Under the pieces are notes generated by a model. It worked only from the letters and a program-made list of their open reading frames with translations, did no database searches and was not told the origin of the DNA. A stretch of DNA of 64,000 nt from Yuukianura sp. NJ FZ-2021 (lineage: Eukaryota). Both the position numbers and the translations under genes were made by a program. The first letter of the stretch is position 1. The number at the start of each line of letters is the position of its first letter. Shown piece after piece: positions 1 to 64,000 of the stretch. The DNA is taken from the NCBI GenBank assembly GCA_046563655.1, contig CM102290.1:4278001-4342000 (forward strand), written 5' to 3'.

Positions 1-161
1 AAAGGTGAGAAAAGTTTCACCTCCGGCTGTTGTCCAGGACACGCCGAAGTGTCACAACACTTTACAAAGGAAAATGATTAATCAGACGAGGTTTGCTATA
101 ACCTAACCTAGGGCTCAACCCTTAACAATTCTGTGAAAGCGAAAATGTAGAACAGTGTTAC

Positions 162-3100
162 CCCTTGAGTAAATACGGCAGGATTTCCTTGCTCAATCAT
201 TTCCTCCAATTCTTCATCGGTTGTAGTTCTTCCGGCTAAAAACATGACAGAAACATTTTCTTCAAAAATCGGAGTAACAAAACATTTTTTTAAATTCATC
301 TTTAGCTTCTAACTAGGAATACAAAAGCGAGGAAAACTTTTGACCTAGTTTCTTTTGTAAAATTTTGATTAAAAAAACTTCGAATAAAACAACCTAACAG
401 AAAATTGCGAGTGGTTTTTCTCTTTTTCCAAAAAATTAGTTGACTAACTTACTGATTTCGAGTTGACGCTGTATTCTTCCTTTACATCGCTCTCTGTAGT
501 CCGTTTGAGTTCTATTATATTCTGTCATCACTTCTACAAACTTCCTGGAGAGTGTTGAATGCTGAGTTTTTCTTATTCTGAGATCTGCCGATGATTTATT
601 CGTATGCTCATCTTGCTCAATATTTTGCTCAATTACTGCAAAACCAGCCAACCGTTTTTTTAAACCAGTTCAAACTTTTATTTCTCCAGAAAACCTGAAA
701 CCCTTCAAGCTTTCCTTGAAGTAGATTTGAAGTCTCCGAACTTTTTTTTCCATGTCTTTTGTATCTTACCTTTGAGTTTGGAACGAACTTGATTTGCTGT
801 CTTTTTTATTTGCGCCATCAAATCCTCCAGTTCCTGTTTCATTTCTAGCCAAAAGAAGAACAAAATTACAAGCGTCAGCCACTTTCTGGATTCGATGAAA
901 CGATCCTTCAGATCTCCTCAACACAAATTGGACTTTCAACGCTAACAGTGAAAGGTTTGCCAAATGTTTCACTTTCTTTTGAACTTTGTTAGAGTAGATC
1001 AGGTTAGGTTTTGTGAGCACAGATATGAAATTTCAACTCATGTCGTGTTGTATTGTAAGGTTTTAAAGGTAATTTCTTTAGACAAATTTTAATAAAAGGC
1101 GCAAAAATTTGGATGATGAAATGCAGTATTTCCTGCATAGAATAAATTCTCGCAGACACATATTCATAGACTGCCCCTCGTTTACTGCTAAAAGTGCTAC
1201 GATGTTTTTCAAATGACGTTGGGAAACATTCAAAGTTGTTTGGAAAACAGCAGAACCAAAAAACTACTCCTAAAAATGTTCCCAAAGTACTTCAACTATG
1301 ATGTTTAATTTCATTTCTCTTTGACTTTGATTGGTTGTGTACTTTGGACACATCAAAGGATGGGGTGGTTTGGAGATCTGCGAAGATTAAGCTAGGTTTA
1401 AAGGATTTGAGGGCCTTGAACGGACGTTTCCTTGATGTCACTACTTTTATTTTTACCATACATTCCTCATATCGCCAAAACAATAAACAATATTGACACA
1501 AGGAACGATGAAATTGGAAGAAGCGTCGAGTTGTCATGCATGAAAGGCCTTACGGCATATTCCAAGAAAGTGAAAGTCGAATGTGAAAAATTGCGCACGA
1601 AAAAAGTGAACGTGAAAAAGTCGGGACTTACTCTCGTCCGTAGTTGGGGCAGAGAGAATGGCACTATGCTTCTTCTTGACTTCTTCCACATTATTCTGTA
1701 TCTTGTCTATCATTCCCCGTATCTCCTCCACCTACACAAAGTTTCAACTTTCACTCCAAGTTTTTTAAACAAATTTTGTATAGAAGGCCATACTTTAAAA
1801 GTAGCATATTTGCAGAAGACGCGCACGAAAAAAGTGGAACTCAGAAGTTTATTAAACAAGAGTAGTGAAAGTACAGAAGATTTAGAAGTGCTTTCAAAAA
1901 TTCCAGTTTTTTTTGTAGTAAGCCTATGAGTGAATTTTTGCTTTTAAAAGTTATGAGTGAAAATTCAACAAGAAAATCACGCCCTTTCTTTTCAACATTT
2001 TTTGCTTTCATTTGAAGCTATGATTTTAGAAAAAAAAATACTTTGAAGGGAAGGAGAAAGTGAGTCGCGTGTTTTCAGCGGGACACTTTGGTCAATATTT
2101 TCTTTAAAAATTCATTTTTGTTCGGTTCAAATTTTGAAATTTCCTTACCTCGTCAAAGAACTCGTCCATGAACCCATCTCGACTTTCCACGGGGACGGCG
2201 ACGTCATCTGGACCATTCTCATCGTCGTCGCTCTGAGCCTATGTTAACCAAAATTCAGACAAGGGTAGAATCAAATTTCCAAGTTATGTAGCAAAGTAAC
2301 CGCCATCTTGGTAATCCTAGCTTTGTTTACAAGCGTTTACATTTTTTAGAACTACAAAACATCCATGAAACAAAACTGGACTGTTACGCTCAAACTATAA
2401 ATTCTACATTTTGAAACGAATATTTCATAAAAACAAATTAAAAATCCAGCATTCCAAGGTGACTTTCTCCATTAAGATGGACGTGTTATCCTAAATTTAA
2501 CAAAGGCAGCAAGAGAATACAAATGAAAACAATGGAAACATGCGCCGAATTTGAGAATCGTCTAACGTAATTTGAACTTCGCAAAATAAAATAAGGGGCC
2601 TTCCAAATTTCTGGTTCCCTGACTTTCGAAAATTCTTTCCACGGTCTGGGTTCAGAACTAGATTAACTTCTTTGGTAGACAAACTTAAAGTTTTCAAACT
2701 ACGCTCAAAATTTGGGACCATTTTTGTTTCCTGTGCCTGTTCCATCTAGTACCAAGTTCTGGAAGGGAGTCAATAACTTTTCCAGGAGAAAATTTCATTT
2801 CCTACTTCCTCTTCACCTTGTTTCTTGTGAATATTTTCAAAATTACGTTTCCATGATTGAATAATGACAATGAGGTTGAAACACACTAGTGCAGAGTGCT
2901 TGAATTGAATTGATTTGAACAAAATTGCTTTAGTTCAAACCTCGTTCTAATTCACCATTATTTTTCTCCAACTTTTTTGAATTTTTACCGTTACTTACAA
3001 TTTTGATTTGTTTAAAACAAACTCCGCTTTTGGTTACTGAACAACTTTTTGAGCAAATACAAACTAAATTGCACCGTAAACTTTTGGTTAAACAAAAGCC

Positions 3101-5404
3101 AGAAATGGGAATGATTTCCAATTCAATCAAGAACTTACGAGTAGTTATTCAGTGAAAAACTAAAAGTTTTTCTTGAATTAGTTAAGTATATTGCTAATTA
3201 ACGATAAAGTTACAGAGCTTCTCAATTTAATAATTTAAATGCTCCGCAATAAAATTGGATTACTAAACTATTCATGTAATTCTTATTCGCATTTAAAATT
3301 TGCTTCATTTCTAAAAATAAGCTAGTGACTTTCTAAAATCAATCGTCCACAATAAAATGTGACACTTTGTGAAACGCATGATTATTTAGTAAGATGAAAA
3401 TTCTTTATTTTCGCACATCCTAACTTAATCTTTCAAAATCAATCCTCTTACCAAAAGTATTTATGATTTTTATAGCAGTTCTACTAAATTTGTGAAGCCT
3501 ATTCTCGTAGTAAAGTTTTTTTTTGTCAGATGTACTGAATCATGTTGTATTCAACGCTTTATTGTCGACATTCCTTAAACCGCCCTACGTGCCATTGTTA
3601 ACCTCTGTTCAAATGAAATCTTATCAAAGGAAATCCTTGCTTAACAAGTGTTTTCCGACAGGTGAGTGAAAGCACAAATAGAAATACAAAGGACAACACA
3701 ATAATTTTTCTCAGGAATAACCTTAAGCATTCCCCAAGAAAAAAAAATCTTTTTGCGACACAAACATTAACTCAAAGGTAAAACGCTTGAACTGAATCAA
3801 ATGCAAATTGAAAGGAAAATGTATAGTGTACTTGCGTTAAGTACTTGCACCAATACAACCAATACAATTGGTGTAACTTGCGTTACACCAATAAAATTAT
3901 GAAACTTACAGTAATTAACAAAATTATTAGTGAATATTAACTATTGAAATTAAGGTGATTTTTTCTATTTTGCTCCTTCTCACACTCCCGAAAACATAAT
4001 GATTAATTATTAGAAAAAGTGCTTGTAAAACGTATTTATTTGTACAGATGATTCATTTTAGTACGTCTCAAAACATCTCCTGATCCCCTCGGATAATAGT
4101 TGCTGGAAACCCTGAATATTTTAATGATTTACCACAATTGGAAACTATCCGTTTTAATAAACTATGAACCAATTTCAGCCCCACACAAAACTGATATTCT
4201 GCAAATTTCCGTTGAAGGTCTTTCTGATCCATTGTTTTCTTATGGTTTAAGGTGCCTCTATGCCCAGGAGAACCTGAAACTTTATATGGACTTAAGAGTG
4301 TGGAGCATAAGTGATTGAATTGACGATGATAGATCGTAAATTGGTATTAATTTGTTTTGAATTAGCATCAACGAAGCTTGGCCTGCTACAAATTGGACCA
4401 AAACTAAAACACAGTTCATTTTCAAACTGTTTTTTTGTGTGCCTGAATTTCCTGACCGCAATGACTGGAAAGCATGACAATAGGTGTCTAGGCCACACTG
4501 GTTCCTGGACATGACATCATCGCCCATTAACTTCTCAGTTTCAAACATTAGTAGTTCCAGCCTAATCAACTGTGCGTAGAAAACCATAAGGGTATTGCCG
4601 TTTAAAATTCTCGATTATGGTTTGAAATGTCTTGATTTCATAACAAATCTGAACACAGTTTGGAAATAATTCGAACTGCAACATTCAAGTGAAACTAGAC
4701 GTTAATAACCGAAGCTTAAGATGACCTAACAAGGAAGTTTTTTATTATTAATGATTGTGATGGATTAAGGGTAGGGTGGGACAGGGGGACTGAAAGCGCC
4801 GGTCCTTTGACTGTTTTGGAACAAGGGAGCTGGAAACCAATTAACTGAATACATTGGTACTCGACGTTCACGTTTTCAGTGGGGGGATTGATCAATTAAA
4901 AATGGAAGTGTTAAAGTATTCATTAGGGACCTGAGTGCGTGGCCCTTTGTCTTTTTGGTTTCAAGGGCTTTGGGAAAATCGGTAACAGAGGACTGTACAA
5001 AAAAAAACTTTCCGATGTTGTTGTTTGACGAGGGTCTTAATTGATTTCTATAAGAAGGGGAAAGTGTGACTTGGAATCTAAGAAAAAACATGAATTCAGA
5101 GGCTGACTGACCTGATTTAGAAAAATTAGTGATGTTAAGTAAATCAATACCTCCTTCACATCTTACTTTAACTGGATCTAATGAAAGACTTCCACTTGAA
5201 CGAGTGAAAGTAGCCGAAATACTTTCGAAACAATTATTAGTTGAAAATGAAAGTGCTGTGAAAATTACGCCAATCTACAAATCCGAAATTCCAGAAAGTT
5301 TTCAGCACCCGGGTATTCTAAGGGCAACGATTGAATAGAATTGAAGAGCTAAAAAAAGGCGTGTAACTTACGGCCTTGAGGGCTGCGAGTCTGTCCTTGG
5401 TCAT
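162..5404 (-). CDS. Syx1A: Syntaxin-1 (plasma-membrane Qa-SNARE), 5' part; gene continues beyond the left edge
   Basis: GT-AG exons 5404-5372 ([11 protein letters not shown]), 2238-2149 (AQSDDDE...FMDEFFDE), 1731-1632 ([29 protein letters not shown]), 844-770 ([24 protein letters not shown]), 635-453 ([26 protein letters not shown]...RIQRQLEI) and 235-162 ([25 protein letters not shown]). Phases are compatible and the sequence is the syntaxin-1 N-peptide plus Habc domain. Confidence 0.97.
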
Positions 5405-6299
5405 GATGTGTGTTCTAGTGCTGATTTGAAGACTGAAGGGCTCCCGTGCCTGTCAGGGTGACTTTGTGGTTGCTCACTTTCACTGGCCTAGGGCGTGCCC
5501 CAGGCGTCACCGCCCCTGACCTGACAGGCCTGTCACTTCCCCAACTGACCTCCGTCCAAAGGGATTCGTCCTGCAGCAGCTCCTGCCTCTCGGCCTCTCC
5601 GTCCCTCTGCCGTTCAGTGGAGACAAGTCATGGTGACTTGACTAAGTTAACTGGGCCCTTAAGCCTTATTGTTTTGCAGCCTGAAGGACACTGAAGTCCC
5701 AGTCCCCACCCTGCTGCCCCAGTTGTCGTCTCCAGTTAGTTGACGAGAGGGCAGAGGGCCGCTGGGACGTTGAGGATAGGATCACCACACCAAAAATCAA
5801 TAGTCTTCATTGACGGCTGTTCCCAGTCCACCAAAGTCTCACTTTTGAGTCTTCCGTCTGCACTGGAAGTGCGAACCGAGAGAACGAAATGCAGAAAATG
5901 GTTTTGGGCCAAGTAGAGACGGAGGGAGGATTTGAAGTGCTGGAGAGACTTCCAGTAACAAGGAGGCACAAGGAGAAAATACCAAAATACCTTTCTCCAC
6001 AGACCCCCTCCACAAAATAGCACAGTCACAACTCCAAGAATCCGAATAATCCGCCCGCCCATTGTCCGACCACTTCCGGAACCACTCGGTTGCTGGACTC
6101 CCATTGCCAAATTAAGGCTGGTGTACCCTATATCCACCTAGTGGATACATCAATCGTCTACAACCGCATACCCCACCCACTACCATCTAACTCCACACAA
6201 GGAGTGGAAACAGTGGGCTGGAAAGTTCCATCCGTCCAAAATGTCTGGAAAGTCTGCTTCATATTGACGCTGGAGAAAGTAGCGTCATCTTGATGCTAG

Positions 6300-6800
6300 A
6301 AATTGGCCATGCGGCGCCATCTCACGCAGAGTACTATGATTATGTATCGAAATTCGCTTGAGTTCTTGGTCACTCGTCTTGCTCCGCCCATTTTAGCTCT
6401 CTCGATACTGCTGGACATTTGGAGTTAATTAATTTAACTTTTGTTATTGTAAAGACATACTTGCATTTAGATAATTTAAATAAATACTGCAAATCTTCCA
6501 GAAATTGATTGTGTTTTGTGAGTAAGCCATTTGGAAGATAAACTTGCAAAAACACCACATTTATTTAAAATAGTTGCCCATTTATGGCAGGGCGATGCTG
6601 AAACACAAAGTAACTTTTTGAGTTACTTTTAAGCCGTTGAAAAGTACGGAGAAGATTCTGGGCGCCACAGCGAAAGGTGTAAAAAGGCGAGAAAGGAAGG
6701 CATGCGAAAGGAGATTACCGAAAAAGTAGAAAGGGAAAATACGAAACCGCGATTACTAATCACTTCGTCATCAGAATCAGAACTGGACTGACCTCTTCGA
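6300..6800. promoter_or_regulatory. Putative bidirectional promoter between Syx1 (-) and Ran (+)
   Basis: Divergent gene orientation. Ran has a likely 5'UTR intron at 6852-6965 (GTAAGT...AACAG). An AT-rich gap separates two GC-richer leader regions. TSS positions are inferred, not seen. Confidence 0.5.
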
Positions 6801-7021
6801 AAGAGGCTCGTGTTCACTTTATCTACGTTCTCAATTCATCTGACTGTCTTGGTAAGTCTCTATTAGTAATCCAGTATCCATTTCATCTGATTGAAACACA
6901 AGTACCTTCGTTCAGTTTCGTAATCTCAAATTCCGTTAGTACAACGCCGATTTGCTGTTGAACAGATCCCGCAACTCATTCTCTTCGTGAGTCACTCAGG
7001 TTTTACACTAACAGTGGAACA

Positions 7022-7846
7022 ATGGCAGCACAACCGGACGACAATATTCCCACCTTCAAATTGGTTCTTGTTGGCGACGGAGGAACGGGGAAAACTACGT
7101 TTGTAAAGCGGCACTTGACCGGAGAGTTCGAGAAGAAGTACGTGGCGACCCTTGGAGTGGAAGTTCATCCACTTATTTTCAACACCACTCGCGGAGCCAT
7201 TCGATTTAACGTCTGGGATACTGCTGGACAGGAGAAATTTGGCGGTCTACGTGATGGATATTATATCCAGGTGAGGCATTTTTTTGAAGTTGAGAATTAC
7301 TTTACCTAATGAGGTTTTTTAATATTCCGTTTCTTTTTGTTGTTGCCCTACAGGGTCAGTGTGCGATCATCATGTTTGATGTCACTAGCCGGGTAACATA
7401 CAAAAATGTACCCAACTGGCATCGTGATTTGGTGCGTGTATGTGAGGGCATACCCATAGTTCTATGTGGCAACAAGGTTGATATCAAGGACCGGAAGGTT
7501 AAAGCTAAGAGCATCGTGTTCCACCGGAAGAAGAATCTCCAGTACTACGACATCTCCGCCAAGAGTAACTATAACTTTGAGAAACCATTCCTGTGGTTGG
7601 CTCGGAAGTTGATCGGTGATCCTAACTTGGATTTGGTCGCTATGCCTGCCTTGGCACCACCAGAAGTCGTCATGGATCCCGAATGGAAAGAGAAGATTCA
7701 AAACGATCTTAAGGTAATGAGCCTGCACTATTACTTATTTTTTTCTAAAGTCACACTCAATCTCCAGAATAAGCAACCACATTTTATTTTGCTTGCAGGT
7801 TGCTGAAGCTATCCCGCTTCCGGATGATGTCGACGACGACCTTTGA
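7022..7846 (+). CDS. Ran: GTP-binding nuclear protein Ran
   Basis: Exons 7022-7270, 7354-7713 and 7799-7846. Motifs [19 protein letters not shown] and SAK, with the acidic tail LPDDVDDDL*. Confidence 0.99.
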
Positions 7847-8833
7847 ACTCCACCACCACAGCAACACCACAAAATTAATTCTTCGCTCATTCGTGAGGAA
7901 ATCCTTAGGGAAGCTAAATATTAACATTTGAACTGAATTTCAACTTTTGGAGGTGATTTAGAACTATTTAATTTGTCTAAGTATTACTCAATATCTTATT
8001 ACATACTGTCACTATTTCAACTCGTGGCGTCAATATTTTTTGGGATAGTTCCATTTCCCATGTGTAAGCTTAAGAATTCCAGATTAATGCACACTTAATA
8101 AATCTGTGTTGAATTTTGAGTTTGAAGAGTACAACTATAACGTAATTTAGCAGTTCTTTTTTGTATACTTTATTATGTACGCAGTGAGACGGCAATGTTC
8201 GTTGAAGTTTTCATTATTACGTTAGCACAAGCTGAAATTTAAGCTCTCAAGCTTAGATTTCACACGCTACATTAAGTGAGAACTGTTAACATGGTTAATT
8301 CGTATTTACTGTTTGCCCTTTCAATCTCTCGGCTGATTGCATTAGAGGGGCTGATTGTTCATTATTTAAATCATTCAAGAAGAAACCCGTGCCATAATTA
8401 CATACCAAATTATGTTTCTCAACTAATTCATTTTTGTATAGATTAAACTAATTTAGACGAATTTCATTAGTTTAATGACCCCCAGATCAGCTGTGAAATG
8501 GACAGAAAACTCAATTCGCCCCACAGAAGAACAAAATACCCAACCGAATTTTGCAACAAACCACGTGAGGTAGCATCCTCTGCTTTTGTGTGATCGACGG
8601 CGCTTATTTTCGGCAGTAGTGGAGATTAATCTCTTATTTTGTTAGAAATAGAAAGAAAAAAAAAGGATTGTTTAGTAAAATAAGGCACTTGCTAACCATT
8701 TTTATAACTAAAATTAGATCAAAGGCAAACAAGCATTCAGGATTCGGTCAAATAGAGATCAAGGAGTAACAATCGATCGTAGTATTTACTTGGCAACACT
8801 TCCTGACGATTCCGTACAAGCTAAGACTTCAAC

Positions 8834-10781
8834 ATGTTCGCAAGTCTCTCACGAAGACTTGTCATTTCCTTTCCTAAAAATGGAGTAATTCCAATCCGAT
8901 TCTATGCTGCTCCTGCTGGAGAAAAGAAGGTTTACAGCCGAGACAAGCCTCATTGTAATGTTGGCACGATTGGACATGTTGACCATGGGAAGACAACACT
9001 AACTGCGGCTATAACCAAAGGTGACATGACTCATGTTAATTTCAGGCCTATGAGGACTAGAATCATGCTCTAATTTTGTTTTCTCTTTCAGTACTGGCCG
9101 AGAAACAACTGGCAAGTGTTAAGAGATACGACGAGATTGACAATGCTCCTGAAGAAAAACAACGTGGAATTACAATCAATGTGGCTCACGTAGAATACGC
9201 AACAGATAATCGTCATTATTCCCATACAGACTGCCCTGGACATGCCGATTACATCAAGGTTTGTTAGAAATATGTAGTTGTACAGGTTTCCTAATTTGGA
9301 GGCATCGTTAAACTAGAAACTTTGGTTGTTTATAGAATATGATTACGGGAACCGCCCAAATGGATGGAGCAATTATGGTCGTTGCCGCAACCGATGGTGT
9401 AATGCCACAGACAAGAGAACATCTCCTCTTGTCCAAACAAATTGGTGTTCAGCATATTGTAGTTTACATAAACAAGGTACAACTTACACCCATAACGTGG
9501 TTACATATCAATATGAAAAACTTTGTCGATGTCTCTCAATTCGTAGGTTGATGCAGCTGATGCGGAAATGGTGGATCTTGTCGAAATGGAAATTCGTGAA
9601 CTATTGACTGAAATGGGTTTTGATGGCGACCACGTTCCGATAATCAAAGGTTCTGCTCTTTGTGCATTGGAAGGAAAAGATCCGGAAATTGGTATTTATT
9701 TTCAAGAATTGTTCTATTGGGTCGCTGAGTTTGATAATAATTGGCGCCTGTGCTGTTTGTTTTATGTGTAAGGTTCCAAGTCCATTATGGAATTGCTTAA
9801 GCAAATAGATGCTTCTATTCCAACTCCCATAAGGGACCTGGACAAGCCATTCCTGATGCCCGTTGAGAACGTGTACACCATTGCAGGTAGACCATGTTTT
9901 GCGCATGTACTTTTCAACATTAAAGTCTGAACTTATCGAATGGAAAATTGTGGCCGAACATGTACTTTATACTCTAAATGACACTCTGTTTATAGGACGT
10001 GGAACTGTCGTGACTGGTCGCTTGGAGCGAGGAATATTAAAGAAAGGAAATGATTGCGAAATCCTGGGGTTTGGCAAAGTGGTGAAAACGACAGTGACTG
10101 GCGTGGAAATGTTTCACAAGATTCTTGAGGAGGCTCAAGCAGGTGACCAACTTGGAGCTCTTGTTCGTGGTACCAAGCGAGACGATGTCCGGCGCGGTAT
10201 GGTTTTAGCTAAACCTGGTACCGTGAAACAACATGACAACGTTGAAGCTCAAGTAAATTAACCTTACTAAATTAGAGAAATTAGACTCGACTTCTCTATG
10301 AAGATTGTAACTACTAATCAGGAGCGTTCTTTTGTTTAATCAAATCTAGGTTTACGTACTGACCAAAGAGGAAGGCGGTAAATCCAAGCCCTTCACTGCT
10401 TACACTCAGCTTCAAGTATTTTCTAAGACCTGGGACTGTGCCTCTCAAGTGTTGATTCCAGGAAAGGACATGGTCATGCCTGGAGAGGATTCCTTGTAAG
10501 ACCACATAATGTACTTGTATATCAATTTTCAATTTGTGCGAATTATCTAACTCATCCCTGTATCTGAACATAGATTGCACCTAAAACTATACAAACCAGT
10601 TGTCATCGAAAAGGGACAACGATTTACATTGAGAGACGGAATCACGACGCTTGGCACAGGCGTATTCACTGCTTTTAAGCCCAATCTAACGGATGCCGAG
10701 CGACAGTTGCTCAGTGAGGGCAGAAAAGGAATTGAGAAAAGAGCGAAGAAAGAAGCTGCAGCGGCTTCAGCCAAGTCTTAG
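8834..10781 (+). CDS. TUFM: Mitochondrial elongation factor Tu
   Basis: Nine exons (approx. 8834-9020, 9092-9258, 9336-9476, 9547-9691, 9773-9886, 9996-10252, 10350-10495, ~10573-10781 read here as eight coding blocks). Arg-rich presequence MFASLSRR, then [34 protein letters not shown] and RFTLRDG. Confidence 0.97.
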
Positions 10782-11752
10782 AATATGTCACATCATTCAA
10801 CTTTGAATATCTTTCGTTTACTACTTTTCTCAAGTCCCAGGGACTGTTTGACTTATTAGCCCTTGTGTTAGTCCATTTAAGCAAAATAAAACGAGTTTGT
10901 CCAAGTACTACTCTACGCAGCACAAGTCATTAACAACATATTACTCAAATATAACCTAACCTAACTACAAATATAACGTCAAAATAACTAACAAATATAA
11001 CCTAAATAATTAGAAGTATTAATGGAGGACTACTTGGACTGGACGAGGTCATTTGCTCATAGGAAAATAGGAAATTGCTCTCAACAAACAAAATTCACCA
11101 CGACGTTTATTCAGTGTGCATTAAATCTAGTAGAATTCTTAAGGTTTTACACATGGGAAACGGTGGGGATTAACCAATCAGATTTCTAGGTTTTTTAAAA
11201 GAAATATATAAACATGAGATCAGTTTTTAATTGAAATTTATATTATTATAAATGCTAATGATTTTAAGGGAATGCACATGAACGAAGGCCTCACGCTTAC
11301 AAATAAAGTATCAAGCCAATGATTGGCTGCCAATCGCATCGCACCGAGCAAACGCACTAACCTACCAACTTCTGTCTCTCCAATCTACATTGTGAATTTC
11401 GGGTTTTTTGAGGCGCTTATTTGGTTTTTGTTGCCACAGCTGATTTCCTAACTCTGATGAGACATGAGAGATAACACGAGATTTTAGCTTTCGTTATTAA
11501 ACTAATAAATCGATAAATTATATTACACTAAATCGATAAATCAAGAAACAAGCTGAGCTGAAACGTTTCTAATTCTAATCTCAAAGTGAATTGTACATTA
11601 GAGCGAAGACATTCGCACTTTGGTGTCATTCTAGTCGGGACGGGACGACGGGAGATTCACTGGATACAACCAGCAAGTCATCGCTTCGCAATCGAAACCA
11701 TCCATTCGAAATTCGATAATTTTATTTTAGAAGCACCTTCCGAATTCGGTCC

Positions 11753-13155
11753 ATGATGGGTGGGTTAAGCAACTTAACACCGGGATTTTTGCCAGCCGAT
11801 ATCACAAAGCGCATTATTTCTTTCGGAAAGGGGAGCAAAATTTCGGACGCACCAAACGATAGCAAGGTTAGTTTTTTAGTTTGATTGTCCAACTTGATTA
11901 ACATGTATTTTCTAATAGCTTTGTGATTCTCGATTCTGTAGTACAATGGTTGAATTTTTTTATATAACTCTTTAGATTACGTTTCACTTCAGAACAACTC
12001 TGACAAAGGATGTCCTCAAAGTCATCGATGACTCCAGGACGATGAAGAATCCGATGGAATTGGTCCTAGGGAAAAAATTCAAGCTGGAAATATGGGAGGC
12101 AATGTTGAAGACCATGATGGACAAAGAAGTCGCAGAATTTACGGTTCCAAGGAAGGTAGATTGTAATGGTGTTAAGTTTTCCAAATGTTGCACATCTAAT
12201 CTACGTCGGGATCCTTGTTATGCAGTATTTGATCAACTACCCAATTCTATCAAAGACTTTGAGAGACAATGATGCTGGAACTGTCAGTCGTCAGCACTGT
12301 TGCGGAATGCTGGCTCAAACTTGTGGTTATCATGATCTGGATCACTTGATAGTCGAGCCGGAGAATCTGACATTTATATTTGGTCAGTACTACAAATCAC
12401 TTTTTTCACATTCTATTTTCAATGTGCAATGTCATTAATTAATTTATTTGTCATTAACATGTCGATTCCGTCCTGCAGACATTTTGAACGTGGAAATGGC
12501 AGGAGAGTATGCTCAAGAGTCCTGGATGATGACTTTGCAAGAGAAGCATGACTCGATTCCATGTTTAAAAGAAAGCGGAAACAAGAAGTTCAAGGAGGGA
12601 AACATTCCAGGAGCCAAGGCTGACTACTTTCTTGCTCTATCTAGACTTGAGCAGCTTTTGCTACCGTAAGTGTGTCTCAATTTTGAACGATAACGCAAGT
12701 TTTCATGTTCAACATTTACCGAAATTTTCGGAACTTCCTTTTCAGGGAACAGCCTGGTTCACCAGAATTCCTAGCTTTTCAACAAATGAGAGCTCCACTC
12801 TTACTTAATTATGGACTGTGCTTAATGAAGGAAGGAACTTTCTATGAAGCTATTCAACATCTTTCAGCCTCCATTGATATCAATCCTGGTACCAGATCCA
12901 AAGTTATATAGATTATGGAATATGTTAAAATTAACACAGGATTTACTCACAGACAATCCCAAGGCGTTTTTCCGATTGGGCACATGTCACCAAGAACTTG
13001 GGAACTACATAGACGCTATAGCTAACTACGAAAAAGCTGCCAAGTTAGATCCATCACTCGAGGCGACTGTTTGTCAGAAGAACAAAATCATTGCTCTCCA
13101 AATGAAAGAAAGGGACAAGACAGATCGGGAAGCGTTTGCTAAAATGTTCAGTTAA
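11753..13155 (+). CDS. AIP: AH receptor-interacting protein (FKBP-like domain plus TPR)
   Basis: Spliced ORF: ITKRIISFGKG...ITFHFRT...IDDSRTMKNPMELVLGKKFKLEIWE...YPILSKTLR...QHCCG...ESWMM...REQPGSPE...LLLNYGLC...NPKAFFR...DREAFAKMFS*. This follows the AIP/AIPL1 motif order. Confidence 0.92.
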
Positions 13156-13805
13156 GAGTCCTACCACGCATTATGCCGTGTAACGCACGTTCAAAACCGG
13201 CCATTAGTGTGCAATATTGTATGTTATTGGATTCATCAACGTCATCATCATTCCGTTAACAACAGTGGTACCGCCGTATGTGCTGCTTAATGCCCTGTTC
13301 CTAGTCAACTAACTTTGCAAGTTATAAGTATTCTAAAAAATATATCTAAACAATCTTTAGCTTTTTTTTCAAGAGTTTTTATTTGCCTCATGCAGTATAA
13401 CAACAATAGCACCTACGATTAGCTCTGATTAATTTTGATCATCCATGATTACCACATCTTTTGCAATTAAAGTCTATGTGAGTACAACTTGAGTATTCTA
13501 TATCCGAAATTAAAATATATGTTATATATATATATTACTCTCTGTAAGTTTAGTCAAATTAGTGTAAAATTCTCTATTATTATTAACTTTGGACAATTTC
13601 TTTGATATGGTGCTGGACAAATCAAGCATTGACTCCACAAATATCTCAGGTTCATTTGAAGAACTGTTGAAGGTACTGTTGGCATTGACAATTATTGACA
13701 TGCTGGCAGTCATCTCCTTCACTCAACGCAATCTAGTTCCTTGGTTTCCTTGACTATCGGAAGACTGTTGGCCAAAAGACGAATAAGAAGTGTTTGGTTA
13801 CTTCA

Positions 13806-16800
13806 TTATCTGGAATCCGAGCTTCCGCTTCCACTCATTTCGGAGTTACTATCTTGACGAGTGGAAGTGCTAACAGCTCGGGTTGCTTCTTCTGGCAAGT
13901 TGGAAGGATTAGTAAGGATATCCGTTGTAGTGCATAGGAAGCGAAGTGAATTCAGTACGGCTGAAAGTGATACAAGAAAAATTATGTTCCTCGTATATTT
14001 TTCTGTCATTTCGTAAGGACAAATAAGTTTAATTCTGTTACCGGGTCTGAGATCAACTAGTGAGCAATGCTGATCAATCCACGTCAGAACTGTTCTGCAC
14101 AGTTCATCCAAGCTGGAAGTGGAAACAGCGTTATTGAAGGAATCCAGGAGTGGTCGAATCAAAATGCTAAACTGCAAATGGTTTCAAAACATTCTTGTCA
14201 ATGAAAGTTTGAAGATAGGCTCAAAATTAATTGGATTTGAGGAACAGTTTTCACAACCCAAATGAGTTAGTAAGCAAACTATTAGTAAATATTAACAGCA
14301 ATGAGAAGTAACTTACTAGCCAAAACTTCCAGTTTTCCAGAGTCCTCATGCGAACCCATTGATCAAACATCTCCTTCATTTTGTTTGTCCTTTGACGTGA
14401 TACAGGAGCTCCAGTGGCAGGTAACATTGACTGACAGTTGTTGATTGCTGAATTTAACGCTTCCACTTCTTGACGATGGGCTTCTATTTCTTGCTTCAGT
14501 TTGCCCCGCTCAACTTTCAACTGACGAATATATTCAGCACCTTTTTGAAGCATAGCCGCCTTACTCACCTATCAATATCAAAAAAAGAGTTTTCACTTAA
14601 TTGATGCATGAATTAACAATTAGTAACAACAATAACTGAACAGTCCACAGAAAAGAGAACGAGCATCCAAGTAGCTAAGAGAAACTAAGATATTTCTGTT
14701 GACTTGTTTCTTACCTTGGCATTTGGATTGTGACTCAGTTGAGGTATCAGCGAATGGAGCATATCAAATCCATTCTTGATATTGCAACGACGCTTTTGCT
14801 CGGCGTTTATATGGCACACTCTCCGATGTTCCTGGAAGACCTTGGATTGACAAAAGATGTTAACTAACTTTTAAAGTAACGCTTATGCTCAGACACAATG
14901 GTTTATAAGAATTACTCTTTCGTTGTCATTCTTTCCTCGGAAAAGTTTCGGCGGCGTTGGAGGACCACTGCCTGAATGTCCCATTGGAGGAGACGGAGAA
15001 GTTGGGATACGCGTTGGAGATCCCATCTCTGTTGATCCCCCATTGATGTTTGTATGCGTACTGCCTTGCGAGTACGTCTTGGCTCCGAAATTTAACTATT
15101 ATAAACAACAGCAGACGTTTTCACACACTTCAACACCCAAAAATGATAATAATACGTTTGAGATAGTTTTGCATGGATTCAGATCGTACCGAAACATTTG
15201 AACTAAGGGTGTCTTTGGCATTCTTTGGATTCCATGGTTGCTGTTGATGCTGCTGGATGTCAATAAGACTGCCAGGCATAGGGATACTACTTTCCTGCTG
15301 CGGCATCACGTGTTGGTTTGACACATTGGCGGATATATTTTTCTCCAATGCTCCCGCCGTATTCGTCGCATAGTGGCCATGACCTATTGAATCCATAAAA
15401 GCAAACAGTACAAATACGATTTTCCAGAAGATAGAGAGCTTATAGCAACCCTAACGACTATGGACCAATGTTGCGTTGAGTTCGGGGTCCGCAGTATGTA
15501 TTATACGTATAATACATTTGCGTGGTGTAATACCGTATATTTCACGATGTCCCAAAGCTAAATGCATTCAGGATGTGTAACACGTATTACACAATTATGC
15601 GTATAATACGGTATTTTACGGACCCTGATTGAGGTACATCCCGTCACCATGAACGGTTCAAGCAGGAAAACCAAATTCCGTGTTAATTCAATACACAGCA
15701 CCATCATGCAAGTCACAACATATTACGCGACACTTACTCGGAGTTGTCAGAAGATGAGACAGGAGTGTCTGGGAGCTATTCATTGCGGGTGACATTTGTA
15801 TGTGGCTCATTTGCCCAGATGAAGACTGACTGGATGCCTGGGAATTGGTACTAGCGAGTGGTGCCATTGAAACTGTTGAGTGGGAAGACGACTGATTCCG
15901 ATTGCCACTTCTGGAGCGTCCTCTGGGCTTACCCTAAGAAGTCAAAAAGTTAAATAAATTACATATTTAGATATGAAATGATTTTGACTGGGATAAAGAT
16001 TTGATGATTATGCAAAGTTAGCGCCATTTGCAATGCCTGATTCCTCTTCTCTGGAAACTTTAGTTGCATTTGAAATACGGTGCATGACCAAGACCATGGT
16101 CATAGTGGATGAGAAGGCGAAAAAAAAATCATAATCTACAGATAAGACTAAGCTATTTCAATCACTATTACTACATTCTACCATAAATTGTACAGGGAGC
16201 TGCAAGCGAAAACTATGATCTGGTGACAACAAGATTTCAGTATAGAAAAAGTTAGCATAAAATGAAATACTTAGTAGGTCCAGCACTCATCTTGCATATA
16301 TTGCAACTAACCTTGGGCACGGCAAACATGTCATCGCGATAGTTGGACGAATATCCTGAAGGCGTCTTCTCGCCACCTTGTTTTTGAGTGTCTTTGGAGA
16401 GAGCTAAATTCTGTAACGAAGTCGAGGAAGTTCGACTGTTAGGCTCAGGCGTTTGTGTCATAGGGTAAAACATGTTTTGGGCCGAATTGTCACTGATATT
16501 TCCATAGGATCCTTGTTGATTTTGGACATTGGATTGTTTTGAATATTGACTCTGTTGCATCCTGGACTGTATCAAGTTCGGAAGATCTGCATTCATAAGT
16601 AGATCCTCAGACAAGTCCAGATTGTCCATTTCAATTTGCTCAGGAACAGATGGAAGGAATTTGGTGGTGACATAGTCTAATAAATAAGAAAACAAATATT
16701 ATTGCACATATCTAAAAAATTGTTGTACATGAGACTTTTCTAACCGTGAAGCTCAAAGGTATCCATAAAGTCGTCTAAATTCGGTTGAAGTTGTACAAGT

Positions 16801-19800
16801 CCAGGTTGGATGAAATCAGCCACCATTCCAGCTCGAGCTAGTAACAAAGAAAATCATACACTTCAATCCAGTTTTCGATCTTCTCAGAATTAATTATCTC
16901 GTAGCCTTTTCCATTAGTCCATCAAAACTTTAGTTTCAAGGCGCCAAGGTCTACCTAGTACATGTGTTAACAGTCCAAATTTAGGAAATGCTAGTTTTTT
17001 AGTTAGATTGTCATAAAGTTTAAACCCAAAAGTGTCGACACCAAAATTAAATAAATTCCAAATTCAAGATCATGCATTAACTGATGAGAACATAATGGAC
17101 GTTGAACAACCTGGCTAATTCGCAAGTGGATAGTGAACCATAGTCAACATCATCAAATTTTGTTAGTTTCAAAAAAATGGAATTTCTGAGAATTCATTTT
17201 AGCACACAGTAGAAGCCAAGAAAATTTAGCATGGTTCCTCCGTAGTGGTCGTTATTAAGTAGCAGAAGCATTGCTACATCGGAAGATAGCTTATGAAATT
17301 ATCTGTTCCTAAAGAACTCCAGCCTCTTAAATCTCTATGCGTTTCATCTTGTGCATGTCAACATGATTCAGTTACGTAATCAGTAGGGTTACCTAGCATC
17401 TCCGTTGAATAGGTAATACAGAAAAACTCTTAAGTAAGTAGCGTCCCATTCCTATTCACCCATGTAGTACTTAAGCGGTTACAACCTTCTAAAGTGGTTT
17501 TCAAATTGGTGCATTATACAGTCTCCTTCATAACTCCAATAGTACATGCCCTGGCCACAATAATTTAGCGCTCCTGACCTTACCGACCACCAGCGTCTCT
17601 ATTTCCCTCTCTTCCTCCTAGTAAACGCTATGCTAAACATTGTGCAATGAGTTAAATATATCTAATATGTGTTAGATTGCGTCATGTCACTCACAGAGTT
17701 CTCTTGGATTAGGAAACGCAAAGGGCTGTGAAGACAGGCTCGAAAAAAGTGTATCACTAAAATCCATAAGAAGCTCATCGTCAAAAACTAGGTTTGACAT
17801 CGGGCCACCTCCGAATGTGCCTGGCCTGTTCCAGTCAAACCCATCCAACGAAATAGGATGCTAAAAAATACAGTCGAACAAAATAAGTGGCACTTACAAA
17901 GCATAGTTTCAAAGTCTGCTGCTAAATATGCTGAATCTTACCAAGTCAGGCACAGGATGATGATGACTCCAGCCCATTATCCGATTCCGGTAGAAAAGAC
18001 GCCACTTCTTGTACTCGGCTGCAACAGTTGACAACTTCCTTTTCCAGTACTTCCCCTCCATAACAACGGCCTATTATTTCAAAAACGAAGTTAGCTTTAG
18101 CAGAACTTCTAGTTCGGGTATGATTGAAGAACAAAAGTATTTTTGTTTTGTTCACCTCTGGCTTATTGTGCTGGTCATTGTCCAACGGTGACGCAAATTG
18201 ACACACCATAGCTCTTTGTTTTAGGATAACTGGAATTAAAATAAAGAATACATTACTGTCAAAGTACAATGTTCACGTTGACAACGCAAGTAATGATACG
18301 TTCTTAGACCCATCTTATCAGGACTGCATTTCAGTTTTAAGAAAAGGAATAGGAGGTGGAAATGATGACAATCAGACTTACATTGCATATGCCAGCACCT
18401 CCAAATCACATTATTCAGTCGAATTTTATCCTTCCAGCGAAGTCTAACGCCTTTGAACGGATTCCATTTCGGAGACGTCAACTTTTGCCTGGAAAAATAG
18501 CATAAAGTTAAATAAAGTTTATGGTTAAAATCATATTTCTGAATCTAAACTATTCAGATTCTTGTTCAAAAGTTCCTAAAATAGGACACTAAATTCGCAT
18601 GAAAATGCAAGGGAAACTTTTGCGTCATAGACGTTGACGTCTATATGGCCATAAATTGTTACAAACTAACTAAAATTTGTTTTGTTTACAAAATCGTCCG
18701 GCAGGCATTGCGGGTGTTATAATTTGCGCAAACAAAATGAAATTGCAAATGCAATGTAGCTAAGAAAACAGCCCAATCAAAATTAACAGCGTTTGGTACA
18801 AAATCGTAATTAACAAACCAAAATGTCAGAAGTTCTGAAATTTCTTGTCAATAAACTTCTTCTGAAGTCGTTAAAATTCTCATTGTTAGAAGGTCCTACC
18901 AATAATCCTAAATTGCAAATGCTACTAAGTGGTTCCAGTGATGAATATTATTTACCATCCTACACTGTGCCTCTGCATTCAAAAAATTTCAGTTAACTTT
19001 AAGAAAATGTTTCAGAAAAAAACGCCGGAAGAGCCAAACCAAGCGATTATCGAATTTTCAGACACAACCAAGATGCCCACGACCACGACCTTTCGGCTTA
19101 TCCATGGAAACCAGACGTAGAAACACAGGAAGAGACGCTGTGTAGCATAAATCCGGACAAACATATCATAACGCATCTCTGCATCTAGTTATTACGTCTC
19201 AAAACCGTTTAGCATCACATAATACTTAATAATTATGTAGTTAGTATCCGCATCAAACAGCCATTTCGTCAGCATTCTATTTCATATTGGTTCCGTTTAT
19301 CTCAATTAGACAACTATTACGTACAGACATCCAAAGGCTATTTGATGAGTACATACACAACATCAGCCCTTAAGAACTGACTATATTTCAAATAAGTCTT
19401 AAATCATTAAATCTCCTATAGTAAACATGATGTAAAGCTATCAGCATTCATTCATACAACTTTTATGCTCATCTTTTCAATATTTATCTTGAGACCACGA
19501 GATGATGTGATGTCCCTATGAAATGTCAAAAAGAGGCCACAAAAATATACTGTTTTGTTATAATTTTCAAACCGTAAAAGCGGTTAAGTACTCTGCGTTG
19601 CTCAAGTAATACTACCGTATCTGCCTATGAACCGGGTCTTATCAGTGAAATTTTTGAAATTTGACGCTTTTCCCTGAAAACTGAAGATTTTCCTTTTAAC
19701 CAAGTGCATTGGGCAGGAGTTGTTCAGAAACGTATCAAATCTGAACTTTAAACTGTTTTAATGTAAATTTCAATTCATGATATCCATCGTACGTCTTATA

Positions 19801-22539
19801 GGCAAGGAAATACGGTAATATTGTGGCGTTCAGTTTGGTTTAATTTCCTTTAGGGTCTATGGTGTTAGTTAGAGTTAGAATTAGGAGTTGTGTTTTGTTA
19901 AACGGGCAGAGGAAATTCCAGGAGGTTCACGAATCGAAACATTCTATCTGGAACATAAAAATAAAGTTAAAGGCGTGAGAATGCGAAATGCCTTAATAAT
20001 TCAACATAAAAAGTAGTCGAGGTCGAGTTTTTTGAGGTGTAAAAAGTAAAAAGAGGTTGGTAATGCGAAGAGATAAGTGGAGACGAGTAACGGGTTTGTC
20101 GTGATAGCTCAGTTGAAGAGCAAATTAAAACCACTTTCCACTTTCGATGACCTTGAATTATTACTACTACAAAAGTACATTCAGTATTTACGCCTCAATG
20201 GGAAAAGCGAATCCGAACTCTGCTCCGAAGTGTAGGCACGCCCTTTAGTTTTTTTTTTAAGTTCCTAAACCTTAAGGCGTAAATGTGTACATGTTTTGGG
20301 TAATAAAAAGTTTCACCTTGCTGGAAATACTTTGGAAACACAAAGTTTGATTCATCAAAAGAAAAGTTTCGGATAACATACGATGCTTTCAAGCTTATTT
20401 ACTGCCGTAGCGGCCATTACGACCTGTATGACATAGCAAAAAACCAACATTGGAATCGCGTAATAAATCTCTCTATATAAACTACAAATTTGCAATTGCT
20501 GCAAAATTTAATTTAACAAAAGGCACTTCACTTCGGCAGATTCTTTCATCAAGACAAAATACGGTAATTATGAATCAATGTTTTTGATTCTGCATTTTAA
20601 ACATAGGAATGGTTATCTTTCGCAGCATACTTTGCAAAATTCGCGAATGTGCATCATGGAATGAAAAAGATTGCAATCGTCATTTGGGGTAAGTTAGAAT
20701 CCACTTTAAGTTCAAGGTCCCTATTGTATTGCCTACTGTAGTTTATGGGTTGGGCGGAAAGGTGTGTCCCAATAGAACGCCTCTATGCCTCGCCATTAGT
20801 CGATTTTGATCAATATAAGTACACGATTTGTAGAACAAAGTTGGAAGCAGAAAACGCGACGTTAATAATGTTCAGATAGTAGTAGTTTACATTCTATCAG
20901 CACCTTGTGAAGTATTCCATACTACTTACACGATTACCCCATTTTTCCACCTCATCCACTTTACCGACCATCGACTTGGCCATGGATTGATGGAAAAACA
21001 GCTTAACATTACAATTTTGCAAAAAAAAACAACATACAATCTCGTTTTCGATTAGCAAGTCTGTCGTTGTGGTCGGGATTAAAGATTACTAAAATTTCAC
21101 TGGTCACTATAGAAAATAGATGCTAAAACCAAAGAGCTAAATTGTCTGTCTTGTGAGAGTGAGACGATTAATCACTCGTTCATAAAGTGGACATTTCTTT
21201 CGATAAAGATGCATCCCAAAATATGGACCATAAAGGCGCATGGGCATATAGAGACTGAAGTGGAAAATGAACTGCGACATATTTACGTTAAGGCCATTGA
21301 GGTTAACTTAACTAAAACAAGCAGATAAACTTCGTACCTGTAAGCGAGTGACATGCATTGGAAGAGCTTTGTAAGTGACCCATCAATGATTGTTGATTGC
21401 GGTTGGGCAAAAGCGAATCCAGCACGACCTTCAAAAGAAGTTAATCCGCCTAAATGAGGTCGGTGAACCACAACAGCACTACTCTGTACCGGGGGAACTG
21501 CTTGACTTGGATTAAATTTTTGCTGAACTGCATTGACATTCCCAAATTGTCCCACATTCCGCATGTTCTGGGACGCATTCCCGCCACTTGACAATCCATA
21601 TCCAGTGTCTTCCGTCACACATGGAACCGGCATCCCGGCTTCATACTCTTCATCCAAGACTTCACTTTCTGGCTCAAAATCCGATACCATAAATTGACCT
21701 GAGTGAATGGTCTCCCTGTGCGTCCCACCAGTCACTCCGCATGCTTTTTGATTCATTTGGTTTCCATAATCCATGGTTGTGGGAGAGAATATCGTGGAAG
21801 TACTTTGGTAACTGCTGTTCATGACAGTTGACTGAGGATACATGTTGGAGTGTTGGCTTGAAGGCGACGCTGAATGATTCAGGTTTGACTTTGGATAAGG
21901 TCCTGTGTGACGTTCACTTGATGTCTGATGCAAAGTCGACTTTGAACACGGCCCTGAATGATGACTGGAAGTTCCTGGAGGATGTGAAAACCGTGGACAA
22001 GGTCCAGAATGGTGCTCTGATGGAGACTGGTGTTCCAACCCCGAATTAAACTTTGGGCAAGGACCTTTGTGGTGCAAGTTCAGTTTTGAACAAGGTCCTG
22101 AGTGATGCTCACTTTGTGACCGCAAGTTTAACTTCGGACAAAGTGAAGTGTGAATGTGAGGTTGAGTTGAGTGATGCTGATTTAGTTGTGTATATTGTGG
22201 TGACTGATTTTTCGGGGAATTCGATTGGTGCAAAATTAAATCTGGACATGGGGATATGTGATCCTGTGCTGCCGATGTCGTAGGATTGTGCAAAGATAAC
22301 TGAGGACATGGCGACGTATGATGAAGATTTAGCACTTGATTTGATATTTGGGGAGCCGAATGGAGCGATGATGCAGAGTTTGTAGAATTGAAGTAACGAT
22401 TGTCACGCACAGTGTAGTCTTCAGTCAGCGTATGAGGGTTCAAACTTGAAGGATTGTTTTGAACTACTCCTCTGCTTTTGCTATGCAGCGAGACATCCCG
22501 GGTCATCTTCCTCAGCTGTTCCACAGCTCCTGCACACAT
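13806..22539 (-). CDS. Mondo: Mondo/ChREBP (MLX-interacting protein) bHLH-ZIP transcription factor
   Basis: Mondo conserved regions IHSGQFMVS, SLTKLFQCMSLAY, KLTSPKW...RLNNVIWRCWHMQ, VCQFASPL, EGKYWKRK...EYKKWR and FPNPRE...ADFIQPGL. bHLH HINAEQKRRCNIKNGFDML...SKAAMLQKGAEYI at ~14840-14500, and C-terminal WKFWLFS...LDSFN. About 14 exons, the first being 22539-21338. Confidence 0.96.
15483..15627. mobile_element. hAT-like MITE in a Mondo intron
   Basis: Imperfect ~30-bp terminal inverted repeats: left CGGGGTCCGCAGTATGTATTATACGTATAAT, right reverse complement CAGGGTCCGTAAAATACCGTATTATACGCATAAT. The 8-bp flanks GTTGAGTT and ATTGAGGT match at 6/8 (degraded TSD). No ORF. Confidence 0.65.
19615..19815. 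mobile_element. Tc2/pogo-like (Tc1/mariner superfamily) MITE in Mondo intron 1
   Basis: TA|CCGTATCTGCCTAT ... ATAGGCAAGGAAATACGG|TA: CCGTA termini flanked by TA on both sides, with an imperfect inverted repeat. Confidence 0.55.
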
Positions 22540-25396
22540 TGGACGGAAATCATTGAATTTTAAACACGAATATCAAACAAATCGATAGAGAATTGTAAGT
22601 GAAGTAACAAGTAGTATAATATTATGCACTTAGTTAAATTCACACTCACCGATTGCAAAGATGTCCGTAGTACACCACTTTAAGGTTTCGAAGTAAACTA
22701 AAAGAACTTACATAAAATATATAACGCAATTACGCAGTGTCCCACTCAAGCTTCCAGATTGATTCTTGCTAGCGTATATCGTAATCATATGCTTCTTCAA
22801 ATTAAAATGTTAATAAATCTGAGTCCATTCTTATAGCTACTACGCAAAATAATTATTGTAGTCACGTAACGACACCGCGAAAACGGTACTTAAACACGAA
22901 CTTCACTTATCCTTGTTCAACTTACTCCTCTTGTTCCACAGTAATTTACGGTTAGGATTGAAAGCTGTAATGACGAATCGTAAACGCCGATGCGAGTATG
23001 CCCGACACTTTCCTATATTAATTAACCTAGTACCTAGAAATGAAAACCTTGACAATTATTAAAATTAAGATGAAATTAAAAGGGAAGACGTTCACCCTAC
23101 CACCACTACGCGTGACTCTAATCGACCTCTTCAACAAATGGAATGAGACGAGGCCAACTACAACCCTCACGTTTTCTTGCTCAGCAACAACTCTACAGTC
23201 TACACTCTCTGAAAACCCAGCAGCACATTGAGTGAGGACCACGGCCAGCGAACTGGATGCTACTTGTTGGTTTTCCGTCTGTCCGTCCACCAATTACCAT
23301 TTAGTAATAGACGTGACGCAAACAAAACGACTAAATACTAACCAAATAAACAACTATAATAACTACAATAACAATACAATAATAAAAATAACTAATAATC
23401 GAAACTGATTCTGAATTCTAACGCAATCAGAATCAAATTAATAGTAACAGTTTTCGTGAGTTTTTCTTATTCTGGGAAATTTGAAATTTAAATCCAACTA
23501 GAATAAATAAGGTCCAGGATTTACGTTAGTTAGAAAGAAAGCAACGGGCAGCTGATGAACATATAAAAACTAAAAAATATGAGCGGTGGAGAGTACCGCC
23601 GCGCCGCTCATTGTGATGCCGCAAGGGCGTCAACTGTTCTCCTATTAAATTAAGTTACTGCAATACAATAACCGAGAGAAATAAGAAACTTAAATTAATT
23701 AGTAACCACTGTTACTTTCACGCAGCATACAAATTAATCAGGGTTTCGAATTCGATAGGTGATATGGAACAAATGTTTAGCTTCCATGGCCGTAATGTTA
23801 GCGAAAGCAAAACTTTGGCGTCTACTAAATATTCATTGATTTCCCCGTGCCCTTAATGTTAATTAAGTCAATATTTCGAGGTTTTTCATAAAAAATATTT
23901 AATATTTAAATATTTCGCCTGTTTTAAGGAAATATTTTTTCGTCTAGGATAATGCGAGGAAAAAGAATTTACAATCCGCGGTTTGTAAATTCGTTTTCTA
24001 AAGAATTGGAAAAAGTTGAGATATCAAGTAGAGCGAAATATAAAATTTGAATTTTTGAATGTTGAGATTTTTTTTCGGCTGTCTTGCTTTGCTAATCGGC
24101 TGCACTTTGATTATGGAGATTTCTTCCATGTGTACTATAGCTCGGCACTTTTGTTGAGCTCGAGTTCCTTCAATTTGGAATTCGTTGAAATGAGGGAATG
24201 CACTGTGCACTTTCGTTCCGTTCTTGTGATCTGCGATTTGTTGAGGTCACTCATATGCTCTCAAGTGTTCCGTAAAGATAAGAGCGATTTTTATAGAGCT
24301 GATGCTTTACTTTTTGTTATAATTAGCTTCTTTTCCTACTCGTTTTGATTTCTTTGCTTTAAAAGCAGAAACGCTGATGTCAAAGGCAGTTTTCGTTTTG
24401 TTTAAACCAATTTAAAAAATTTTGGTTTTAAACCAACTGTTTTTGTTTTAATAAAAACCAAAGTGGTTTTTGTTGTGAAAATTGCTCATTTGATCATTCA
24501 TCCAAATCGTCAGCAAATTTCAACAAAAATTTTGGTTTAAACTATAAACAAGTTTTATTTTTATATTTTATGCAAAAAACCAAAAACCACCGAACTCTGG
24601 TGAATGGAATGCTGACAAGCATTCCTTTAATCTGGCGTTATTGAATTTATATAACTTTGACAAATAATATACCCAAGCGATGTATATTTTTCCGATTAAA
24701 GTTAGATATTGAAAATATTAGTTTGATCTTCTAGAAAGCCAAATTTATCGTAAGAAGTTAATTACTTTGCACCTTTTAAAACCGCAAAAAAAATCAAAAA
24801 TAGGGAGAACATAAACCAATGCATGCTTCTTTTGCTTTTAAAGCAAAAAAAAAAAGGAAAAAAAAAGTATTTGCTTAAAGGATCGTGGAAGGCTGAATTA
24901 GAATTAGATACATAGTAGTACTGCCTTTGTTCCGATCCCCTTTCCTGCGAGCGTAGATCTGGGATTGCAAAGTGCCGAGCTTTGCCTATGCTTGTCATTT
25001 AAAAAAAAATTAACGTTGATTTTATAAAAATTCTTCATTCTCGTTACCGGCTTGGACAAGTGGGTCTGTTTTTTTAATCCTTTTTTTTAATACTAATTAC
25101 TTGCTCTGCTGGGAGGTGTCAAACTTAAAGAGGATTGCGAATCACTACTTCCGGAATCCGGGTTAATCGTAGGTTCATATTGGAATTGGACTTATATTGG
25201 AATTTCCAATTGGGAAATTCTTCAATTTTATGATTCTTTCGTTAAAAAATTATCTTCCGAATGAGTTTATGTTAGTCAACTTTTAGTAGGTCTCAATGGC
25301 CTCCTAATAAGTCAAATGATTTGTTTGTTTGTTAGTGTGGACCTTGAATGACTAAAGCGATCGCAGCGGTACGTCAACGGTATTAGAGCTAAAACA

Positions 25397-28300
25397 ATGG
25401 AGAAGAGGTTAGTCATACAAACCTAATAGTTTTCGAACTGTATTCATGACCCCTAAGCATCGTACGAAGCGACTTTTGTTTAACCCTATTTGATCATTTT
25501 AGCTCGGGGACAGAATCCAGCCATGCTAAAAGTTCATATGCTGAAAGTAATGTTCGTGAAGACGAAGCGCTGCCACACCCAAAGACACGGTCTGGGTTAA
25601 GAGGACGGCAACATAAAAATGAATTACAGGACCCTTCAGTCGAAATTGAAGCACGAGCAGGATTTACAACTGAATTTCAAGCCGTCATGAGAGAAGTGGC
25701 TAAAGAGGACGACGACTTTGATTCCCAAAAATTCAGTTCGGTTCTAGTCAAATTTTCTTTACAACTTGAAAAAATGAGAAAGCTAGAGTGGAAGCCGCAA
25801 CTCGAGAAGTTAATACGGGAAATGAAGGTATTTGCTACAATGGTTACCCACTTTTTCTTTAATTTGACGTTTTTAGTCTTCTGTGTTAACTGTTAAGGAC
25901 TTCCCAACAATGGTGTGAAGAATTCTTGTTCTTAGAATTGCATCGTTTTCCGAGCTGTCTTCCATTCGGAATTACAATGTGAAAGGGAAAAATTAAGTAT
26001 CCGGTCGAATATTCCAGCATCTGAGATTCAGGTATTTGGGGTGTGGTGATGATCATTAATGCAATTAATTTCTCCCACGTTAAGTATTATTTATAAAAAT
26101 TAACAGGCTCAGCAAAATGCAAACTCAGAAGTGATCATCAAATGCGCCTTTGACGTACTTCATAAAATCTTAGACGTGAGTACCTACCAATGATTGGGTT
26201 TTGTGTTCCTATTATTTGTTTGTTAAACTCGTCTGAATTCTAATAGTAATTGATTGGTAGTACTTGTTTGGTTTCAGCTTCTTTCACCAAAGGATGCCTT
26301 CAAGTTTTTCGTCGAGCTTTTGTACCCGACGAGTCGGGATAGGGTAATCAGTCTCATGGATTACGTTCGGATGCCAGTATTAGCACAGAACCTTAATGCT
26401 GTACCTACCGTCAACCTTAGTAGTTTGTTACGACTCGCAGTGGCGGCCTTGAGGAAAGCCAAGTGTACGTTGTCACGTGGAGAGCGTAAAATTACAGCGT
26501 AAGCTAGTATATTGGTTACGATTTTATGAATCCCTGTTGTAGTAGTATCAAAGCGTGATATCTTTTAAAAATCACAATAATTTCGTATCGTTTCTTATCC
26601 AATGAATATGAAGGTACGTGAACATTCCATACACTTCCGAAACGGCAACTCCGACTCCTTACGTGGATAGTTTTTGCAACTTCTTACTGAACGCCATAAA
26701 CACTCCTGTGCCGGACCTTCCTCTTGACGAGGTATTTAATTTATTAGATTTTGAGAATCATTTTGTTTTAATTTGTTTGTATTCTGTTGTAGGTTTTTAA
26801 TGCGCTCATGAGTACTGTTGAAGCAGCTCCATTTTTGACTTTAAGTATGGACTCGAACGTCTTAGGGAGGCTGATTGAGTTCGCTACTGCAAATCCCCCA
26901 GGTAAACTGTAGTTAGACTTTGCATTTAATTGTATTTAAGATGCGCCGAAATATGTCACATTAATTCATCCGCATATACTACTAATGAGGTTTGCGTTGG
27001 GAAACACGCCCGGTAATCTTGTCTTTTTTTGCTCATTGAGTTCTTTTTCTTGCAATTCCAGGGATTCCAGTCAAACTTACCCTGTCCCTGATGGGTTTAG
27101 TAGTCACTGTTGAATGGCGCGATGAAGACTTAAATATGACCCGTGCAGACTTTCACAATTTTGCAGTGTGTGTTTGTGATAACGTCATCTCAAAATTCAT
27201 TGTGGAGGTGAAGTCGAATTCGGTTCCAGCGATGAACTTACTGGAAACGATAGAAACGGCTGACGCAGCGATTCGAGTTCTTGTCTTGTGTGCTGAGCAG
27301 CCGTCGAAATTTCAACCGGTTGCGATGCGTTGTTTTACTCTTATTAGCGACGTTTTATTAATGGAATCTCACTTTGAGAAGTTGTGGTGAGTCTTTGTCG
27401 TTGTACAGAATCGCTCATCCCTAAATGGTACCAACCACTAACCCGGCCGTATTCAGGTCGAGAGTTTTCATGTTTAATTTTTATTTGTTTTTTTTTTAGG
27501 TTACGCCCGAATATTGAAAGCAGACAATCAGCTTGTGATACCTTAACTGAAAAAGCGGTTACCAACCTATTGTTAGGATGCCTACTGTTTACGAAAAACC
27601 TCATCAAGCTTTTTGGCACTCTTTTACAAGGTATGTTATAGGTAGTGTTAATGCAAAAACTACTTTTAACCAATTTGAGCTTCGGTTTTTTCGTAATAGG
27701 AAATTGTGAAAATGACTTGTGTGGCGAAGTCGAACAGTTCACTGAGGTGTTGTTTGAACTATTTTCGAAGAGCCGTCTTTTTGCAACTTCAAACGTCACA
27801 GTTTTATCTGCATTGATCGATTGCTTCTCAGCACTGAATGAGTCCCTCTTTGAAACCTTAAATGTAAGCAATTTTAATTCTTTTTCCGTTAAATAGTATT
27901 ACAGCAATATTTCGGTATTAACTTAATTGTTCTTGTGATTAGGATACTCAGCGTGTATTTTGCGTCGTCAACGTGTTGAGCCACTCTAGGCATGAATGCG
28001 ATGCAGTGAGGGCAAAAGCAGCTAGAGGAATGGCTATGTTCCTGGAGTTCAAGTGTTTGGTGGAGGTAATTCAATCATTTTATTCAGTGAATATTCTGTA
28101 GCAACAACCTTGTGGATTTGCGATTCGTTTTCTAGGAGGAACCTCAATTTCTTCTTGACTGTTTGGACTCCATTTGCGCTCAATTTGCGCTCGAAGGTAA
28201 GAAAAAGAGCTCACAGCATACACGACTTCTCAACAGTCGGCTTACCTTCTCCTGGGCTGCAAGTAACCTCGTTGACGCCCTTGCAAAATTTTATTCCGAA

Positions 28301-29341
28301 TCTGCTCATCCGAGTTTGGGATGGCAAGTGTATGACAAGATCTTTCAATTGGGCATGCATTTACAGAAGGAGCACCCGAAGGTAATACAAAAATACATTT
28401 CTCATGCAGCTCATGTTGTTGAATACTTTTAATTGATACAAGAACGTTTCTGTTGCAGATGAGGTACAATGCTAACAGGGCCTTGGGAGCACTCATTCTT
28501 TGGACTCCGGTACAAATTCTGGAGAATCCAAAGTTGGAACACCATATTATGACTATTGTTCATAGTCTTTCAGACCAACTGGGTACAGGACAAGATTTCA
28601 AGGTAACATCACGTACAATTCATAGTAAAAGCGTGAAAATGTTTTGTTGCAGTCCAGACGGTTTCAGATACTGATTGTAATGTAGGCTCGATGGAATGCC
28701 TCTCATGCTGTAGGGAATTGCTTGAGAAAAAAGGAAGTCTGGGAAAAATTCAACTCGGTCTTACTGGTAAATATTGAATTTCTGCTACTGTGAAGTAGTG
28801 GGTTATCTATTTGCTAATTTTCTGTTTTAATCTAGGAGACAATCCTACCTGCTTATATTCGTGCCATAAAAGCCGGTGACAACTTTAAAGAGCAAATCTA
28901 CTGTCTTAAGTCCTTGCAGTCCTTGCCGAATCATGGATCCTATGGAACATACTATAAAGAATTATTCGAAGTAGTTTTACAGGCCTTTAATTCAGGTTCA
29001 GAGTCAAAAGTATTTGTGCCTTATGGAATTTTCGAAAACTACAAAGAAGAAGTGAGTTTAAAATTTAGAACCGAATTTGGAACAGTGATGCACATGATAA
29101 AGGCTTAACTTCTCAACAGGTAGCGCGCACAATCTTACACTTTGCTGGAATGAAGGAGTCTATCAAGGTTCGGGACTTGCAACTTTGGCGAGCTTTGGAA
29201 ACTGTATTTGAAGCAAATCAGGAGATACTTTCTGAAGTTCATTTGCTTATATCGGAGAGCAACAAAGCCGAAAACGATACGGAGTCTATTAAGGCCGGAC
29301 TGGAAACTCTTGAAAAAACGTTCAAAGACATTCAAATGTGA
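25397..29341 (+). CDS. HEATR6: HEAT-repeat protein, HEATR6-like
   Basis: Multi-exon helical protein. C-terminal motifs AVRAKAARGMAMF, WAASNLVDAL, KMRYNANRALGAL, DFKARWNASHAVGNCL and DNFKEQIYCLKSL resemble the HEATR6 KVRWNAC/NFKVR-type repeats. Start inferred from ATG GAG AAG AG|GT spliced in frame to 25503. Confidence 0.65.
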
Positions 29342-29708
29342 AGAAAAATTTTCAAAGACAGGCAAATGAATGGCGGCAGCAAGAGTGTCAGTTTATCCTG
29401 CCCCGTCACCGCTTTACTTCTCACACCAGTTGCAAATTGTAATTGAACTTTTTCAAAATTTCAAAAAGATTCCGGAAGGTTTATGGTTGTCCAAATTAGT
29501 AAACGTACGAGTTAGATCAAAACCAAAGTGAATTTTTCCAGTGTTCTTAAATGGTGATACCAAACGTTCGAACTGCATCTTCTAAGAATTGATGCCAGCC
29601 ATGTGATTCTCAGGTTAATTTATTGTACGAGTCATGGAGTCATATATCTTTATTAAAAATAATAACTTAAATACTCTAAAAACTGAAATAAAGAACTACA
29701 ATTCGTTT

Positions 29709-30474
29709 TTACTGCTTCGTAAGTAGGTCGAATTCCCATCGTTGTTGGATAGACATGTCATTGCACGAGAGTGACTCCACGACCAGCCCGTATCTAGAAA
29801 TATTGTGTTTTTTGTTTCTCAATTAACTATACATAGTTAATTTTTTAAAAAAATCCAAATTTTAGTTATGCCAAAACTAAACAAATTACCCCGGGTTATC
29901 CAGACACCTTCCAGTCACAGTACTTCGGATGAGGTATGTCGCTGGTGCCACTGAAATGAGTTCCGTGATGTGTCTATCCGGTTTGTTGTCAACAATGGCT
30001 GCTGTCATTTTGTTAAACGTGTTTTCCTGTGAGAAAATCCAGTACTCTTTCCCTAGAACAATTGCAGTAAATCAATTAGTCACAATTGTTTTAAAGTTGA
30101 CTTTAGGATTTGTACAGCACAAGAACCCATTTGATCCAGCCCAATCACATCCCAGCGTTGTTCACGGAAGTTTCCCCATTTTTCAGTTGTGATGTTTCCC
30201 AAATCAGCGTCACTCCGGTGACTGAAGGAGGCGTGTCCAGCAGTTGCGTACTGAGGTAAACCAAAAGCAAAAGTTGCATATGACAATCCTAATTTTAAAA
30301 AAGTTTTGGTAATTGTTAATTGAATATGAAAAAATAAAAATTTACGAGTCCATCAAACATGCTCCGAATACGATAGTTTCCTCCATTGATAATGTCACCG
30401 GCTACAGATGATGCTAAGATCATCAGGACAATAGCTATCCAGTAACACAAGATAAAACGACGCAAAGTTTCCAT
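29709..30474 (-). CDS. Secreted single-domain ricin-B (beta-trefoil) lectin-like protein
   Basis: Four in-phase exons: signal peptide METLRRFILCYWIAIVLMILASSVAG, then GNYRIRSMFDGLYATA...EQRWDV...EYWIFS...TYLIRSTVTGRCLDNPGYGLVVESLSCNDMSIQQRWEF...*. Contains QxW motifs and a GxCLD...C...QxW repeat. Confidence 0.7.
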
Positions 30475-30946
30475 TTTTGGTGGAGCTTGCGCAGAAACTT
30501 GATGCTCACTGGAAGTTGTTTGGAAAGTTTGCTTTTAAGGGGAAAGTACCATGTTCCTTCCACAATGAATTACCGTTAGTTGGTCTAATTTTGGAACAAT
30601 TAATGTAATTTATTAACTCCAAGATTCATGGGTCCTCGTCAACATGATCCTCCAACTGGTAAGAATGGACTACAATAAGCCGCTTTGTTGACTCTTATTT
30701 TCGCAAATGTTGCTCCGCTTTCTGAATTTTTTTTTTATTCCAACTATAACGTTTTAAAGTGTGCCAAAAAACCAGTTTTTATTTTCGCAAGACGCTCTCA
30801 CTTGTTGCTGCTTTTCTAAGCTGAGAAAAGTTATGGACGAATACAAGAGAAGGAAATCCTGGTAAATTACGCTGTGACGTAGGCATTTTTTGAGAACTTT
30901 AACTTGTAATATTTTAGTTTGGTTAGAATCATTATAATTAAGTTAG

Positions 30947-32362
30947 CTAATTAGTGCCACTAGAGCAGTGTTGGTCGTATTTGGCTATACTTTTTTCCAT
31001 AATTTGTACAACATGTAGGAATGGCTCACTGTCACCTCTGTTGGGGAATAATTCTTGAGCTAATGTCAAAGTTTGTTGTAAAAGAGCGGTGCACCTTGCG
31101 TTAATTTCAAAATCTTCCGTGCGGCCAGTCGACTGGTGTCGGTGTATCTCCTGGTAAATCTAGAAAACAAAAAAAAGAGCAAGAAGAAGAGAAGCGTCGA
31201 TTAAAGCGATTAAAATTCACAAACGTCAAAAGAGAAATATATTTTTTCCTCAACTCAAAACTAAAAAAAAAAACAAGAAAAATTGCTTCTGGAGTTCGCA
31301 AAATTTTAGATCCGGTTTGACAATGTCAAACAAAAAATTCCAAGTTTTATGGTTTGAAAATTAGTATAGTCTTACTTCATACGCTTGTCCAAATGTGCTG
31401 CCGATGGTTTCCGCCCAACATTGATTGATATCATCGTGACCCGATAAAATAGCGGCTGACTTGAACGCTATTGAAAATGCAGCTGAAACGCCTATGAACT
31501 GGTCTGATAGCACAGATTCATCGCAAATTCCAGCCAAAGCATTACCCATCAATTCAAAAACTTTGGTAGATCTGATGCCCGCCAATGTCGAGTAAAACTG
31601 CGTAATAAGGAAGTCCCCAGTCAACGTCTTGATCATTGAAGCTTTGACCTTGACCTCATCTGTTATTGGATCGTCTGAAATGGAGTGATGGAGTAACTGC
31701 GACAGGAACAAGAACTCCATGGCAAACCCAAGTGATAAGTGCCTTCAAATTAAGTTGAAATTCAAAACCAAGCTTACAATTTTTAATTAACTTATTTAGC
31801 GGACTAACTGTAATTCCACTGCTGCTTGGGTACTTGTAGACATGCGTTTCAGGGCTTCTGATTTTCCAAAAAGTTTCCCAGCATAAAATAGGATGATGGT
31901 CCTCAACGGAATGATTTCGTCTTCGCAGAAAAATGTACTGAAACACGGATTTTTGTATTATAAATATATATATAATAGTATAATATAATTATATTATATT
32001 AACCTAACTAACGTAAACTTAGGTTAGTTAACATACTTTTGCATTTTCGTAAAGTTTAACTCCGCTTTAATTAATTTGCGAGCGTATCCGTGAGCTGCAA
32101 GTGGAAGTAAAACGTCCAACATATTACAACCCGGTGTTGAAATTTTTTCAAAAAATTGTTGTGCTTCGGTAGAGAGTAAGCTTGGAAGTTTGCTAAAATA
32201 AATAAAATAGTAAAATCTGAATTTACGTTGAAATTTCATTTATGCCTATACTATTTATGCCTGAATTGAGCAAGTCACCCTTTTTTAAATAAAGTTTTCC
32301 ACTGTATAAGAGTTGGTGATTCTGCTTGTGGCACTTCCATTTTTAGCTTTCAATGAACTCAT
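30947..32362 (-). CDS. Divergent trans-prenyltransferase-fold protein, most similar to the non-catalytic PDSS2/DLP1 subunit
   Basis: Five in-phase exons from ATG at 32362: ...IPLRTIILFYAG...AMEFLFLSQLLHHSISDD...IKTLTGDFLITQFYSTLAGIRSTKVFELMGNAL...AFKSAAILSG...GSTFGQAYEIYQE. This matches the trans-IDS helix order (E-x6-LLH, K-x3-GDFL, G-x2-FG-xA-x-E/Q) but the DDxxD motifs are lost. Confidence 0.6.
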
Positions 32363-33262
32363 TTCCCACGGGGTTAACTTTTGTGTTTCTTTTAGCAATA
32401 TACTTTGTTGATTCCCAACTTTTATTTTGTCGTAAACGTTGCAACTACTTCGGTTTCAAAACGTTTCCTTCAAAGTCAATCGACAAAATGAGAATTTTGG
32501 GCGAGAAGTAAAAAGTTTTTACTACAAAAAAAGCTCCCAGCTTTTCAAACTCTCATCATTCTGTCAAGTTTTTCAAAAACAAACGTAGAAACATATACGG
32601 TTTACCAGAAAATGCCAAACTTTTCTCACACCTTCAAGTCCTAATGTCTGTTTATTTTATTATTTTATTTTGACCAAACAATTGTAAACGTCGAAAGAAT
32701 GCGCCAATTTTAACGTCAAACAAACACTGTTTTGATACATTGACTTTGAGTAATTCTTACAGAATAAGAAACAATAATAATATTAGGAACGCTGATGCAT
32801 TGTGTATTAAGTATAGAACACGCAAAATGTGCATCAAAATTGCCATGTTTGAAACATCGTAATGCGTAAATATTTCATTTTTACCAATTTCTGGTAAAAA
32901 AAACACGTAATATTTAAATATTTAGAATGTTCCTAGGAAATATTGTTTGTACCTCTGTCGATGAGTTATAGACACGTTGCAGGAATACAATTAATTTCTG
33001 AGGTGATGTAATCTTGTTTTGTTATAAGCAACAAATTGAAATATGACGCTGAACTTAAAAGACATTCTGAAAATGTCTGTAAGAAACTTCTAGAAATGTC
33101 TTATTTTTAATTTGCAGAGGCGATTGAACCTACGTTTGCAATGCATTTAGGTTACTTGAATTAGAATTAGATTTTGATGTTAAGCTCAATAACCGTCGAC
33201 AGCAGAATTAGTGCAGTCAGTTCAATTTTTGACTTCGAACCTAACTAACCTTTGCTAAAAAA

Positions 33263-34485
33263 ATGGTTTTCTTTTGGATTGTTCTATTTCTGAGTTGTAG
33301 CAAAGTAAAGAGCGCTAATTATTCGGTTAGTTTTGATTTCTCATAAATAATATTTTTTTACATTTCCAAATTCGTAGAAGGCATTATTTCTTATTTTTCT
33401 AATTTGTTGTTCAAATCAGAAGTGTACTGATGCTACAGAGTGCGACAATATTCTGCTGGAAGACGACGAGAAAGATCCTTCAATTTTTGGTATTTGTGTT
33501 TCAGAAGGAATACCAGGAACATGCTTCATATCCTACGACTTCGTATGCCCCGCCTTTCTACCAGCTTAATAGCACTAATTACTAAATTTACTAATTAATA
33601 AGAGTTGCGGGGTAGCTCTGCGAAGTGAAAGTTTATGCCCGCCGAAATAAAAATTCTTGTCACTATAATTATAATTATTAACCATTTTTGCAGGCACCTA
33701 CTCTAAATTTTAATGCCACTCTCAAAGATCCTCCAAGCCCTGATTGTGTAAAATCGACAGTAAAATCTGAAGCGAAAATTTGTCAAAATGGACTTACTTA
33801 TCTCAGAAAAGAATACGATGGTTTTCTATTTACGTTTGGAAACGTATATCATTGTCCAACCAGAATTGGAAAGAAAACAACATACTTAACTTGTTCTATG
33901 AAAGCAACTGAGAAAAGGAGACAAACTGTAACTTAAGTTGATCAAATGTCTCTTATATTATTTCATACCAATATAACATTATTTTTATAACAAAAATTGA
34001 CAAAATTTCATTTCATTTTTCAGATAACCTCAAAAAGCAACTTGGGTTGTCAAAACTCAACAACCTGCCGAAACATGTTGACGGACGTGGATAAAGGAAA
34101 ACAAGGAATTTTTAAATTATGTTTTGATATTGACGATGGATGTAAAAAAGACTGCGACGGAGCCTGTGGATTCGCATACGCCAAGGTTGATATACATTTA
34201 CGTATAATTATTTTCCTACTCACCTAACGTAAACATTTGCTTTAGTTGGCAAGTTACAATGAAACTGCTCGAATTCCAAACAAAAATTGCAGAGTTCCGG
34301 AAAAAGCCGATGGTGCTTATGGAAATACCCGCGTTATGAAAGCCTGTAGTACGTTAGTTGATGATTTAAAAGCAGTACTAAAACATAAGGTTACGCCGTT
34401 TAATCCTGCTGGCTATATCTGCACTGTCGGAGGAAAGAAATTGATCACTTGCGTTGCTCAACTAACGCAAGCTCGCCAGAAATAA
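33263..34485 (+). CDS. Secreted cysteine-rich protein with two tandem homologous domains (family unrecognised)
   Basis: Five exons joined by phase-0 GT-AG introns: hydrophobic leader MVFFWIVLFLSCSKVKSANYS, then KCTDATECDNIL...IFGIC...TCFISYDF, AP...DC...KIC...YHC...LTCSMK, GCQNSTTCRNML...IFKLC...ACGFAYAK and LA...NC...KAC...YIC...ITCVAQ*. Confidence 0.7.
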
Positions 34486-37175
34486 AGTAGTAATGGACGT
34501 AATTTCTATTTATACATTTGCAATGTATAGTATATATGAAATTTAATACATAATACATAATATAATAATATTTTTATTATAATAGGAATGAGATATGAAA
34601 GTGGACGAAGGCGGAGCGAAATGAAGAAATAAACTAAAACCACGAATTGCTAGTATGTAATATCAGTTTTGAGGAGTAAAAGTCTCCAGCGTAAAAAAGT
34701 TAAAATGGAAATAAAGAAATCTTGACAATAGAAGTTAATTGTAAGAGTCAACTACTTTATAGTAGAAATTTTTCTGTTTTTTGTGCAATGTGTTGCAGAG
34801 TTGACTTTCCCTTTGTTAATTCCAGTAAACGTAAATATTCCAAAATAAAATGCCAGTGAGGCTCCCAGTTAAAGTTATTAATTCCACACAAATTAATGAT
34901 TTATGAGTTAGTAAGAAGGTCGTTGACATTTAATATGTCAATGCGATTAGGAAATTTTCGTGCCACTTTGGTCTTACACGGATGGAACCCCTGCACTTTC
35001 TGCCAATTTGTGCTAAAAACCGGAATCGACTATTTGAAAACCTCAGAAATGATTACCATGTGCTTCAGGAGTCATTTATGCTGAATTTATGACTTTGGCC
35101 CTGTGCCCGAACTGGCTGTTGCTCGCTTGTTTCCGATTGGCTCCAGGACAAAAATGTGACCTTTGGTTGTGCACATCTTCCGACTTGGATTCTGTCTTCC
35201 GTTGATCCAATTTTCCCCTGTCCCAAAACAACTTCATTTGAACAACAACCGCGGAAGAGTTGTGGCATTTGTGACACGCAGGAATCTCTTCTTCTGTCGC
35301 CGCCTAACCTGTCATTGCAAGGTCACTCAACCTTAACAAGTCCGTAATGAAGATTTCATGGGAAATGGAAAATTCTGACACTTCGAAAAGGTAAATTTTT
35401 GACAATTTTTAATAACACTTTATCCTAGTTAATGTTAATTTTCCAATAAGTAGGCTTGACTAGTTCCCATCACATTCACAAATCACAACTGCAAAAAGAT
35501 TGGCACACAAAACAAAAAAAAATGTTTTTTTTTAAATTAAATGTGAGGGAACGAGAGATGAAAGTGCGAAAATGAGGTTGTACTTTACACTAGTGACAAA
35601 CACGGCTAGAGTTGGACAGAGTTTTCAATTTCAATGAATCATCCACTTCAATTAAAAACCTCGTCATACCTGATTTCAAAAATGGTTTTAAACATAGAAA
35701 ATATTTGCTCAAGTCTTTAGAAGGTTTCCGCTCGGGAGATTTGGAGCAGAAGTAATATGATGCGATGTGTACGATGGCAACACAAGGACGATAGTTTGGC
35801 GGCACCGAAGCAGAAAAATGAGCGTCACTTGGCTTTGGCGTACATAACTTTGAATTGAGTCTATGAACTTTGTTTTTGGATTTCCTATTTATGAAGCCAT
35901 AGAATTTCAAATGACTTTAACTCGTCAATTACTATTATCTCAACATCCACTTTGTAAGCCCACAATTGTTCTTTTCTGGGACATATTGTTCAACGTTAAC
36001 GGAAAACCGCACGGGTTCTTCCATTTTTTCATCTAAAGCAATTGGAATTTCAGATCAGGAAATACAAGTTTTTTCAATTTGGCGCGTTAGCGCATAAGTG
36101 ATGCTCAAACGAACCTGAGCTTTTGAAAAGCGGAAGTTCCTTTGACCAGCTAGAATCTAAAGTCCAGATCGCATAGTGCATTAGTAGAGTGGAAGCGTCG
36201 AGATAAACTACATCACAGTTAATAGATTAGAATGTAAACTGGACATCCGCATCCAGAACTTCCCTAAAGTCGAGTGAAGTCAGTCGCTGGAAAGTTGTGT
36301 TCGCGTATCATCTTTGACAGGTCAGAGGTCACGGCAGGATCATCCGTCAGTTTCATCTGAGTTTGTCCTGGTTGAATTCCGACTCCTCGCTTACTGTCTA
36401 TGCACCAAACGCTTAAGAAGGTAAACAAAAAATTTCCTTGGTGTTCCGGTTGGTCCAAAGAAGCTGCTGGAGAATTTGACGAATGACCATGGAAGAGTGA
36501 CAGGCAGTGCCCAGGGGAAGATGACACAGGGTTAGCCTCATGGTAGTATCGTGGACATGGAATCCAAACCACAGTTTTTTGGACATGAACTCATCATCAT
36601 GCTCTTCGACATTATAAATTCATCGCCGCTCCCTTCATTTTTTTGCTTGTACATTGTCTTGACGTAGAAATCCTACAGACCTGAAAGTGAAGTGGTTGTT
36701 TTTGCCAGTCTAACTTCAAGTGGTGCAGAAGATGCAAAGCAACAAGGACCTGTTTACGTTTAGACTCTGAAGAAGAAACAGGTTCAACCCTCTGCATTGA
36801 CCAAACTAAAGTCCTTTTCCTTGATTAATTCCGACAATAATAACAAAGTTCGTCTTTGATTCGTGACTTTCATGAAGGAAAAGCAGTAAACTCGCAAAAA
36901 AAATGGACGCAGTTCCAAGTAAGTCGTGTTTCCTAACCTAAGTTAATGACGTATAGTTAGTTCCGGAAAAAGTTTTCAGTTTTGTAGCAATTTTTGTGGT
37001 TAATTAATTTTCTGTCATTTGGTGTGATTGGTTTCAGACGCACACTACAGCCACTAGTCAGTCACAAGCCAAGGTTAAGTGTGAGCAGTGACGTAATATT
37101 TGAAACGGAAATGAAAAACTTATAAAATAGTGGACACATTGACACTAACCTGCTTCGAGGAATATCGTCGCTGCC

Positions 37176-40100
37176 ATGAAGAGATTTTGTTTCCAAGAGG
37201 ACCAACCTTCCAGAAATGTTGGGCTGGACGACTGCTCGTTCCAGCTCATCACGATTGCTGGAAACGTTTTCTGGATAGTGCTTGTGCTAGTGTTGTTGGC
37301 CTACAGGCGTTGGTGTGGAAACCAAGTAGGATCTGTAGGGTCCCTTAAAAGGAGTCGACCAAGAAGTAGGAATCAGACGCTGCAGCAGCGATCCGGCAGG
37401 AAGTTTTTTCAACATCACAATGCCATTTGGATACTTACAATAATTTTGTACCTGGCCCTCATGACTGAGTTTTCAGAGGCCATCATTGTGTTCTTTTCAG
37501 AAGCAGTGTCAGTGACCCCGGCAACGCCCAAAGTGACATTTGACCTCAACGGGGCTAACTCTACTAAATCTGTACCACAAATCAGTGATGAAGTGCTCAA
37601 ACCGTCTTTGTACGGAATCCACCATTTCCGATTTTGGAGTCCCGTGATGTCCATTACGTCGCTGACACTCATTTCCATTTTGTACCATGCTGCTGAATTT
37701 ACTCAAGATTTCAAATACTTGATGACCAACCTAAGTTTCTTCATCTACCTCAGTGTTCTCTCAATTGCCAAACTGGAATTCCACTTACGACATGACCTGA
37801 CCTTGGTCCATGTCAAAGTTCTCTCAGAAATATGTTCCGGAATTGGAGCCATGACGCTTGTACTTCTTCTTCTTCATATTCTCATGACCTCAACTGTAAG
37901 TAATTTCAATTGTTATTTGGATTCGTAGAACGCTTGAGTCAACCTCTTGAGCTTTTAAATTCGAGGTAGAAGTGATTGATGGTCTGGAAATAACATTATT
38001 TCCGTGTCTCTATCTATGTTTACTTGTTCAAACATGAATTACACATTTTTAGCACATTTTATTCCACTTAAGTTGTTCTGAAGCAATTTGCAGGATTTTT
38101 TCACAAGTGAGTACTAATAGGAAAGCATCACTTTGTTTTGTCATTGCTCATAATCCTGGACAAGTAGATTGGAGCTTAACATTTTGATAGGTTGATGTTT
38201 GGTGTATTACAAACATTTTATCCTTACATTTTGCTTACTTGCATGATTCACAAAGTGGGAAAAACTGGATGAGGACGTCAGTTTTGATATTATTTCCGTC
38301 AAGCACGGTTTCATAGCAATTAAACCGCTAACAACTCAAACAATCTTCCACGCTCCGCAGCACATCTCCAAAAAAGTGTCAATGACGATGATACATGAAC
38401 CATTATACGAAGAATAGAGTTCTTTAATTTAGAATTTAACACATGCATGTGTGTTAGCAGCGGCGTTTAGAAAAAGTGTATAGTCATTGTGCTTTCATCA
38501 ATTAAAATTAGATTGGCAGGCTTTGTTAAAAAAAGTGAGAAAAAAACGTAAATTGTGTATTCCAAAAGGAAAAGATGAAAAGGAAAAGAGGAAAAGAATT
38601 AGCAAATCATTGCAACTTTTATTTTTGTTATGCAAATCATTGGCCCTGAGCATATTACTTGCATCCATGTTTAGGTTTTTGAAAAACCAAAACATTTTTC
38701 TTTGTAGAGACAAAGGAAGAAGCATGATGGTGGAGGTGAATTGAAAAATGTCCAGTACTTGCATTACTACTGCGCACTGCCTTCCCGCCTAACTTTCTAT
38801 TGGTTCACATCTCTTTTACGTCGGGGTTACAAACATCCACTGGAGGAAGAGGATTTGGGCAATCTGCCACCAGAGGAGAAATCCAATTTCCAATTTGACA
38901 GATTCAATCGAAGTTATCAAGCTGAAAAGGTGTACTAATTTTTTAAAAACAAAAACTTGAATCAAAAATAACCGCGTTTTAAAAATTTTCAGGAAAAAGC
39001 CAGTGTTGAAAAACCCCTTAGTCTGTGGTACTGTATGTTCAAAACACTTTGGTCATCTCTGCTAGTGGCGGGAGTTTTTCGTCTGGTAGCTGACCTCTTT
39101 GGATTCGTTGCACCACTAGGCCTGGGGTCAATTGTTGAATTTGTGACGGACAACAATGTCAGTTCCGTACATGACTGGTCGAGGGATCCAGTGGTCCATG
39201 ACCTCACGCTGAGTCAACTCCTGGCGAATGGCTATGTCATGGCATTCGTCATCCTCCTCTCCGCCATTTTCCAAAGCACATTCTCACAATGTTCAACATT
39301 CCTCGTCAACTTGGAAGGAATTCGAATGAAAGTGGCCCTACAGGTATGTTTGTTTGTTTTTTCCCGCCATTTCTTTGAAAGAATTTTGACAAGTGATCAT
39401 CAAAGAATTCTTTTCCGAGAATTCTTCTGAAGAAATCAATAAGATTCCCAAAATCTACTGGTTTCTTGTACGTATCAAAAAATTATACCATTCTAAAAGT
39501 TTGCCTTGATCTGTTACCGTTTTCTGTTGTTGCAAATTTGGAAAATTTCTGGTCGTAATTAACACTATCAAAAAAAATTCATTTGCAATTTGAATTCTTT
39601 GTTTTGTGCAAGCGGCATCTCAATTTTTGCAAATATTTGCAACTTGCAAACATTTGATTCAGCTTTTGATATAAACTGATGATCATGAATTTGTGAATGT
39701 GTTTGCATTGTGCTTTAACAGGCCTTGATTTTCAAAAAGTCACTAACCCTTGCTCCGACCAAGTCATCCGCCGGAGCTGGAATAACTTCCGCCGATTCGG
39801 ATCCAGCCAAGGACAAAACGTCATCGAAGAAGAGTGACAAAAAGAACGATGCTGGAGCCGAATCTGTTTCCGACGATGGGAAAAATTCTAGTACTGGTTT
39901 TGACAGTGGATCCATTGTACACATCGTGTCAGAGGATACGACCAATGTCATGACCTTCTTCTGGATGGTCCACTTCATCTGGGCTATTCCACTCAAGGTC
40001 AGTCTCGGCGTGACACAATGGCTAAATAGCCTTTCTCACAATGATTTGTCTGTTTTTGTTCCTAGTTAGCCATTCTTATGATTTTGTTGTACCTGCAACT

Positions 40101-43100
40101 GGGATACAGTGCTCTCATTGGAGCTGCCATTTGTATTTTTCTCATGATTCCAATTCAGTTTTGGATTGGAAAGAAGATGTCAGTCAACTCCAGAGAAATG
40201 ATGGTAAGCAGCATTACAAAATTCCTCACAAATTTATTAAAAACGATCAAAATTGTTTGATTGTCTTAAACTGGTTGAATGTCTTAAAGTTTTTCAATTA
40301 ATTTAGACTAAATTAGTGTTCAAAATTCAAATTAGTCAAAAAACTTCCAAAGTTTTTTTTATAAAAGCGAAAAAAAAAATTACACTTACACGATAGGTTT
40401 ATTTTTTTTAAACTTTAGGTTTAGACCAAGATTTGACTAAATTTTGTTCTATTTTAGGAAAGATGCGATGAGAGACTTCGGAGCATGTCAGAAATTCTGC
40501 AAGGAATGAAATTGCTTAAAGTTCATGGCTGGGAAATAATATTCAGTAACCATCTCTCTGCCATTCGGGAGAAGGAATTGGTAAATTTGGATCGTGACCT
40601 ACTTTATCGTTCCATTATGAGTAAGTGGATCCGGCCATACACAAATTAAGTTAACTTTAATTGCAACTTTGGTACTGCGGCGGCCTTTTACCAATGAGTT
40701 TAATATCTTTCACTTAATCCATGTAAGTTTTAATTTGCACAAGGAGGTAATTACAACACATAAAAGGCCAAGGTTTGAGGGCGTTTGGAAATGTAAATGT
40801 TTTGCTAATGTGGAAAAAACCTATGTTGCGAATTCGCAATTTGCAAATTTAAGTATCGTAGTACTACAGGGTACCTTACCTAAGTTTTGCAAAAGACGCT
40901 AAAGTGGATGTTGAGGATCTGGCGGCCCATGGGGTTTTTCATAAGTTTTTCTCGAAAAGTTTTTCTCATAGTTCTGTGGTGGTAAAAAAAAGTTTGGAAA
41001 TTAGATGTTTTGCAAATTCTACTATTGATTTGGAATTGTTTCAACAGTTGTTTGGCACTTTTAAAATTAATTACAATGCGTTTTTTTGTTCTAATTTTTA
41101 GCATTTCTTACTCACATATCTTCTGTTCTGGTGACTGTTGTGACTTTTGGCCTCTACCCATACTTGGAAAATGAGAAAATGGAGCCATCCAAAGTATTTG
41201 CTGGTCTTGCTTTGTTTAATCAACTTACTGTTCCACTTTTCATCTTTCCCATTACAGTTCCTGTAATAATTGATGCCATGGTAGGGATTCACATCTTCGA
41301 TTTTTTAAAAACTTTGAGATTAACTTTAACCTTAATGCTAATGTAGGTCAGCGTCAAAAGAATAGCAACTTTTTTGCTCCTGCCAGAGACGTCGTCCCTG
41401 ATTAATCCTTTTGAATATCTCGACGTTGAAGAAAATTCACCGTCTCCGGATAAAGATAGTGTTGAGCTGAGCAGCGCTTCGTCAAGAAATCCTAGTAGTC
41501 TCAAGGTCCCTTGCAAGACCTCTGACCTCCAGACGAGCAATGATTCTGTTTTTGGTCCAATTCATGAAGAGGACGAAGATGAAGATGATTGGGACGACTG
41601 TGGATGTGGCGATGATGAAGCCAAAGTCATGGAACCGCTCCAAGCGACACAAAACTTTGGTTCCGTGGAGGAAACGCTGGAAGAAGTTTTCGTTAAATCA
41701 GAAGCCAAACTTCTCGGTTCCAATGCTAATGCAAGGCCGAATTCTTCTCGACAGTTGAGCAGTGATGTGGTGACCTTGACGAATTGTGACTTCAGCTGGG
41801 AAGAAGACAGACATGACAATACGCTAGTTGACATCACAACGAGAATTCCCAAAGGGAAACTCACTGTTATTGTGGGCAGTGTGGGAAGTGGCAAATCTTC
41901 CATAATTGCAGGCATTTTGGGAGAAATTAGGTTGATGAAAGGAGAAGTGTCTTGGGCAAGGTAAACGTTGAGAGCAGTTTCCCAAATGCTATTTTTTTTT
42001 CGAAATGTTTTGAAAGTTGACAAGTTTTTGGTTTTGTTTTTGCAGTGACGCCAGAGTTGCCTATGCCGCTCAACAGTCTTGGATCATAAATGGTTCAATT
42101 CGAGACAACATTTTGTTTGGAAAACAGTTTCGCCCGAGGCGCTACAAAAAAGTCATCGATGCTTGCAGCCTTCAAGGTGACCTTGACATTCTGCCAGCCA
42201 AAGACTTTACTGAAATTGGTGAAAAGGGAATCAACCTCAGCGGGGGACAAAAACAGCGAATTGGAATCGCTCGAGCGCTCTACCACTTCCGCGCAAACGT
42301 CATCATTCTGGACGACGTTCTGTCTGCATTAGACGTGGAAGTGGCCCAGGAAGTTTTCAACACAGGAATTATGAAGTACCTGGTCAAGGCTGGCAAAACT
42401 GTGCTACTCGCAACTCATCACCTCCCTGTGTTGACATCAGCAGATCACGTAAGTTCTCACACCATTGCGCAAGATCAAGTTATTACGTCCCCACTCATGT
42501 ATGCCTTGTGATTAATTGAAACAGATCATAGCCTTGGACAAAGGTCGGATTCGCATTCAAGGAAAATTGTCAGAAATTAAGAAGGCGGATGTGTCATTGT
42601 ACTCAGAGTGGCAAAGAATTATAAGCAAAAAGGAGGCCAAGAAGAATAAGCTGAGCTTACTAGCGAGAACTGGCAAGGAAAGATGGGCTCTCCTAAAACT
42701 CGTTTCAAAAATTGGACTTCAATTGAAAAATAAAAATATGGAGGGGCCTTGGAGGCATGAAGACGATGTAAGTTCAGAGAAATAAACTTTTCACAAGAAG
42801 ATTAAAATTTTCAAGGTCAAAATTAGCAAATTACTAATGCTCGAATACCATCATGTGACCCGTCCAGGTCAAGCCAATTCTGGAAAGATATCGGAAGAAA
42901 CAAGCATCATTTTCCGCTTACAGGAATTTGTCACATGACATGTTTCTGCCCAATGACGACTGTTGCCATGACGAAATTATGACCCCCTTGCTACGGTGCA
43001 GGACAATAAGTAGACAATCCAGACTTTCACGTGACAGCAGGTAAAGTTACCGTAATCAAGATTTTTTTGCCCGGAAAACAATCAAAAGCACACTTTTTTT

Positions 43101-46000
43101 TTAGCAAGTTGAAAATTGGTACTAATTTTTGATTCCATGACTTTGTAGAGCTTCTGCATCTTCTAATACCAGGACGCAGCAACCTGCACAAGCTCAATCT
43201 GGCGGGAAACATTTGAAGCTGGCGAGAATGACCTCCCTGCAGGTTGATGACCTTCCACCCAGAAAAGGCCAAAAAGTCATTCGGCTCCAGTCACTCCCCG
43301 TCACTGATGACATTCATCAGTGTCCGAATCCTCAGGCGGAAGCAGTTCGGGAAAGAGCGGACACGCTTGACAGTCCACTTACGCAGCGGCCGAACTTTTT
43401 CAAAAGACTTCTGAGTGTAAATGCTAGGTACGCAAACGAAACGGAATAAATTAAAAAAAAAATACTTTCACGTTAATTTTGAAACTTCTTTTTACAGGAG
43501 AACTTTGTCTTCGGATTCAACTGTTACCGAACTGGACAAACTGCCGAGACTGCTGTCCACACTTTCAACCAGTGAATCCGAGTACCCCGAGGAAGAAGAA
43601 AGTAAATCACATAATGCCACAATAAATCACAATAAAGGCCAAGGCTCAAATATTTTTCTACTTTTTTTTTCATTTTCTTTTCAGATCCTGAATACGCCTT
43701 GTTAGCTCGCGAGATGAGTTCAGATGAGCGCGAGTACGGAACCATTCCGGTCAAAGTTCACTTGTCCTATATCTCAGCGTGTGGTTGGTGCCTGAGCGCC
43801 TTCTACTTACTATTTGCAATTGGTTACGAAGTGATTCGGGTTTGTACAAACTTTTGGCTGAAAGAGTGGAGTGACGAGATCAGCGTCAGCTCAGACGACG
43901 ACTACGACAGTGTCATGGAACACTATTTTAACATCTACGTCATTTTGAGCGTCGTCACTGTTCTCGTGTCGCTGAGTTCCAATTTAATTGGAAAACAAGC
44001 CGGAGCCAATTCTCGGGAAGCTCTACATAGTAAAATGCTCAAACGAATCGTCCGTTGTCCCATGAAATTTTTCGACACGACTCCGATTGGCCGAATACTC
44101 AATCGGTTCTCTTCGGATGTCACTGTCGTCGACAGGGTAAAACCAAATTGCCCAAATTGGAATTTTTGTCAAGTTTATTAAACTTTTTCGTTCTGATTCC
44201 ACAGAAGCTTTGTATCTCCATGCAAAGGTTTTTGCAATTCGTGTTCCTATGCATGTCGGCCATTGTTGTCAACGCTCTGGTCAATCCTTGGTTTCTCATT
44301 GTTGCAATTCCAATCGTGGGAATCTACTACTACATTCAAAGATTCTACAGATTCTCATCTCGGTAAACAATTACAACGCTAAATTTAAAAAAAAAACTAT
44401 CCTGAAACGCTTAAAACCTGTAAAACTCTAAAGGCCTTTTGTCTTGTTTATGTTGTAGAGAGTTGCAGCGAATTGAAGCAATTAGTCGTGGCCCCATTTA
44501 TACTCACTTCCATGAAACATTGGAAGGACTGTCAATTATCCGGGCATTTCAAGTCGAAAAACGATTTACTGAAGACATGTTCTCAAAAATTGATACCAAC
44601 AACACCGCAGCCATATTTATTAACGTTGGAAATCGATGGCTGAGCATTTCTCTAGTACGCCTGACTTTTTTTTGTCAAAATTTCGATTTAAATTCAAAGC
44701 GTCGTCACTCTTATTTTTAACGACATTTCAGGACTACTTGGGAAGTTTAATTGTGTACTTGGCCACTTTGGTGTCAATGATCTCATCTTACCTTTACCCT
44801 GAACATGTGACCCCTTCCATGGTCGGATTGGCCATCAACTACACACTTCTCGTTCCAGTGTATCTCAATTGGGTGGTTAAATTTCTAGCAGAAGTTGAGA
44901 TGTTCATGACCTCGGTTGACCGAATTGACCGCTATTCGGCAGTGACAGTTGAAGACTATGGAGACGACTGCCCAAATTCTGGCGTTCCGAAGGACTGGCC
45001 TTCTTCTGGACATGTTCAATTTGTAAGTTCATTTCAAATCTTTTGTGTATTAAAAAAACTGTTTTTTGAATAGACTTAAAAAAGTTTCACAAACGAATTA
45101 TTCTTGTCTGACATTTTGAATTTCCTGTAATTAGGACAACGTCTCTGTTCAGTACGCCATAGATCGACCGAGAATCATTCATAACCTTAACCTCGACGTC
45201 AGTGGAAAACAGAAAGTAGGAATTTGTGGACGTTCCGGTTCAGGAAAGTCGTCACTGCTCATGTCTCTGTTTCGAATTGCCGATGTCTGTGAGGGCAAGA
45301 TCTTGGTAGATGGAGTCGATATTTCTAAAATCCCGCTTCTCAAACTACGTTCGAGTCTGTCCATCATTCCACAAGAAAATATCCTCTTCAGTGGCACAGT
45401 TCGGTTTAATTTGGATCCAAATGGAAATGTTTCGGATGCCGAAATTTGGAAAGCCCTGGAACTGTCCCAAATGAAAGATTTTGTCCAAGACATGCCAGGA
45501 CAACTAGGTTCGCAATAGCGTTTTAAATTTTTGAGAAAAATTTGCAGAACTTTTTTTTGAAAAATGTTTTATTGCAATTTAGATGCTGAAATCAAAGATG
45601 GTGGATCCAGTTTCAGTGCTGGACAGAAGCAACTCCTTGGACTAGCCAGAGCCATACTTCATAATTCCAAGGTTGTCATTCTGGACGAAGCTACAAGCTC
45701 TGTTGACCTGGCCACTGAAAAGATCATACTGGGGGTGGTCAAGGAAGCATTCAAAGATTCTACAGTTTTGACTATAGCGGTAAATTATTTCCATTTTTAT
45801 CTAAGTAGGCACTGTACTAATGTTGGATTTCATTGTATGTGTAGCATCGGCTGGACACGATTGTTGACGGAGATCGAGTAATTGTTCTGGATGCTGGCGT
45901 CGTTGTCGAAGATGGAAATCCGACTGAACTTCAAAGAAATCCAAACAGTATTTTTAAATCTATGATGCAACTTGCCAATGAACAAGGACATCTTCTCTAA
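37176..46000 (+). CDS. Sur: Sulfonylurea receptor (ABCC8/ABCC9-type ABC protein)
   Basis: About 20 exons. TMD0 FC...DC...HNAIWILT...EFSEAI resembles the SUR1 N-terminus, followed by L0 SRLTFYWFTSLLRRGYKHPLEEEDLG. NBD1: GSVGSGKSS, LSGGQKQR, IILDD. NBD2: GRSGSGKSS, FSAGQKQL, ILDEATSS, TIAHRL. Stop TAA at 45998-46000. Confidence 0.93.
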
Positions 46001-46719
46001 AACAGAGTAACGTAAAGTAAACCAAACCTAACAAATCTCCTGATCACAAAGCAGCTTCGCAAACAATTTACATACTTTATTACAATCGTTTATTTAAAAA
46101 AGGAAAATTCTGAGTAATTCAGGTTGTGTAACTAGTGAACGACAGAAGGCGACGAGAATATGTCAAATAGAATTTAGCTTTAAAGTTTTTAATACGCCGT
46201 TTATAGTTTTGAATGAATGGAACCATTCCAAGTTAACCTGACGTGTTCAATGTTCAAAATATTGTTCTAAATGTTTAAAAAGTTTCCTGATTGTACCAGC
46301 AACATACCTCGGTAGACATTTATAAGCCTTCACTTTTAAATATTCATTCCGTTTTCCATGATGCCAAAGTCCTTCGTATTTTTAATAAATCAATCCAACT
46401 GAAATATTTTTTTTACTGTTACTAAAAGTGTTTTTAACGACAGTCGTTAATTGTAGTAAAAGTCAAATAAGGTAAGAACGCAACTTCATGGTGAGAGTTC
46501 ACGGAGTCCACGACGCTAACTTAAGTTAACTTAAAATAAAACTGAAGGCTTCGTCGAACCTGGAAGTGCCTGGATTTGTGTTAAACTACGCTTGTGTAGT
46601 TGAATTGAATTTAAAAAAATGCATTTTTTTTCAATTCAACCAATCGAGTTCCGCAGTATGTCACTTTAAGCCGTTTAAGCCTTCACCTCGACCAACTAAT
46701 GAGGCATCGATCTCTGAAG

Positions 46720-46849
46720 TCAGATTGAAAATCGGTACAGCGGTTTCGTAGTTATAGTGACTAGTAGACAGACCGATGGACAATGGACAGACAGACAGAA
46801 AGACACGGACAAAAACATAAAGTAGCGAAGTACTTTTAGCTACTTTATG
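46720..46849 (+). mobile_element. DINE-1/HINE-like non-autonomous Helitron-type relic
   Basis: Core AAAATCGGTACAGCGGTTT, then a (GACA)n microsatellite, then an 11-bp stem-loop CATAAAGTAGC...GCTACTTTATG (46816-46849). This is the typical layout of arthropod DINE/Helentron-associated elements. Confidence 0.6.
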
Positions 46850-49800
46850 GTTTAGAAAAACTGTTGATGAAAAACAAGGGTATATGGTAAGGTAACTCTA
46901 TTCACTATTGTCACCATTGTTTATGTACAAAAGTTGTCGCGATTAGTTTTTGTTAAGTCTTTAAATTACTCTTATTACAAACAATGCTAAGAACATTATT
47001 GTTATAAAAACAGCAAAACGTTTTTCAAGCGCTTTCTGACGTTTCCATGTTTTTGTAGTTTTGCCCGGGAACGATAAACAAAGACGACTAAATTTAGGTA
47101 TAGTATGCATACTAATCGGTGACAGTCTCCGGGAAAGTTTTGAGGTTTGGTGTCATTGTCATGTCCACATTATGTGAATTGCAGTGACCTTGTGGCCAAG
47201 AGACTGCTGACCTGTGACCTGTGACCTGGTTTGCATCATTTGACTGAAATGTCACTTTATGTGGTGACTGGGGCGACCCCCTCAGTTGGTTGTGTGAGTT
47301 TGAATAAGCTGTGTTTGGAGGGCCCCATCGTCTCCCTCTGCTTCCTCTCTCCTCTTCCTTCCGAACACTCAGAACAAACCACCACAGGCAGAACACAACC
47401 ATCCATCGCCATTGCAAGGGACACCAGGTTATACAACTATTCAACAATTAACATCATCAATTAACTTACTCCACTCAACGAGTGAAAGTACCACAACTTT
47501 CCCGGTTCTTAACTCACTTCTGTCATTCCTCTCTGTCCCTCTTACGATCTAACCAGTCTCTGTCTTCAGTCGACATACCTTCAAGGGTTATACAGTTACC
47601 AGTTACCCCTGTGTATCCAACCATTGTCAAGTGTCAACTACACCTACTAACACTGGCAACTTCACTGCTACATCTACTTGGACTTGAAAGTAAGCACAGT
47701 CCTTTCATTCAGTCACTTCTAAGAGGGGTATTGATTACCATTGAAGTTCATTGTCTTCTAAATGTAAACGGGGCTGTTTAAGTTGTCATAATAAGCAACT
47801 TTATTGATTAGTTGGACTCTTTTATTAGCTCTGTAATGAACTTCTGTCGTACTCCAGTCACTCATTTTACGTTGAGGTTTTTAATGGTGGGATAATGACT
47901 GGTTATTATGTATTAGAACAAGGGTGGTAGTGATAGTGTTACTCAGGGTCAGGCTAGGTCAATCACCACTTGATTCCCGATGTCATAAATCCATTTGGAA
48001 TCAATACCCTGTCTTTAGTTTGTAAATACTGGCATGAGATCATCACTTCTCAATCAATTGATACTGTTTTGACAGATAACTGGGACTATTATTAGGTTAA
48101 AAACAAAAACAGGTTCTTCTAGCCCTACCCCGACGTTCAACTTAACTTGCTAACTTGAAATGATTTATTTGGTTAGGATCAATCTCCAAATGTAATTACA
48201 TATTGCAGTTTAGTGTGTGACTAATCACCGGTTGAATTAAGGTTTCCTTCTGTTACTAACTGCTTAGATTAATTGATCAAGTACAACAGCAAGAGGATCA
48301 GCGTAGGTTTAAATCCAATTGTTCGGAATAACTTTCTTCTAATTGTTGTGTTTGGGAATTGTTTTTATTTTTTGGAGGTTTCGGAACATTGTTCCTGGGG
48401 ATGAAGTTCTGTCAGTTGACCGATAAAGATCTTGATCGTGTAGATAGATAACCATATTCCAAACAAGGACTTTTAAAACTACACATCATCATTTAGTATG
48501 TGAAATCACTGTTTGCATTTACATTGAACCTATTATTACTGTACTTTCGTTGTGTATTTCATTACATGATCGATGTACTATTTGAGTTTTGATTTTTTAC
48601 GTGAATAGCAATAGCAAATCAGTTATTGTTATTTTTAGCATCGTCAAAAACTAAATTTTTGTTTTCCATCTTCTTCTGTTGGTGCAATAGTGCTGGCTGA
48701 CTGGTGCTAATCCGGATACGAATACTTTGGTGAGACAAGTCGTAAACAAGGCATAGGATTTCAACAACTTAAGAATTTCAGAGAATTCGGGTAGTCATAA
48801 TGTTAACCCGTGGACTACACCCACTGATTTTAATCGTTTAACCCTTGCTTTTGTTGTTTGACTGAAAGACAATCGTCTGGTAGCTGATTTCCTTATTGGT
48901 ATGAAACGAATCAAGGAGATTTTGATCGTAGTTTTGTCGTGACGTGACCTTTATGTTGTATTCAATCCGTATTGGATTTGAGGAGTATTATTAAGGATAA
49001 CTTATAATCTGAACTTGATCCTGGCATTTGACACAGAAAAAAAAATCTGGAACTGCAGAATGAGACATTTACGATTGCCATTTCTTTGGCAGTACTTACT
49101 CAATTTACATTGAATTCTTAGAGAAGTCGTATCATTTCTCATCTTCATTTCATCTCCGCACCCAGTAGTTATACTTTTACTCACCACGAATCTCTTTTAA
49201 CAATTTTATATCTTAGAACTTACATCTTAGAAGTACTAGCACAGAAATGGTTATTGACGACTGGAAACCTTGTGTTGTCTTCGTTCCAACTGTACATAAT
49301 AGTGATATTGATCTTGTTGAAATTGAATTTAATGTACTAGTACACTACTTATGTTCTTCCTTTTATCGTTTCAGAATTGAGCTTGAGTGACATCTTATAA
49401 TACCCACAGAAAAGAAGAACTACGACTGATGTGTGTGTTTGAAGTTAATCTGATTTAAAGCACTACGAGGAAAGCCAACAACTTTCGGAAATTATTTATC
49501 GGTGCCCACACTTCAAACTGAACTTTTTTTTTGTCAACAATAGGAGACACGGAAGAAGATTTCAGCTAGAAAATATTTGCAGGTTGCAGGATTTTCAAGA
49601 AACTACAATTTTTGGAAATTCAGTATTCTCTTCGCATTTATCTTGAAATACCGAGTACACATCTTCGGTAGTGTACAGTAGTGGGAGGGGTCCAGTCGTC
49701 CAGTATAAGTTTGCCGATTCTGGAGTTCGCAAAATCCCGGAAAAAATTTGCAATTTTCAAAAAATTATTTACCTCCTTCAACACTTCGTACGTCGCTTAG

Positions 49801-50214
49801 CCGGCTAATTCGGGGAATTGAAGAGACTGGGACGACCGTCCGAATCTGTGTGTGGTTTTGTGGTTAGTTGTAATAGCCCAAATTGTGCATCATTCAACTA
49901 CTCATCAACTAAAAGTTACTGTAGTGAGTGAAAATTTATTGGTTGATACAGTTTGTGGTAAAGTTTTGGACTCTACTACGAATGGAAGTTTAGAAGCCGC
50001 AAGGTGTGAAGAGAGACTCGTAACCTGACTGAAGAGAGACATGTGAAGTGATGTGATTTGATTCATCTGTTAATAATATCTCCAGGGAGGATCTGTCTCT
50101 GGAGTTTGGTATTGATTGATTCACTTTATGAGCGTGACATGAGTGATTGTTGTTGGTTACTCGGGCAGAGTTCTACTATGCAAGGCAGCCTCAGACTCAA
50201 GGACGAAGAGGAGG

Positions 50215-53200
50215 ATGAATATGGAGGAGAGTTCTGAAATTAAAAGAAAGCAGAATCGACTCACTATTAAGCAAGGGAAGACTAAAGAAAAAGAAGACAA
50301 GGCTGACTCGAAGAAAACTCCAAAGAAGCTTGGGAAAGTCGACGAGAAAGGACAAGGCGACGAGGTTGAGGCCGATGGACATGGACATGATGAAGGGCCT
50401 CCTCTGAAAAAACCGAAACGGAAGCTACGAAAACCTACAGCCGAAGAGGACATAATTGATGGCTTTGCCATCCTCGCTTTCAAGAACTATGACGAACTCA
50501 CGGTAGGCTCAACTTTTTAGTCATTTTACTTAATTACTCTGTTCAATGTAACAGGAAGTTGTTCCAGTTGTAATCCTGGTTTCATTCTTACATTTCCGCA
50601 AAGCAAGGAGGTCTTCCACTGTAAATGAATAAGAGGAGCCACAGTTAGTTTAGATTGTCAAAATGGACAATCTTAAAACAATGCTTAGTAAATCGTTAGG
50701 CCGAGATTCATTACGACTGACTCAGAAGATGTCTTAACACTTTATTAACTTTGTGGAGCATGATGTGTGGCCCAACGAGGCCAAAGGTTACGTTTATCTC
50801 TTGTTTGTGATCATGAGTTTCTAAACATCGGAGATGAATCGTTGCATAAACTTATGGAAAGTGTTGAACCACTACTTATTTACTCACGACGAAACAGACA
50901 TTGCGTAGTACCGAGTTTCACGAGCTACAAAGTTCGTTTTTTTCTAAATAAGAGGCAGAAGCCTCTTACACAAAAAAAAACGAGACAAGTGCTTTTTATA
51001 TTTTTTCATAATGCTGAAAAGGTATAAGACAGTTTACATGCACTTCCCAAAATTTAAACATTATACGACTTCTGTTTGAAAACGAGTTCTGTAATCACAC
51101 TGAATTAAATTCAGTAAATAACATGATGTCATGTATTTGTACTTTTGCCAAAACCAATAATTCCCAACTTAACAACTGTTTTTTTTTGCCATTTGATAAG
51201 TGCGGAAAAATGCAGCGAAGTGAATCAAATATCTTCCTGTCATTTGAGAACTCTCATTTCCCAAATTAAAAAGGCGGTTTAGGAAAATGAGTAAATTCTC
51301 ATGATTACGTAATGATGGCATGTTCTTGTTAATCTTTTAGTTTCAGATGAGTACAGTTTCTAACATCCGCCAACTACAACTTACAAGTTCCTTGCAATTT
51401 TTTTTATTTATGCCAATGTATTTCTCTCCACAAAAGTCAGAGAGGCTGGAATGGGCCTAACCTACTCATCCAATAATACTAATGTGATTGTAATCTTCCT
51501 GTTTTCTATTGTTTTCAGAGAGCAATCAAATTAGGAGAAAATTCGGATTCACGGTTATGTGTTCAGTTGTTGAGGCGAGCGGAAGACGGTTCCGTCTGTA
51601 AAAGTGTGAAGGAAAAGAAAACAAGTCCTAAGGCTAAAAATTCTCCTTCACCAAAACTCAAATCACCGAAACCCAATTCGACAAGTCCAAACAAAAAGAA
51701 GGTAACTTACTTCTTCTTTTTCCGCTTCATTTTCTAGTTTCTTTATACAGTAGAAGTAACATAAGAGGATTTGAGAGGGCTTTTGACTTGTCAGAGATCT
51801 CACTTTTCCGCTCTGTTTTTGGAAAATGGTAAAAAGGGAGAAAGCGAGGAGAGAGTTTTCGAAATTCCACAGTCGGTGTTGCCAAATGGGCTTGCTCGGT
51901 GAAAGTTTTAACAGAATGCAACAAAAGAGCATGAGGAAGGTCTGGAGAAAGTTTTTTGTTGGTGAAAACTTTTTTTTTAACTGAATGTGAACATTAGGGT
52001 TGAGCCAAAGGAGGGCTAATTACTCGTTTTATGTAAGTGATGAGGTTGGATGGAGAGTCCGTGTTTGAAGAATGGCGTATTAAATGTAGGAGGAAGTTCG
52101 TGAAAAGAAAGTTGGAGAAAGGATAATAGATAATTTTAGTAAGGAAGGGAGAGTTCCTGGAATGGTGTAGCAGCATGTTGTTAAGAAGAGGGTAGGCGTC
52201 TAGTGAAAGTGTTCTATATTTTTCCTGACTGTTACTGTATAAGGTTTTGGGTTGTTGGTTAGGCTAGAAGGTCTTATAGTACTGTGGTAGGATCGAAATA
52301 AAAGCTGGAAGAGAAAATCAGTGGTCATCTCACGTCTAATTTGAGATGGGAAGTCGACTTTCTTCCGCCGTGTGAAACAGACGTTAACCTTTATTGAGGA
52401 GACGGAAAATGTATGTTGAGAACGTGAGCCGGGCAACAAATATCATTTTATGCTGACGGAAACTACTGTCTTTTTCCTCTGCCTCTTTCTAAAGTATTAT
52501 TTCCCTCTTGTGCAGAAGAAAAAGTAGTGACTAGTACTTGTACTTACCTCCTACTTGTAGTCACTACGGCGTCTAGCACTTTACTATAGTCTGTTCTCTA
52601 CGGACTTCTCCGGCCGAAGTCTCTCTGTTCTGAATCTAACCTCAACATGCCACTTGAAGCAAAGGACTTTCTCCTTGTGCTTTTACTACAACGCTTCTTC
52701 CTCCCTTGTAGTCGCTCTACTTCCAACTAAACAAACCCCCTTTGCTCCCACATCTTTTCTCTTTCCCTAGTGGATGCGGAGAAAAACAATAAATTTCCCC
52801 CTTTGTTCCCTATGTTATTAAAACATAATCGTCGTCCTTTCTCCTCTCTTTCTCTCTTTTTTCGATCACTGAAACTCTCGAGTTGCTGTTCTGTTGGCAA
52901 TGGTACTGGATAATATGTATGAAAATGATATACCAAATAATGTAATAATATAAGAGTAATATACTAAATAAGGCTCTTGAAATATATTCTTCTTGAGCGG
53001 TTGTATGTTATGGGGGAATATGTTTATGGGTTATAACTGTAAATATCTAATATCGTATTTTGTCGGCACTTCTGTTGGCATAAGTACGATCCTCATCAAT
53101 AACATTGGTTTTTATGAACAGATTTGAAACAGTGCGTATTACTTCTCTCACTCTTCCACTAGGTTATATCTATATGTACTATACAAAAATAACACTTCAC

Positions 53201-55831
53201 TAGAACTTTTGATTTCTATCGAGAAAAATTGACATTTCACTTCCTTTGCAACTGGTACATGCTAGACCGTGTCACAACGACTAACATGTCTCTGGTTGAC
53301 TTTCTTTCGTTTCCTGCCTCCTTTCTCCAGTCTGCAATGCAATCTGGACCCACTTTTCGTTGATATTTATGGCGCATTGAAACACGAGGACGGGAAATAT
53401 GAAATCAAGTTCATGTGAGGCTGGATCTTTCTTATTTGTTGGAACGGAGATTTCAGATGTCCCGTTATGTCCCATTTTTTTATTTGGCTAAACTGCAATG
53501 ACTTCTTTTGGTTACTAATTTGGGGTAGACGCAAGCAATGAGGAAGTGGATGTGACGATGTGAGGTTTCTTAAAAATTGTTGATGTTTAGACGTAAATTG
53601 CGATGCTCAGCAGTTTATGGAACGGGGGAAACAGTTAAGGCGGTGTGAAGTGATGGACGGGGTCACGGGGCCACTCAATGGGCAGTGGGGTGACTAATTC
53701 ATTGTTTATAAGAATCAGTTTTCTTAACGGGATTTTATCACCCTGGTCCAAGACGATTGTTTACTGCGCGTGGAGAATAACTGCTTTCTGCAGAAGTTAA
53801 TGTTTACAACCATTGTTTCTAGTTTTGGATTTATTTGACATTGTTCTCCGTTTGTATATACTTAAGTGGTCTAGCTTTTTGGTTTTTAGTTTAGTTGAAA
53901 GGAAGGAGTGACTGAGTAAAGTTGTCATTTGACAATCCTTGTTAAATTCCAATTAAAGTTTAATTACTTTGTTTGTTGGAATGTTTAAGGAGACGCCTGA
54001 GAACATGGCCAACAAGCTGCCGGGCAGCGGAAGCGGAACTGAGAAAAAGAAGAGAAAGTCGGAGAGTGCTGTTGGGAATTCAAAGAAAAAACAGCGTCCG
54101 AGCAATGGGGCCACGACGACTAAGGAGAACTTGCACACGGTAAGGTTTGCATTCTGTTTTAATCTTCTTAAGCTACTCTGTCCTGGTTAGGTTACGAGAC
54201 TAAGAAAATCCGGCGCAGAATAACAAAATGCTGGCAGAAAGAGAAAGTAGGTTTGTTTGAGCTGGGCTGTATGCTGCCAGTCAAGTTTTGGAGGGATGGG
54301 TTGATATTGATTCCTCCTTTATAATTTAGAAGCCCGGGTTTTTATGATAAATCTGTTTCGTTCTCATTTGGAGAAAGGTGCAGAGTTGGGAGGTAAAGTT
54401 CCTGCTGGAGACCATTTCCTGTTTTATTGAGCTTTTATTTCAGTTTCCTGTCTAAGGTGACTGCGTAGGAACCTATGGTTCAATTCGTCTAGTCTCAGTA
54501 GTAGTGTGTTGCTGGAGTTCAGTTTTGGCGGTTCGTTTTGTTCGGGAGGGGAGTTTCGTCGTTTTTATGTCCTTGTTTCCTGGAAGCTGGGTTATAGTGT
54601 GCCTCCGGAGGCGTGGATATGATCTGGGTCTTTCACTCCACACTTTCACCTGCTCCTTTTCTCCTAGTATGTATTCCTAGTACTTGGTTTCTTTGTGGGC
54701 TTTTGCTTGTGTACTAACGAAATAAGAATTCAGAGTTCTCTTGTTGGGCTTCTGTTGGGGAAAAGAGAGAGCCGTGCCTGTCAATAAACTTGTTTATGAA
54801 CTTTCTCCGCCATGCCGGTCCATATTTAGCTCAACTTTATACTATCTACGCCTACGCTTACCAAAACTAAACAAGACCAAAGGCTTATGAACAATATATC
54901 AGCGTAAATCTCGGAAACACAGTTTGGTGTTATATGTAACACTGGTTTTGGAAGGTTGGTTTTATAGCGAGCCTGCGTAAAATTCAAAGCAAAGCAACAA
55001 AGTTGAAAGCGTTTCGTATAATTTATGAAATTGTTGTAATACTTTCTAGGCTACGATTGAATTTCGGATTTTTTTAAACGTAAAGGTGGAGTTCCCTCGT
55101 TCCAAATTTTTTAAGTTTTAGAAGAAAGTCAAAGGTTAGGTTAGGTAATTTTTTGTTTTGTAGAAAACGTTTGGAAATGGCTTAAAACGTCCTGAAAAGT
55201 GATTTGGAAGGCAAATTTTTTTTTTCGCAAAACAAAGTTTTTTTTTTGGATCCGAAAAATTTTGGGTGCAGTTTGAAATTTGAAGTAATCCAGTGATGTT
55301 TCCATTTTAGTACATAGACTAGTTCTCTGCTTCAGTTGAGTTTAACAAGTCTACAGCACGGGAGGTTATAGCGTCTCCGTTCCTTGGATTCCTAAAACCC
55401 GAAATGCCTGAACTTCACCCTGCTGCTCCACGTGGCTGCTACCCGTTTCGGGGCTAATGTTTGTATGAACCCAGGCGTTTATGTAGATTTTGTGGTGAAT
55501 AGTGGAGGGGGAGAGCCCAGGGATCAATTAAATCTCACCGTTCCCATGTTCTTCATGTGTCTTTCACACTTTCTCGCTTCTTTTACCAAAGCCACTTCAA
55601 AGTTATCCAATCCACAAAAAGAGCATGGATTTCCCTATCAATTCTTCAGGAAATTAAATTATGACGAGAATGTTTGGCGAGGAGCGAGGACTTGTTGTCC
55701 AAAAATTGTTTTTGTTAACATATTCAACTCGGTTTTGGAATTAATTTTTAGTTTCGTTAAGCTTTCTCTTTTAAATATTTATTTGATCGTTTCAGGTCCC
55801 ATGTGAAACTGTGACTGAAGGCAGCAAACTG
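50215..55831 (+). CDS. tay: AUTS2/fibrosin-like (tay bridge) family protein, 5' exons; gene continues beyond the right edge
   Basis: Exon 50215-50502 has a Lys-rich region and EEDIIDGFAILAF, the AUTS2/FBRSL1/tay N-terminal signature. Phase-0 exons follow at 51519-51701, 53990-54139 and 55796-55831, separated by large introns. Confidence 0.8.
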
Positions 55832-56559
55832 GTAAGTGTTTTTTTCTTCTTCTATTATCGTATGGTCATTATTTCGGCGAAGGCTTAAGTAATTGAAGAA
55901 GGCTTTTGGTGTATTTTGGTACTATGTGTTGTGTGTTTGCGTGGAGAAAAGATAGTTGTGTCGAGGAGAAAAGTCTGGCGAAAGATTGAAGGTTGATGAT
56001 GAGGCGGAGTAATGGATAGATGTGCTTGTACAATGTCAGTCGATAGAATACTAAAGTGAAGTAAACAGAGAAGTGTGTTTAGCGGACCATAAAGATAAAA
56101 GCAGGATTCTCTCCTCAGCCTTTTGTTTATAACTTTTCTCCTTGTGCTCACTTTTCAAAGTTAGTCCAGCTAAAAATACCGCAAGGTCTCAAACTTTTTA
56201 GTATTCAAAAATTCCCTCCTCTTTCTAAAAGTTGGTTCCAATATGTCAGTCAGGCAGGCTTTTGAGCATTCAGAGTGTCAAAGTGGCAAGGACTAGTATT
56301 TTGGTTGGTGGGAGGAGAGAAGGAACGTGGTAAAGGCGCAATGAATGCGTGTCAATTACGTGCTGTAGAGGAAGTAACTACTATGTAATTTGCTACCAGA
56401 GTTATGCCAATTTGATTTTCATTGTTTCAAATCGTTTAGAAATTTGAGCTTAACAGGGCAAATTTTATTGAAACGTTTAAATCGCTACTAGCCTTTGACC
56501 TAAATGGGATCGTGCGTTTTGCCAAATTGTGAACGATGAGGCAGGGTTATAAGTAGGGA

Positions 56560-56770
56560 AAAGCGAAAGCTGCTTCGTAGTTTGATTTTGTCTGTCTGTC
56601 TGTCTTGCCGGTTGTCTGTCGGGATTTGTTCTCCGTTGATTACCCAGTGACTCCGGGATGCTCATTATCGAATATACGTGTCATTTACTTTTTACTTTTG
56701 CCGTTTTGAATAATAGCTAGCGCACCATCATCTTTCAATACTTCCCTACACCGATTTAGAACCGTTTATT
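56560..56770 (-). mobile_element. Second DINE/Helitron-like relic, in a tay intron, opposite orientation
   Basis: On the minus strand, AAATCGGTGTAGGG is followed about 130 nt later by GACAGACAGACAGACA, the same core-plus-microsatellite arrangement as 46720-46849 but diverged. Confidence 0.4.
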
Positions 56771-59700
56771 TTAAAAGTTGTGATGTACTTTCTAAACTTT
56801 ACGCTCTAAACTGTGGACAGTGACAAGTTGGCGAGAAGGAGGGAGGAAGCTAGTAAGAGTTTTACGGTTTCCGCTGCAACGTTATGCCAAAATCAGCTGG
56901 CGTTATTATTACATTTTATGGGAAAGTTTTACAACAAGCGTAGTCTTTTTTGGAGGAGTTGTGAATATGCCCAAGTTGGTCTTGATGGGCAGACGACTAG
57001 GAACTTTCCTAATTTTCCTGTGATGAATAGGATTCGAGATGAGGTTTTTGCTTGCTCGTCGTGATGATGGGTCTGGAAGATGTTGAACCTATTCTGTGGA
57101 AATTCTGGACTGGAAGTAGGCTGAACCCAAGTTAGGTTTTGGATAAAACGACTCATAAAATTCTCCTTGTCTGTGTAAATACAAAAGACTGACATAAAAT
57201 CCGGAAAATCTAGGAAGGAACATAGGCTTTTGCCCTACTTCCACAATTTCCCTCCATTACTTCCCTTTATAATGTCATTATTATATGGGGAACATAGCAC
57301 TTTCTATGTTCAGAAGAAAAATGAATCCAGAGTACTTGAGGGCGTGTCAATAGGTGAAACGGTTTAAAATTATGTTAAATCTACATGGAGGAGCAATTTT
57401 CGGTAGGAATATGTAATTTGGTTCTTTTGGTTATGAATTAAAGTATGCCCACCGTTCATTTTGATACTGAAAATATTGACACTAAAATGTTGCGGTGAAA
57501 GTTTGGATGTAAATGGAAGGATGGAGTTATTGGTCTATTTTCTTTTTGGGTTTCACGATCTGATTCAGAGCAAATGATGTAAAAGTGGAGAAAACGAGAA
57601 AAGTAGGGGTTTGATGGAACAGAAGCGGGAGAAAGCATTGTTAAGGTGGTAATTCTTTTTACATTTCGAGAAAGGCGGTTACTTTTGATTTTGAAATAGT
57701 TTTATGCAATTTTTAAGGAGAAAGTTTTATCTAAATTTCCACTTGTTAGGTTCGGTACAGGGTTAGTTAGGTTAAGTTTTGGAATGTGTGAGATTGAAAA
57801 TTCAAGTTTTAGTGGATAGCCTGTCATAATAATAATGTTGTGTTGTGTATTTGTGTGAAAGGGGTTAGGATTTGTTTGTGCTTTGAGTCTGTGTCATGTG
57901 TAGAGGAGTGTTTTGTGTTTCATTTGTGCTAAAAGGATTGAGGGCGGAATGCTCTTGTGGAGAAAGGATAACCCGAAGGCATTCTGCCCATCTTCTTTTC
58001 TGCTCATCTTCCTTAATGGACGCTGTGCGGTGGTTCACCTTTAATCTGAAATGCTGAGATACTTATTGAGTCAAAGCATGTTTAGAGCATCATCTCTTTC
58101 CCTTTTCCTTCTCGTCTGCCACTTGGCAGTGGAGAACTGCTGGAAGAATGGGAAAACATAGGCTAGGCGTGTTAGTGAAAGTCCTACACTTTCTCCCCTC
58201 TCCCTTTCTTCTTCCTTTTAGCCTGCGTTCCGCTTTGCTCTGCTTCTGCTCTGGAACTATGGCCTCTCCTGCTCCCTTTGACTCAAACTCCATGTAAAGA
58301 CTTTGGCTGGAAAGTAAAGTTAGGAGCTCAAGAAAAAGAATTTTAGCCAAGAGATGGAGAGACGAGGAACGAAAAACGAAAACGGCACTACCCGAGTCTT
58401 GCACGGCTTCTGAAAGGCTGAAAAGTAAAACTTCGGTTGAAGAAATTAGAATTGAGGCTAATTTTGGGCTATTTCGGTAGATGGATTGTGATTTCAGTTT
58501 TTATGGATTAGTTGCTCTAGGTTAGTCTGGTTGGTTTATGAAAAGATTTGTGATTTTGTGGTGTAGTCTTTTTAATGTGATTGAAATTTGTTTGAATTAT
58601 GATGAAATTTTGAAGGGGAGGACATCAATCAGATTGCGTGGTACTATGATGTGGTACAAATGGGAATAAAAGGTGTGAAGATGTGGATGAATCAATTGAA
58701 AATGTTTCGAGGCAGAAATAACGTAGTTTTTAATCTTTTCATGGGAGAAGAATGTGATGTGACTGGTTGAGTTGCTTTTTCGGTCTTTTTTCACAATTCT
58801 CTACATTTTTTTTTTAACTTTCCAAATTACACGAAAAGTGTGTCTGTTCTGGAAAAATGGACAACAACGGCCTCCAGGTTTTGAGTATTTTTTGTGTTAG
58901 GTTTAAGGTGAAAGGGAGTGAATCCAGAAGTGGAAAATATGAGTAAAAGGGAGAGAGATTGGAAGAATCATAAACAGGAAAGGAAATCATTGGAGCTGAT
59001 TTGAGAGTTTACGTGTGTAGAGGAAATTATTTCAACGCTTGACGGATTCCAAAAATTTGATTTGGAGAAAAGGAGAGGAAGAAATTTTATTTTATTGGAT
59101 GAAGAGGACGGGGGAATTGAGCTACTGGAAATTTCTTGTTTGCTGGAGGCTTATTTCTCTTCTCTCTTTCCATTTTACCCGGGTTTCTTTTCCTGCTTTT
59201 CCCGGTTGCTTCCTTGTCATCTCTGATTCCCTGACTTTCTCTTCTGTTTCGTCTATGTTCTTTTTCGTCTCGTTTTCTTTTGTCGTCGTTCGGAGGATGG
59301 AGAGGGAGAGAAAAAGTCTTGTATTTACTTTGAAGATGAGGGAGAAAATGCTAAGAATATTCTCCGACTTCATAAAAATCTAATCTCCCTTTTCATTCGC
59401 TTCTTTACCTTGTTTTCTCTTTCCTTTCTAACCTGAATTCTCCAGAGAGGAAAATATCCGTATCATCTTATGTTATTGCTCGCTTTCCTCGATGCACATT
59501 ATTTTTTTTCTAGCTTCTTTCTGAGTTTTTATAAAATGGAATTTGATACAGAAGTGCTTTCTGACTGTGTTTCAAAAGCGGAAGGGTTTACATGCTTGTG
59601 AAAGGGCGATATTTCCTTAACCTGAATCCTATGATGTTGTCTCCTTATTGAAGTTACGTTTAAAAGAAAATTAGTTTCCCGATTACCTTTTTACTCGTAC

Positions 59701-62700
59701 TTTTTTTCCGTCCGTGGGCTTTTTTTATGTATTTATTCCGGAGAAAGTTGGGCAGAGAGAAAGCCACGACGGAATTTTGAGCTTGAAACTAGATTAAGTT
59801 ACTTGCGTCTGCTGTCTTCTTCAAAGGGAAAGTAAATACGTTTAAGGTTTTAATTTCGCGCTCTTCTTGTGCCTCCCTTCCTACCGCTCCTTTCTCTCTC
59901 TGAGCTGTCTAAAACTTTGTTGTTGGGCTGGAAATGCATTTTGATGGAAGTCGACTGGAAGCCTTTACTGTGTAGACAAGATCTCCCAGTGTGGTATCCA
60001 GCCTCTCCCCCTCAGTCATATCAACTCGTTGAGTGAAATGGAAAAGAAGCGACGAGTGTTTGAAATTGGTTAGAAGTAGGCATGGAGAATGGGAATAAGC
60101 CTTTTAGTTAACCTTCTCCAAATCAATTTCAAGTTGACTTGAACAAATTGCTTGTGGGCTGGAGCAGGGGAACATTCCCCTTGCAAACCGTCCGCTTTGT
60201 AGTACAACTGCTGAAAAGAAAGTTTAATGCTTTTGTTGTGTTGTTATTTTCCTTTGATTTTGGTTTCCAAGGCTGGGAGAAATGGTCTCATGAATTCTTA
60301 TATTGGTGGGTTGGTCCATGGAACTGGAGCTGCGTCTGTAGATTCTTAAAGAGAGATAGATGGAAGTTGGGTTACGGAGTTTTAGGTTAGGTTAACCTAA
60401 GGGAGAAAGTGAAAAAGGAGCTGGAGTCTGCCGGGGGATCAGAGTAAACAGAAGGAGCATGCATGAGGAATGGGCTAAAGATTGTGAGTATTGATCGTTA
60501 GTCGTTAGAGGCAAACAAAAGGAGAAGTTATTTGGCTCCCTGGTACTCTTTTTTTTTGTGGCCTGCTCTGCCGGAGAAAGTTGGAAGTTGAAAAAATGAT
60601 CTCTGAGGAAAGTCTTGGGGGACTTGTGTGTCTTATGTGTGGTGAAAAGTGAAATCCGGTCATTGACTGCACCGCGGTTATGGAGCCAGGAGGTTGGTAG
60701 AGTTCTAACTCTTTGGAGATGGCTTTCAAACAGACTGGGATGTGAATCTCTGTTTGGGAGAATGGAGAAAGTGGAGTCGTTATAAATTATGTCCTTCCAT
60801 TGGGTGTGGGTTATCAATCTAATGAAAACCACACAATGTTTTATGCTACCTCTCCGACTCAATTACATTAACAAGAACTGCCACACGTTACGACATAAGT
60901 CTTTCTCCTAGTTTTCACTGTTTCCGAAACATAATATTTATGTGATACAACTTTCTCCAATTGCCTTTTTCTACTCAAATTCTTTATAAAAAAAATCAAT
61001 TTTGCATACATTTCTAAGCATTAGCGAGTGAATATTGCCTTTACGTTAGAAATTGCAAATGAGGAAGCTGTGCCGAAAATACATTAGTGCAATCCGAACA
61101 GGTTTTTGGTGGAAAATGGTCGAACGAAACTTCAAGCGAAACTGAGAAGATCAATTAAAAAATCATTTTTGACTAAGCATTGTTCACAAAATTTTGGCCG
61201 TAATTTTTCTCGAACTTATTTGAAATTTTGTGCCTTTGTGCTATACTGGATTGGCAAATTTTGTGTAGCTTAGAGGGACATGGTCAATATGCGGACTCCA
61301 AGATAGTCTTGTTTAATGAGTAATTGCGAAACTCGACAAAACATATCTGTTCATCACTTTTGGAGTTTCCTGCCTCCCTCCGCTTAAAGTAATCATAGTT
61401 TGAGTTGAAACTGGGAGAAAGTAGTGCTAAAATAATGTAACTGATCCATTTGATTATATGGTTTGACTTGTCCATTAGATTTGAAAGTCGATCACAACTT
61501 TGGTAGGGGCAACTGCCGCTGCCAGGACCATTCCTCGTATTTATGCTCCATTTGCATGCGATGTGGGGAAATGGGGAATTGCAAAAAAGAAAATTGTATT
61601 CTTCCTTGCAGTTTGTTACAAGAGTAGTGGGCATAGGGAGGGAGAAAGGCGGTTATCAGGATCATGGTTTTATCCATTAATGCCTCTCCATCATCAACTT
61701 TTCCAACGGTCGACTGACTCTTCTTGGTCGAAGAAATAACATTATGTGGATTTAGCACGCGAAATAGTCTCCTCCATTAGTCTGGAAAGGGTTGGAGTTG
61801 AGCCCAAAACCACGGCGCAACCAACCAACCATCTCCTCCAACTTTCACCTCAAATTAGGATGCTCGACGTCCAAAACGACAGGCCCAGACTTGTTATTAT
61901 TTTTTATGGTCTGTGCTCAATGGGAACGTAACGAAGGGGAAAGGTCACACAAGTTAAACCTAACGTAGGGAATTTGTGGACTAAAGTGTGGTTCAAATGG
62001 CTAGGTTTCACACCCCCTTCGAGTGTTTAGCTGAAATTAATACTTTTAGTCGTCTCAAATGGACGTGAAAAGAGGTGGGTTGTGACATTTGAGCACCAAT
62101 GGGGAAATGACATAAGTTTTGTTGATGGAGTTAGATGGATGAAAGGAATTGTCAATTTGATTATACGTTTTCAGGTTTGTGCCACCGTCAGGAAAACCAT
62201 GATTGAGTTGCAGAAACTTTTACTTCAATTTCCGATTTCCCGTCATTCTCCCTTTCCTCTTTTCCACAGTTCTGTAGTTGATGTTTACTTTTAAAGTGAA
62301 AGTTGTGTTTTGATGAATGAATTAGTTTCAGTTGGATTCTGGAAGTGATTTGGTTAGATTAGGGTTAGAGTGAAAGATAACTTTCTCCGAGGATTAACTC
62401 TGCTCTCTGTGTCAAGTAGTACAGAATTCAAGTTCTGGTTGGTTTAACATGATGACATGTCGCCTTTCATGGCATTATTAGTAGAATTTAGGTTGTGTTT
62501 ATGTTATCCTTTGGCTTTCTGGAATTGTGGTTGTTGAGACTTGTTCAATTGAATTGAGTAGTATATGGATTCATGGGTGGAGCATGAATAGAAGAAGTTG
62601 GGAGATGAAATTTTAGTAGGGTACTAAAAACTAAAGGAATTTGTGAGGAATGAAGACTGTAGCACACTCATCCTACTGCGCATTTGGAAAGCTGTCAAGT

Positions 62701-64000
62701 AAACTTTTTAAGATTTTGAATAAAGATTTTGTGAGTGAGGTGGAAGAAGTGTTTGAGAGAATTATGAAGTTTGTGGGTTTAGCATAAGTTGTGAAGTTGG
62801 AGTGACGGAGGCTATTTAGTAGGAGAGATGAAAGGAATAAAAGTTAATATTGAGTTAGTCTTCCCTTGACATCATCATCTTCTAAACCCTTTACTTTCAC
62901 TTGCTCAACTTCCCCTAGAAACTAAAGTTATAAGAGAAACTACGAGAGGAGGTTGAGGTTTTGGAGACTAGAGACTAGTGTTCGTAGTGGCAATGGTTAT
63001 AAATTTTAATATCCTTGGGAGAATCTAGAGCGGGAGTAAAGGAAACCCGTGGAGTGAGGGAGATTATCATGGATTTCGATAGCTATTTTCCTCCCATTAG
63101 TATCTTACGTTTTACTAAAGTTCTAGAGTCTTTGGATGGTTTCCGCTGGCTCAAATTGCCTTTTATTCTCGCCTCTCTCCATTGTCTTTTGCCCAAAGTT
63201 GGAGGAAGGGAAGGATGTTATGTGTGGGGAAAGGAGGAAATCATGAGTGATAATAAAAATCCGAACAGAGCAATAGAGAAAGTAGTTGTAGTTGTGAGGG
63301 GAGAGAGGAAGTTAACTGGAAAGTTATTTTCTGAATTACCACTATGGCCGAGGGCTTTCACCTTCTGATTCACTGCTCCATTTTCCTTTGTGAATTCCCA
63401 TTCCCTTCAAAAGTACTCTGGAAAAAGTTCATAGTGTACAGAGACTTTTGGAGTTTAGACGAAACCGTAGTTTTCAGACTAATATTCACAATGTTCAAGC
63501 AAGTTCAGCGCTGGAAGGACAAGTGCTAGTCGAAAAGTTTTTTTTGGCGCTAACAGCTAGTTTTTCCGTTTTTTGCTTTTTTGTGCTGTTTGCAGTTCAA
63601 GTTTTGCAGACAATAAAAATCAAAGTTAACACTATAACTGTAGAATGGGGATTGCTGTTTCGAAAAACTTTCTCTTTTGTTTGTGAAATTTCACTTTTGA
63701 CTTTAAGTCTTAACTGAAATCGCTCGGTAAACGAGGCTGGATACTTATTTCTGTTGTAGTGGAGCACTAAAAGAGAAAGTGAATCTCCTTGCTCCTTGTG
63801 GGATGTTTTGAAATGATGCAACGAGGGAGAGGAAAAGAAAGAAAAATTATCGCTTACTTCTTTGTTTTAGTTTTATCGTCACTTTATGAGGCGATTCCCA
63901 TTCGGAGACGTGATTCTGTTGGAATTACCTTTTGCCTAAAGTAGTAGTTGAGGACTTTGTGCTTTTGCCGTTGTTGGATGGGGGGTTTCCTGTAGCTCTT

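What the first reader, a model, noticed from the sequence alone, without database searches (positions are those of the whole stretch)
162..55831. Syx1-Ran-EF-Tu-Mondo-AUTS2 cluster mirrors the human 7q11 / 12q24 / 16p11.2 paralogous regions
Seen: syntaxin-1, Ran, mt EF-Tu, Mondo and an AUTS2/tay gene lie within 56 kb. Established (human gene locations, from memory): STX1A and MLXIPL are in the Williams-Beuren region 7q11.23 with AUTS2 at 7q11.22; STX2, RAN, MLXIP and FBRSL1 are on 12q24.3; STX1B, STX4, TUFM and FBRS are on 16p11.2. Inference: this invertebrate may retain, in very compact form, the pre-duplication ancestral bilaterian block, possibly a genomic regulatory block centred on the large-intron AUTS2 gene.
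Basis: partly seen in the sequence, partly recalled or inferred. Interest (0 to 1): 0.75.

Follow-up and report, generated by a model that had tools for sequence, protein, structure and literature searches.

The report
Ancient gene neighbourhood in a springtail
A 56-kb stretch of what is probably a springtail genome holds several unrelated genes side by side whose human counterparts also lie close together near the Williams-syndrome and 16p11.2 regions. Two of these pairings were already known to be ancient, and the rest is suggestive but unproven.

Summary
The window encodes syntaxin-1 (5' two-thirds, cut by the window start), Ran, mitochondrial EF-Tu, Mondo and the first two coding exons of an AUTS2-family gene. 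The best named protein hits are springtails (Collembola).

- Syntaxin-1/Ran is a published ultra-conserved microsyntenic pair, reported from cnidarians to humans.
- EF-Tu/AIP is a catalogued ancient cluster (Trichoplax, Capitella, sea urchin).
- All six families fall in the same ancestral linkage group (ALG 3 of Simakov 2013).
- Mondo and AUTS2 also lie on one 124-kb contig in another springtail, Allacma fusca.

Against it:
- In what I could read of two microsynteny catalogues, nothing joins Mondo or AUTS2 to Stx-Ran.
- The catalogued neighbours of AUTS2 are ZMAT5 and MYO18.
- Mondo lies on the Ran side of syntaxin here but on the BUD23 side in human 7q11.23.
- A random-order null gives only p about 0.005-0.04 for the human Mondo and AUTS2 proximities together.
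- The regulatory-block idea could not be tested.

Verdict: two known ancient pairs sit inside a same-linkage-group neighbourhood. That is a new instance of a known kind of feature, of moderate interest.

The parts
111..5404 (-). Syntaxin-1 gene, 5' two-thirds. The start codon is in the exon at 5387-5404. Further exons lie within ORFs 2107-2238, 1537-1731, about 790-870, 439-669 and 111-308. The SNARE motif and membrane anchor lie beyond the window start.
   Evidence: Pfam Syntaxin E 3.8e-17 and 6e-4. PDB best hit Syntaxin-1A, E 9.8e-29. Exons read from translations.
5405..7021 (.). Spacer of 1,617 bp between the start codons of syntaxin-1 and Ran, which are transcribed away from each other. 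It is a candidate shared or bidirectional promoter region.
   Evidence: Start codons located. GC is 0.466 against 0.385 for the window. Promoter function is inferred, not shown.
7022..7803 (+). Ran GTPase. Exon 1 starts at the ATG at 7022 in ORF 6962-7306, and exon 2 lies in ORF 7294-7803. The exon for the C-terminal tail was not located.
   Evidence: Pfam Ras E 4e-20 and 9e-21. PDB Ran E 3e-72 against Rab7 2e-11. Translation. A motif search for an acidic tail found nothing.
8834..10781 (+). Mitochondrial elongation factor Tu, complete coding region in several exons.
   Evidence: Pfam GTP_EFTU and GTP_EFTU_D2. The four best PDB hits are mitochondrial EF-Tu entries, best E 2.3e-36. Start and stop read.
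11753..13155 (+). AIP (AH-receptor-interacting protein) homologue with an FKBP-type domain and TPR repeats.
   Evidence: Pfam PPIase_AIP E 8.6e-10 (39.5 bits, cut-off 27) and TPR_1 E 3.7e-9. All 6 PDB hits are AIP or AIPL1, best 2.5e-13. Start and stop read.
13806..21744 (-). Mondo (MLX-interacting protein / ChREBP homologue). The same reading frame stays open upstream to 22572, so an N-terminal extension is possible.
   Evidence: tblastn is collinear with Orchesella dallaii residues 4-977 of 986 and with Bacillus rossius MLX-interacting protein. Named homologues. Exon translations.
25450..29338 (+). Run of long plus-strand ORFs that looks like a gene for a helical protein. No family could be assigned, so this gene is tentative.
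   Evidence: ORF translations. No Pfam match. The Atlas gave no reliable hit (best 0.85). The representative search gave 5 weak hits; Pfam on 4 of them gave unrelated domains in the two long proteins and none in the two short ones.
31364..31744 (-). Exon resembling a polyprenyl-diphosphate synthase. Reading it as a PDSS2-type subunit is my suggestion only, and the gene is tentative.
   Evidence: PDB octaprenyl diphosphate synthase at E 0.0026. Atlas heptaprenyl diphosphate synthase clusters score 0.88-0.90. No Pfam hit.
33378..34482 (+). Cysteine-rich ORFs, possibly a small secreted protein. Tentative.
   Evidence: Translations. No Pfam hit.
37176..45881 (+). ABCC (MRP-type) full ABC transporter with an N-terminal extra membrane domain. 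The exact human orthologue was not determined.
   Evidence: Pfam ABC_membrane and ABC_tran on 7 ORFs. The 60 PDB hits listed (of 61) are all ABCC-family chains, best ABCC2 at 5.5e-22. N-terminal ORFs.
50215..50502 (+). AUTS2-family gene, coding exon 1, with the conserved N-terminal motif.
   Evidence: Two hits among 99 candidates, the best being Allacma fusca 'Fibrosin' at 8e-9, which carries Pfam Auts2 at 1.5e-16. tblastn E 4.5e-8. BLASTP to spider AUTS2-like protein E 4e-9.
51513..51700 (+). AUTS2-family gene, coding exon 2. Its 3' boundary is approximate.
   Evidence: tblastn to Allacma residues 72-99, collinear with exon 1, E 0.025. Translation.
51701..64000 (+). Presumed long intron or introns of the AUTS2-family gene. 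The rest of the gene, including the Auts2 domain, is not in the window. A possible small exon lies at about 53984-54142.
   Evidence: GC skew is positive throughout (+0.10 to +0.25) from 50 kb to the window end, with negative AT skew in 6 of the 7 bins. No further match to Allacma AUTS2. ORF survey.

Best explanation
This is a gene-dense stretch of a chromosome, probably from a springtail, that descends from one ancestral animal linkage group (ALG 3 in the numbering of Simakov 2013). Two short gene pairings that are already catalogued as ancient lie directly next to each other. One is syntaxin-1 and Ran, transcribed away from each other with start codons 1.6 kb apart. The other is mitochondrial EF-Tu and AIP, in tandem. 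They are followed by Mondo, about three poorly conserved genes, an ABCC transporter and the 5' end of the single invertebrate AUTS2 homologue.

The resemblance to human 7q11.23, 12q24.3 and 16p11.2 has two sources. First, all these families belonged to one ancestral chromosome that the two vertebrate genome duplications copied into those human regions. Second, a few short units survived intact: Stx-Ran, EF-Tu-AIP, and possibly a looser Mondo/AUTS2 neighbourhood.

Shown here: the gene identities, their order and spacing, the literature record of the two pairs, and the shared linkage group.

Inferred: Stx-Ran is held together by shared or interleaved promoter-proximal regulation. The closeness of Mondo and AUTS2 to these pairs reflects limited mixing within the chromosome plus genome compaction, not a constraint on the whole block.
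For: - Gene identities.
- Stx1-Ran pair: PMC6177115, passages of sections 6 and 8, calls it an ultra-conserved duplet present in Nematostella, Lottia, Saccoglossus and amphioxus, with human RAN-STX2 and zebrafish ran-stx3a.
- PMC7530604 Table S2 has a row 'STX2=RAN'.
- Simakov 2013 suppl. file 4 has syntaxin next to a Ras-family gene in clusters 850/2566 (Nematostella), 2038/2695 (Lottia), 3337/1043 (amphioxus), 3790 (Tribolium), 230 (Trichoplax) and 2565 (human chr12).
- EF-Tu-AIP: clusters 1025 (Trichoplax), 1026/2997 (sea urchin) and 2996 (Capitella, within 4.6 kb).
- Same linkage group for STX, RAN, TUFM, AIP, MLXIP(L), AUTS2, ATP2A, ZMAT5 and WBSCR22.
- Conserved pairs are enriched for 5'-5' orientation and short spacers (Irimia 2012, passage seen). 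Here the spacer is 1,617 bp and richer in GC.
- Catalogued AUTS2 block 4191 holds ZMAT5 and MYO18, not STX, RAN or MLXIP.
- Mondo lies on the Ran side of syntaxin here. In human it lies beyond VPS37D-DNAJC30-BUD23, on the side of syntaxin that is away from Ran in the listed order of Lottia cluster 2038 (...Ran-Stx-methyltransferase-DnaJ) and amphioxus cluster 3337 (DnaJ-methyltransferase-Stx-Ran).
Against: - The random-order null gives a joint p of only 0.005-0.04 for the human Mondo and AUTS2 proximities. Pure mixing is therefore not comfortable either.
- Mondo and AUTS2 are also neighbours in Allacma fusca: accessions CAG7720770-73 and CAG7720776-79, both listed with a 123,818-bp contig. The exon identity to the window is only 75%.
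- Trichoplax holds the EF-Tu-AIP and Stx-Ran clusters on one scaffold 496 kb apart.
- ATP2A sits with Stx-Ran in amphioxus and Trichoplax, and beside TUFM in human 16p11.2. This hints at a larger ancestral neighbourhood.
- The catalogues come from fragmented 2012-era assemblies or a file that was cut when stored, so absence from them is weak evidence.
- Shared regulation of Syx1 and Ran was not tested here.
Confidence: 0.6

Rival explanations
1. The whole string Syx1-Ran-EF-Tu-(AIP)-Mondo-...-AUTS2 is a retained, compact copy of one ancestral bilaterian block. That block was quadruplicated in vertebrates to give 7q11.2, 12q24.3, 16p11.2 and a fourth region.
For: - All families fall in ALG 3.
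- Human MLXIPL is 3 genes from STX1A.
- FBRS, BCL7C, STX1B and TUFM lie within 2.87 Mb of 16p11.2.
- The order AUTS2...Mondo...Stx matches human 7q11 (AUTS2 position recalled).
- Mondo-AUTS2 proximity is kept in Allacma.
- The Trichoplax EF-Tu-AIP and Stx-Ran clusters are 0.5 Mb apart on one scaffold.
- ATP2A links the Stx-Ran and TUFM neighbourhoods.
- Joint null p 0.005-0.04.
Against: - No block joining these genes was found in what I could read of Simakov 2013 suppl. file 4 or Robert 2022 suppl. file 4.
- Human cluster 3336 stops at DNAJC30-WBSCR22-STX1A and does not extend to MLXIPL.
- The catalogued partners of AUTS2 are ZMAT5 and MYO18.
- Mondo lies on the opposite side of syntaxin compared with human.
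- The genes between Mondo and AUTS2 are not conserved families. One may belong to ALG 15, if the PDSS2 reading is right.
- Individually, the human distances of TUFM and AUTS2 are not significant.
Confidence: 0.25
2. The cluster is a genomic regulatory block. Enhancers of the developmental gene AUTS2 lie within or beyond the neighbouring housekeeping genes, and this locks them together.
For: - AUTS2 here has a very long intron (at least 12.3 kb, against 3 kb or less in the other genes) and is a developmental regulator (PMC7732068 passages).
- Strand skew suggests one long transcript from 50 kb onward.
- Regulatory blocks are an accepted cause of microsynteny (Irimia 2012 passage).
Against: - No conserved non-coding element was or could be looked for, because no related genomic DNA is available here.
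- In PMC7530604 the only entry found is STX2=RAN in the table of co-regulated pairs. AUTS2 and MLXIP(L) appear only in the ohnolog table.
- The genes between Mondo and AUTS2 differ between the window (about 4) and Allacma (at most 2 protein records).
- The known AUTS2 block involves ZMAT5 and MYO18.
Confidence: 0.05
3. Apart from the two known pairs, the proximity is pure chance. Any window of an ALG-3-derived chromosome would hold genes whose human orthologues fall in the same few human regions.
For: - Same-ALG membership is the expectation under conserved macrosynteny.
- Null probabilities for single human proximities are unremarkable: Mondo 0.035-0.10, AUTS2 0.15-0.39, TUFM 0.35-0.81.
- The five genes were chosen after the fact from about ten.
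Against: - Joint Mondo and AUTS2 p is 0.005-0.04.
- Mondo-AUTS2 linkage is kept between two divergent springtails.
- Trichoplax and ATP2A link the two pairs.
Confidence: 0.1

Closest known systems
Ran-Syntaxin1 conserved ancestral microsyntenic pair (Irimia et al. 2012, as cited by PMC6177115; 'STX2=RAN' in PMC7530604 Table S2; Simakov 2013 clusters 230, 850, 2038, 2565, 3337, 3790)
   Same: The same two families are directly adjacent, as in cnidarians, molluscs, hemichordates, amphioxus, Tribolium and human chr12. Here they are divergently transcribed with start codons 1.6 kb apart.
   Different: This is a new taxon, probably a springtail. The usual companions BUD23 (methyltransferase) and DNAJC30 are not in the window and would lie beyond its start, if they are present. 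On the Ran side the next genes are EF-Tu and AIP, which no catalogued cluster that I saw shows.
EF-Tu - AIP (- SUPT4) ancient microsyntenic cluster (Simakov 2013 suppl. file 4, clusters 1025, 1026/2997, 2996)
   Same: Mitochondrial-type EF-Tu and AIP are direct neighbours (971 bp apart here), as in Trichoplax, sea urchin and Capitella.
   Different: No SUPT4 or carbohydrate-kinase gene was detected beside them in the window. No ecdysozoan is listed for that cluster in the rows seen, so this would add one.
AUTS2-ZMAT5-MYO18 bilaterian block (block 4191, Robert et al. 2022, PMC8851819 suppl. file 4)
   Same: It involves the single invertebrate AUTS2 homologue.
   Different: Neither ZMAT5 nor MYO18 was detected upstream of AUTS2 in the window. 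They may lie downstream, beyond the window end. The upstream neighbours here are an ABCC transporter and Mondo.
Human 7q11.2 / 12q24.3 / 16p11.2 ohnolog regions (products of the two vertebrate genome duplications; ALG 3 of Simakov 2013)
   Same: The families are shared: STX1A/STX2/STX1B, RAN, TUFM, MLXIPL/MLXIP and AUTS2/FBRSL1/FBRS. AUTS2, FBRS and FBRSL1 are described as an ohnolog trio with one invertebrate gene (PMC7732068 passages).
   Different: The human regions span 0.1 to several Mb and hold many further genes (BCL7, VPS37, FZD9/10, BUD23, DNAJC30) that were not seen in the window. The side of syntaxin on which Mondo lies differs.
Genomic regulatory blocks
   Same: A developmental gene with a long intron sits next to compact housekeeping genes.
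   Different: No conserved non-coding elements or regulatory data are available, so the defining features are untested.

Membership tests
Syntaxin-1 (Stx1/2/3 clade of Qa-SNAREs) | N-terminal Habc (Syntaxin) domain most similar to syntaxin-1 | tested here: met
   Pfam Syntaxin E 3.8e-17. Of 13 PDB hits, 10 are named Syntaxin-1A, best 9.8e-29; the others include squid s-syntaxin and a Monosiga syntaxin 1.
Syntaxin-1 (Stx1/2/3 clade of Qa-SNAREs) | SNARE motif and C-terminal membrane anchor | not testable with these tools
   This part of the gene lies beyond the window start, and no whole genome is held.
Ran GTPase | Ras-fold GTPase far closer to Ran than to other small GTPases | tested here: met
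   PDB Ran E 3e-72 against Rab7 2e-11. Pfam Ras.
Ran GTPase | Acidic C-terminal tail | tested here: inconclusive
   A motif search of 7700-8800 found no candidate exon. The motif used was recalled from memory.
Mitochondrial EF-Tu (TUFM) | EF-Tu domains, closest to mitochondrial and not bacterial or cytosolic factors | tested here: met
   Pfam GTP_EFTU and GTP_EFTU_D2. The four best PDB hits are human and bovine mitochondrial EF-Tu entries at 2.3e-36 to 6.6e-36, with the others at 6e-32 or weaker. That the N-terminal extension before the G domain is a targeting sequence is inference (read).
Mondo (MLXIP / MLXIPL / ChREBP) | C-terminal bHLH-leucine zipper plus the following dimerisation region | tested here: met
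   The exon matches 194 of 273 candidates at E <= 1e-5, and the listed homologues carry Pfam HLH. It is collinear with Orchesella residues 719-977 of 986. Pfam HLH on the exon alone scores just below its cut-off (20.3 against 20.7 bits).
Mondo (MLXIP / MLXIPL / ChREBP) | N-terminal Mondo conserved regions | tested here: met
   tblastn to Orchesella dallaii residues 4-361 and Bacillus rossius residues 29-297 across five exons, with 61-87% identity in the short conserved exons. That these stretches correspond to the named conserved regions is recalled.
AUTS2 family (AUTS2 / FBRS / FBRSL1 / Tay) | Auts2 domain (Pfam PF15336) | not testable with these tools
   It is not in the window. The gene runs off the window end, and no genome is held.
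AUTS2 family (AUTS2 / FBRS / FBRSL1 / Tay) | Conserved N-terminal region, collinear with proteins that carry the Auts2 domain | tested here: met
   Exons 1 and 2 match residues 2-99 of the Allacma protein, which has Auts2 at 1.5e-16. The motif is shared with a spider AUTS2-like protein whose precomputed Pfam is PF15336. PMC7732068 reports aligned conserved regions in the N-terminus of AUTS2 relatives.
Conserved ancestral microsyntenic pair (Irimia 2012 criterion: at most 4 intervening genes in at least 4 lineages) | Syx1-Ran linked in at least 4 lineages | tested here: met
   From the literature: Nematostella, Lottia, amphioxus, Tribolium, Trichoplax and human. In this window they are adjacent.
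Conserved ancestral microsyntenic pair (Irimia 2012 criterion: at most 4 intervening genes in at least 4 lineages) | EF-Tu-AIP linked in at least 4 lineages | tested here: met
   Trichoplax, sea urchin and Capitella, plus this window, make 4.
Conserved ancestral microsyntenic pair (Irimia 2012 criterion: at most 4 intervening genes in at least 4 lineages) | Mondo-Syx1 linked in at least 4 lineages | tested here: not met
   Only 2 lineages are known: human, with 3 intervening genes, and this window, also with 3. Other lineages could not be examined.
Conserved ancestral microsyntenic pair (Irimia 2012 criterion: at most 4 intervening genes in at least 4 lineages) | AUTS2-Mondo linked in at least 4 lineages | tested here: not met
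   Only springtails: this window (about 4 intervening genes) and Allacma (at most 2 protein records between). In human 7q11, at least NSUN5, TRIM50, FKBP6, FZD9, BAZ1B, BCL7B and TBL2 precede MLXIPL in the intervals listed, and AUTS2 is not in those intervals.
Genomic regulatory block | Conserved non-coding elements of a developmental target gene spread over bystander genes | not testable with these tools
   No related genomic DNA could be fetched. No RNA run was listed.

The most novel reading that the evidence does not exclude
The springtail string Syx1-Ran-EF-Tu-AIP-Mondo-...-AUTS2 is a compact relic of one ancestral animal gene neighbourhood. On this reading the human Williams-Beuren (7q11.23), distal and proximal 16p11.2, and terminal 12q24.3 regions are duplicated, expanded remnants of that single block. 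These are three hotspots of neurodevelopmental copy-number disorders. The previously separate catalogued clusters (Stx-Ran-BUD23-DNAJC30-VPS37, ATP2A, EF-Tu-AIP-SUPT4, AUTS2-ZMAT5-MYO18) would be fragments of it.
Probability: 0.3. Interest if true: 0.55.

Novelty: new member of a known kind. Interest (0 to 1): 0.3.

Why it matters
Conserved microsynteny between unrelated genes is one of the few handles on ancient constraints on genome architecture. This window adds a hexapod example of two catalogued ancient pairs and shows them directly abutting. It also raises the testable possibility that several separately catalogued ancient clusters, together with Mondo and AUTS2, were once one neighbourhood.

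If that were confirmed in slowly evolving genomes, it would tie the gene content of three human disease-associated regions (7q11.23, 16p11.2, 12q24.3) to a single pre-vertebrate block. If not, the window is an ordinary case of two known pairs on a chromosome with conserved macrosynteny.

Tried and rejected
I sent stop-free ORFs instead.
- No whole genome is held for the window. The flanks (BUD23, DNAJC30, ZMAT5, MYO18, the Auts2 domain) and paralogues could therefore not be looked for.
- Earlier findings of the scan: nothing near the window, nothing in relatives, nothing by sequence or by words. One note reports a divergent Ran copy 4.52 Mb away.
- The last homology search, with the Allacma Auts2 region, gave only 6 of 3900 candidates. 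None came from species in the Mondo list, so a species-by-species comparison of contig lengths was not possible.
- Irimia 2012 supplements could not be read, and its main text names none of these genes.
- Robert 2022 suppl. file 4 was cut when stored. It contains no RAN or STX1/STX2 gene rows, and its MLX block 4539 concerns other genes.
- Paper searches for a description of the extended block or of the paralogy found nothing relevant.
- Unidentified genes at 25-35 kb: no Pfam match; the Atlas and the representative search were uninformative for the 25-29 kb gene; there is only weak polyprenyl-synthase likeness for 31364-31744.
- Tandem Repeats Finder found no repeat array in the open frame upstream of Mondo.

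Full report
**What is in the window.** The window is eukaryotic and gene-dense, with 38.5% G+C. I scanned all 137 stop-to-stop ORFs of 78 residues or more against Pfam. I then scanned 102 of the 158 shorter ORFs listed for 1-12 kb and 150 of the 157 ORFs of 42-77 residues in the gaps. With PDB sequence searches and local tblastn, this gives the following map.

- **Syntaxin-1**, minus strand. The start codon lies in a small exon at 5387-5404. Further exons lie in ORFs 2107-2238 and 1537-1731, at about 790-870, at 439-669 and at 111-308. Exon 439-669 gives 13 PDB hits, 10 of them named Syntaxin-1A, best E 9.8e-29. The SNARE motif and membrane anchor lie outside the window.
- **Ran**, plus strand, ATG at 7022. 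PDB Ran scores E 3e-72 against 2e-11 for Rab7. By similarity, the copy here is the canonical one.
- **Mitochondrial EF-Tu**, 8834-10781. The four best PDB hits are mitochondrial EF-Tu entries.
- **AIP**, 11753-13155. It matches Pfam PPIase_AIP and TPR, and all 6 PDB hits are AIP or AIPL1.
- **Mondo**, minus strand, 13806-21744. It is collinear with nearly the whole length of the Orchesella dallaii and Bacillus rossius proteins.
- **Three tentative genes without a family**, at 25.4-29.3 kb (+), around 31.4-31.7 kb (-; weak polyprenyl-synthase likeness) and 33.4-34.5 kb (+).
- **An ABCC transporter**, 37176-45881.
- **The 5' end of an AUTS2-family gene**, from 50215.

**The AUTS2 call.** No Auts2 Pfam domain is in the window. 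Exon 1 found 2 proteins among 99 candidates. The best is Allacma fusca 'Fibrosin', which carries the Auts2 domain at 1.5e-16, above Pfam's cut-off. Exons 1 and 2 are collinear with its residues 2-73 and 72-99 (E 4.5e-8 and 0.025). The same motif opens a spider protein named AUTS2-like that has the Auts2 domain. PMC7732068 (passages read) describes conserved N-terminal regions in all AUTS2 relatives, and a single invertebrate gene ancestral to the AUTS2/FBRS/FBRSL1 ohnolog trio. Strand skew from 50 kb to the window end fits one long plus-strand transcript. The gene is therefore AUTS2-family, but only its first two coding exons are here.

**Organism.** The Mondo bHLH-zipper exon is 75% identical to Allacma fusca and 72-73% to two Orchesella species, all springtails. 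The best insect reaches 65%. The window is most likely from a springtail whose proteins are not in the searched collection. No whole genome is held.

**What was already known.** Three published records bear on the cluster.

*Ran-Syntaxin-1.*
- PMC6177115 (sections 6, 8 and 9 read as passages) calls it an ultra-conserved duplet first listed by Irimia et al. 2012. It is present in Nematostella, Lottia, Saccoglossus and amphioxus, with RAN-STX2 in human and ran-stx3a in zebrafish.
- PMC7530604 Table S2 lists 'STX2=RAN'.
- Simakov 2013 suppl. file 4 shows syntaxin next to a Ras-family gene in Nematostella, Lottia, amphioxus, Tribolium, Trichoplax and human chr12. A methyltransferase (WBSCR22/BUD23) and a DnaJ gene often accompany them. 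The human chr7 cluster reads DnaJ-methyltransferase-STX1A.
- In Nematostella and Amphimedon a VPS37-type gene joins DnaJ and the methyltransferase.

*EF-Tu-AIP.* The same file lists an EF-Tu-AIP-SUPT4 cluster in Trichoplax and sea urchin, and kinase-AIP-EF-Tu within 4.6 kb in Capitella.

*AUTS2.* Robert 2022 (PMC8851819 suppl. file 4) places it in bilaterian block 4191 with ZMAT5 and MYO18 in Saccoglossus, Capitella, Strigamia, Lottia and Ptychodera (23 rows).

**Macrosynteny.** In Simakov 2013 suppl. file 7, the families STX2/3/1B/1A, RAN, TUFM, AIP/AIPL1, MLXIPL/MLXIP, AUTS2/FBS1, ATP2A1-3, ZMAT5 and WBSCR22 are all assigned to linkage group 3 in nearly all species and ancestral nodes with a call. 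PDSS2 falls in group 15. Shared human paralogon membership is therefore expected for any window of a chromosome that descends from this group. On its own it is not evidence of a tight block.

**Evidence for a larger ancestral neighbourhood.**
- Human MLXIPL is three genes from STX1A (MLXIPL-VPS37D-DNAJC30-BUD23-STX1A; PMC6393686 Table 2). In the window, Mondo is also three genes from syntaxin-1.
- TUFM, ATP2A1, FBRS, BCL7C, STX1B and STX4 all lie in one 2.87-Mb 16p11.2 interval (PMC10137620 Table 1).
- ATP2A is part of the Stx-Ran cluster in amphioxus and Trichoplax.
- In Trichoplax the EF-Tu-AIP cluster ends at 2,364,605 and the Stx-Ran cluster begins at 2,860,716 on the same scaffold.
- In Allacma fusca the Mondo isoforms (CAG7720770-73, partial) and the AUTS2 isoforms (CAG7720776-79) have consecutive accession numbers and the same listed contig length, 123,818 bp. 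I infer from this that at most two protein records lie between them.

**Evidence against one constrained block.**
- No row that I could read joins Mondo, AUTS2 or EF-Tu to Stx-Ran. Human cluster 3336 stops at STX1A-WBSCR22-DNAJC30.
- In the listed order of Lottia cluster 2038 and amphioxus cluster 3337, Ran and the methyltransferase flank syntaxin on opposite sides. Human MLXIPL lies beyond the methyltransferase side, whereas springtail Mondo lies on the Ran side. At least one rearrangement therefore separates the two arrangements.
- The genes between Mondo and AUTS2 belong to no recognisable family. Their number differs between the two springtails.
- My simulation of random gene order within four paralogous segments used assumed linkage-group sizes of 400-1200 families and 38% retention. 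It gives p 0.035-0.10 for Mondo within 3 genes of an STX copy, 0.15-0.39 for an AUTS2-family gene within 11 genes, 0.35-0.81 for TUFM and 0.005-0.04 for Mondo and AUTS2 together. These values are rough and make no correction for choosing the genes after the fact.

**Mechanism.**
- *Syx1-Ran.* The divergent orientation, the 1,617-bp spacer between start codons and its raised G+C (0.466 against 0.385) fit the class of 5'-5' conserved pairs. Irimia 2012 links that class to shared promoter-proximal regulation (passage). This is inference and was not tested here.
- *EF-Tu-AIP.* No mechanism is known to me.
- *Regulatory block centred on AUTS2.* The only observation in its favour is the long intron. 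No conserved non-coding sequence could be examined, and no RNA holder was listed.

**Verdict.** Their direct juxtaposition with Mondo and AUTS2 appears in no row or passage that I could read, and in no paper returned by my searches. It could reflect a larger ancestral neighbourhood, which I put at about 0.25-0.3. The available evidence fits equally well with conserved macrosynteny plus limited local mixing in a compact genome.

Noticed in passing
window 11753-13155 (+), next to 8834-10781 (+): An AIP homologue lies 971 bp downstream of mitochondrial EF-Tu. This pair is a catalogued ancient microsyntenic cluster (Trichoplax, sea urchin, Capitella).
   Followed up: yes
window 21745-22572 (-): The Mondo reading frame stays open for about 275 codons upstream of the point where the Orchesella protein begins to align. 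That is unlikely by chance in 38% G+C DNA. The stretch encodes a His/Pro/Cys/Ser-rich region with loosely repeated short motifs, so it may be a lineage-specific N-terminal extension. Tandem Repeats Finder found no DNA-level array.
   Followed up: partly
window 25450-29338 (+): A series of long plus-strand ORFs looks like a gene for a helical protein. There is no Pfam family and no usable relative (5 weak hits among 1.84 billion representatives).
   Followed up: partly
window 31364-31744 (-): An exon has weak likeness to long-chain polyprenyl diphosphate synthases (PDB E 0.0026; Atlas 0.88-0.90). If it is a PDSS2-type gene, it would be a member of a different ancestral linkage group (15) sitting inside the ALG-3 cluster.
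   Followed up: partly
window 33378-34482 (+): Several cysteine-rich ORFs may encode a small secreted protein. No family was found.
   Followed up: no
window 37176-45881 (+): A full-length ABCC/MRP-type transporter with an extra N-terminal membrane domain lies 4.3 kb upstream of AUTS2. Its human orthologue and linkage group were not determined.
   Followed up: partly
window 50000-64000: There is a steady excess of G over C on the plus strand (GC skew +0.10 to +0.25), with T over A in 6 of the 7 bins. It starts at the AUTS2 start and runs to the window end, as expected for one long transcribed intron-rich gene.
   Followed up: partly
Allacma fusca proteins CAG7720770-73 (P0003 cluster): The Allacma Mondo records are marked partial, keep the C-terminal half and have the lowest accession numbers of the group. 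Mondo may therefore point towards AUTS2 there, the opposite of its orientation in the window. This could not be checked without the contig.
   Followed up: no
PMC8851819 supplementary file 4: Rows with Capitella accessions (CAPTE_...) are labelled 'Capsaspora owczarzaki' in the species column. This looks like a labelling slip in the published table.
   Followed up: no
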